From contig NC_003450.3 of NCBI RefSeq assembly GCF_000011325.1, positions 2,880,001 to 2,912,000 on the forward strand: a stretch of 32,000 nt of DNA, written 5' to 3'. This DNA comes from Corynebacterium glutamicum ATCC 13032 (lineage in GTDB: Bacteria; Actinomycetota; Actinomycetes; Mycobacteriales; Mycobacteriaceae). This document shows, piece by piece, positions 1-32,000 of the stretch (positions are counted from its first letter, which is position 1; every line of letters starts with the position of its first letter). The notes beneath the pieces were generated by a model. That model did not search any database, had not been told where the DNA came from, and saw nothing but the letters and a program-made list of their open reading frames with translations. The translations under genes and the position numbers were made by a program.

Positions 1-256
1 CGCACAGTTGATCGATGTCCGCGAGACCGATGAATACGCAGAGGTTCGAGCACAGGGTGCCGTCAACATTCCTATGAGCGAGTTCGTTGGCCGCATCGAT
101 GAGATCGATCTGGACCGCGACATTTATGTCATTTGCAAGCTGGGTGGACGCTCAGCTCAGGTTGCCGAATACCTTGAGCAGCGCGGAATTGAAGCCATCA
201 ACGTAAACGGTGGCACCGACGGCTGGGTTGCTGCAGGATTGCCAACCGAGGCATAA
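1..256 (+). CDS. Rhodanese-domain sulfurtransferase (5' end outside window)
   Basis: The frame is open from the window edge (AQLIDVRETDEYAE...). It has the rhodanese active-site loop CKLGGRS (C-x2-G-x-R-S). Stop TAA at 254-256 is followed by a hairpin terminator. Confidence 0.85.
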   Translation, partial: AQLIDVRETDEYAEVRAQGAVNIPMSEFVGRIDEIDLDRDIYVICKLGGRSAQVAEYLEQRGIEAINVNGGTDGWVAAGLPTEA

Positions 257-272
257 GAACCCGCCGCAAAAG

Positions 273-312
273 ATCCCGGCATCTGAATTCACGTCAGATA
301 CCGGGATTTTTC
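273..312 (+). terminator. Rho-independent terminator after the rhodanese gene
   Basis: ATCCCGG (273-279) pairs with CCGGGAT (301-307), with inner TCTGA/TCAGA pairing. A TTTTT run follows directly. Confidence 0.7.
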
Positions 313-314
313 AC

Positions 315-349
315 GCCCTACAAAGCCCCTACATGCCCTACAAAGCCCC
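315..349. repeat. 15-bp direct repeat GCCCTACAAAGCCCC x2 with 20-bp period
   Basis: Exact copies at 315-329 and 335-349 are separated by TACAT. They lie in the intergenic region upstream of the marR-like gene. Confidence 0.9.
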
Positions 350-544
350 CAACACACCAACCCAGATACCTCCACCCTCAAGTAGAAGTCGAGATTTTTC
401 ATTTCACTGCAAACATAGTTCTAGATCAGACCATTTAAAAAATTACACCCTCACCTGGAATTTTGCAGAAATAGGGCAAGAATCAAAATAGTGGGAAATC
501 CCCATGTTTCGCGAAGTCCCATTGTTGGAGTTAGGCTTATACCC

Positions 545-991
545 ATGGCTACGCATCCAGATATTCCCACAGAGTTGCTTGAATCTCCGAGCTATCAACT
601 TGAACGACTTCGACGACGCACTCGTGACCATGTTGAGGCCGAATTGGCCAAGCATGAGACCACGATGAGGGAATTCTGGACGCTTACATGTCTGGTTCAT
701 TCCGACGCTGCAAGCCAGTCAGTTCTGTGTGAGCTGCTGGCCATTGATGCATCGGATATGGTCAGACTCGTTGACTCACTTGAGGTACGCGGCTGGGCGA
801 AAAGGGAACGTGATCCCAAAGACCGTCGTCGCCAAATTGTTGCGTCAACGAAGAAGGGAAAAAACGCCCAGGCGGATCTGCACAAAGTTGTGCTTGAGGC
901 AGAGGATGCTGCGTTGGATGAGTCTACGTCCAAGCAGTTGAAGCACCTTCGTAAATTGGCCGCAGCAATTATCTCCACCGAAGAGGACTAA
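545..991 (+). CDS. MarR-family transcriptional regulator
   Basis: Winged-helix MarR pattern (QLERLRR...; LAIDASDMVRLVDSLEVRGWAKRERDPKDRRRQIV). I prefer ATG 545 (MATHPDIP...) over the GTG at 491 used in the ORF track. The stop lies 8 nt before the NRPS start, which suggests co-transcription. Confidence 0.85.
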   Translation: MATHPDIPTELLESPSYQLERLRRRTRDHVEAELAKHETTMREFWTLTCLVHSDAASQSVLCELLAIDASDMVRLVDSLEVRGWAKRERDPKDRRRQIVASTKKGKNAQADLHKVVLEAEDAALDESTSKQLKHLRKLAAAIISTEED

Positions 992-998
992 ATATAAC

Positions 999-3900
999 GT
1001 GGCATTGAGCAGTGTTCCAGCACAGTTCCTGAGATCCGCCCAGGCGCCCCCGAAGCGTACTTTGTGGGACGTCTTAGAATCCGTCGCCTCTACTTATCCT
1101 GAGGCAGCAGCTATTGACGATGGCCAGGTGTTGACCTACGCAGAGTTGATGGAAGAAGTCACCGCGTTGGCTGATTCCATTCATGCACAGGGCATTCGCC
1201 GTGGTGATCGCATCGGTATTCGCATGCCGTCTGGTACGCGTGACCTTTACATCGCTATTTTGGCCACTCTCGCTGCTGGTGCTGCTTACGTGCCAGTTGA
1301 TGCAGATGATCCTGAAGAGCGCGCCGAGATGGTGTTTGGTGAAGCAAATATTAATGCGCTTTTCGACGCCACCGGCTTCCATATGCTTCGCCCGACCGCG
1401 GGCGGCGATACCCGTAGACCACGCTTGGATGATACGGCGTGGATTATCTTTACTTCCGGTTCCACCGGCAAGCCTAAGGGTGTGGCTGTGTCCCACCGTT
1501 CAGCTGCGGCTTTCGTGGATGCCGAAGCACAAATGTTCCTTGTCGATCACCCTTCCGGCCCCCTTGGCCCAGAAGACCGAGTCCTTGCGGGATTGTCTGT
1601 AGCCTTTGACGCATCTTGTGAGGAAATGTGGTTGGCCTGGGGCCACGGCGCCTGCTTGGTGCCAGCACCACGCTCCCTAGTCCGTTCCGGTATGGACTTG
1701 GGCCCATGGCTGATTCGCCGCGACATCAGTGTCGTCTCCACCGTCCCAACTCTGGCTGGTCTGTGGCCAGCAGAAGCATTGTCACAGGTCCGCTTGCTCA
1801 TCGTCGGCGGCGAGGCTTGCTCGCAGGAGCTCGTTGAACGCTTATCGACGCCTGACCGCGAGGTGTGGAACACTTACGGCCCCACCGAAGCAACGGTGGT
1901 TGCCTGTGGCACTCAACTCTATGCTGGTCAGCCAGTGGGCATTGGTTTGCCACTTGCTGGTTGGGATCTTGTTGTTGTCGACGATGCCGGCGAACCTGTC
2001 GGAATCGGCGAGGTCGGCGAATTGGTCATCGGTGGTGTGGGTCTTGCACGCTACCTTGATCCAGAAAAAGACCGCGAGAAGTATGCGCCACTGAAGTCTG
2101 TTGGTTGGACCCGCGCTTATCGTTCCGGTGACCACGTTCGTCTGGAAGAAGATGGCCTCTACTTTGTGGGCCGCGTTGATGATCAGGTGAAAATCGGCGG
2201 TCGACGCATCGAGCTCGGTGAAGTTGATGCCAATGTGGCAGCGCTTTCCAACGTTCGTTCCTCCGCAGTGGTTGTTCAGACCACTGGTGCGGATCAAAAA
2301 GTTCTGGTTGCATACGTTTCTTTGGAAGATGCTGCAGCTGGATTTGATCACAACGTCGCGACTGCCCGACTCACCGAAACCATGCCTGCTGCTTTGGTTC
2401 CGCGCATTCACGTGATGGATGATCTGCCTGTCACCACCTCCGGCAAGGTTGATAAGAAGTCTTTGCCGTGGCCTCTTCCTGGCACCGTGGTGGAAGCTAA
2501 TGACCTCAGCGCAACGGAAGCCTGGATTGCTCAGGAATGGGTCGATATCCTCGGCACTTCTGTGAGCAGCAAAGACGCCGACTTCTTCTCCCTTGGCGGT
2601 ACCTCTCTCGCGGCTGCGACTTTGGTTGGCCGGGTACGTGCAAAGGTTCCCACCGCTGCGGTGCGTGATCTTTACGATCACCCTCGCTTGGAGAAATTCG
2701 CCGAGCGTGTCGAGGCTATCGCCGCCGACACTGGCATTTCTTTGGAGGCGCCAAACCAGGTGGAGGAGCGCGTCGTCAAGCCTGTTTCTTTTGGCACTCG
2801 TGTGATGCAGACCCTCATCCAGATTCCGATCATGACGCTGCAAGCAGCACAGTGGATTGCATGGTTGCTGTTGGGCAACAACATCATGGCAGCGCTTGAT
2901 TTCGATTGGGCTGTTCATGTCTCCTGGTGGCTTGTCATCGGCATGATTTTGGTGTTCGCTACCCCGATTGGTCGCTTGCCGATCGGCGGTTGGGGCGCCC
3001 GCATCATCACCCGTGGCATAACTCCTGGCTCCTACCCTCGTGGCGGTTCCACTCACCTGCGCATTTGGTCCGCCGAGCGCCTTGCTGATGCCTCTGGCTC
3101 TCGCAATATTTCTGGCGCAACCTGGGTGAACTACTTCGCGCGTTCCCTGGGTGTGAAGATGGGCAAGGGCGTGGATCTTCACTCCCTGCCACCAATCACT
3201 GGCCTTTTGACCTTGGGCAACAATGTTTCCATCGAGCAAGAAGTTGACCTTCGTGGCTACTGGCTCGACGGCGATATCCTGCGTGTAGGCACCATTGAGG
3301 TCCATGACAACGCTCGTATCGGCGCTCGTTCCACCCTGCTTCCCGGCACCGTGGTGGGCACCGGCGCTCACCTGCTGCCTGGTTCAACAGTGACTGGTGA
3401 TAAGACCATCAAGCCTGGTTCTCGTTGGGCTGGCTCCCCTGCACAAAAGGTGGGTCGTGCAAAGCACCGCTTCCCAACCTCCCATCCTCCACGCAGGTCC
3501 CGGTGGGTTCCGGTGTTCGGCGCGACCTCCATCGTGTTGTCGCTGCTGCCACTTCAGGCTCTCGCTATTGGCGCTGCTATCACCTTGTGGCTGGCCACGA
3601 TTAGCCCGCTTCCACTGATCTGGGGTGTGCTGGTTTTTGCTACCGTCGGCGCGTTGGCTGCGTTCTTTGCTTACACCGTGACCATCTGGGTGCTTGTCCG
3701 TTTGATCCAGATCGGCATCAAGGGCGGCACCGCACCAGTGAGGTCCCGTCTTGGTTGGCAGGTCTGGGCAGTTCAACGCCTCATGGACGATGCCCGCACC
3801 TATCTCTTCCCGCTCTACGCATCCCAACTGACCCCACTGTGGTTCCGCAGCTTGGGCGCGAAGATCGGCAAGGATGTTGAGATCTCCACCGCGGTGATGG

Positions 3901-4886
3901 TTCCTAAACTGGCTGATATCCGCGAAGGCGCATTCCTGGCCGATGACACCCTCATCGGTGGCTATGAGCTGGGTAATGGTTGGCTGCTCAGTGGTGAAAC
4001 CCGCGTGGGTAAGCGTTCCTTCATTGGTAACTCTGGCATCGCAGGACCTGAGCGCAAGCTCGCTAAGAACTCCCTGGTTGCAGTGCTCTCCTCCACCCCG
4101 AAGAAGGCTAAGGCCAACTCCAACTGGTGGGGTTCCCCTCCAGAGCGCATGCGTCGTGTCACTGTCGAAGTTGATGAGGGCGAAGCAAAGACCTACAGCC
4201 CTGGCTTTGGTGTGAAGTTTGCACGTGGCGCGGTGGAAACCGCACGTCTGCTTGCTCCAATAACCTCTGGTGTGTTGGCTGCGCTGTCACTGCTGCTCAT
4301 GCAGTACCTGCTCACTGAGTTCAACATGTGGATCACCTGGTTGCTTGGCGGACTGATCCTCATGACGGTTGGTGTGCTCGCCATGGGCATTACGGTTGTG
4401 ATGAAGTGGGTTTGCGTCGGCAAGCATAAGCCGTCTGAGCACCCTCTCTTCAGCCGCTTTGTGTGGCTGAATGAGCTGCAAGATGCGTTCGTGGAATCCG
4501 TGGCTGGCCCATGGTTCCTCGTGCCCAACCTGGGCACCGGCGCGCTGAACGCCGGCATGAGCGCGCTTGGCGCACACATCGGCCGTGGCGCATGGATCGA
4601 ATCCTACTGGCTGCCGGAAACCGACCTCTGCTACATCGGCAAGGGCGCAACCGTGGGCCCTGGCGTGGTCGTGCAGACCCACCTCTTCCAGGACCGCGTG
4701 ATGAGCCTAGATACGGTGACCGTCGCTGACGGCGCCACCCTAGCGGACCACTCCGTTGCCCTTCCTGCTTCGCTTATCGACGCCTCCGCCACCATCGGCC
4801 CAGGCTCGCTGGTGATGCGCGGCGACAAGGTACCAGCGCATACCCGCTGGCAAGGCAACCCAATTGAGCCGTGGAGCAACTCTTAA
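999..4886 (+). CDS. Pls/PosA-type single-module NRPS (homopoly-amino-acid synthetase-like): A domain, T domain, 6 TM segments interleaved with 3 hexapeptide-repeat domains
   Basis: GTG start with GAAGAGGA about 10 nt upstream. Adenylation motifs are FTSGSTGKPKG (1449-1481), GRVDDQVKIGGRRIELGEV and TSGKVDKKSL. The carrier-protein motif is FFSLGGTSL (Ser536 codon 2604-2606). Three hydrophobic helix pairs (about 2802-2975, 3512-3710, 4249-4412) separate three regions of left-handed beta-helix-like repeats (e.g. LGNNVSIEQEVDLRG...IGARSTLLPGTVVGTGAHLLPGSTV). Confidence 0.93.
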   Translation: MALSSVPAQFLRSAQAPPKRTLWDVLESVASTYPEAAAIDDGQVLTYAELMEEVTALADSIHAQGIRRGDRIGIRMPSGTRDLYIAILATLAAGAAYVPVDADDPEERAEMVFGEANINALFDATGFHMLRPTAGGDTRRPRLDDTAWIIFTSGSTGKPKGVAVSHRSAAAFVDAEAQMFLVDHPSGPLGPEDRVLAGLSVAFDASCEEMWLAWGHGACLVPAPRSLVRSGMDLGPWLIRRDISVVSTVPTLAGLWPAEALSQVRLLIVGGEACSQELVERLSTPDREVWNTYGPTEATVVACGTQLYAGQPVGIGLPLAGWDLVVVDDAGEPVGIGEVGELVIGGVGLARYLDPEKDREKYAPLKSVGWTRAYRSGDHVRLEEDGLYFVGRVDDQVKIGGRRIELGEVDANVAALSNVRSSAVVVQTTGADQKVLVAYVSLEDAAAGFDHNVATARLTETMPAALVPRIHVMDDLPVTTSGKVDKKSLPWPLPGTVVEANDLSATEAWIAQEWVDILGTSVSSKDADFFSLGGTSLAAATLVGRVRAKVPTAAVRDLYDHPRLEKFAERVEAIAADTGISLEAPNQVEERVVKPVSFGTRVMQTLIQIPIMTLQAAQWIAWLLLGNNIMAALDFDWAVHVSWWLVIGMILVFATPIGRLPIGGWGARIITRGITPGSYPRGGSTHLRIWSAERLADASGSRNISGATWVNYFARSLGVKMGKGVDLHSLPPITGLLTLGNNVSIEQEVDLRGYWLDGDILRVGTIEVHDNARIGARSTLLPGTVVGTGAHLLPGSTVTGDKTIKPGSRWAGSPAQKVGRAKHRFPTSHPPRRSRWVPVFGATSIVLSLLPLQALAIGAAITLWLATISPLPLIWGVLVFATVGALAAFFAYTVTIWVLVRLIQIGIKGGTAPVRSRLGWQVWAVQRLMDDARTYLFPLYASQLTPLWFRSLGAKIGKDVEISTAVMVPKLADIREGAFLADDTLIGGYELGNGWLLSGETRVGKRSFIGNSGIAGPERKLAKNSLVAVLSSTPKKAKANSNWWGSPPERMRRVTVEVDEGEAKTYSPGFGVKFARGAVETARLLAPITSGVLAALSLLLMQYLLTEFNMWITWLLGGLILMTVGVLAMGITVVMKWVCVGKHKPSEHPLFSRFVWLNELQDAFVESVAGPWFLVPNLGTGALNAGMSALGAHIGRGAWIESYWLPETDLCYIGKGATVGPGVVVQTHLFQDRVMSLDTVTVADGATLADHSVALPASLIDASATIGPGSLVMRGDKVPAHTRWQGNPIEPWSNS

Positions 4887-4898
4887 ATAACAACAATC

Positions 4899-4932
4899 AG
4901 CCGGATCCTTAAAGCAAGGGTCCGGCTTTTTG
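4899..4932. terminator. Hairpin terminator between the convergent NRPS and aldehyde dehydrogenase genes
   Basis: AGCCGGATCC (4899-4908) pairs with GGGTCCGGCT (4918-4927), including one G-U pair. TTTTTG follows on the plus strand; the U-tract on the minus strand is weaker. Confidence 0.7.
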
Positions 4933-6498
4933 CTACGGCAAAACTTTAAAGATTTTGCCCAGCTTTAGCGCTGTGGCCACGGTGTCTGAGTACACCTTTC
5001 GCGGCATTTTGGCCGGCCCACGCATAGACATCCAGCGCTGCTCCGCGATGTTTCGGATCTCCGCATATTTTGTAATTCCCTCCGCACCATGGCGGTGCCC
5101 CAGCCCCGACTGCTTCATGCCACCCAGAGGCGTGGACACGCTCGCCCACGTCGCGGCGTAGCCATCATTAATACCGATACCGCCAGCTTCCAGCTGGCCT
5201 GCAACAAGATTGCCGGTTTCCGACGACCCAAAGACGGACGCATTCAGGCCGTAGGGCGTGCCATTTGCCTTATCGACGGCTTCTTCCAGTGTGGCTACCT
5301 TTTCGATGAACACCACCGGCCCGAAGACTTCCTCCGTGAGCAGTGGGGTGCCCTCTGGGACATCCGCCAATACCGTGGGCTCATAGAAGAAGGGACCAAT
5401 ATCAGGGCGTGACTTGCCACCGCACAGCACCGTGGCGCCCGCAGCTTTAGCCTGATCAACAAAGGTGCTCACCCGATCCAGCTGCGCCTGATTGATCAAC
5501 GAACCCATCTCATATTTCCACTCAAATCCGGCACCAATGGACATGGCTTTCGCCGCCTTGCTAAACCGTGCAATCACCTCCTCGTACACGTCTTCCTCGA
5601 CATAAATACGTTCAGTGGAGACACACAATTGCCCCGAGTTGGAAAAACACGCCTGCGGAAGCTCAGCTTCCACCTTGTCCAGATCTGCATCCTTGGCCAC
5701 AATAAGAGGGTTCTTTCCGCCTAATTCCGCAGAGAAACCCACCAAACGCTCACCCATTGTCCGACCCAAGATCCGGCCCGTGGCCGTGGATCCAGTGAAC
5801 ATGAGGAAATCACACTGAGCTGCAATCGCACCGCCAACAATATCGCCAGGGCCGGTGACAACCTGCATCAAATCACGCGGCAGACCGGCTTCAATGAGCA
5901 GGTGCACCATGATCAAGCAGGAGAAAGGTGTCGCGAGGTCAGGTTTAGCCACCACTGCGTTTCCTGCCAGCAGCGCCGGAACAGCATCAGATACTCCCAA
6001 AGTTAAAGGGTAATTCCACGGCGTGATCTGCCCGACCACTCCCTTGGGCACATACTGTTGTGTGTTTTTCGTGATGATCGGAAGCGCGCCGGGGCGTTTC
6101 TTGTCATTTAAAAACTTTCCTGCATTGTTTGCGTAGAAGCGGGTGGTGATCGCAACGTCCAACACCTCATCGGCAGCCGATGCTCGATTTTTGCCTGTTT
6201 CCAACTGCACGATGTCCATGAGCAGCTCACGGTTTTTCAATACCAGATCATGAAACTTCAGGAAGATCTTCTTCCGTTCCACTGCCGTGGTGTGCACCCA
6301 CTTTTTCTGGGCTGCCCTTGAAAGTGCAAAAGCATGCTCGACGTCTTGCTCATCACCATCAAAAACAAATCCGAGGGTCTCGCCAGTAAATGGCGCTATA
6401 ACCTCCACTTTCGCCGCATCTTGGGCATTTGCGGTCAGATCAAGCAGAGTCTGATGAAGTTCTTTAGGCAGCGGACCTAAAGGAAGACGTTTGATCAT
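4933..6498 (-). CDS. gabD2: NAD(P)-dependent aldehyde dehydrogenase, GabD2-like succinate-semialdehyde dehydrogenase
   Basis: 521 aa with the ALDH signatures FSAELGGKNP (catalytic Glu) and FSNSGQLCVSTERIYV (catalytic Cys). From memory it is closely collinear with mycobacterial GabD2. GAAGG precedes the ATG. Confidence 0.9.
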   Translation of the reverse strand: MIKRLPLGPLPKELHQTLLDLTANAQDAAKVEVIAPFTGETLGFVFDGDEQDVEHAFALSRAAQKKWVHTTAVERKKIFLKFHDLVLKNRELLMDIVQLETGKNRASAADEVLDVAITTRFYANNAGKFLNDKKRPGALPIITKNTQQYVPKGVVGQITPWNYPLTLGVSDAVPALLAGNAVVAKPDLATPFSCLIMVHLLIEAGLPRDLMQVVTGPGDIVGGAIAAQCDFLMFTGSTATGRILGRTMGERLVGFSAELGGKNPLIVAKDADLDKVEAELPQACFSNSGQLCVSTERIYVEEDVYEEVIARFSKAAKAMSIGAGFEWKYEMGSLINQAQLDRVSTFVDQAKAAGATVLCGGKSRPDIGPFFYEPTVLADVPEGTPLLTEEVFGPVVFIEKVATLEEAVDKANGTPYGLNASVFGSSETGNLVAGQLEAGGIGINDGYAATWASVSTPLGGMKQSGLGHRHGAEGITKYAEIRNIAEQRWMSMRGPAKMPRKVYSDTVATALKLGKIFKVLP

Positions 6499-6850
6499 GG
6501 GCTTTTACCTTCGTTTCGCGTTCTGATGCTCGTGTGGTGCCCAGCTTATGCAGAATCCTTCACAGCTGATTTAAGACCCGCCAAGTAGTTGTCCACTGCC
6601 CATTTAGAGAATCCTGGTTCAATCGTCTCCACCTGAACCGGCAACGGCCGTGAAGTGGCAACTAACCCAAAGTGAAAACGAATTGGACTTAGATCAGGTG
6701 CCGCAAAACAACGCATTGGCTCGTCGTCGGATTAATGCGCCTTTGCCATGATGAAAAAATATAAGTTTTATCGCGATCCTCAGATCTGCCAGGAGATCGC
6801 AGCAGCATAGAACACCGAACTAGATCACAACCGATTGGGCTTACTTAAAT

Positions 6851-6897
6851 AAAAAACTCCCCAGCACCTTCTACTGAAAGGTGCTGGGGAGTTTTTT
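6851..6897 (-). terminator. Strong bidirectional-type hairpin terminator downstream of ppk2
   Basis: ACTCCCCAGCACCTT (6856-6870) pairs with AAGGTGCTGGGGAGT (6878-6892). It is flanked by an A-run (6851-6856) and a T-run (6892-6897). Confidence 0.85.
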
Positions 6898-6913
6898 CAT
6901 GCCCGCCTAGTGA

Positions 6914-7834
6914 CTAGTCACCGATCTGGTCGCGCCCACGAAGCACAACCTTAGGGTCAGGCTCACCAACGAGCTCGTAATCCTTGTCGGTGTAATCAAA
7001 CTTGGACAATACATAACGCATCGCGTTGATACGCGCACGCTTCTTGTCATTCGACTTGATGGTGATCCACGGGGACTCATCAGTGTCGGTGTAACGGAAC
7101 TGCTCTTCCTTAGCGCGGGTGTAATCATCCCAGCGATCAAGTGAAGCCAAGTCCATTGGGGAAAGCTTCCACTGACGCACAGGATCAACCTGGCGGATAG
7201 CAAAACGGGTGCGCTGCTCTTTACGGGTCACCGAGAACCAGAACTTGGTCAAGCTGATACCAGAGCCCAGGATCATGTTTTCCAGCATTGGAACCTCACG
7301 CAGGAACTCTGCATGCTGTGATTCGGTGCAGAAACCCATGACGCGCTCCACGCCGGAACGGTTGTACCAAGAGCGGTCAAAGAAAACGATCTCGCCAGCA
7401 GCTGGGAAGTGCTGAATATAGCGCTGGAAGTACCATGAGGTGGATTCGCGTGGTGATGGCTTCTCCAACGCAACAGTACGGGCACCACGAGGGTTCAGGT
7501 GTTCGTTGAAGCGCTTAATGGTGCCACCCTTACCAGCGGCGTCACGCCCTTCGAACAAAATGATGTGGCGCTGGCCAGTTTCCTTGGTCCAGTTCTGCCA
7601 CTTCAGCAGCTCGATCTGGAGGGAGCGCTTGACCTTCTCATAGTCTTCGCGGGTGACGCGCTCTTCATAAGGGAAGTCTTCGCGCCAGGTTTCAATGGGG
7701 GTTCCATCTGGACGCAGAAGTACTGGATCATCTTCATCCGAGTCATCTACAACATAGCCTTCGATTTGGGCAAGGTCGATAACTGGAAGATCATTTTCGT
7801 TGGTTTCAGCCATGATGGGAAGTTTACCCACCAT
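6914..7834 (-). CDS. ppk2: Polyphosphate kinase 2 (PPK2 family)
   Basis: 306 aa with the PPK2 P-loop FEGRDAAGKGGTIKR and the typical DRSWYNR and FWFSV...EQ..R blocks. An alternative start exists at Met8 (7813). Confidence 0.93.
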   Translation of the reverse strand: MVGKLPIMAETNENDLPVIDLAQIEGYVVDDSDEDDPVLLRPDGTPIETWREDFPYEERVTREDYEKVKRSLQIELLKWQNWTKETGQRHIILFEGRDAAGKGGTIKRFNEHLNPRGARTVALEKPSPRESTSWYFQRYIQHFPAAGEIVFFDRSWYNRSGVERVMGFCTESQHAEFLREVPMLENMILGSGISLTKFWFSVTRKEQRTRFAIRQVDPVRQWKLSPMDLASLDRWDDYTRAKEEQFRYTDTDESPWITIKSNDKKRARINAMRYVLSKFDYTDKDYELVGEPDPKVVLRGRDQIGD

Positions 7835-7881
7835 TGACTAATTCGGCGTGCCAAAGGGGCGTCTTTCTGGTGGCAGATACG

Positions 7882-7914
7882 AAAAAACTCTGATCCATAT
7901 GGATCAGAGTTTTT
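7882..7914 (-). terminator. Perfect palindromic terminator after porA
   Basis: ACTCTGATCCAT/ATGGATCAGAGT (7887-7910) is flanked by AAAAA and TTTT. Confidence 0.85.
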
Positions 7915-7941
7915 GAAAACTTTGCCCGTGGGCGAAGTTAA

Positions 7942-8079
7942 TTAGCCAAGCAGACCGATGAGGTCAGCAACTGCGCCAGCCCACTTGCTGGAAGCGCCGA
8001 GGAAGTCGAAGACGTAGCCGATGAGGCCGGAGCCGGAAAGGACATCAAGGTTTCCAAGGAACTCGTAAACGTTTTCCAT
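7942..8079 (-). CDS. porA: PorA, 45-aa cell-wall (mycomembrane) channel subunit
   Basis: The translation MENVYEFLGNLDVLSGSGLIGYVFDFLGASSKWAGAVADLIGLLG matches the C. glutamicum PorA peptide as I remember it. AGGAG lies 8 nt upstream of ATG 8079. The track ORF (to 8142) is an upstream in-frame extension. Confidence 0.93.
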   Translation of the reverse strand: MENVYEFLGNLDVLSGSGLIGYVFDFLGASSKWAGAVADLIGLLG

Positions 8080-8162
8080 TTTAAATTCTCCTATTAAGAG
8101 TTGAGATGAGGGGGAAGGGGGAAGGCTGTGGATTTTAGCCAATCAGCCAAATCGGATTTCTC

Positions 8163-8336
8163 TTAGGAAGAGAAGTTATCCAGATTCTCGCCGGTGGTGT
8201 CAGCGAGATCTCCGAAGTTGTCGAAGAAGTTAAGGATGGAATCGAGCAGGGTTGGGATGCTCTGAAGAGCGGTACCGATGTTGCCACCGAAGGTCTCGTA
8301 GTTGCCGAGGGTTTCCTTGAGAAGGGAAAGATCCAT
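8163..8336 (-). CDS. porH: PorH, 57-aa cell-wall channel subunit
   Basis: The translation MDLSLLKETLGNYETFGGNIGTALQSIPTLLDSILNFFDNFGDLADTTGENLDNFSS matches the C. glutamicum PorH peptide as I remember it. AAGGAG lies upstream of ATG 8336. Confidence 0.93.
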   Translation of the reverse strand: MDLSLLKETLGNYETFGGNIGTALQSIPTLLDSILNFFDNFGDLADTTGENLDNFSS

Positions 8337-8839
8337 GAGAAATCTCCTTGAGAGGACCAGCAAAGAAAGCTGGTGATGGTTGCCAGTTTGCTGACGCCCT
8401 CAGGACGTCACTCAATTATTCAATCACATTTTGACAACACGTCAAGGCGAATCAGGAAAGTTTCCCAGCGTGCTTTTCAACCAAACTCAGCAAAGAATTA
8501 TTTGACGATTTTTCCCGTAAATATATCTTGACCTGCAGAAATGTTAGATATTTAAGTGAACAGGGAGAAAACTTTCCAGCTAAACCCCATGAAGGTGTAA
8601 CACTACTTAACAACGGCTCGATTAAAGCGAAACTTTAAAAAAGCGATTGTCATACACACCCTAATATGGGGGTAATTTACACCATTGGCTAAGTGGGGTG
8701 GTCGAAAAAAGGTGTGGAGTTAGTCTTTTTTATCAAGATTTGAGATGTCTAGCAGGTTAACGGAAGGTTGCCGTGCATGTCACCTTACGCCCCTCCGAAG
8801 GTGTGGGGAGACGTCGAAAAGCAATATCTTTTGACACGC

Positions 8840-8870
8840 AAAAGCCCTCCCGCAAAGCGTGCGGGAGGGC
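8840..8870 (-). terminator. Rho-independent terminator after groEL2
   Basis: GCCCTCCCGC (8844-8853) pairs with GCGGGAGGGC (8861-8870). On the minus-strand transcript a TTTT run follows (8840-8843). Confidence 0.8.
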
Positions 8871-8894
8871 AATTGAGGTGCGCGAATGAGGGGC

Positions 8895-10634
<1,740 letters not shown>

Positions 10635-10662
10635 TCACCCACCAAGCAGTTGATGATCAATA

Positions 10663-10689
10663 TTGGCACTCTGATTAGTTGAGTGCTAA
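10663..10689. promoter_or_regulatory. CIRCE operator 1 (HrcA binding site)
   Basis: TTGGCACTC-N9-GAGTGCTAA compared with the consensus TTAGCACTC-N9-GAGTGCTAA. It sits in the groEL2 5' region. Confidence 0.9.
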
Positions 10690-10697
10690 CTACTTTT

Positions 10698-10724
10698 CTA
10701 GCACTCAAGGGGTGTGAGTGCAAG
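10698..10724. promoter_or_regulatory. CIRCE operator 2 (HrcA binding site)
   Basis: CTAGCACTC-N9-GAGTGCAAG lies 8 bp upstream (in the gene sense) of CIRCE 1. Confidence 0.8.
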
Positions 10725-10752
10725 ATTTTATAGCTTCAAATGCCCTAATCAG
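10725..10752 (-). promoter_or_regulatory. Candidate sigma-A promoter of groEL2
   Basis: On the minus strand: CTGATT (10747-10752), a 16-nt spacer, then TAAAAT (10725-10730), immediately upstream of CIRCE 2. The -35 overlaps the stop codon of the 60-aa ORF. Confidence 0.4.
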
Positions 10753-10931
10753 ATACGTGACCAGATAAAAACCATCACGAGCACAATAATTACGGCTGCC
10801 GCAATGCCAGTGCCGATCCACAACATCGCAGAACGATTCCGCGCCTTTCGCTTGGCCTGTCGCTGCGCCTCATATTCTTCCTCTGCGCGAACCGCATCAA
10901 GCCTCACGCCTTCGGCATGCTGAAAACTCAT
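10749..10931 (-). CDS. 60-aa tail-anchored membrane microprotein (last gene of the cluster)
   Basis: The ATG overlaps the upstream stop (ATGA, 10928-10931). The N-terminal half is a charged helix (EEEYEAQRQAKRKARNR). The C-terminal half is a single TM segment (MLWIGTGIAAAVIIVLVMVFIW). Confidence 0.7.
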   Translation of the reverse strand: MSFQHAEGVRLDAVRAEEEYEAQRQAKRKARNRSAMLWIGTGIAAAVIIVLVMVFIWSRI

Positions 10932-12139
10932 TTAAACCACCTCAGGAATCCACGTTTTTTAGGTTCTTCAACCGGGGCCTCTTGGGCTTCAGGCTGGCTG
11001 GTCGGGGCAGGTTGGGCAGGCGGGATATTGCTTTTCGACGTCTCCAGCCCCTCTAGAATCCCAATTTCCGAGAACAACTCTCTCAACGGATCCAGGCAAC
11101 GAAACGGTGCGATACCGCTTCGATTAATCCGATCACCTTCAGGACTTGCACCCAGAGGAGACACCGCGAAGCACTGGAACGGATAAGCCTCTTCACCAGC
11201 TAGGGGCTGATTGAACTGGTTCAGCAAATGCGTCGCATCCAAGCACTGCAGCATGCTTCGAATTTCCAGATCCAAAATCTCGCCAGCAACGCGATCATAT
11301 GCACCATCAAGCGGAGCACTGTCCCTGCGGAAAGTTGCACCAAAGTTGCTCATCACGCGCTGCCAATTCACCATGTTTGCTCCTGCATAGTGCAGGTGAT
11401 CTTGGTTCACTTCAGCTAGCTGCTGCATGGTGTCGAACTTAGACATGCACAGGGAAATCTTGGGGCGATAATCCGGTCCCAACACTCGGAGCACGTTTCT
11501 TAAGACAACCATCGGCCCATCAGTGTCCACCTCATGAGTGGGGACTGAACCTTCCAACATCTGTCGGATTCGTGGAACAGACATGGGATCAAACAGAAAA
11601 AGAATGCGGTCCGCGTTTTGGAAAAACGCTAGTTCGTCTTCACGAGCCGAAAAATTCTCTTCCTGCAGATCTTCGCCTGCCACATCCCTAAAGACTAAAA
11701 AGAGTCGCTGCTCTGGATGATTCGAGGTTGAAATATCAAAGATCAATGGACGCTGCTGATGTGCATCAGGAGCCGATGCTGGCGGAGTAGGCGGAAGCAA
11801 TCCCATCTGTTCAAACAGTGGCTTCTCGTATTTTTCCTGGTAAATCCGGCGGGTGTGCTCATCGGCGTATAAAAATGATCCACCGTTGGCAACGACCAGT
11901 TTGCGCAGCAGCTTCACGATCACCGCAATGTACATACTCTTGCCCGATGACCTGTCACCTGCCATTGCGAAAGTCAGAGTTCCGGAATTTTGCCACCCGT
12001 CTGGCAGGGTCGCATCCTGGACCGTCGCATCAACAAAAGGTGATGAGGTCGCTTCTGGATCCGGCAGCACTTGGAAAGTGAAAGGACACCGTGTGGGGAG
12101 CAGACCAGTGGAGGGTGGGTAAACATCAGGAGCGGTCAT
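10928..12139 (-). CDS. Ras-like (TRAFAC-class) P-loop GTPase with a basic amphipathic C-terminus
   Basis: G1 is GDRSSGKS (11936-11959), G3 is DVAGED (11669-11686) and G4-like is SKFD (11432-11443), in the canonical order and spacing. The C-terminus is KKRGFLRWFK. ATGA overlaps occur at both gene junctions. Confidence 0.85.
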   Translation of the reverse strand: MTAPDVYPPSTGLLPTRCPFTFQVLPDPEATSSPFVDATVQDATLPDGWQNSGTLTFAMAGDRSSGKSMYIAVIVKLLRKLVVANGGSFLYADEHTRRIYQEKYEKPLFEQMGLLPPTPPASAPDAHQQRPLIFDISTSNHPEQRLFLVFRDVAGEDLQEENFSAREDELAFFQNADRILFLFDPMSVPRIRQMLEGSVPTHEVDTDGPMVVLRNVLRVLGPDYRPKISLCMSKFDTMQQLAEVNQDHLHYAGANMVNWQRVMSNFGATFRRDSAPLDGAYDRVAGEILDLEIRSMLQCLDATHLLNQFNQPLAGEEAYPFQCFAVSPLGASPEGDRINRSGIAPFRCLDPLRELFSEIGILEGLETSKSNIPPAQPAPTSQPEAQEAPVEEPKKRGFLRWFK

Positions 12140-13101
12140 GTCGTTGGATCCTCTCGTCGTGCAACCGAAGTCAACGCGTTAAACATTTGGTGGACAGGTC
12201 CAGCGAGAAGACGCTGATCATGATTTTTAATAGCGTTAATCAGCACTGGATCGAAATAGGTGGTGCTGGTTCCATGTTCCACCAAAGGTTTCCGAGAACT
12301 CAAAACATGCAGGTTGTTGGAGAGTTTTAAGATCTCGGCAGGAATGTCATCAGAGATCACCACCAGCGCATCGTCTGGGGAAATCTGGTGCAAATCCGAA
12401 TTCCACCCCACTTCCCTCACCGGCGCGTACTTTTCCGAAAGCTTGCTGATCTCCTCCGGATTAGCGACACGCACTTTTGGATCCGTAGCGCTACTGGTCA
12501 TCACATGGATGGAGCGTCCCTGGCTCACTACTGATAAAACACCAGTGGCGAAAGAACACATGAGATCAAAGGTCTCGCGGCTGGTGCTTGCTTTCATCGA
12601 CGCCGTCTTATCGACCAACACGGTGACATTAGCTCGAGCAATATCAGCTGAGCCGTCCTTATCAATGGTGCGTCCCAACGCTGATCGAACTGCCGAAGCC
12701 TCAGAGTCCAAAGAACTGTCATTGCTCACATCGCCAGCCTGCATGCGAATGATGCCCTGGCTTGGGAAAACGTTAAGAATCGGGATGGAGCGTAAACCAC
12801 CGATAGGATACGTTGGAAGCTGCAGCGTAGTTTCTTGGCGCCCAGCCTCCTGAATCACCACAGTTACATACAGCTTGGTTCCCGAAGGGAATTCTCCCCG
12901 ATCGCCATCAGGAAACACCGTGACCTCGGTATTTCCTTGAGGATTACGAATCCACCACGTATTGCCACGTCGGTTGGTTTCTGTGGAAGGAACCTCTACC
13001 CGGAATCCTAAGTCCTCGCTGAGATCAAATTCCAGACGTGCAGAAAATCCCTCGCGTGGTACGTCATAGGTCTGGTTGGAATCCAGTCGAATCACGTTCA
13101 T
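12136..13101 (-). CDS. Cytoplasmic vWA-like protein (beta-rich N-terminal domain plus C-terminal MIDAS-type domain)
   Basis: VTVLVDKTASM contains D-x-T-x-S (12598-12612), followed by the vWA-like strand pattern ...IHVMTS... and ALVVISDDIP. I see no signal peptide or TM segment. ATGA overlaps occur at both ends. Confidence 0.75.
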   Translation of the reverse strand: MNVIRLDSNQTYDVPREGFSARLEFDLSEDLGFRVEVPSTETNRRGNTWWIRNPQGNTEVTVFPDGDRGEFPSGTKLYVTVVIQEAGRQETTLQLPTYPIGGLRSIPILNVFPSQGIIRMQAGDVSNDSSLDSEASAVRSALGRTIDKDGSADIARANVTVLVDKTASMKASTSRETFDLMCSFATGVLSVVSQGRSIHVMTSSATDPKVRVANPEEISKLSEKYAPVREVGWNSDLHQISPDDALVVISDDIPAEILKLSNNLHVLSSRKPLVEHGTSTTYFDPVLINAIKNHDQRLLAGPVHQMFNALTSVARREDPTT

Positions 13102-15086
13102 GACCGCATGTCCTTTCCAATATTATTCCGGCTAATTGCTCTGATGATAGCGCGCGCCATCTCAGTAAAAATCTGGTTAACATCCCTAGACCGGGACACT
13201 TTCTTATTGATGATATCTTGGTCGATATAGCCGAGATATTGCTGTACTGCTCGAGCATTGGTGAGAATCGACGGCAAATCCTCTCGGGCAATCTGCTCAC
13301 CATATTTCTCGAATCGTCTAATGTCTTCCGTTCTGCCCTCTTGAAGAGTTAACTGCACGAAACTAAGAACAGAATCGACCGTGAGAGTAGTAAAAGCCCT
13401 GTAGGTATCTTCGTCGCCGATCAAAGCGACTCCAAAATACGCCCGCAAAAGATCCCACATGAAGTGGCTTCTACCAGTTTGAACAGACGCACCCGCAATG
13501 ATTCCTGCAAAGATCTGCTGAGCTTCATCGCTTCTCGTCCAGTCTTCGATGTCTGGCAAAGACCGATCTCTGCTGAAGTTCGGAACGATATGGTCCAAGA
13601 CGATTGCCGCAGGTGCTCTGTTCCTAGCATCGCGTTCTGCGTCCACGAGTAGTTCCCTCAAGCGAGGGTGCGCATCCTCGGTGAACTTAATGTGTCGCCA
13701 GTTGTCCATCGCTGGAAAGTCTGAAAAACTACTCCGAAAAAAGGGATCCGAAGCATTAATGCTTGTCGCAAGCTCAGTTTTCAAAAGGAAATCCAAATAG
13801 GCAACAAGATCCTGTGCCGGCGAATCATGAAGCTTCTCAATGCTGTTGATCGCCTGCTCTGACATATTGATGATCCTGCGCCGACTATCCGGCAATCGCC
13901 TCAGACTTGGCCAATCTTGTGATTCTGATGCTCTCCGAGGATTGTGAACTACCTCAGATGCACGCGCCCAAATTGCATTGGGGTTTGGTGCCGGAGCGAC
14001 AGGCTCCACCTTAGGTGCTGGCTTGTCTGGCACCTTTCCAAACATATGCTGATCAGCAAGTACGCGAAGCGGGTGCGTGCCGGAAAAACGGCCATTCCGG
14101 ATAAATCGCGCTAAACCGTCTCCAAATTGAGCGAGTTCCTTTTGGCTATTATCCAGGTTCTCGTTGGCACGAATCAGCCCTGCGACAAGTTCATCAGCAT
14201 CAAAACCGTCGGAGAAGAGCCCTTCTGTCATTCGGGACCAGGATCCCTGCGGGCCGAAAGGTTGGCTCTGTGGAATCTCCGGATCGATAATCACAATCCC
14301 TGAATGCTCCGCCAACAATTCACGATCAATTCCTGGGACCACAAACAGAGAACGAGCCTCCATTGATTTATCTGGAGCTGGCAAGGTAGCAGCACGCTCA
14401 AAGGTTGAGAAGTGCAACAGACGCCGGGCTTCATTCGGAGTCAATGTAGAAGACAACGCTTGAAGCCAATATGCTGCCTCGTTAGTGCTGTTCAGAACCA
14501 AAACAGTAGCTTTATCTCCAGCTTGGAGAGCATCTTGAAGCTGGTAGAACTGCTGTCTGCGATCGCCAAACATGCTGTCGATCATCATCCACGACAAGGA
14601 CAGATCAGTGATGGGGCCAATTCTCGGCTCGCCTGCATCCAAAGGGAGCTCGGCAGCGTTGACCGCGGCTGCACGAAAAGGGGTCAGCAAATCAGGTGAA
14701 CGGTACAGGGAAATGGGATAAACAGACTCCAGTGGGCTTTCTAGATCCCCATCAAATACTGCATGGGTGAACACATTCCCTGGACGTCCAGTGGCATCTT
14801 TACCTGCAGGAACAGACTGCATGATCAACGATCGGCCTGCCAAAGGACGGTACTCAAACCTCCTCGGCAACGCATCGATATCTTCTGATGAGATGAAATC
14901 ATCAAAAGGGGTCACCGTTTCAATATGAGTGGGCGCAACCTCCGCGATAAATTGGAGGTCTTCTTTAGTGGCCTGAGCAGACCAAGTTCCCACCTTCCAC
15001 CCACCCCTACCTGCAGTTCCTCTAAAGGACGCGTAGGTGACATGAGTCCATCTCAAGGCCACGGGCAACTCACCTGCTTCCACCAA
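13098..15086 (-). CDS. 662-aa hypothetical protein, possible GTPase-associated adaptor
   Basis: The long ORF has native codon style. The start is ambiguous: TTG 15086 or GTG 15083 overlap the upstream stop, and GTG 15062 lies 8 nt after it. The N-terminus LRWTHVTYASFRGTAGRGGWKVGTWS resembles the h-x-Y-T-S...G-x-G-G-[FW] signature I associate with GAP1-N type domains of predicted GTPase-centred systems. I recognised no enzymatic motif. Confidence 0.8.
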   Translation of the reverse strand: MVEAGELPVALRWTHVTYASFRGTAGRGGWKVGTWSAQATKEDLQFIAEVAPTHIETVTPFDDFISSEDIDALPRRFEYRPLAGRSLIMQSVPAGKDATGRPGNVFTHAVFDGDLESPLESVYPISLYRSPDLLTPFRAAAVNAAELPLDAGEPRIGPITDLSLSWMMIDSMFGDRRQQFYQLQDALQAGDKATVLVLNSTNEAAYWLQALSSTLTPNEARRLLHFSTFERAATLPAPDKSMEARSLFVVPGIDRELLAEHSGIVIIDPEIPQSQPFGPQGSWSRMTEGLFSDGFDADELVAGLIRANENLDNSQKELAQFGDGLARFIRNGRFSGTHPLRVLADQHMFGKVPDKPAPKVEPVAPAPNPNAIWARASEVVHNPRRASESQDWPSLRRLPDSRRRIINMSEQAINSIEKLHDSPAQDLVAYLDFLLKTELATSINASDPFFRSSFSDFPAMDNWRHIKFTEDAHPRLRELLVDAERDARNRAPAAIVLDHIVPNFSRDRSLPDIEDWTRSDEAQQIFAGIIAGASVQTGRSHFMWDLLRAYFGVALIGDEDTYRAFTTLTVDSVLSFVQLTLQEGRTEDIRRFEKYGEQIAREDLPSILTNARAVQQYLGYIDQDIINKKVSRSRDVNQIFTEMARAIIRAISRNNIGKDMRS

Positions 15087-17526
15087 TCCACGTTCCCAGA
15101 TTCAGCAAGGAGGGAGCGGGATCGATTAGAGCTTTCACATGAACGTCATCGGACTCTTCTTGGTGGATGAATAGGCGAAGATAGCTAGTTGGTGGAAGGC
15201 TAGCAATCTTAGGATCGATCTCCCAGTATTCAACTTCCGGTTCTTGCTCAGATCGTAAAGATGAGGAACTAATGCCAGCTAGAAGATCAGCATACTGCTG
15301 CCCTCCCCCATCATTGATGATCTTTCGAGTCATCACTTCTTGACCATCTTCTGGTTCAAGCGGGAGACGGGACGGGTGAATCCTCAAAGAGAACTGGTTG
15401 AACTGATTGTTTGGTCGCTCGCTGTAAATAGAAAGGAACAAACGGTTATTCATCAAATGCAGTTTGTAACTGAATTTGTCTAGACCTCGGTACTTGAGGA
15501 TCTCAGGCTGTCCCCAAATCTGGCGTCCTTCATAAACTCGGGAGGCAAACAGCGCAACATCGCCGGCACCAGGCAGTTTCACCCGCATGCCACCTTCCTC
15601 CTCGTAGGCTTCCCTATGGATGGAGACAAGACTAGAACCTGGGGCATCGGCAGTTGGTCCTACTGAATGACCTGAACCGGGCTCGCCAAAAACAGCAGTG
15701 ACTTCGTGTGCTTCTTCAGGCCAACCAAAAGTGAGCAATTGGTTATTCACCCGCTCGTACAGCTTCGGACGGCTAATCTCTCCCACCCGAACTCGTGAAT
15801 AGGTTTGTCCAACTTGAGCTTGGTTGCCCACAACATTGACTGGGGTGAGGAAGATCGAATACCAATCTTCAGGCCACACCACATTGCAGGAGGTCTTGGT
15901 GTCCTCCAGGTCATTGGCCCAATCTCTTCGCGCCAGGCCAAAGCTTTCCAGTTGGTCTGTTTCAATCGCGTTGAACTGCAGGTCGCTTTCTGGTGCTTCC
16001 TGAGTTCGGTAAATCCAGACTTCACCAGAGTGAGGAGCATCCCACGTCACGTCAAAACTCGTGCTGAATCCGTCGAAACGCTCTTCGATCGAAATTGGCA
16101 CCTCGACGACCTCAGCTGGGACGTCGATGACGAACTCCTCTGACGGCGCCGAGCCGACCAGCTTTCCGTGGATTTCCGCAAAACGGCGCGCGACAAACTT
16201 GTACTCCCGGCCGCGGTGCTGCGGATGGAAACGGAATCCCTGGAAGTTGTTTTTATCAGCGGCGATCTCATTTCGAGACGCCGTGACCAGGCGTTCATTG
16301 CTCGGAGCTGCGTAGACAGCAACTCGGTGGGTGTGTTCAGCAGGAGCCCACTGCCCCTTCACCTCAGAACCTGCCACCGACAACTCAATGTTGGAAACTG
16401 GGTTGATAAACACTGATTCCCCCACCAATTGCGGTTGGGAATTCACTGCCGAGGACTCCGTAACACCCTCGTACATCCACACCTGATACATGCGATAAGC
16501 AGTGGTCAAAGGCTCCTGATCCACCCAATGGGTGCCCACAGTGCTCACTCGGTGCTCCGCTAAATCAGGATCCTGCTCAAACGCCATCTCATCACTAACA
16601 ATGCGGAAAACCCGAGATGCATTGATATAAGACTCCGGCGCATCCCACTCCAGATCCAACCCACCCGTGAGGTTTGCTGTAATCCGGAGGAAACCACCGT
16701 GAGCCTGCTTGACCTCTGCAAAGCCATCAAGTCGTGCGAACTCATAGTCCTGCCAATTGCGGATATCACGATCAATTGATTGAGCTTCAGCACTTGCCGA
16801 ACGATGTGATCCGGTGTTTTGGCGTCGTCGACGTGGTGCAGGGGTTGGATCAGGTTCAGGGGTTTCAGGGATTTCAGCAACGCTTGGTTCAGCTTGGTGC
16901 GCTGGCTTGCGAACCAGCTCTGGTGCAGGTTCAGCCATAGGCTCAGGTTCAGCCACAGGCTCAGGAGCCGGCTCTGGTTCCGGCGTAAATTCCGGAGTAA
17001 ATTCCTGCTCAGGCACTAGCTCAGGCTCTGGATCCAGCACTGGTTCTGGCGCTACTACCTGCTCAAATACCTGCTCAGGCACCTGTGCTGGCCCTGGAAC
17101 AGCATGCACAGGCTCCGATTCCAGTTCCGGTTCATACTCAGGCTCATCAATCACTTCCGCGTAGTGATAATCAGCTGGCTCATCGTCGTAGAACTCTGCG
17201 TCAACGGGTGTGTCTTCGAGCGCGTCCACGGAAGCATCTTCAGGTTCAAAGTGCTTATCAAAATCAAGGTCAGGGGTGAACATCGCTGCGTCGGTGCCCT
17301 GCTCAATGACGTGAAGGGTGCCTACTTGGACGTATCCCAGGACTCGTCGAAGGGCTGTCGCCCACACGAGAAGAGCTGGGTAGTCGCCGCCAGGTTTGAG
17401 CTGGTCAGGGTCCTTAGCGGTGGCGAGTAGTTCCTCGTCGGTGGGGAGCTGATCTTCGTTGAATTTTATGCGGGCAATGTCGCGCCAGGTTTTAAACGCA
17501 CTGAGAATTTGGTATTCGCTAGCCAT
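15070..17526 (-). CDS. 818-aa protein: small N-terminal domain, Pro/Glu-rich acidic linker, four FN3/Ig-like repeats, C-terminal domain
   Basis: The ATG shares one nt with the upstream TAA (TAATG). Residues about 85-231 are PE-rich and disordered. A periodic W-[DAP]-[APE]-[PE] motif occurs at W294, W393, W495 and W602 (spacing about 100 aa), each followed by a hydrophobic strand. Confidence 0.85.
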   Translation of the reverse strand: MASEYQILSAFKTWRDIARIKFNEDQLPTDEELLATAKDPDQLKPGGDYPALLVWATALRRVLGYVQVGTLHVIEQGTDAAMFTPDLDFDKHFEPEDASVDALEDTPVDAEFYDDEPADYHYAEVIDEPEYEPELESEPVHAVPGPAQVPEQVFEQVVAPEPVLDPEPELVPEQEFTPEFTPEPEPAPEPVAEPEPMAEPAPELVRKPAHQAEPSVAEIPETPEPDPTPAPRRRRQNTGSHRSASAEAQSIDRDIRNWQDYEFARLDGFAEVKQAHGGFLRITANLTGGLDLEWDAPESYINASRVFRIVSDEMAFEQDPDLAEHRVSTVGTHWVDQEPLTTAYRMYQVWMYEGVTESSAVNSQPQLVGESVFINPVSNIELSVAGSEVKGQWAPAEHTHRVAVYAAPSNERLVTASRNEIAADKNNFQGFRFHPQHRGREYKFVARRFAEIHGKLVGSAPSEEFVIDVPAEVVEVPISIEERFDGFSTSFDVTWDAPHSGEVWIYRTQEAPESDLQFNAIETDQLESFGLARRDWANDLEDTKTSCNVVWPEDWYSIFLTPVNVVGNQAQVGQTYSRVRVGEISRPKLYERVNNQLLTFGWPEEAHEVTAVFGEPGSGHSVGPTADAPGSSLVSIHREAYEEEGGMRVKLPGAGDVALFASRVYEGRQIWGQPEILKYRGLDKFSYKLHLMNNRLFLSIYSERPNNQFNQFSLRIHPSRLPLEPEDGQEVMTRKIINDGGGQQYADLLAGISSSSLRSEQEPEVEYWEIDPKIASLPPTSYLRLFIHQEESDDVHVKALIDPAPSLLNLGTWIGGSR
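16834..17274 (-). repeat. Low-complexity Pro/Glu-rich coding tract with an 18-nt tandem duplication
   Basis: It encodes ...EPEYEPELESEP...TPEPEPAPEPVAEPEPMAEPAPE.... GGTTCAGCCATAGGCTCA (16928-16945) and GGTTCAGCCACAGGCTCA (16946-16963) are tandem copies with 17/18 identity. Confidence 0.85.
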
Positions 17527-20327
17527 TAAAACTCTCCCGTACCTGGTAGTTCTGGCCGCTTGTGAGATTGGTTTCCGCGGTCAAGGAACGGCGATTCAGC
17601 GGGATTCTCTGAGCGGAAGTCTTCATTGGTGGGCATTCTGTCGAACAAGGTTGGATCAAAGGTTGTTTGTTGAGGTCGGACAAATGAGATGTCAGCGTCT
17701 TCGGCGGGTTCACTGATTTGGAGCAGCACTTCGCTGATTCCGATGGCATCTGATTCGTTTTCTTGTGGCTGGTACATGCACAGGGAAGGATCCAGGCTGA
17801 GGATGCCTTTCACGCGACCTTTTTCGCTGGCGATTTCGCCGTTGAAGAAACCAACAGTTACCAGGTCTTTTAGTGGTTGTTGGTATGGTGCGTCGACCTT
17901 TTCGCCACCGCGATAGATCTGGAGTGAATTCAAAATACCGGATCGAACTTCATGGCTTTCCTGCGAGAGTTGCAGGGTGATGTCATCCCAGATCTGCACG
18001 CTGCGATCTGTTTGGCGGAATTTTTCGCCGGTCACGAAATCCGACAATCTGGCTAGATCACCGTAGGAGCCTTCGCCGGTGCTGCCAAAAAGGGTGCGTT
18101 CATTGACGCTGTTTCCAGACTCCGCTGCCAAGGCATCTGATGCGGAGTTCAGCGCAGCCATTACCCGTTCGCTCACCCATCCCTGCTGGTATAGGTCTCG
18201 GCGGAATTGTCTGGTCAGTTTCTCCACGGCATCTGAATCAGGAATAGCCTCGGCGAAAATGACTGAATCTGGCATCGAGTTAATGGGGATCGGTGATTCC
18301 CTGCGGGCTCGTTCAATGTTGCCGAAAGGTCGTTCCAGCAGTGCACCCATAATCTTGGATACAGACAGGAACTGTTGGTAGCCCACTTGAATGCGGAGCT
18401 GTGCCTGCTGCGAAATCTTCAGGTTCTTCTTCGCAGCATCAAGCTCGGTGACTAGGTCTTTACGCAGGTGAGTAAATCGAATTTCATCGCGAGTCTCAAA
18501 AATGCATTGCGCAATCCAACAAATCAGCCAGATACCAAACCAAATTCCGAAGAATTTCCACTTGAAAGCGGTGTCTGTCGCAGCGAAACTTACAGCCCAG
18601 CGACTGATGTCCATTGGAGTTTCAGCCAAGTAGTATTCTGCAGCCCACCACACGCCAAAGATGGCCGCGGACCAGAACGATACCCAACCCAACCAGCGGA
18701 AAACTCGGGATCCTAAACCTGTTCCATCGAAGGATTTTCCTTGTTGGGACAGGCGATTAATTTCTTGATTCCACCGCTTTTCCTGAGATTCCATCTCCCG
18801 TTGGAGATTTTGCAGCCCAGATCCCACGAAGTAGGCAAAACTCTTCGAGTTTTGGTCTTGCCAGCGCTTGAATTCGCCAATAACCTGGCCCATTCCGCGC
18901 TGCCCGCGGTCGCTTTCTTTTGCTAATCGACGCTCAAACTCAGCGACGCCTTCCAGGTCGTACGGGGGCACTTCTTCGACATCGACAGCCACTTTGACCT
19001 CAACGGGCAGCCCATCGCCATAGTTAGTTTCTGGGCCTGGGATAACGTCAGCGCTTCGTCGTGCAACAACCACTCGTTGGGATTGTCCAGTGTGAACGAC
19101 CGACGGGGTTCTCATCCCGTTTTCACCGTAAGCAATTGCGCGAGGCTGAGCATCAAGAAGGCTCATTGCGGTGTTGGCATATGCTTGCCACAGTTCTTGA
19201 AGATCAGCGGCATATCTGATTTTGAGGTCCTCAGACTGCACTGCCCTCTGGTTTTTGTTTCCACTCAAAGCAGACGCAGTGACACGATCACCCACGCGAG
19301 TACCCGAACCGGAATTGCCGTAGACACTTGCTTGAAGTGCATCTTCTGCGAAGGTCTTTGATTCAGCAGAAAACTCAGCAAAGAAGCGGTTCGGTGTAGT
19401 CACCATCTTCTTGATCCAGACGCTGAAGAACTGCTTAACTACCGCACTTCCAGAAATCGTCTTCGTTTTCTCAACATGAGCTGCAGCTTCTTCACCGATC
19501 AGTGGAGTTCTGAACTCATCAAGAATTTCCTGAGCTGCTTTTTGGGCGAAGGTATCCGGATTTTCTGCGTACTGCGCAGTGCGCTCCTTACCTGGAATGT
19601 CCAAGCGAGGAAGCGGGTTTTCCGCGGTGCTGAGAATCTTCTCCTTGAGACGAGCCTGAACTGCTTGGCCGTCAATTCGCCTGTAAAAAGACCTCACCAA
19701 ACGAAAGCTGGAACCTTTCGCAGGTACGAGCTGTTCGATTGGTGTGGATGTGCTGCCTTCCCACAGTCCGTACAAGCTGGCGATATTAGCCACGCAGTGC
19801 AGGGTGAAACGGTGATCGCTGAAACCATGACGGTAGGTCACTGTTGCGGTGCCTGGGCTGTGGCTATCTTCAGGTGCCAGCATCAGGTTCACATAACCAC
19901 GAAGAATTGGAAGTTCCTCATCAAGTGTGGCAGCCACCGCACCGATCATCACGTTGGATCGGTGAATTTGGTGGTGTGAACAGACACTGTCGATGATCCC
20001 AACCAATGGGTTGAGTTCTTCTGCATGAAGCATGCCTTCGCTGCCATCAATGACGTTGATGACACCGATGTGAAGCTTGGTGGTTCGTGACCGGGACACC
20101 AACTCATTGAAAGGTCGTCGCTGAAGCTCCGGAAGACCGTCTTGGTTGGTTGCCAAGTGGGTGACTTCAGATGAAGACTCGTGGAAACTATCGGCATCAA
20201 TCCACACCAGGTTGCGGACTAGGCCGGTTTCTGCGAAGTCTTCTAGGGTCTGTCGGATCCCTTCAGCGGTCAGACCCCTCCCCAGAAACACCGTCAAAAT
20301 GGTGTCCTGCGAATAGGCGGCGGACAT
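17526..20327 (-). CDS. 933-aa membrane protein with a central Trp-rich TM hairpin and an LPGTGEF C-terminus
   Basis: The ATG abuts the upstream TAA (TAAATG). Two hydrophobic helices sit at about aa 543-566 and 589-610 (18498-18701) and carry 9 Trp. Large domains on both sides lack a signal peptide. The C-terminal tail ELPGTGEF lies at 17529-17552. Confidence 0.85.
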   Translation of the reverse strand: MSAAYSQDTILTVFLGRGLTAEGIRQTLEDFAETGLVRNLVWIDADSFHESSSEVTHLATNQDGLPELQRRPFNELVSRSRTTKLHIGVINVIDGSEGMLHAEELNPLVGIIDSVCSHHQIHRSNVMIGAVAATLDEELPILRGYVNLMLAPEDSHSPGTATVTYRHGFSDHRFTLHCVANIASLYGLWEGSTSTPIEQLVPAKGSSFRLVRSFYRRIDGQAVQARLKEKILSTAENPLPRLDIPGKERTAQYAENPDTFAQKAAQEILDEFRTPLIGEEAAAHVEKTKTISGSAVVKQFFSVWIKKMVTTPNRFFAEFSAESKTFAEDALQASVYGNSGSGTRVGDRVTASALSGNKNQRAVQSEDLKIRYAADLQELWQAYANTAMSLLDAQPRAIAYGENGMRTPSVVHTGQSQRVVVARRSADVIPGPETNYGDGLPVEVKVAVDVEEVPPYDLEGVAEFERRLAKESDRGQRGMGQVIGEFKRWQDQNSKSFAYFVGSGLQNLQREMESQEKRWNQEINRLSQQGKSFDGTGLGSRVFRWLGWVSFWSAAIFGVWWAAEYYLAETPMDISRWAVSFAATDTAFKWKFFGIWFGIWLICWIAQCIFETRDEIRFTHLRKDLVTELDAAKKNLKISQQAQLRIQVGYQQFLSVSKIMGALLERPFGNIERARRESPIPINSMPDSVIFAEAIPDSDAVEKLTRQFRRDLYQQGWVSERVMAALNSASDALAAESGNSVNERTLFGSTGEGSYGDLARLSDFVTGEKFRQTDRSVQIWDDITLQLSQESHEVRSGILNSLQIYRGGEKVDAPYQQPLKDLVTVGFFNGEIASEKGRVKGILSLDPSLCMYQPQENESDAIGISEVLLQISEPAEDADISFVRPQQTTFDPTLFDRMPTNEDFRSENPAESPFLDRGNQSHKRPELPGTGEF

Positions 20328-23300
20328 TTAGAACTCACCCTCACCAGGTAGAGAAGGTCCTGAAGAAACGTCGCGGCGAGCTACGTTCATGTCAAAGACC
20401 TGTGCTGATGGTGGACCTGCAGCCAAGCACTTTTCCAGGATGTCGATGATTTCTTGGGTGCCATCAAAAACATCGGCTGCAAGGTCAGCAAACACTGGAA
20501 TCTGTGCTGCTAGTTCACGATCCTTGACGTCGCCAAATGGACGATCAGCGGTGGTGAACAGACGGCCTTGGCGAAGCTTGTCGCTTGGGACGTAATTTTG
20601 CGAGATCTCGTTCTGGCGCTGCAGGAAGTTCTTCGCAGCCTCAAAACGTGCAGCTGGGGTGACACCAGCTTCGGTTCCTGGGATCTGGAGGACGTTTCCA
20701 GCCATGCGGTTGCCGTCGAAAAGCCAATCGTGCAGCAGCTTCTCACCGCGGGTGGTGCGTCCTGGCAAGGATGGGCTCGCAGCATCATCCCACAGTTGGC
20801 GGAGCTGGATGTAAGGCTCGACGGATTCAAAGACAGGACGCTCGCCTGCCCGTGCCCATGCCAATGATGCTGATTCCAGAAGGTTTGGCAGCCAATCGAG
20901 GCTTCCACGGAAACGGGACACTGGGGTGAGCATTGGGGTGGAGAAGTTGATCCACGAATCAGACTTCTCATCGTAGATCTGCACTGGAGTGGTATCCGCA
21001 GTGTCTAGAGTTGCGGGGAAGAATACTCGTCCGACCAGACGACCGATGTACCAACCCTTGACCATGGCGTTGCGCTCTAGGTCTGTCATTGGAAGTGCAG
21101 CAGTCAAAGGACGAGTACGGCGGCCATGCCAGAATTCCGTGCGATCGCCGGTGATCTGACGCCACTGCTTCTCGATTGGAGGCAGCAGGGAGTCAAACAC
21201 GATCGGCGCGTAGTTGGGGTAAGAGCCGAAGATATCAATGGAACGCTCTTCACCTTGGGAGACCAAAGCCTTGCCCAGTGGCTTGGAAATATCTGCTGGT
21301 CGGTGGTTCGGGTAATCACGAACTGCCTGTTCCAGGCTGGATCCAAGCTCATCGCCGGCAAATGGGATGCGAGAGAAGTTGAAGTTGTAGCGGACTTCAT
21401 CGCCGTAAAGCGCACGAACCAGTTGAGGGTTGATCTGAGCCAATGGAAGCGCGTAGGTCATTGCCTCACTGAACTTGCTCAGCACCTGCTGACGGCGCGC
21501 GCGACGCTCGTGGTCTGCCAAGCCCGGCGCGGTGATGAATTCACGCAGTGAGCTGGCGATGAACTGCTGGAAGGAGAAACCAGGGCGGCGGATGTACTGG
21601 CGGGAGCGCTCGAGTACTTCGCCGGTATCAATCTTCAGCTCAAAGCGTGCTTGCTTAGGGTCGCGGAGGCTTCCCGAACCGGACGGATCCCTGGTCAGGT
21701 CACGGGCAACCCATACGTCGATGAGGCGGATGAGATCGCGTGGTGCTTTTTCAGAGCCGGACTTGGATTCCCACACACCGCTGACTACTCGAGTTGAGGC
21801 CTCTTGCAGGGCGCTCGAGTAATCGTTTTGTTCGTTGATGTCATCGGTGGACGAGCGGACGTGTGCTTGGAACTGCTCCGGGAAGGAGGCGACATCGGTC
21901 AGGAAGACTTCGTTGGCTGCCTGACTGAAACGTGACGGGACGGTAGTTTGAGATTCATCTGGCCACAGTGCTGGAACGTTGGTTTTCAGCTGGGAGATTC
22001 CCAGGTTCACATCGTTGGTGAGCTGGTAGTCCTTTTCTAGGGAGTGGTGCTCACGTTGGATGGTGCGCTGAAGTGGGTAGATGAAATTTTTGAGGAAATC
22101 GTCCAGAACCGAAGCCATGTGGTCCGCAATGTATTGCACTGCGCGGGTGTGTAGTTGACCAGTGGATCGTGACACGATTTCCTGGATGTAGCTGTCAGAA
22201 TCGTCGATCCTGCCCTTGCTGTTGTCCAGTTCACTGCGGCTGACATCGTCTAGTTGAACAGCCTCAGGTGCACGGTTGTTTGCCAGATCAGAAAGCTGTC
22301 CGATGAGTTGGTTTTGGATTGTGGCGCTGAGAGATTCGATCACGCTGACGCCGTAAGGAACGCCCAGTTTTGCGATCTCATCACGAAGCAACTCGACTAC
22401 TCGGCGCTGCAACACATCAGCACTGGCCCAGTCGGCGACACCCATGTAGAGCTCATGGCGGGAGTCATTATCAATCATCTGGCTGGATGATTGGAAAGCA
22501 CGCTGGACATCCCCGAGCCATTCACTTCCGCGCTGGCCATTAGCTGCAGGAATTTGGCTCTTGATGATTGCTTTCATACGCTGGGTCCAGTTTTCAATCA
22601 TCTGGTTGAAACTATGGAAAATCCAGTCCCCTGCCGGCGCGTTGACGGGCAAAACGTCGCTGAGGTTGCCCATCAGCGATGGACGGTTGTTCTCGAGTCG
22701 CTTTTGAAGCTGCTGGTCAGAGGCCGCATCATTGCTTGGATCAAAGTGTCCCTTGAGCAGACGATCCACGGCAGAGCGTGCCAGTCGCTGGGCGGCGTAT
22801 TCTGCGTAGCGATCACGACCCATGGATAGTTGTGAGTAGCCGTAGCTGCCCCACGGAATGTTCTTAGCTTCCTGTGCACCCCATGCGTACTTGCTCTGAT
22901 CGGCACTTCCGCCACCACGGTTGCCGAGGGTGAATTGCTCGAAGTTGTCCATGGACACTTCATCAGCCATCAGAGCTGCAAGGCCACGGCCGAGTGCGCG
23001 GTAGACGGTATCTGGCTTGCCATCACCAAGCAGAGCGCCGTTTTCACCGGAGCGAATACCCACTGGGAAGATACGTCCAACTGGGATGGAGTCATCGCCA
23101 ACAGAAACACCCAAAGCGTTAAACAGTCGGGCATCTTCTTCGGAAGCTGCACCCATCTGTGCTGCTGCGAGCTCGGCAAACATGGCCAGCGCGTTTGGGT
23201 TAGTTCCGGCAACCTGGTCTGGGGAAAGCTGGGAGAAGATATCCGGGGTCACCATAAACAGTGAGCTCAGACCCACTGCGTTGCCTTCAAGACCGGTGAG

Positions 23301-23921
23301 CAGGCGGCAGATATCTAGAGCCATCGAAGCACCGGCGCCACCAGCCATGGAGGAGACAACGAAGATAATTGGCTGCTCTTTAGAGGTTTCACCACTGGAA
23401 ACAGACGTGCCATACAGTGCAGAACGAAGGTCAGCGAGCTCACGTTCAGTCTCACCGCTGAACAACACATCCCATGATTTACGTAATTCAGCCTGAATTT
23501 CCTGAAGTCGGCTCAGGATCAACATACGGCCAATGGAGCGGTACTGGCCCGCACCTTTACTAATTGGGGTGGTTTCAGAATCAGGGTTTCGAAGCGCCCA
23601 TGAAGAAACGCCACCCAACGCGCCCCTGGAGGAGAGCTGGTTGGACACCGCAGTATCAACGGTGGCATAGCGATCCGAGGAACCACAGGAAATATAACGT
23701 CCACCGGCTTCTGGAACATTCGGAAGGTTCGGGCCGGGGCTTTCTGGGGAGGTCGGAACATCCACCGACACGAACTGCCACGCACCAGGAAGTTTTGCTT
23801 CCTTTGGATTTGGGTAACGCTCGGGAAGACTATCCGCCAGGGTGGTCTTGAGCTGGTCCATCATATAAGCGAGCGTTTTGGCACCTGAACCACCACAGCC
23901 GACAACGAGAACTTTCTTCAT
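20328..23921 (-). CDS. 1197-aa tubulin/FtsZ-superfamily GTPase-like protein with a roughly 900-aa helical extension
   Basis: KKVLVVGCGGSGAKT (23874-23900) compares with FtsZ IKVIGVGGGGGNA. SKGAGQYRSIGR (aa 121-132) compares with the FtsZ T3 loop GLGAGANPEVGR. IIFVVSSMAGGAGASMALD (AGGAGAS at 23325-23345) compares with the tubulin signature [SAG]-G-G-T-G-[SA]-G. AAGGA precedes the ATG. The C-terminal tail is SLPGEGEF. Confidence 0.85.
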   Translation of the reverse strand: MKKVLVVGCGGSGAKTLAYMMDQLKTTLADSLPERYPNPKEAKLPGAWQFVSVDVPTSPESPGPNLPNVPEAGGRYISCGSSDRYATVDTAVSNQLSSRGALGGVSSWALRNPDSETTPISKGAGQYRSIGRMLILSRLQEIQAELRKSWDVLFSGETERELADLRSALYGTSVSSGETSKEQPIIFVVSSMAGGAGASMALDICRLLTGLEGNAVGLSSLFMVTPDIFSQLSPDQVAGTNPNALAMFAELAAAQMGAASEEDARLFNALGVSVGDDSIPVGRIFPVGIRSGENGALLGDGKPDTVYRALGRGLAALMADEVSMDNFEQFTLGNRGGGSADQSKYAWGAQEAKNIPWGSYGYSQLSMGRDRYAEYAAQRLARSAVDRLLKGHFDPSNDAASDQQLQKRLENNRPSLMGNLSDVLPVNAPAGDWIFHSFNQMIENWTQRMKAIIKSQIPAANGQRGSEWLGDVQRAFQSSSQMIDNDSRHELYMGVADWASADVLQRRVVELLRDEIAKLGVPYGVSVIESLSATIQNQLIGQLSDLANNRAPEAVQLDDVSRSELDNSKGRIDDSDSYIQEIVSRSTGQLHTRAVQYIADHMASVLDDFLKNFIYPLQRTIQREHHSLEKDYQLTNDVNLGISQLKTNVPALWPDESQTTVPSRFSQAANEVFLTDVASFPEQFQAHVRSSTDDINEQNDYSSALQEASTRVVSGVWESKSGSEKAPRDLIRLIDVWVARDLTRDPSGSGSLRDPKQARFELKIDTGEVLERSRQYIRRPGFSFQQFIASSLREFITAPGLADHERRARRQQVLSKFSEAMTYALPLAQINPQLVRALYGDEVRYNFNFSRIPFAGDELGSSLEQAVRDYPNHRPADISKPLGKALVSQGEERSIDIFGSYPNYAPIVFDSLLPPIEKQWRQITGDRTEFWHGRRTRPLTAALPMTDLERNAMVKGWYIGRLVGRVFFPATLDTADTTPVQIYDEKSDSWINFSTPMLTPVSRFRGSLDWLPNLLESASLAWARAGERPVFESVEPYIQLRQLWDDAASPSLPGRTTRGEKLLHDWLFDGNRMAGNVLQIPGTEAGVTPAARFEAAKNFLQRQNEISQNYVPSDKLRQGRLFTTADRPFGDVKDRELAAQIPVFADLAADVFDGTQEIIDILEKCLAAGPPSAQVFDMNVARRDVSSGPSLPGEGEF

Positions 23922-23961
23922 GTGTAAATCCTTAAGTTAGTTTTTAATCGCAAGTTACAGG

Positions 23962-26643
23962 TTATCGCGCGCCGAAGCCGCCGCTGGAACCAAATCCACC
24001 ATTTGTGTCGTTGGATCCGCTACCGGAGCCAAAGCCTCCACCATTGCTGGAGCCGAAACCACCACCGGAACCAGTGCCAAAACTAGGAGCTTGCTTTTCG
24101 ACGTGGCCCTGCGCGGCTGGGGCGCGCGGTGGAACCTTTGCGGGCTGGGAGGTCGCGGCGTCGTCAAGCAATTTTTGTAGTTCGCGTGCCCTATCAGGGG
24201 CTTTGCTGGTGATACCTGCGATCATGCGGTCGATTTGGCCCTGCTCGAGCGGCAGGTTTGTCAGGGCGATGAGTTCCATCTTGGAAGGGTCAGCGCCGCT
24301 TGCAGTGAGGAACCAACTGCCTTGGACCGCCAGCGGGAGTTTAGCTTGTGTGCCCTTTTGTTTGCCGTCGAAGCTGATCGACGGGTCGGTCTGCACGATC
24401 ACTGCAGGAGACGCAATCGGGTTCAGCTGGAAGCGCTGGACTTTAAGTTTGTGGCCTTCCACATTGAAGGTGTCTCCATGAACAACGACCTGCTTGGTGG
24501 CGGTGGTTTGCGATGCGAGATCAGGCATAGTGCTGCCCGCATAGCGCAGAGCTTCACCGGAGAATTCCACTGGAATGCGCACGCCACTCATCGCAGAGGA
24601 CGGAACCTTTGCGGAGAGGAAACGCACAATATACAAAATGAGCAGCGGAATCAGGAGGGAAAGCACAAGGGCCAAAATGAATGCCAATGCGAAAGTGGAG
24701 GCGTTAATGGGAACGCTCAACGTGCCTTCTGTCGGCAGATCCACGCTGGTTTCATTGGCGCCCTCAGCGTTGGAGATCTGGAGTGGAATCGAGCCGTTGA
24801 CCAGTCCGTCACGAAGATCGCTCACGGTTAGTTCAACAGGAATCGTGCCCTGCTCATCCAGTCCGAGCACCAAAGCATTATCTGGGCTGTCGAAAGTACT
24901 TGATGCTGCAATGCCGTCCACGCCGTCTGGAAGCACTCCGCTGAGCTGGGTTCCCGGTGCAATCCATACCTTGCCGGGGCCGGTGATGGGGATGTCTACG
25001 GTAACAACGTCCTCATCCGCTGTGAAGCGAACCGACGCTGGCAGCTGAGGCATATCGCGCTGAGTGATGGTGATGCGCGTGGTGTTGAGAATTGGGCTCA
25101 ACGTGGTGCCGGGGAGATCATCGACGCCTGCGGTGGTGATCGTGGTACGCGCTTCCACCGTGCCGATGGCTGGGAGCTGCGAAATCGTATCCAGCGGGAA
25201 GCTTAATTCGCCGCCAGAAATATCAATTCCTTGAGCCAAAGGGGCGAACTCGCCGGTATCTGCGCGGGTGAAACCAAGATCGACCAGCGCGGACCCCTCA
25301 AGGATGCGTGGCTGACCATCACGGCCCACCAGCTGCATATTCAGCTGCTGATCATCGCGAAGGTTAAGTGCACCTGACGTCGAATCACCGCCACTGAACA
25401 CAAGCTGGAGGTCAGGCTGGATCTCCACTGAGTTGAATACGCGTCCATCAACCGCTGCAGGATCAATTCCTTGGAACTGAATCTGCCAGACACCCTTCCA
25501 ATCCCCACCTTGCTGCAGGTTGAGGGAACCATCAGCCATTTTTACTGGGCTGCTTTCGGCTTCCCAACTCACGTCAGTGCTGTTGGCGACGCTGCTTCCA
25601 GAATCTTTGAGCTCAACCGTTTCGCCGTTGGGTGCGGTGAGCACCAAGTGGGCGTTCGGGCCGAGATCATCCTTGGCGATCGCGGTGAAACGCACAGAGT
25701 TCACCGAGTTGTCCAGGGTGAAGCTGAAAGGATCACCAGCTCGGGTTTCACCAATTGTTTCACCACCAATCGCAAGGGCTTCACGGAATGCTGCGAAAAG
25801 TCCGCCCACGTTATCTGCTGGGAAGAATGCACCGTTAGCTGGTTCGACACCACATGTTCCGCCACCTGCGGTGGTTCCGCGCAGCAGGCTGAAATCAGAT
25901 GGGTTGGTAGGTGCCGATAAACCGATGCCGATGTGGGTGATGCCAGCACTGCGCAGTCGATCGGTGACGCCACCCGGCGCGCACAGTGCTGCTTCTGCAA
26001 CATCGGCGCCTTCTTGAGCGGTCAGTGCGCCGTCGGTGAAGGTCACCAGCATGCGGCAGGCGTCCTCAGAGCCGGACCTAGTGAAGTCCTGGTAAGCGCC
26101 CTCAATCGCGGAGGCGTAGTTGGTGTACTGCTCCTGGGTGCGGTCAGCGAAGCGGGAGATTTCATCTTGTACTCCGCCAACGGTGGAGGCATCTAGTTGC
26201 GTCCATGCTCCGTAATTGTCTGGATCAGTGGCACCAGATTTGTACGTCTGGCCGAAACCAGCAACACGGATGCGGGTGTTCAGATCACCATCGCTTTGCT
26301 TGGCTAGAAGCTCATCCACAAAGCTCTGTGCTGCAGGAACACGGTGGTGCTGTGCGTCCGCGCCTGGTTCATTGGCGTTGACCACGCCGTCACGAGCTTC
26401 ATGGATCAAGGATTCTGTCTCATCGATCATGATGATGACATCAAGAGTGCCTTTATCAGCGATGCAGGCACCCAGGTTGCTCAAAGAACCTGACGCTCCG
26501 GCCTCAACTGCAGGTGGTTCCTGCGCCAACGCACTAGGCGCGAGGCTTACCAAAGCGCCAAAAAATAGCGCTGTGGCTGCAGCAACAACGCCTCTGGCAA
26601 AACGGGGTACATTCACGGTTTTAGAGTTCAACGTGTTCACCAT
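23962..26643 (-). CDS. 893-aa bitopic membrane protein: signal peptide, extracytoplasmic vWA (MIDAS) domain, beta-rich region, TM segment, cytoplasmic domain, Gly/Ser/Phe tail
   Basis: I prefer ATG 26643 (MVNTLNSKTVNVPRFARGVVAAATALFFGALVSLAPSALA|QE, a signal-peptide-like N-terminus). The MIDAS motif is DVIIMIDETES (DETES at 26410-26424), later followed by MLVTFTDGAL. The TM segment FALAFILALVLSLLIPLLILYIVRFL lies at 24616-24693. The tail is GGGFGSSNGGGFGSGSGSNDTNGGFGSSGGFGAR. Confidence 0.85.
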   Translation of the reverse strand: MVNTLNSKTVNVPRFARGVVAAATALFFGALVSLAPSALAQEPPAVEAGASGSLSNLGACIADKGTLDVIIMIDETESLIHEARDGVVNANEPGADAQHHRVPAAQSFVDELLAKQSDGDLNTRIRVAGFGQTYKSGATDPDNYGAWTQLDASTVGGVQDEISRFADRTQEQYTNYASAIEGAYQDFTRSGSEDACRMLVTFTDGALTAQEGADVAEAALCAPGGVTDRLRSAGITHIGIGLSAPTNPSDFSLLRGTTAGGGTCGVEPANGAFFPADNVGGLFAAFREALAIGGETIGETRAGDPFSFTLDNSVNSVRFTAIAKDDLGPNAHLVLTAPNGETVELKDSGSSVANSTDVSWEAESSPVKMADGSLNLQQGGDWKGVWQIQFQGIDPAAVDGRVFNSVEIQPDLQLVFSGGDSTSGALNLRDDQQLNMQLVGRDGQPRILEGSALVDLGFTRADTGEFAPLAQGIDISGGELSFPLDTISQLPAIGTVEARTTITTAGVDDLPGTTLSPILNTTRITITQRDMPQLPASVRFTADEDVVTVDIPITGPGKVWIAPGTQLSGVLPDGVDGIAASSTFDSPDNALVLGLDEQGTIPVELTVSDLRDGLVNGSIPLQISNAEGANETSVDLPTEGTLSVPINASTFALAFILALVLSLLIPLLILYIVRFLSAKVPSSAMSGVRIPVEFSGEALRYAGSTMPDLASQTTATKQVVVHGDTFNVEGHKLKVQRFQLNPIASPAVIVQTDPSISFDGKQKGTQAKLPLAVQGSWFLTASGADPSKMELIALTNLPLEQGQIDRMIAGITSKAPDRARELQKLLDDAATSQPAKVPPRAPAAQGHVEKQAPSFGTGSGGGFGSSNGGGFGSGSGSNDTNGGFGSSGGFGAR
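23965..24090 (-). repeat. Gly/Ser/Phe low-complexity tail (GGFGS-type repeats) of the vWA membrane protein
   Basis: The translated C-terminal 42 aa are almost entirely G, S, F and N. Confidence 0.85.
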
Positions 26644-27251
26644 GACTGCTTTCCTACCCACAGGGCAATATCCAAGGCCGACCACACAACAGCAAACACC
26701 AATAGGACGGCTGTCGCAGTAAAGAGCGCTTTCTTCCACGGCACTTCTGTATAAAAGCCTGTCGACTTTCGCTCATTTACTGCTGACATGTACTTGCCGA
26801 TGGACAGCACGCTCAAAATTCCTGCCAACACCCACGCAATTCCAGCAACGATGAGAAAAAGATTATCGGTGGCCACTGGCGCACCGAAGGTAATCCACGC
26901 ATTGAGTCCCAGGCTGATCAGCCCTAAAACTAGGCCCGGAAGAATCCATTCAGTGGGTGCCGATTGAAGGCGCCCACCAGCTCTTTTTCGCCCCGATGAG
27001 CGCCCCGGCGCTGGGCTTTCTGCAACCTTTGGCGTCGAAAAGCCCGATGGGTTTGACGTTGCTCCGGCCGGGGTAAACCCGCCAGTTGAACCGCCGAACG
27101 AGCCATTCGATGAACCCCCAGAGAAACCGCCTGAAGAGCCACCAAAACCACTGTTTTGGGAGCCTCCACCGAAACCTGATTGCCCGCCTGAAAATCCGCC
27201 AGAGGAAGAACCAAACGTTCCCCCGGGTGGTTGGGTAAATCCTTGTGACAT
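26637..27251 (-). CDS. 204-aa membrane protein: Gly/Ser/Phe-rich N-terminal arm plus 3 TM helices (first gene of the cluster)
   Basis: GGAG lies 8 nt upstream of ATG 27251. The N-terminal roughly 75 aa read GGTFGSSSGGFSGGQSGFGGGSQNSGFGGSSGGFSGGSSNGSFGGSTGGF. A basic patch RSSGRKRAGGR follows, then three hydrophobic helices. The stop overlaps the next start (ATGGTGA). Confidence 0.8.
   Translation of the reverse strand: MSQGFTQPPGGTFGSSSGGFSGGQSGFGGGSQNSGFGGSSGGFSGGSSNGSFGGSTGGFTPAGATSNPSGFSTPKVAESPAPGRSSGRKRAGGRLQSAPTEWILPGLVLGLISLGLNAWITFGAPVATDNLFLIVAGIAWVLAGILSVLSIGKYMSAVNERKSTGFYTEVPWKKALFTATAVLLVFAVVWSALDIALWVGKQSW
27026..27251 (-). repeat. Gly/Ser/Phe low-complexity coding tract (GGF/SGF repeats)
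   Basis: The translation of the first roughly 75 codons of the 204-aa ORF has the same composition as the tail of the downstream vWA protein. Confidence 0.85.
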
Positions 27252-27515
27252 CAGCTACTCCGCACGTGAATAATTGATCGAAACTCTAAAGCTGCCAAGT
27301 TTCCTTGAGATATGCCTTCTTCTCTGACATTTTCCTGTTTGATTAATATAACCCACGGGGTGGACACCGCTCTCGTCCTAATCCATAAACGAAGTAGAGT
27401 TTTCGAACACTTCAACGCTGCCCCTCTATGCTGCTCCTAGTTACCCCTGCACAAATAGCGGTTTTTCTCACGCATTCTGCATCGAGTCGGGTCGACGTAT
27501 ATAAGGTGGAAAGGC

Positions 27516-28889
27516 ATGACCCAATTCGAAAACGCGCAAGTACTTAAAGAGAACATCGAAAACCAACGCGAGCAGATCTTTACCCAGTTGAAAGAAATTG
27601 TGTCTTTCAACTCCGTGCACAGCGATCCAAACCTACTGGAGGACTACGCCGGCGCGAAAGAATGGGTAAAAGAAACACTGACCAACGCAGGTCTCACCGT
27701 CAGCGAATTCGCTGCCGAAGATGGAACCACCAACTTCATCGGCACCCGCAAGGGCTCCGAAGGTGCACCAAAGGTACTGCTGTACAGCCACTTCGACGTT
27801 GTCCCATCCGGCCCTTTGGATCTCTGGGACACCAATCCTTTTGAACTCACCGAGCGCGACGCTGGCCACGGCACCCGCTGGTACGGCCGCGGCGCCGCTG
27901 ACTGCAAGGGCAACCTGGTCATGCACCTCGCAGCACTGCGCGCCGTCGAAGCCAGCGGCGACACCACACTCAACCTCACCTACGTGGTCGAGGGCTCCGA
28001 GGAAATGGGAGGCGGAGCGCTCAGCGCGCTCATCAAGGACAAGCCTGAGCTTTTCGACGCAGATGTCATCTTGATTGCAGACAGCGGAAACGCTTCCGTG
28101 GGCACCCCAACCTTGACCACTACCCTGCGCGGTGGCGGACAGGTCACCGTCACCGTGGACACCCTTGAAGGCGCTGTTCACTCCGGCCAGTACGGTGGCG
28201 CTGCCCCAGATGCTGTTGCTGCTCTCGTGCGCGTTCTGGATACTTTGCGCGATGAACACGGACGCACCGTCATCGACGGCGTCAACACCACCGCAAACTG
28301 GAAGGGCGAGCCTTATGATCCAGAGACTTTCCGCAGCGATGCCGGCATCCTCGACGGTGTAGACATCATGGGCGACGGCGACAACCCAGCAAGCATGCTG
28401 TGGTCCAGGCCTGCAATCTCCATCACCGGATTCACTTCCACCCCAGTGGCAGAAGCACTCAACGCAGTGCCCGCAACGGCATCCGCCAAGCTAAACCTTC
28501 GCGTGCCAGCAGGCCTGGAAGCAAACGATGTGGCCGAGAAGCTGAAGCAGCACCTGATCAATCACACACCTTGGGGCGCAAAGATCACGGTGGAGATCGA
28601 TGACATTAACCAACCGTTCTCCACCGATATTACCGGCCCTGCAATGTCCACCCTGGCGTCCTGCCTGAGCGCTGCGTACGAGGGCAAGGATCTTGTCACC
28701 GAAGGCAGCGGCGGATCCATTCCACTGTGTACCGAACTGATTGAGGTCAACCCAGAAGCAGAATTGGCACTCTACGGTGTGGAAGAACCCCTCACCGTTA
28801 TCCACTCCGCTAATGAATCTGTTGACCCCAATGAGATTCGCGATATCGCCACCGCAGAAGCATTGTTCCTGCTCAACTACACCAAGTAG
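27516..28889 (+). CDS. M20/M25/M40-family metallopeptidase (dipeptidase-like)
   Basis: 457 aa with metal-ligand blocks LLYSHFDVVP, GRGAADCKG and VEGSEEMGG. AAGGTGGAAAGG precedes the ATG. Confidence 0.9.
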   Translation: MTQFENAQVLKENIENQREQIFTQLKEIVSFNSVHSDPNLLEDYAGAKEWVKETLTNAGLTVSEFAAEDGTTNFIGTRKGSEGAPKVLLYSHFDVVPSGPLDLWDTNPFELTERDAGHGTRWYGRGAADCKGNLVMHLAALRAVEASGDTTLNLTYVVEGSEEMGGGALSALIKDKPELFDADVILIADSGNASVGTPTLTTTLRGGGQVTVTVDTLEGAVHSGQYGGAAPDAVAALVRVLDTLRDEHGRTVIDGVNTTANWKGEPYDPETFRSDAGILDGVDIMGDGDNPASMLWSRPAISITGFTSTPVAEALNAVPATASAKLNLRVPAGLEANDVAEKLKQHLINHTPWGAKITVEIDDINQPFSTDITGPAMSTLASCLSAAYEGKDLVTEGSGGSIPLCTELIEVNPEAELALYGVEEPLTVIHSANESVDPNEIRDIATAEALFLLNYTK

Positions 28890-28930
28890 ACCCAAAAGCA
28901 GGCGTTAACACTGCCACCTTTACAAAATTA

Positions 28931-28956
28931 ACCACCCCCTGATGGGGTGGTTTTTT
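28931..28956 (+). terminator. Rho-independent terminator after the M20 peptidase gene
   Basis: ACCACCCC (28931-28938), loop CTGAT, then GGGGTGGT (28944-28951), followed by TTTTTT. Confidence 0.85.
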
Positions 28957-28976
28957 CATGAGCTGAAAAAAGTGTC

Positions 28977-29005
28977 TTGATTCACTTTGTGATGACGGTT
29001 ACCAT
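28977..29005 (+). promoter_or_regulatory. Candidate promoter of the LeuA-domain-like gene
   Basis: TTGATT (28977-28982), a 17-nt spacer, then TACCAT (29000-29005), which fits the TAnnnT -10 pattern. It would give a 5' UTR of roughly 220 nt. Confidence 0.3.
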
Positions 29006-29056
29006 AGCCATCGTGACTAAAAACATTGACCTTAAGCGAGTAGCCAAGGCTACGTA

Positions 29057-29096
29057 CCCTACTGCGGGATAGATGGACTGGCTCCCCGCACTAGGG
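29057..29096 (+). promoter_or_regulatory. Long hairpin in the leader upstream of the LeuA-domain-like ORF
   Basis: CCCTACTGCGGG (29057-29068) pairs with CCCGCACTAGGG (29085-29096) at 11 of 12 positions, with a 16-nt loop. No U-tract follows, so it is not a canonical terminator. Confidence 0.4.
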
Positions 29097-29231
29097 AAGT
29101 AGTCGTTAATCAACACCAAGAAGCTTAAGAGTCGGTCCTCCACCTAACAGGATCCTTCACACCCTTCTTTTCAATATCTAGAAAAGACCGATCCGCCCAA
29201 CATCTTTTTCATGACGCAAAGGACCGTGTCA

Positions 29232-29792
29232 ATGTCTCTCTACACCCGTACTCAAAATACCCGTCACTCCACCATCATCGAGTTCCGCCGCGAGCAGACT
29301 CGTAATCACACGATGGAGCCAATCCAGTCCGAGCCACGGATCTACGCTGACGATCCTTTCCGTGCACGCTTCGGACACCAACTCCCCCGCGGACTTCGCG
29401 AAGAAGCACGCGGCATGGAATGGCGCACCTTCACCAACACCTACGCACCAACCGGCAACCTGCGCATCAGCAACCTCGAGTCCGAGGCACGCCGCGGAGG
29501 AATGTTCCACTTCAACGCAACCCTGATCAACAACTGCCAGGGCGAGCGCACCACCACCGACGCTCACATCATGGCAACCGGCCCAGTTTCCGCATGCACC
29601 AACTTGCTTGCCGACGCCGGCCGTCGCGTTGAAATCCTCGAATTCCACCAATTCGACATCTTTGAAGCAACCGTCACCTTCATCTACACCTGCAACAACG
29701 TTTCCCGCACCTGGGCAATGGGCTTCGGCGGTACCCCTGAGCAGTCCGCTGCTTCCGCAATGAGCTCCGCAGCTCACTTGCTCTACGGATAG
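29232..29792 (+). CDS. Stand-alone protein resembling the C-terminal regulatory/dimerisation domain of 2-isopropylmalate synthase (LeuA_dimer-like)
   Basis: Strong C-ending codon bias supports the plus frame over the antisense ORF. ATGPVSACTNLLADAGRRVEILEFHQFD...ATVTFIYTC...RTWAMGFGGTPEQSAASAMSSAAHLL parallels the LeuA C-terminus (GNGPLAAYANALEKLGIDVEIQEYNQHA...AAAYVLAEV...KVWGVGIAGSITYASLKAVTSAVNRAL, from memory). ATG 29232 has AAAGGA 8 nt upstream. The longest ORF starts at 29211. Confidence 0.6.
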   Translation: MSLYTRTQNTRHSTIIEFRREQTRNHTMEPIQSEPRIYADDPFRARFGHQLPRGLREEARGMEWRTFTNTYAPTGNLRISNLESEARRGGMFHFNATLINNCQGERTTTDAHIMATGPVSACTNLLADAGRRVEILEFHQFDIFEATVTFIYTCNNVSRTWAMGFGGTPEQSAASAMSSAAHLLYG

Positions 29793-29807
29793 GTTGCAAT
29801 AACATTC

Positions 29808-29850
29808 ATTCCCCGGGAGCCTTGAGGGCATCCGGGGAATTTACTATTTT
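29808..29850 (+). terminator. Hairpin terminator after the LeuA-domain-like ORF
   Basis: ATTCCCCGG (29808-29816) pairs with CCGGGGAAT (29832-29840), followed by TTACTATTTT. Confidence 0.55.
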
Positions 29851-30172
29851 CTATAAATCTCTCACCTACCTGCTACAACCTGTTGAGCTGCAGCAACACT
29901 TGGCAAGCGTGCGCAATAGCCCCCAATATATACAGTGCAATTCGGATTTCCGTTGGGATCTCAGTCAAGACACAGGTAGACTGCCCCTGTATTGGTCGCG
30001 CCCTGTGCGACGCCGACTGAGCTTTAAAAGTGTTTCTCAGTTGACAGACTTGGTTTCTTAATTACTAAAAAATCGATGTGTGTTGCTAACTGGGGGTGGC
30101 ACGCACGTTGGCGTTGTTGTTTGGTGTGGCTCCAGAGTAATCCACAACGCGCAAAGGGGAACTGGAGAACAC

Positions 30173-32000
30173 GTGCTCATTCTTTTTCTCGCGCTCACTG
30201 CAGCCGCAGTAGTCGCCCCCATCCTGATCCGAACTCTCGGTCGACCAGCTTTTGGTCTGCTGGCGCTTGTACCTGGCATTGGTTTTTTCTGGGTGCTTTC
30301 GGAGTTCATCAAAGGCACTTTCAAGGATGGAGGTGAACTCCTCCTCCACTATGCCTGGATGCCTTCGGCTCACCTCAATATCGATTTCCGTATGGATTCC
30401 CTCGCGGCGCTGTTCTCACTCATCGTCTTAGGCGTGGGCGCCCTAGTGCTGCTGTACTGCTGGGGATATTTTGATTCCAACGCGGGTCGCCTCAGTGCCT
30501 TTGGTGCTGAACTGGTGGCCTTCGCCATGGCGATGTTTGGTCTTGTCATTTCAGACAACATCCTGCTGATGTACGTCTTCTGGGAAATCACCTCCGTTTT
30601 ATCCTTCCTCCTGGTTGGTTATTACGGCGAACGCGCATCTTCACGTCGCTCTGCAGGTCAAGCCTTGATGGTGACCACCCTGGGTGGATTGGCCATGCTG
30701 GTGGGCATCATTTTGATGGGTACCCAAACTGGCGTGTGGCGATTCTCTGAGATCCCTGCCTACTCAAGCTCCTGGGCAGATGTGCCGTATATTTCCGCTG
30801 CTGCTGCCCTTATCTTGGCTGGCGCACTATCCAAATCGGCTATCGCACCAACCCACTTCTGGCTTCCCGGCGCGATGGCCGCACCAACGCCGGTGTCTGC
30901 TTACCTGCACTCCGCAGCGATGGTGAAGGCGGGTATTTACCTTGTGGCTCGCCTCTCTCCAGACCTCAACGTAGTTGGTTCGTGGTACCTGATCATCATC
31001 CCGTTGGGCATGTTGACCATGCTCATGGGTGGTTGGATGGCGCTGCGCCAAAAGGATCTCAAGCTGATCCTGGCGTACGGCACGGTATCCCAGTTGGGCT
31101 TCATTATTTCCGTGGTGGGCATTGGTACCCGCGAAGCTTTGCTGGCAGGTCTTGCACTGACCGTTGCGCACTCCTTGTTTAAGGCAACATTGTTCATGAC
31201 AGTTGGTGCCATTGACCACACCACCGGAACTCGTGATATTCGTAAACTCTCCGGTCTGTGGCGTAAACAACCGATCCTGTTCGCCGTTGCTGCTGTTTCG
31301 GCGGCGTCCATGGCTGGTATTCCGCCACTGTTTGGTTTTATCGCCAAGGAAACAGCGCTGGATACCGTGTTGAATGAGCAGATGTTGCATGGCATGCCAG
31401 GTCGATTGATGCTGGCTGGCATCGTTTTGGGTTCCATCTTCACCATGGCATATTCCTGCTACTTCCTGTACGAAGCCTTTGCCACGAAGCACTCCAAATT
31501 CCCAGAGGCCAACGGTGTCTCACCTGCAGTGGAGGCAATGCATCCGGTGAAGTTTAAGCTGTGGATCGCACCTGTCATCCTGGCTATTTTGACCGTAGTG
31601 TTTGGTGTTTTCCCCAAGCCAGTGTCGGAAGCAATTGTCACGCATCTTGATAACGTCACGCCATCGCTTGATGATGTCCACACCAAACTGGCCTTGTGGC
31701 ATGGTCTGAATCTACCGCTGCTGCTGTCTGTGGTGATCATCATTTCCGGATTCATCATCTTCTGGGAGCGAGACACCGTCGAACGTTTGCGCCCTAACAC
31801 CGCAGCGTTTGGCAGTGCCGATACCGCCTACGACGCCATTCTTGATGCACTGCGTGTGCTCTCCCACCGCCTGACTGCATCCACCCAGCGTGGTTCTTTG
31901 ACCCTGAACGTCGGTGTGATCTTCTTCGTCCTCACGATTGTTCCGCTGATCGCTTTGATCACTGGCGAACAAAGCGATGTCCGCATGGAGCTGTGGGATA
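30173..32000 (+). CDS. mrpA: Monovalent cation/H+ antiporter subunit A (MrpA/MnhA, NuoL-like), 3' end outside window
   Basis: GTG 30173 is preceded by GGGGAACTGGAG. The frame stays open to the window end. It translates to a polytopic protein with WEITSVLSFLLVGY and the NuoL/MnhA hallmark KSAIAPTHFWLPGAMAAPTPVSAYLHSAAMVKAGIY (about 30836-30940). Confidence 0.9.
   Translation, partial: MLILFLALTAAAVVAPILIRTLGRPAFGLLALVPGIGFFWVLSEFIKGTFKDGGELLLHYAWMPSAHLNIDFRMDSLAALFSLIVLGVGALVLLYCWGYFDSNAGRLSAFGAELVAFAMAMFGLVISDNILLMYVFWEITSVLSFLLVGYYGERASSRRSAGQALMVTTLGGLAMLVGIILMGTQTGVWRFSEIPAYSSSWADVPYISAAAALILAGALSKSAIAPTHFWLPGAMAAPTPVSAYLHSAAMVKAGIYLVARLSPDLNVVGSWYLIIIPLGMLTMLMGGWMALRQKDLKLILAYGTVSQLGFIISVVGIGTREALLAGLALTVAHSLFKATLFMTVGAIDHTTGTRDIRKLSGLWRKQPILFAVAAVSAASMAGIPPLFGFIAKETALDTVLNEQMLHGMPGRLMLAGIVLGSIFTMAYSCYFLYEAFATKHSKFPEANGVSPAVEAMHPVKFKLWIAPVILAILTVVFGVFPKPVSEAIVTHLDNVTPSLDDVHTKLALWHGLNLPLLLSVVIIISGFIIFWERDTVERLRPNTAAFGSADTAYDAILDALRVLSHRLTASTQRGSLTLNVGVIFFVLTIVPLIALITGEQSDVRMELWD

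What the first reader, a model, noticed from the sequence alone, without database searches (positions are those of the whole stretch)
10749..27251. Nine translationally coupled genes pairing a giant tubulin/FtsZ-like GTPase with a Ras-like GTPase, two vWA proteins and four membrane-anchored partners
Seen in sequence: nine same-strand ORFs (204, 893, 1197, 933, 818, 662, 321, 403, 60 aa) have almost no intergenic space. The junctions are ATGGTGA (26637-26643), a TAAATG abutment (20325-20330), TAATG (17524-17528), a 17-nt overlap at 15070-15086, and ATGA at 13098-13101, 12136-12139 and 10928-10931. The single gap (23922-23961) carries AAGGA. Motif reading gives a tubulin/FtsZ-type head on the 1197-aa protein and Ras-like G1/G3/G4 motifs on the 403-aa protein. 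It also gives MIDAS-type vWA domains on the exported 893-aa and cytoplasmic 321-aa proteins, plus four membrane-anchored members. I recognised no nuclease, protease, TIR, kinase, integrase or transposase motif. Composition resembles the flanks, so it is not an obvious island. Inference: a stoichiometrically co-produced, membrane-spanning, dual-GTPase machine. Role (a): an NTP-switch conflict/anti-phage system of the vWA+GTPase kind predicted by comparative genomics, with the Trp-rich hairpin and tail-anchored proteins as membrane effectors. Role (b): GTP-driven membrane or envelope remodelling. Role (c): because it is co-directional with groEL2-porH-porA, handling of the signal-peptide-less porins. 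Sequence alone cannot separate these.
Basis: partly seen in the sequence, partly recalled or inferred. Interest (0 to 1): 0.9.

Follow-up and report, generated by a model that had tools for sequence, protein, structure and literature searches.

The report
Known actinobacterial tubulin-GTPase-vWA membrane operon
This is a real nine-gene operon of Corynebacterium glutamicum encoding a tubulin-like protein, a small GTPase with its partner protein, two vWA proteins and membrane anchors; the same gene set is conserved across Actinobacteria and was already described by comparative genomics in 2010 and 2020, although its function is still untested.

Summary
Nine minus-strand ORFs (10749-27251) are joined by the stated overlaps and abutments. 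The domain readings hold: Pfam Tubulin_2 on the 1197-aa protein, DO-GTPase2 on the 403-aa protein, vWA on the 893-aa protein (through orthologues) and on the 321-aa protein (through a structure model), plus four membrane proteins.

The window is C. glutamicum. Eight of the nine genes are collinear in about 80 loci from Corynebacterium, Mycobacterium, Rhodococcus, Gordonia, Propionibacteriales and Arthrobacter. groEL2 is adjacent only in close relatives and has its own CIRCE operators, so the porin-handling idea is not supported.

This is the [quoted passage not shown] of Kaur et al. 2020 and an FtsZl1 operon of Makarova and Koonin 2010. Two components carry Pfam families named after M. smegmatis SaeA and SaeC. 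So it is already known as a predicted system; its function remains open.

Small additions: the tubulin-like protein and the 933-aa membrane protein share a co-varying C-terminal peptide, and the C. glutamicum clade lost the GTPase zinc ribbons.

The parts
26637..27251 (-). P1, 204 aa. Gly/Ser/Phe-rich N-terminal region followed by three predicted membrane helices (residues 103-199). First gene of the block.
   Evidence: ORF; hydrophobic segments; tblastn relatives in the same position in most loci; no Pfam hit.
23962..26643 (-). P2, 893 aa. Signal peptide (18-36), extracytoplasmic vWA domain with MIDAS residues (DETES; invariant D74, S78, T174, D204), a beta-rich region, one membrane helix (655-673) and a cytoplasmic tail ending in GGFG repeats.
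   Evidence: Orthologues match VWA_2 (18 of 24) and VWA (14 of 24). Invariant columns. Fits the 'membrane-bound vWA + beta-strand-rich' component of Kaur et al..
23922..23961 (-). The only intergenic gap in the block (40 nt), with AAGGA 8 nt before the P3 start codon.
20328..23921 (-). P3, 1197 aa. Tubulin/FtsZ-superfamily head (residues 5-386; GCGGSGA and SMAGGAGAS glycine loops) plus a C-terminal extension of about 800 aa ending in the peptide LPGEGEF.
   Evidence: Pfam Tubulin_2 E=8.8e-66, model 1-356 of 356. 644 relatives with E<=1e-5 among the candidates scored; those listed are about 1180-1230 aa. Invariant motifs. Tail.
17526..20327 (-). P4, 933 aa. N-terminal alpha/beta domain, long helices carrying a Trp-rich membrane hairpin (about 545-610), a C-terminal alpha/beta domain, and the tail LPGTGEF. 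No known family.
   Evidence: No Pfam, NCBIfam or PADLOC hit. AlphaFold2 model with pLDDT 78.6. No significant PDB fold match. No profile similarity to P3. Always directly downstream of the tubulin-like gene.
15070..17526 (-). P5, 818 aa. SaeA-type protein: small N-terminal domain, acidic Pro/Glu-rich linker, then five fibronectin-III-like domains.
   Evidence: Precomputed Pfam hits Fn3_SaeA_2nd to Fn3_SaeA_6th on the C. glutamicum product, and SaeA_1st to 6th on orthologues. The in-session Pfam copy lacks these models.
13098..15086 (-). P6, 662 aa. GTPase-associated protein 1 (GAP1) of the N2 type.
   Evidence: Pfam GAP1-N2 E=3.9e-24 and GAP1-M E=2.4e-12; the same in orthologues.
12136..13101 (-). 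P7, 321 aa, cytoplasmic. N-terminal beta-sandwich (1-122) plus a vWA-like domain (about 155-311) with DKTAS (family consensus DxSxS) and a conserved downstream Asp (D251).
   Evidence: Alignment. Weak VWA_2, vWA-TerF-like and CoxE hits in orthologues. AlphaFold2 pLDDT 80. Foldseek top hits are vWA domains: CLCA1, ITIH1, Ro60, vWF A1, MDN1 MIDAS.
10928..12139 (-). P8, 403 aa. DO-GTPase2-family P-loop GTPase (GDRSSGKS, DVAGE, SKFD). It lacks the N-terminal zinc ribbons of its orthologues and ends in the basic-aromatic tail KKRGFLRWFK.
   Evidence: Pfam DO-GTPase2 E=2.8e-11. Motifs and Cys counts. Orthologues also match SaeC_ESX1_N.
10749..10931 (-). P9, 60 aa, tail-anchored (membrane helix 38-56). 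Lineage-specific addition to the block.
   Evidence: ORF with ATGA overlap; membrane helix. tblastn finds it only in the C. glutamicum contigs L003 and L004.
27270..27298 (-). Sigma-70-like promoter match (TTGGCA-17-AATTAT) 19 nt upstream of the P1 start. A candidate operon promoter only.
   Evidence: Consensus match only; the region has fewer such matches than shuffled sequence.
10663..10724 (.). Two CIRCE-type inverted repeats between the P9 stop and the groEL start. They mark groEL2 as a separately regulated unit and so set the downstream boundary of the block.
   Evidence: 2 matches against 0.01 expected. CIRCE as the HrcA operator is established knowledge.

Best explanation
The block is the C. 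glutamicum copy of a conserved actinobacterial module. It is the FtsZl1/Tubulin_2 operon of Makarova and Koonin 2010, and the GAP1-N2-type DO-GTPase system (tubulin theme) of Kaur et al. 2020. Its P5 and P8 components belong to the families that Pfam names after M. smegmatis SaeA and SaeC.

Shown: eight co-translated proteins are inherited together. They are an exported, membrane-anchored vWA protein (P2); a polytopic partner (P1); a cytoplasmic tubulin-like GTPase with a long extension (P3); a hairpin-anchored 933-aa protein (P4); an Fn3-array protein (P5); GAP1 (P6); a cytoplasmic vWA protein (P7); and a P-loop GTPase with intact catalytic motifs (P8).

Inferred mechanism: the P8-P6 pair acts as a GTP switch. 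The switch controls whether the tubulin-like protein assembles into a polymer on the inner face of the membrane. P4 tethers or templates that polymer. P3 and P4 end in the same co-evolving C-terminal peptide, so both probably dock on one common receptor, much as the FtsZ C-terminal peptide docks on its membrane anchors. The vWA proteins and the Fn3 array act as adaptors that link the polymer to an extracytoplasmic ligand (P2) and to cytoplasmic clients (P5, P7).

Preferred physiological role: a chromosomally stable scaffold that organises envelope-spanning machinery. The only experimental precedent I know of is the requirement of saeA-C for ESX-1 (type VII) secretion in M. smegmatis, which is recalled from memory. 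My estimates: identity of the system about 0.95, switch-plus-polymer mechanism about 0.5, scaffold role about 0.4.
For: Identity: Pfam Tubulin_2, GAP1-N2, GAP1-M and DO-GTPase2. SaeA Fn3 families and SaeC_ESX1_N occur on the window product or its orthologues. The block matches the published description component by component. A reviewer comment in the 2010 paper names the C. glutamicum vWA gene cgR_2627.

Co-inheritance: collinear in about 80 loci from several orders, with overlapping stop and start codons.

Active switch: Walker A, Walker B (DVAGE) and SKFD are conserved in all orthologues checked. Tubulin glycine loops are invariant.

vWA.

Shared tail: the last 8 residues of P3 and P4 from the same locus score 6.9 (BLOSUM62), against 0.35 +/- 1.0 for shuffled pairings (0 of 10000 reach the observed value). 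Tails of P2, P5 and P6 score -6 to -9. The last residue is identical in 41 of 55 distinct pairs. The motif persists in L021 and L022, where P3 is 22-28 nt from the next start, so it is not just a ribosome-binding site.

Stable, non-mobile character: the block sits in the same chromosomal position beside the M20 peptidase gene and groEL2 in related corynebacteria. It occurs on 2 of 72,556 plasmids, both non-mobilizable Rhodococcus replicons over 1 Mb, and in no phage. No variable effector domain was found and there is no PADLOC hit. The 2010 paper notes vertical inheritance in actinobacteria.
Against: There is no experiment on any C. glutamicum component. Polymerisation, GTP hydrolysis and all protein contacts are inferred.

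The Sae phenotype is recalled from memory (Converse and Cox 2005; Coros et al. 2008). It could not be read in the held library. It may also be indirect.

No type VII secretion gene lies in this 32-kb window or in the flanks of the two annotated loci.

The sister GAP1-N1 systems carry clear toxic effectors, which favours an immune role for the shared DO-GTPase-GAP1 core.

The tubulin fold rests on the Pfam model. hhalign against one FtsZ sequence and a profile search of PDB sequences gave nothing significant.

The receptor for the shared tail is unknown.
Confidence: 0.5

Rival explanations
1. It is an NTP-switch conflict (anti-phage or abortive-infection) system, as predicted by Kaur et al. 2020. 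The Fn3 and vWA components sense an invader. The DO-GTPase-GAP1 pair sets a threshold. The tubulin-like protein, together with membrane proteins such as P4, forms a macromolecular assembly that contains the invader or kills the cell.
For: The published classification matches this architecture. The sister GAP1-N1 systems carry SLATT, trypsin, caspase and glycosylase effectors. The paper also reports mutual exclusion with VMAP ternary systems in actinobacteria. The distribution is not universal: at least 363 GTDB species representatives encode a relative. P4 shows weak, non-significant resemblance to ClyA-type alpha-pore-forming toxins. Two very divergent versions exist within Corynebacterium.
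Against: No component matches any PADLOC model at a meaningful E-value. No variable effector is present, and all eight genes are constant across orders. The chromosomal position is stable, the composition is like the flanks, and housekeeping genes flank the block. The system is essentially absent from plasmids and phages. Products of the C. glutamicum contigs L003 and L004 are 98-100% identical to the window's, apart from 93% for the 60-aa P9 in L003, so there is no hypervariable sensor. I know of no phage-challenge data.
Confidence: 0.35
2. It is a GTP-driven membrane-remodelling or vesicle-forming machine (Makarova and Koonin 2010). FtsZl1 filaments constrict or shape the cytoplasmic membrane together with the membrane partners.
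For: The 2010 context analysis proposes this. Four membrane proteins are present, including a hairpin-type insertion in P4. The tubulin-like protein is encoded separately from the cell's own FtsZ.
Against: This is a purely contextual prediction. No ESCRT-like, dynamin-like or BAR-like fold was found in P4. It does not explain the Fn3 array, GAP1 or the two vWA domains.
Confidence: 0.1
3. It handles or exports the signal-peptide-less porins PorH and PorA, or works with GroEL2.
For: The block is co-directional with groEL2, porH and porA in this window. No strong terminator lies between P9 and groEL.
Against: groEL adjacency is limited to close Corynebacterium relatives. The block is conserved in Mycobacterium, Rhodococcus, Gordonia, Propionibacteriales and Arthrobacter without it. 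groEL2 has two CIRCE operators of its own.
Confidence: 0.03

Closest known systems
GAP1-N2-type DO-GTPase ('GTPase-centric') system, actinobacterial tubulin theme (Kaur, Burroughs, Iyer and Aravind, eLife 2020, PMC7159879)
   Same: It has a DO-GTPase with a Walker B glutamate, GAP1 with N2 and M domains, a single tubulin-domain protein with a long C-terminal extension, an Fn3-repeat protein, and a membrane-bound vWA protein with a beta-rich region. It occurs in Actinobacteria.
   Different: The C. glutamicum GTPase lacks the two N-terminal zinc ribbons. In the passages of the paper retrieved, three things are not mentioned: the 933-aa hairpin protein, the second (cytoplasmic) vWA protein with its beta-sandwich, and the shared C-terminal peptide. 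P9 is a local addition.
FtsZl1 operons (Makarova and Koonin, Biology Direct 2010, PMC2875224); Pfam Tubulin_2 (PF13809)
   Same: A tubulin/FtsZ-superfamily GTPase is encoded beside vWA proteins, a diverged P-loop GTPase and membrane proteins. A reviewer comment in that paper cites the C. glutamicum locus itself, as cgR_2627.
   Different: That paper predicted membrane remodelling and did not resolve GAP1, the Fn3 array or P4.
M. smegmatis SaeA/SaeB/SaeC, described as ESX-1 'scaffolding and assembly' genes (from memory: Converse and Cox 2005; Coros et al. 2008)
   Same: P5 and its orthologues match the Pfam SaeA domain families. P8 orthologues match SaeC_ESX1_N plus DO-GTPase2. The Sae proteins are therefore components of this same module.
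   Different: No type VII secretion genes lie in this window. The literature could not be retrieved here. It was not verified which gene is SaeB. A role in secretion in C. glutamicum is untested.
FtsZ with its conserved C-terminal peptide and membrane anchors (FtsA, ZipA, SepF)
   Same: This is a 'works like' comparison only. A tubulin-superfamily polymer carries a short conserved C-terminal peptide with a terminal hydrophobic residue, which could dock it to a membrane-associated partner.
   Different: Here the same peptide also ends a membrane protein (P4). The head belongs to a different family (Tubulin_2). No division genes are nearby.
MoxR-vWA ternary systems (VMAP and related)
   Same: An NTPase switch is combined with vWA adaptors and a third constant component. 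Kaur et al. report mutual exclusion with this system in actinobacteria.
   Different: There is no AAA+ MoxR ATPase and no fused effector. The switch is a GTPase.

Membership tests
GAP1-N2-type DO-GTPase system (Kaur et al. 2020) | DO-GTPase of the TRAFAC class with a conserved glutamate in Walker B | tested here: met
   Pfam DO-GTPase2 E=2.8e-11, above the 27-bit cut-off. GDRSSGKS, DVAGE and SKFD are present and conserved in 18 orthologues.
GAP1-N2-type DO-GTPase system (Kaur et al. 2020) | GAP1 protein with a GAP1-N2 and a GAP1-M domain, encoded next to the GTPase | tested here: met
   GAP1-N2 E=3.9e-24 and GAP1-M E=2.4e-12 on P6. One gene (P7) lies between P6 and P8, and this holds in all loci.
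GAP1-N2-type DO-GTPase system (Kaur et al. 2020) | Protein with fibronectin-III repeats | tested here: met
   Precomputed Pfam hits Fn3_SaeA_2nd to 6th on the C. glutamicum product and on orthologues. The in-session Pfam copy lacks these models; generic fn3 hits occur in only 2 of 23 orthologues.
GAP1-N2-type DO-GTPase system (Kaur et al. 2020) | Actinobacterial tubulin theme: a single tubulin-domain protein with a C-terminal alpha-helical extension | tested here: met
   Tubulin_2 covers residues 5-386 of 1197. The extension is conserved over its full length. Its helical nature was not modelled; the only hint is a weak apolipoprotein-like match.
GAP1-N2-type DO-GTPase system (Kaur et al. 2020) | Membrane-bound vWA protein with a beta-rich region | tested here: met
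   P2 has a signal peptide and a membrane helix. vWA is found in 18 of 24 orthologues. MIDAS residues are invariant.
GAP1-N2-type DO-GTPase system (Kaur et al. 2020) | Two N-terminal zinc ribbons on the GTPase (described as 'usually' present) | tested here: not met
   The window P8 has 1 Cys and no CxxC before the P-loop. Mycobacterial and propionibacterial orthologues have 5-11 Cys and 2-3 CxxC. This is a lineage-specific loss of a usual, not obligatory, feature.
GAP1-N2-type DO-GTPase system (Kaur et al. 2020) | HRDC domain fused to one Fn3 protein | tested here: inconclusive
   The P5 N-terminal domain corresponds to Pfam SaeA_1st in orthologues. No HRDC hit appeared in Pfam or PDB profile searches.
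FtsZ/tubulin superfamily | Sequence membership in a tubulin-clan family with the glycine-rich nucleotide-binding loops | tested here: met
   Tubulin_2 at 223 bits against a 27-bit cut-off. Invariant GxGGSG and SMAGGxGAS. Independent checks were not significant.
FtsZ/tubulin superfamily | GTP-dependent polymerisation | not testable with these tools
   This needs biochemistry or imaging.
vWA (MIDAS) domain | Rossmann-like vWA fold with DxSxS...T...D metal-site residues | tested here: met
   P2. P7: family consensus DxSASM plus a conserved downstream Asp; AlphaFold2 model pLDDT 80 with vWA top hits. In C. glutamicum both proteins read DxTxS.
Known or candidate anti-phage defence systems (PADLOC-DB v2) | A profile match of any component to a catalogued defence protein | tested here: not met
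   Only chance-level hits (E >= 5e-4, on the 60-aa membrane peptide).
Sae (ESX-1 accessory) genes of M. smegmatis | Orthology to SaeA and SaeC | tested here: met
   Pfam families named for SaeA and SaeC hit the P5 product and P5/P8 orthologues. This is family-level evidence, not a direct comparison with the M. smegmatis proteins.
Sae (ESX-1 accessory) genes of M. smegmatis | Genetic requirement for, or linkage to, a type VII secretion system | not tested
   No type VII gene appears among the window's large ORFs or in the flanks of L001 and L002. The rest of the genome is not available.

The most novel reading that the evidence does not exclude
The tubulin-like protein and the hairpin-anchored P4 dock on one common receptor through their co-evolving C-terminal peptides. 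This makes the block a GTP-gated, membrane-tethered polymer scaffold. Its role would be to organise envelope-spanning secretion machinery such as type VII systems, rather than to act in immunity. That would make it a third kind of bacterial tubulin cytoskeleton, distinct from division (FtsZ) and DNA segregation (TubZ, PhuZ), and C. glutamicum would be a tractable model for it.
Probability: 0.25. Interest if true: 0.6.

Novelty: already known. Interest (0 to 1): 0.3.

Why it matters
The module is widespread in Actinobacteria, including mycobacteria. It contains a tubulin-superfamily protein that works neither in division nor in plasmid segregation, and two opposed predictions about it (immunity versus membrane or secretion scaffold) have never been tested. 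C. glutamicum is easy to manipulate, and the operon here is compact with clear boundaries, so it is a good place to settle the question. As a discovery it is not new: the gene set, its domains and this locus are already in the literature and in Pfam. The shared C-terminal peptide of P3 and P4 is a small new handle for experiments.

Tried and rejected
1. P4 as a degenerate second tubulin, by analogy with the two tubulin genes of the firmicute version: the hhalign profile comparison of P4 against P3 was negative (probability 0.4%), and the P4 model has no significant PDB match. Weak ClyA-type pore-toxin and Arl-GTPase resemblances were not significant and are recorded only as leads.
2. Independent confirmation of the tubulin fold: a profile search of PDB sequences found no tubulin or FtsZ.
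3. Literature on SaeA-C, MSMEG_0044-46 and cg3013-cg3019: nothing usable was found in the held library. Statements about the Sae phenotypes therefore rest on memory.
5. HRDC on P5: not detected.
6. The shared tail as a mere Shine-Dalgarno by-product: rejected. Other coupled gene ends do not share the motif, and the motif persists where P3 ends 22-28 nt before the next start (L021, L022).
7. The block as a mobile island: rejected on composition, stable synteny and its near absence from plasmids and phages.

Full report
OBSERVATION. The nine minus-strand ORFs exist exactly as described. Re-reading every junction on the coding strand confirms several things. The P1 stop overlaps the P2 start (ATGGTGA). 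A 40-nt gap with AAGGA lies before P3. P3 abuts P4 (TAAATG). P4 and P5 share TAATG. P5 and P6 overlap by 17 nt; the overlap is 14 nt if the GTG one codon downstream is used, which is what gene callers chose. Three ATGA overlaps follow. GC content in the block (0.49-0.58) is like that of the flanks. The tubulin-like protein is 100% identical to a Corynebacterium glutamicum entry. The flanks encode GroEL, PorH, PorA, a PPK2-type kinase and an M20 peptidase.

WHAT EACH GENE IS. Pfam gives the following.
- P3: Tubulin_2, E=8.8e-66, covering the whole model.
- P6: GAP1-N2 (3.9e-24) plus GAP1-M (2.4e-12).
- P8: DO-GTPase2 (2.8e-11).

NCBIfam and PADLOC give nothing meaningful.

Pfam hits stored with public gene calls add more. 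The C. glutamicum P5 product carries Fn3_SaeA_2nd to 6th. Orthologues of P5 carry SaeA_1st to 6th. Orthologues of P8 carry SaeC_ESX1_N. The in-session Pfam copy lacks these newer models.

P2 itself has no vWA hit. Of 24 orthologues, 18 match VWA_2 (best 9e-11) and 14 match VWA. The MIDAS positions D74, S78, T174 and D204 are invariant.

P7 orthologues share DxSASM and a later Asp and give only weak vWA hits. An AlphaFold2 model (pLDDT 80) shows an N-terminal beta-sandwich plus an alpha/beta domain. The best PDB matches of that domain are vWA domains: CLCA1 at E=9e-5 and probability 1.0, then ITIH1, Ro60, vWF A1 and MDN1 MIDAS.

Hydrophobicity analysis finds three helices in P1, a signal peptide and one helix in P2, a hairpin region in P4, and a C-terminal helix in P9.

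P8 has GDRSSGKS, DVAGE and SKFD, conserved in all orthologues checked. The C. glutamicum clade has lost the N-terminal zinc ribbons present elsewhere.

P4 has no family. Its model (pLDDT 78.6) has an N-terminal alpha/beta domain, long helices bearing the hairpin, and a C-terminal alpha/beta domain. It has no significant structural neighbour and no profile similarity to P3.

CONSERVATION. A scan of one genome per GTDB species found at least 363 loci encoding a relative of P3, and the best 80 were fetched. tblastn with all nine proteins shows P2-P3-P4-P5-P6-P8 in the same order and strand in essentially every complete locus. These come from Corynebacterium, Mycobacterium and Mycolicibacterium, Rhodococcus, Gordonia, Williamsia, Nocardia, several Propionibacteriales and Arthrobacter. 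P1 was detected in about two thirds of the loci. An ORF of about 305-360 aa fills the P7 slot in most complete loci. P9 is found only in C. glutamicum.

GroEL is adjacent only in the closest Corynebacterium relatives. The spacer before groEL carries two CIRCE inverted repeats (expected 0.01), so groEL2 is a heat-shock unit of its own. The only strong minus-strand terminator follows groEL.

COMPARISON WITH WHAT IS KNOWN. Kaur et al. [quoted passage not shown] Their actinobacterial tubulin theme has four kinds of component:
- a DO-GTPase with a Walker B glutamate;
- GAP1;
- one tubulin protein with a C-terminal helical extension;
- two Fn3-repeat proteins, one of them membrane-bound and fused to vWA and a beta-rich domain.

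The window matches this component by component. The exception is the missing zinc ribbons, which the paper describes only as 'usually' present.

Makarova and Koonin 2010 had already defined the FtsZl1 family. They noted its operons with vWA proteins, diverged GTPases and membrane proteins. A reviewer comment in that paper names the C. glutamicum vWA gene cgR_2627.

The Pfam names tie P5 and P8 to M. smegmatis SaeA and SaeC. From memory, not verified here, these genes were found in screens for loss of ESX-1 secretion and for conjugation defects. The papers could not be found in the held library. No follow-up experimental paper on DO-GTPase, GAP1 or FtsZl1 turned up.

So the finding is a correct re-discovery of a system that is known as a prediction and unknown in function.

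NEW DETAILS. P3 and P4 end in the same short peptide, and it changes together between lineages:
- LPGEGEF / LPGTGEF in C. glutamicum;
- MPGEDDI / FPSEGDI;
- MPGEDLF / MPGEDLF;
- MPGLD / LPGLD;
- IPEGGTF / PPGGDLVF in mycobacteria;
- LPEGGVY / MPEIDEVY in Microlunatus.

Same-locus tails score 6.9 against 0.35 +/- 1.0 for shuffled pairings, and 0 of 10000 shuffles reach the observed value. Tails of P2, P5 and P6 score -6 to -9 against P3. The last residue is identical in 41 of 55 distinct pairs. The permutation does not remove phylogenetic relatedness. Even so, two unrelated proteins sharing a tail at all is the main point.

The tails lie over the ribosome-binding sites of the next genes. However, the motif persists in L021 and L022, where P3 ends 22-28 nt before the next start.

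I read this as two proteins docking on one receptor, by analogy with the C-terminal peptide of FtsZ. The receptor is unknown. In addition, the cytoplasmic tail of P2 and the N-terminal region of P1 are Gly-rich with FG, GGF or WG repeats.

HOW IT PROBABLY WORKS. Shown: eight proteins are made together and inherited together. Both GTPases keep their nucleotide-binding motifs. One vWA domain is outside the membrane and one is inside.

Inferred: the DO-GTPase-GAP1 pair is a switch that controls assembly of the tubulin-like protein at the membrane. P4 is the tether or template. The vWA and Fn3 proteins are adaptors to an outside ligand and to inside clients.

On the physiological role, the evidence is split. 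The conflict model is supported by the toxic effectors of the sister GAP1-N1 systems and by the reported mutual exclusion with VMAP systems. Against it are several points:
- the constant gene content with no variable effector;
- the stable chromosomal position beside housekeeping genes;
- 98-100% identity to the window for the products of the C. glutamicum contigs L003 and L004, except 93% for the 60-aa P9 in L003;
- the lack of any PADLOC match;
- near absence from plasmids (2 of 72,556, both non-mobilizable Rhodococcus replicons over 1 Mb) and from phages (0 of 50,697).

The only genetic data I know of, the Sae phenotypes, point to a scaffold for envelope or secretion machinery. I therefore slightly prefer the scaffold reading (about 0.4) over immunity (about 0.35). 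Membrane remodelling gets about 0.1 and porin handling about 0.03.

VERDICT. Novelty is 'already known'. Interest is modest (0.3). The open functional question is real and testable in C. glutamicum, but a specialist would not be surprised by the locus.

Noticed in passing
window 20331-20354 (P3 tail) and 17529-17552 (P4 tail); same positions in loci L001-L084: The tubulin-like protein and the 933-aa membrane protein end in the same short peptide (LPGEGEF / LPGTGEF). The peptide co-varies between lineages and usually ends in Phe. This suggests both dock on one common receptor.
   Followed up: yes
window 27072-27224 (P1 residues 10-60) and 23965-24099 (P2 C-terminal tail): Both regions are Gly-rich and low in complexity, with GGF or FG repeats, and both are predicted to face the cytoplasm. 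P2 orthologues keep FG, PFG or WG-type tails although the sequence itself is not conserved.
   Followed up: partly
window 10663-10689 and 10698-10724: Two CIRCE-type inverted repeats (HrcA operator consensus, 1 and 3 mismatches) lie upstream of groEL2. They were used to set the downstream boundary of the operon.
   Followed up: yes
window 11960-12139 (P8 N-terminus) compared with L001, L002, L024, L036, L067, L078: The C. glutamicum-clade DO-GTPase has lost the N-terminal double zinc ribbon: 1 Cys against 5-11 Cys with 2-3 CxxC in mycobacterial and propionibacterial orthologues.
   Followed up: yes
window 10931-10966 (P8 C-terminus): P8 ends in a basic-aromatic stretch (KKRGFLRWFK; L005 ends KKKRFRWF). 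It looks like an amphipathic membrane-targeting tail. Other lineages lack it and end soon after the conserved GIAPFRCxDPxRW motif.
   Followed up: no
window 16747-17274 (P5 residues about 85-260): A long acidic, Pro/Glu-rich low-complexity linker with PEPE-type repeats separates the small N-terminal domain of the SaeA-like protein from its Fn3 array. The linker is much shorter in most orthologues: they are 660-750 aa in total against 818 aa here.
   Followed up: no
loci L035, L037, L047, L058, L070, L077 compared with L005-L014; also L021, L022: Corynebacterium holds two very divergent versions of the system. In one, P3 is 35-37% identical to the window, no closer than mycobacterial copies. 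In the other it is 58-71% identical. Some versions have much shorter GAP1 proteins (324-557 aa). This points to old divergence or transfer within the genus.
   Followed up: partly
locus L003 16396-18874 (C. glutamicum metagenome contig): In this contig the P5 gene is called as a 529-aa product after a gap of about 890 nt, instead of 818-819 aa. This suggests a frameshift or an assembly error in the repetitive linker region.
   Followed up: no
A strong terminator (8844-8870) separates them from groEL2.
   Followed up: partly
window 999-4886, plus strand: A 1295-aa ORF combines an adenylation-type (AMP-binding) N-terminal part and a carrier-like segment with several membrane segments and hexapeptide-repeat-like C-terminal regions. 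This reading is by eye only; no profile search was run. It is an unusual NRPS-like membrane protein, unrelated to the finding.
   Followed up: no

Follow-up and report, generated by a model that had tools for sequence, protein, structure and literature searches.

The gene cg3018 of Corynebacterium glutamicum ATCC 13032 very probably encodes a member of the FtsZ-like-1 (FtsZl1)/Pfam Tubulin_2 branch of the tubulin/FtsZ superfamily, with the anatomy given in Table 1, and is the tubulin-like part of a conserved operon. We examined it within a window of 32,000 nucleotides of the chromosome (NC_003450.3, positions 2,880,001 to 2,912,000). The list of open reading frames (ORFs) and their translation gave an ATG start codon, 1197 codons, and boundaries that coincide exactly with those in Table 1, and a Shine-Dalgarno-like AGGA lies 9 nt 5′ of the ATG. 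The 1197-amino-acid (aa) ORF described in an earlier note on this DNA is real, and it runs on the minus strand, which the note did not give. The novelty that the note implied did not hold, as the sequence is identical to C. glutamicum records under cg3018, cgp_3018, and UniProt Q8NM57, and the protein is already named "Tubulin-like protein" in UniProt and "tubulin-like doman-containing protein" at NCBI. The family was published in 2010 and the operon in 2020, and our reading of cg3018 is a rediscovery of this known, computationally described family; no experiments on any FtsZl1/Tubulin_2 member were found in the literature searched.

Table 1. Features of cg3018 and its operon (positions in the window)
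Feature	Position	Strand	Basis or remark
cg3018, tubulin-like protein gene	20328..23921	minus	1197 aa, stop codon included; ORF list and translation
Tubulin/FtsZ-like GTP-binding head, aa 1-392	22746..23921	minus	Pfam Tubulin_2, AlphaFold secondary structure, Foldseek
T1-like loop VLVVGCGGSGAKT, aa 4-16	23874..23912	minus	between strand 4-9 and helix 10-31 (model)
T3-like loop SKGAGQYRSIGR, aa 121-132	23526..23561	minus	same register in nonsignificant hhalign to FtsZ
T4-like signature VVSSMAGGAGASMALD, aa 188-203	23313..23360	minus	between strand 185-191 and helix 196-208
Helical stalk/bundle, aa 393-635	22017..22745	minus	DSSP on model, conservation
Family-specific mixed alpha/beta C-terminal domain, aa 636-1172	20406..22016	minus	AlphaFold pLDDT 80-86
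Disordered tail/linker and C-terminal peptide, aa 1173-1197	20331..20405	minus	pLDDT <50
cg3020, 204-aa membrane protein	26637..27251	minus	Gly-rich N terminus, three hydrophobic segments; first operon gene
cg3019, 893-aa membrane-bound vWA protein	23962..26643	minus	NCBI "vWA domain-containing protein"
cg3017, 933-aa membrane protein	17526..20327	minus	abuts cg3018 stop codon; in 79/80 loci
cg3016, 818-aa FNIII-repeat protein	15070..17526	minus	Pfam Fn3_SaeA_2nd to 6th (precomputed)
cg3015, GAP1 (GTPase-associated protein 1)	13098..15083	minus	GAP1-N2 PF20013 E=3.9e-24, GAP1-M PF20014 E=2.4e-12
cg3014, 321-aa cytoplasmic protein, vWA-like C-terminal half	12136..13101	minus	weak VWA_2 match, E=0.15
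cg3013, DO-GTPase2 (TRAFAC-class P-loop GTPase)	10928..12139	minus	Pfam PF19993 E=2.8e-11
60-aa ORF	10749..10931	minus	4-nt overlap with GTPase stop codon; called as gene in three C. glutamicum assemblies

On the AlphaFold model (pLDDT, 86.5; pTM, 0.78), the head at aa 5 to 386 is a tubulin/FtsZ fold with conserved T1, T2, T3, T4, and T5/H5-like elements, and its secondary structure follows the order S1-H1-S2...S6-H7-like. Pfam Tubulin_2 (PF13809) matched the same residues with an E value of 8.8e-66 (223 bits; cutoff, 27), and the best 50 Foldseek matches of the model in the PDB were all FtsZ, tubulin, gamma-tubulin, TubZ, or CetZ, which upholds the divergent superfamily head proposed in the earlier note. 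The Foldseek E values were modest (none ≤1e-3), with TM-scores from 0.35 to 0.45; the top match, S. aureus FtsZ (5h5h), had an E value of 4.6e-3, a probability of 1.00, and a target-normalized TM of 0.45. Sequence-profile searches of the PDB with cg3018 retrieved neither FtsZ nor tubulin. With PF00091, the canonical Tubulin/FtsZ model, 14 of 38 orthologues had a weak, subthreshold match in the T4 region (aa 186 to 208 against profile positions 112 to 134). Alignment to FtsZ with hhalign was not significant (E=0.03 to 0.07), and its loop register agrees with the assignment in the note.

The T1, T3, and T4 loops that the note had recognized are all present where it placed them, in the correct order and within the first ∼250 aa, but the tubulin-like head itself extends to ∼390 aa rather than ∼250. 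The T3-like loop has the spacing GAG-x5-GR, as in FtsZ GAGANPEVGR, and the T4-like AGGAGAS fits five of the seven positions of [SAG]GGTG[SA]G, as the note had counted. Among 38 full-length orthologues (34 to 87% identity), the invariant residues are G8, G10, G11, S12, and G13 in T1; G123, A124, G125, Q126, R128, G131, and R132 in T3; and S191, M192, G194, G195, G197, A198, S199, M200, and D203 in T4. In a wider and more divergent set of relatives (n = 116; 26 to 69% identity), T3 and T4 residues were at least 95% conserved (G123, A124, G125, R128, G131, and R132; S191, G194, G195, G197, and D203) and T1 residues 85 to 95%. The head also has conserved T2 (D54) and T5/H5-like (N243 and E250) elements. 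Many Rossmann folds contain Gly-rich loops of the GxGxxG kind, and direct sequence searches of the PDB returned no FtsZ or tubulin, as might be expected if the N terminus were a generic Rossmann-type nucleotide-binding domain (e.g., a dehydrogenase) that resembled tubulin loops by chance. We consider this extremely improbable: no dehydrogenase is among the top 50 structural matches, the loops are conserved together in the right order with FtsZ-like T3 spacing, and the Tubulin_2 match and the Foldseek result rule such a domain out within the limits of prediction.

A conserved NxDxxD/E motif (T7) was not found in the orthologue alignment or with hhalign, the aligned segment at aa 324 to 331 being variable, and neither FtsZ_C nor Tubulin_C matched cg3018 even at E≤10. 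The note, too, had seen no clear T7 loop and no FtsZ C-terminal domain. With T7 absent and little of the C-terminal activation domain left, head-to-tail polymerization of the tubulin type is uncertain. The protein shares with FtsZ the GTPase-domain fold (best structural matches 5h5h, 2vap, and 2r6r), the order of T1, T3, T4, and S5/T5, and a layout of globular part, disordered linker, and short conserved C-terminal peptide. It differs from FtsZ in lacking the conserved T7 aspartates, in a C-terminal domain reduced to an S7-H9-like remnant (SMGRDRYAEYAAQR versus SGEDRAEEAAEM, a weak alignment), in inserts between S3 and T3 and between H3 and S4, in the 800 aa behind the head, and in operon context. 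TubZ and PhuZ are likewise divergent tubulin-superfamily GTPases with C-terminal extensions serving assembly, and Clostridium botulinum phage TubZ (4xcq) is among the top 10 structural matches (rmsd, 5.9 Å). TubZ and PhuZ keep a functional T7, self-polymerize, and lie beside TubR/tubC-type partition genes on mobile elements, whereas cg3018 is chromosomal and none of its neighbors has a Pfam match to a partition protein.

A canonical, self-sufficient cytomotive paralogue, forming a head-to-tail polymer with GTP hydrolysis by its own T7 and acting in division or DNA segregation, would account for the tubulin-like fold and T1 to T5 elements, for the superposition on phage TubZ, and for the FtsZ-like tail. 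It is nevertheless very unlikely, given the lack of T7 and of the FtsZ_C/Tubulin_C domain, a gene that is not plasmid-borne, and an operon with vWA, FNIII, GAP1, and GTPase genes in place of partition or division genes. Makarova and Koonin (2010; PMC2875224) also judged a division role for FtsZl1 unlikely, since the genomes that encode it have a conventional FtsZ as well.

Behind the head, the stalk (∼240 aa) is 77% helix by DSSP on the model. No other region of cg3018 is as poorly conserved, and most of the within-species variation of the protein falls in the stalk. The C-terminal domain (∼530 aa) is 44% helix, 8% strand, and 48% coil, with many invariant W, R, P, and G residues. The large noncanonical extension reported in the note was thus recovered, although it measures ∼800 aa rather than ∼900 aa and is not uniformly helical. 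Homologues of the C-terminal domain number 687 representatives, and, with one exception, it starts at about residue 600 to 695 in the 112 listed matches longer than 1000 aa. Foldseek returned no structural relatives for it (best E, 0.88 in the PDB and 0.47 in the viral BFVD), so that the predicted domain may have an orphan fold, which is possibly new here.

This anatomy is that of FtsZl1, which Makarova and Koonin described computationally, including the lack of T6-H7/T7 (PMC2875224). By its full-length match to the Tubulin_2 model, cg3018 is a member of the family and does not differ from it in kind. Both have an FtsZ-like N-terminal domain with conserved T1 and T4 and no identifiable T6-H7/T7, then a long, helical stretch and a globular domain at the C terminus. 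Both lie in operons that also encode a vWA protein and a divergent P-loop GTPase, and inheritance in actinobacteria is vertical. In contrast to the published extended coiled coil, the cg3018 model has a bundle of 20- to 45-residue helices, and its C-terminal domain is predicted to be mixed alpha/beta rather than mostly alpha-helical. The OmpA and protein-kinase partners of other lineages are absent from the cg3018 operon.

Eight to nine genes, all on the minus strand, form a putative chromosomal, translationally coupled operon in the order cg3020, cg3019, cg3018, cg3017, cg3016, cg3015, cg3014, cg3013, and the 60-aa ORF, with start and stop codons that abut or overlap. Gene order is kept in 71 to 79 of 80 loci across Corynebacterium, Mycobacterium, Rhodococcus, Gordonia, Propionibacteriaceae, and Arthrobacter. 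The vWA protein cg3019, 5′ of the tubulin gene in 79/80 loci, begins with a signal/transmembrane (TM) segment. An extracytoplasmic vWA domain, whose MIDAS motif (D74, S78, T174, and D204) is invariant, comes next, then a beta-rich region, a TM segment (∼aa 640 to 680 in the 893-aa form), and finally a cytoplasmic tail rich in Gly. The FNIII protein cg3016 (75/80 loci) also carries an N-terminal domain and an acidic linker rich in Pro and Glu; among C. glutamicum strains the linker carries indels and the FNIII repeats are nearly invariant. GAP1 was found in 73/80 loci and the GTPase cg3013, with the motifs GDRSSGKS (P-loop), DVAGE, and SKFD, in 71/80. The cytoplasmic cg3014 has a MIDAS DxSxSM motif (VDKTASM; aa 163 to 169), and 46 of 53 loci have an ORF of at least 250 aa at its position, with D164, S/T166, S168, M169, and D251 conserved. 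Judged from these sequences, a cytoplasmic vWA protein with an intact MIDAS motif is a conserved and possibly new component of the operon.

The operon matches, as far as the theme is described there, the "actinobacterial tubulin theme," which Kaur, Burroughs, Iyer, and Aravind (2020; PMC7159879) predicted among their GAP1-N2 GTPase-centric systems. The shared components are DO-GTPase2, GAP1-N2/GAP1-M, a single tubulin gene fused to an uncharacterized C-terminal domain, an FNIII-repeat protein (with an HRDC fusion in the account of Kaur et al.), and a vWA protein that is membrane bound and has a beta-rich region. The cg3013 GTPase differs in having no CxxC zinc-ribbon motifs, and the description of the theme itself does not mention cg3017 and its C-terminal peptide, the cytoplasmic vWA protein, or the 60-aa peptide. 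Defense is a prediction in that source, and is so for the cg3018 operon as well.

The biological role may be a response to invaders or stress, as put forward by Kaur et al. for these systems, or the membrane and envelope remodeling suggested for FtsZl1 by Makarova and Koonin. We give somewhat less than an even chance to an NTP-regulated conflict system, anti-invader or abortive-infection-like, in which a DO-GTPase/GAP1 switch would free a tubulin-like effector or superstructure module. Its composition fits the published GAP1-N2 theme, its distribution over actinobacterial genera is patchy, and its putative sensor and adaptor parts evolve fast: identity to the nearest species is 41 to 51% for GAP1, cg3017, cg3014, and the FNIII protein versus 66 to 71% for the tubulin-like protein and the GTPase. 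However, the proposal is purely computational, no PADLOC defense-system model matched the operon proteins, Pfam-type domain searches recognized no toxic effector domain in the nine products, and the usual signs of a defense island are missing. The operon sits between genes for an M20 peptidase and GroEL2, flanks that are conserved within the C. glutamicum clade, its GC content is flat and equal to that of the surrounding DNA, and no tRNA or mobile-element genes were seen nearby. This stable setting, the vertical inheritance of the family, the predicted membrane segments in four products, the extracytoplasmic vWA domain, and the near-invariant FNIII repeats would rather suit a housekeeping membrane or cell-envelope remodeling apparatus with FtsZl1 as a cytoskeleton-like membrane scaffold, which is possible but which we would sooner doubt than accept. 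The rapid divergence of the four proteins speaks against it. So do two points made by Kaur et al. for the systems they treat, namely that these and VMAP ternary conflict systems exclude each other in actinobacteria and that they have thematic links to effector-bearing GAP1 systems. No remodeling phenotype is known.

The C termini of cg3018 and cg3017 are alike. A conserved acidic-hydrophobic peptide follows the disordered linker of cg3018 and ends in ...SLPGEGEF-COOH, while cg3017 ends in ...ELPGTGEF-COOH; no paralogy between the two proteins was detectable. In 94% of the tubulin-like proteins and 88% of cg3017 orthologues the chain ends on a hydrophobic residue, compared with 0 to 11% in the vWA, FNIII, and GAP1 proteins and 70% in the GTPase. 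Paired tails had a BLOSUM62 score of 12.7 versus 3.5 ± 1.7 in shuffled pairs, and 0 of 5000 shuffles reached 12.7, a test that overstates independence because the covariation comes mainly from related Corynebacterium lineages. In mycobacteria the tails are only loosely alike (VIPEGGTF versus PPGGDLVF). The shared and apparently covarying peptide is possibly new here.

These parts can be joined in a mechanism for the operon which, taken as a whole, we regard as tentative and on balance unlikely to be right in full. The cg3018 head would bind GTP; with no canonical catalytic T7, it would have to turn over the nucleotide, and self-assemble if it does so at all, by a noncanonical route or through a partner, a dependence that the note had suggested. 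The stalk and C-terminal domain could serve in oligomerization or partner binding, and the C-terminal peptide might act as that of FtsZ does, docking cg3018 and cg3017 on a common receptor, for which the best candidate is conceivably the MIDAS site of cg3014, the cytoplasmic vWA protein. The DO-GTPase/GAP1 pair would be the switch, and sensing or anchoring at the envelope would fall to cg3019, the extracytoplasmic vWA/beta-rich protein, and to the FNIII protein cg3016.

A promoter-like site (27298 to 27270, minus strand) precedes cg3020, which was detected in Corynebacterium loci only (21/80). The product of the 60-aa ORF is charged in its N-terminal part and hydrophobic in a C-terminal segment, and may therefore be a tail-anchored membrane peptide.

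The reading frame of the tubulin-like protein cg3018 was confirmed by both the ORF list and translation, with the position and length (1197 codons) claimed in an earlier note made from the sequence alone; it starts with ATG, and an AGGA motif lies 9 nt 5' of this start. The product has the same sequence as C. glutamicum entries that NCBI calls "tubulin-like doman-containing protein" and UniProt "Tubulin-like protein" (Q8NM57, cgp_3018), and both the family and the annotation of cg3018 were known before. The Pfam family Tubulin_2 (PF13809) matched residues 5 to 386 over the entire profile (positions 1 to 356 of 356; E=8.8e-66; 223 bits, with a curated cut-off of 27 bits). This is the FtsZ-like family FtsZl1 of Makarova and Koonin 2010 (PMC2875224), as confirmed in PMC9871819. 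A search of 5.8 billion proteins yielded 644 relatives, the best 120 of which were full-length (about 1180 to 1230 aa, 35 to 87% identity) and represented Corynebacterium, Mycobacterium/Mycolicibacterium, Rhodococcus, Gordonia, Williamsia, Propionibacteriaceae, and Microlunatus. We aligned 38 of these 120 as orthologues, and all 38 matched the Tubulin_2 profile.

Features of cg3018 and its operon (window positions in nucleotides; residues are those of cg3018)
Feature	Position	Strand	Residues	Description	Basis
cg3020		-		204-aa membrane protein	
cg3019		-		893-aa membrane protein, extracytoplasmic vWA, invariant MIDAS D74 S78 T174 D204	
cg3018	20328-23921	-	1-1197	tubulin-like protein	translation, Tubulin_2 match
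cg3018 T1-like loop motif		-	4-16	VLVVGCGGSGAKT	translation
cg3018 T3-like loop motif		-	121-132	SKGAGQYRSIGR	translation
cg3018 T4-like motif		-	188-203	VVSSMAGGAGASMALD	translation
cg3018 head		-	1 to about 392	tubulin/FtsZ-like	AlphaFold model, DSSP
cg3018 stalk		-	393-635	77% helix, helices of 20-45 residues	AlphaFold model, DSSP
cg3018 C-domain		-	636-1172	44% helix, 8% strand, 48% coil	AlphaFold model, DSSP
cg3018 tail		-	1173-1197	disordered	AlphaFold model, DSSP
cg3018 C-terminus	20331-20354	-		...SLPGEGEF	
cg3017		-		933-aa membrane protein, directly downstream of cg3018	
cg3017 C-terminus	17529-17552	-		...ELPGTGEF	
cg3016	15070-17526	-		FNIII-repeat protein	precomputed Pfam Fn3_SaeA_2nd to 6th
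cg3015		-		GAP1-N2 + GAP1-M	PF20013 E=3.9e-24, PF20014 E=2.4e-12
cg3014	12136-13101	-		321 aa, vWA-like half, MIDAS VDKTASM	
cg3013		-		DO-GTPase2; P-loop GDRSSGKS, DVAGE, SKFD	PF19993 E=2.8e-11
60-aa ORF	10749-10931	-		overlaps the GTPase stop codon by 4 nt	

All three Gly-rich motifs that had been quoted as counterparts of the FtsZ/tubulin loops T1, T3, and T4 are present in the translation. The T4-like AGGAGAS agrees with the tubulin signature [SAG]-G-G-T-G-[SA]-G at 5 of 7 positions, the same count as in the earlier note; the deviations are Thr to Ala and the last Gly to Ser, with the Ser kept in 85 to 95% of 116 relatives. The tubulin reading depended on these loops being conserved across orthologues, and they are. 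Invariant in the 38-orthologue alignment were G8, G10, G11, S12, and G13 in T1; G123, A124, G125, Q126, R128, G131, and R132 in T3; and S191, M192, G194, G195, G197, A198, S199, M200, and D203 in T4. Among 116 more divergent family members (26 to 69% identity), the T3 and T4 residues were at least 95% conserved, as were D54, N243, E250, R308, N334, G368, R369, Y375, and R379, while the T1 glycines were 85 to 95% conserved.

The whole protein was modelled with AlphaFold2 from the 38-sequence alignment, with confident scores (mean pLDDT 86.5, pTM 0.78). In this model T1 lies between a strand (residues 4 to 9) and a helix (10 to 31), T3 directly ahead of helix 128 to 153, and T4 between strand 185 to 191 and helix 196 to 208, so that each loop is predicted to be located where a tubulin fold needs it. 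When the model was compared with 350,542 PDB chains using Foldseek, the top 50 matches belonged exclusively to the tubulin superfamily (FtsZ of S. aureus, M. jannaschii, and A. aeolicus; alpha-, beta-, and gamma-tubulins; phage TubZ; CetZ). The best match, 5h5h, had an E value of 4.6e-3, a probability of 1.00, and a TM score of 0.45 normalised to the target, modest values that reflect family-specific inserts and 800 unrelated residues. No dehydrogenase or other Rossmann protein was among these top 50, and the alternative that the N terminus adopts a non-tubulin fold therefore fails. The Foldseek matches and the conservation pattern indicate a Rossmann-like GTPase-domain fold with loops T1 to T5 in order, as in the FtsZ/tubulin superfamily; together with the Tubulin_2 match they support the divergent tubulin-superfamily head that had been proposed.

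At the sequence level, the ties of cg3018 to canonical tubulins are weak. The profile PF00091 gave a sub-threshold match to the T4 region in 14 of the 38 orthologues (E=0.013 to 0.28), and neither phmmer with residues 1 to 400 nor hmmsearch with the 38-sequence profile retrieved an FtsZ or tubulin from the PDB sequences, where only spurious helical or repeat-protein matches were obtained. Aligning the family profile to E. coli FtsZ alone using hhalign gave a nonsignificant 25 columns on H7 (E=0.071). With FtsZ from E. coli, B. subtilis, and M. tuberculosis together, 216 columns were aligned, again not significantly (E=0.033, probability 1.6%). Of the three, the E. coli sequence was verified by an FtsZ homologue search, which returned near-identical enterobacterial FtsZ only, and we used this alignment as a consistency check only. 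Within it, and with the same lack of significance, T1, T3, T4, S5/T5, and H7 fall in the register of the earlier note, and the GAG-x5-GR spacing in T3 is common to FtsZ and cg3018. Within the tubulin/FtsZ superfamily, FtsZl1/Tubulin_2 probably forms the most divergent branch.

Neither a clear T7 loop nor the FtsZ C-terminal domain had been seen in the sequence, and both absences were borne out. The canonical acidic T7 motif N-x-D-x-x-D/E after H7 was not found in the orthologue alignment; residues 324 to 331 (MDNFEQFT), which align to the FtsZ T7 motif NVDFAD, are variable across orthologues. A non-canonical substitute for T7 may exist. Pfam gave no match to FtsZ_C or Tubulin_C, even at E<=10. 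A strand and helix at residues 361 to 390 (SMGRDRYAEYAAQR) align weakly to S7-H9 of FtsZ (SGEDRAEEAAEM) and are possibly a remnant of the activation domain. A head of this kind agrees with Makarova and Koonin 2010 (PMC2875224), who failed to identify T6-H7 in FtsZl1 and suggested that the family either forms filaments by a novel mechanism or forms none. Because T1 to T5 are intact, the head would most likely bind GTP. With T7 and most of the activation domain missing, head-to-tail hydrolysis of the canonical type is unlikely, and assembly and turnover of cg3018 would probably be non-canonical or partner controlled.

The earlier note had described about 900 aa of apparently helical sequence behind the head. 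A large extension is indeed present, but it measures 800 aa and is not uniformly helical. Conservation in cg3018 is lowest in the stalk. Of 75 variable columns within the C. glutamicum group, 46 lie there, at residues 401 to 600 (22120-22720, minus strand), and the head and C-domain of this group are almost invariant. In the C-domain, numerous Trp, Arg, Pro, and Gly residues are invariant, and the domain reached a pLDDT of 80 when modelled alone. Structural relatives of this model were found neither in the PDB (best E=0.88, probability 0.03) nor among the viral models of BFVD (best E=0.47), and we regard the C-domain as a predicted orphan fold. An exhaustive phmmer search with residues 636 to 1197 against 1.84 billion representatives detected 687 homologues. 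Of the 112 listed hits that exceed 1000 aa, all except one have the C-domain starting at about residue 600 to 695, and this near-uniform position implies a fixed architecture. FtsZl1 has been described as an FtsZ-like domain at the N terminus, a long helical region, and a C-terminal globular domain in about 1000 to 1200 aa, and cg3018 and its full-length relatives have the same layout.

The genes of the operon lie on the same strand with abutting or overlapping starts and stops. The last member, a 60-aa ORF whose N-terminal half is charged and whose C-terminal helix (LWIGTGIAAAVIIVLVMVFIW) is hydrophobic, perhaps serves the operon as a small membrane anchor. Across 80 loci from species-representative genomes of many actinobacterial genera, the order vWA-tubulin-cg3017-FNIII-GAP1-GTPase was kept in 71 to 79, and the DO-GTPase and GAP1 genes were linked in 71 to 73. 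At the position of cg3014, between GAP1 and GTPase, an ORF of at least 250 aa was found in 46 of 53 loci, with a conserved DxSxSM and a downstream Asp. Judged by this motif, the ORF is a putative cytoplasmic vWA/MIDAS protein; Pfam VWA_2 matched cg3014 weakly (E=0.15), and tblastn misses its counterparts outside Corynebacterium.

In this family the FtsZl1 gene is known to share an operon with genes for a vWA protein and a divergent P-loop GTPase, and such an operon is present at this locus. The passages of Kaur et al. 2020 (PMC7159879) on the actinobacterial tubulin theme describe this operon type within the GAP1-N2 DO-GTPase systems, in which the tubulin gene neighbours genes for FNIII-repeat proteins and for a vWA protein bound to the membrane. 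The theme as set out there comprises a DO-GTPase and a GAP1 with an N2-type N-terminal domain, both detected here by Pfam, and one tubulin-domain gene with an uncharacterised C-terminal domain fused to it, as in cg3018. It further includes two FNIII proteins, one fused to HRDC and the other membrane bound with vWA and beta-rich domains; HRDC was not detected here. A conflict (anti-invader) role is predicted in the same passages. The context (a stable locus with neither a defence island nor an effector domain) speaks slightly against a classical defence island, and none of the nine operon proteins matched a PADLOC-DB 2.0 defence model at E<=0.01. The operon is flanked by ordinary chromosomal genes, the mrp antiporter and an M20 peptidase on one side and GroEL2 and PPK2 on the other, and gene order in both flanks is conserved within the C. 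glutamicum clade. GC content is flat across the locus, no tRNA was found there, and a plasmid origin was rejected, as there was no plasmid match. Makarova and Koonin 2010 (PMC2875224) suggest a role in membrane or envelope remodelling.

The proteins cg3018 and cg3017 share one acidic-hydrophobic peptide at their C termini. Among 78 genomic orthologues of cg3018, 94% ended in a hydrophobic residue (60 of them in Phe), 91% had an acidic residue in the last eight positions, and 90% had P-x(1-3)-G in the last nine; for cg3017 the last residue was hydrophobic in 88% (Phe in 60 of 76) and an acidic residue was present in 92%. Hydrophobic C termini were found in 0 to 11% of the vWA, FNIII, and GAP1 proteins, and in 70% of the GTPases, yet only 28% of the latter had an acidic residue in the last eight. 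Moreover, the two tails co-vary between lineages in the 80 genomes, with cg3018/cg3017 pairs such as LPGEGEF/LPGTGEF, MPGEDLF/MPGEDLF, MPGEDDI/FPSEGDI, MPGLD/LPGLD, FLDGADDL/FLDSDLTKDL, and MPGAGGVF/MPSGGAVF; the likeness is loose in mycobacteria. The BLOSUM62 score of the tail pairs was 12.7, compared with 3.5 +/- 1.7 after shuffling (0 of 5000 shuffles reached 12.7), a test that overstates independence because the lineages are related; control proteins gave no signal. That cg3017 is a degenerate paralogue of cg3018 was rejected (hhalign E=0.19).

Through the common C-terminal peptide, both proteins would probably dock on a single receptor. As is established for vWA domains and integrins, MIDAS sites bind acidic residues of their ligands, and for this reason the cytoplasmic vWA MIDAS site of cg3014 is our favoured candidate for the receptor. 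The stalk and the orphan C-domain would be candidates for oligomerisation and partner binding, the DO-GTPase/GAP1 pair may serve as a switch, and the envelope-exposed vWA protein as a sensor or anchor. Identity to the nearest species was 41 to 51% for GAP1, cg3017, cg3014, and the FNIII protein compared with 66 to 71% for the tubulin-like protein and the GTPase; the fast divergence of the former fits sensor/adaptor evolution. By analogy with integrins, the co-evolving tail peptide might recruit cg3018 and cg3017 to the cg3014 MIDAS and so nucleate or anchor assembly of a T7-less tubulin under DO-GTPase/GAP1 control, a complete scheme that we hold to be rather unlikely. If tail-MIDAS docking were true, it would represent a new coupling of a tubulin-superfamily polymer to the membrane, and C. 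glutamicum would be a tractable model for the uncharacterised FtsZl1 branch.

No experimental study of FtsZl1/Tubulin_2 was found in the searched literature, and a search by locus tag (cg3013-cg3018, NCgl2622-2627) returned unrelated identifier collisions only. What we add is incremental: a domain map, the C-domain with its predicted orphan fold, the peptide common to the two C termini, and a putative conserved cytoplasmic vWA partner. The family raises the question of what task is performed by a tubulin GTPase domain without T7 and most of the activation domain but with 800 further residues. C. glutamicum is a safe model organism and genetically tractable, making cg3018 an attractive experimental target.

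For cg3019, two TM segments and the MIDAS motif were supported. Its mechanical ORF (23962-26739, minus strand) has 925 aa and a GTG start, and an older ATCC 13032 record retains this form; most annotations give 893 aa with a start at 26643, 1 nt past the stop codon of the upstream gene. Gly-rich GGFG/GGFS low-complexity sequence occurs in the cytoplasmic C terminus of cg3019 (23962-24100, minus strand) and the N terminus of cg3020 (27100-27251, minus strand); in other genera the tail of the cg3019-type vWA protein is DPF/NPF-rich instead. Profiles of the vWA and FNIII proteins gave only nonsignificant matches in the PDB (TRAP vWA, E=0.58; IGF1R 552-625, which we take to be its FnIII region, E about 0.5). 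The Fn3_SaeA_2nd to 6th matches to cg3016 (PF25832-PF25836; loci L081-L083) are precomputed, and a local Pfam search gave none. The Pfam name "SaeA" suggests that an orthologue has been named somewhere, and the searched literature contained nothing combining SaeA with tubulin or SecA2; a link of SaeA to SecA2 or Msmeg_1684 was rejected, since Msmeg_1684 is SatS. An acidic Pro/Glu-rich linker in cg3016 (residues about 150 to 240; about 16807-17079, minus strand) carries indels among C. glutamicum strains, through which the protein ranges from 785 to 818 aa. The FNIII repeats are nearly invariant, and their within-species hypervariability was rejected, as the acidic linker alone varies.

Elsewhere in the window, 491-4886 (plus strand) encodes a MarR-family regulator and, after it, a protein of 1295 aa that combines AMP-binding, PP-binding (carrier), and hexapeptide-repeat transferase domains, an NRPS-like single-module enzyme unrelated to cg3018.
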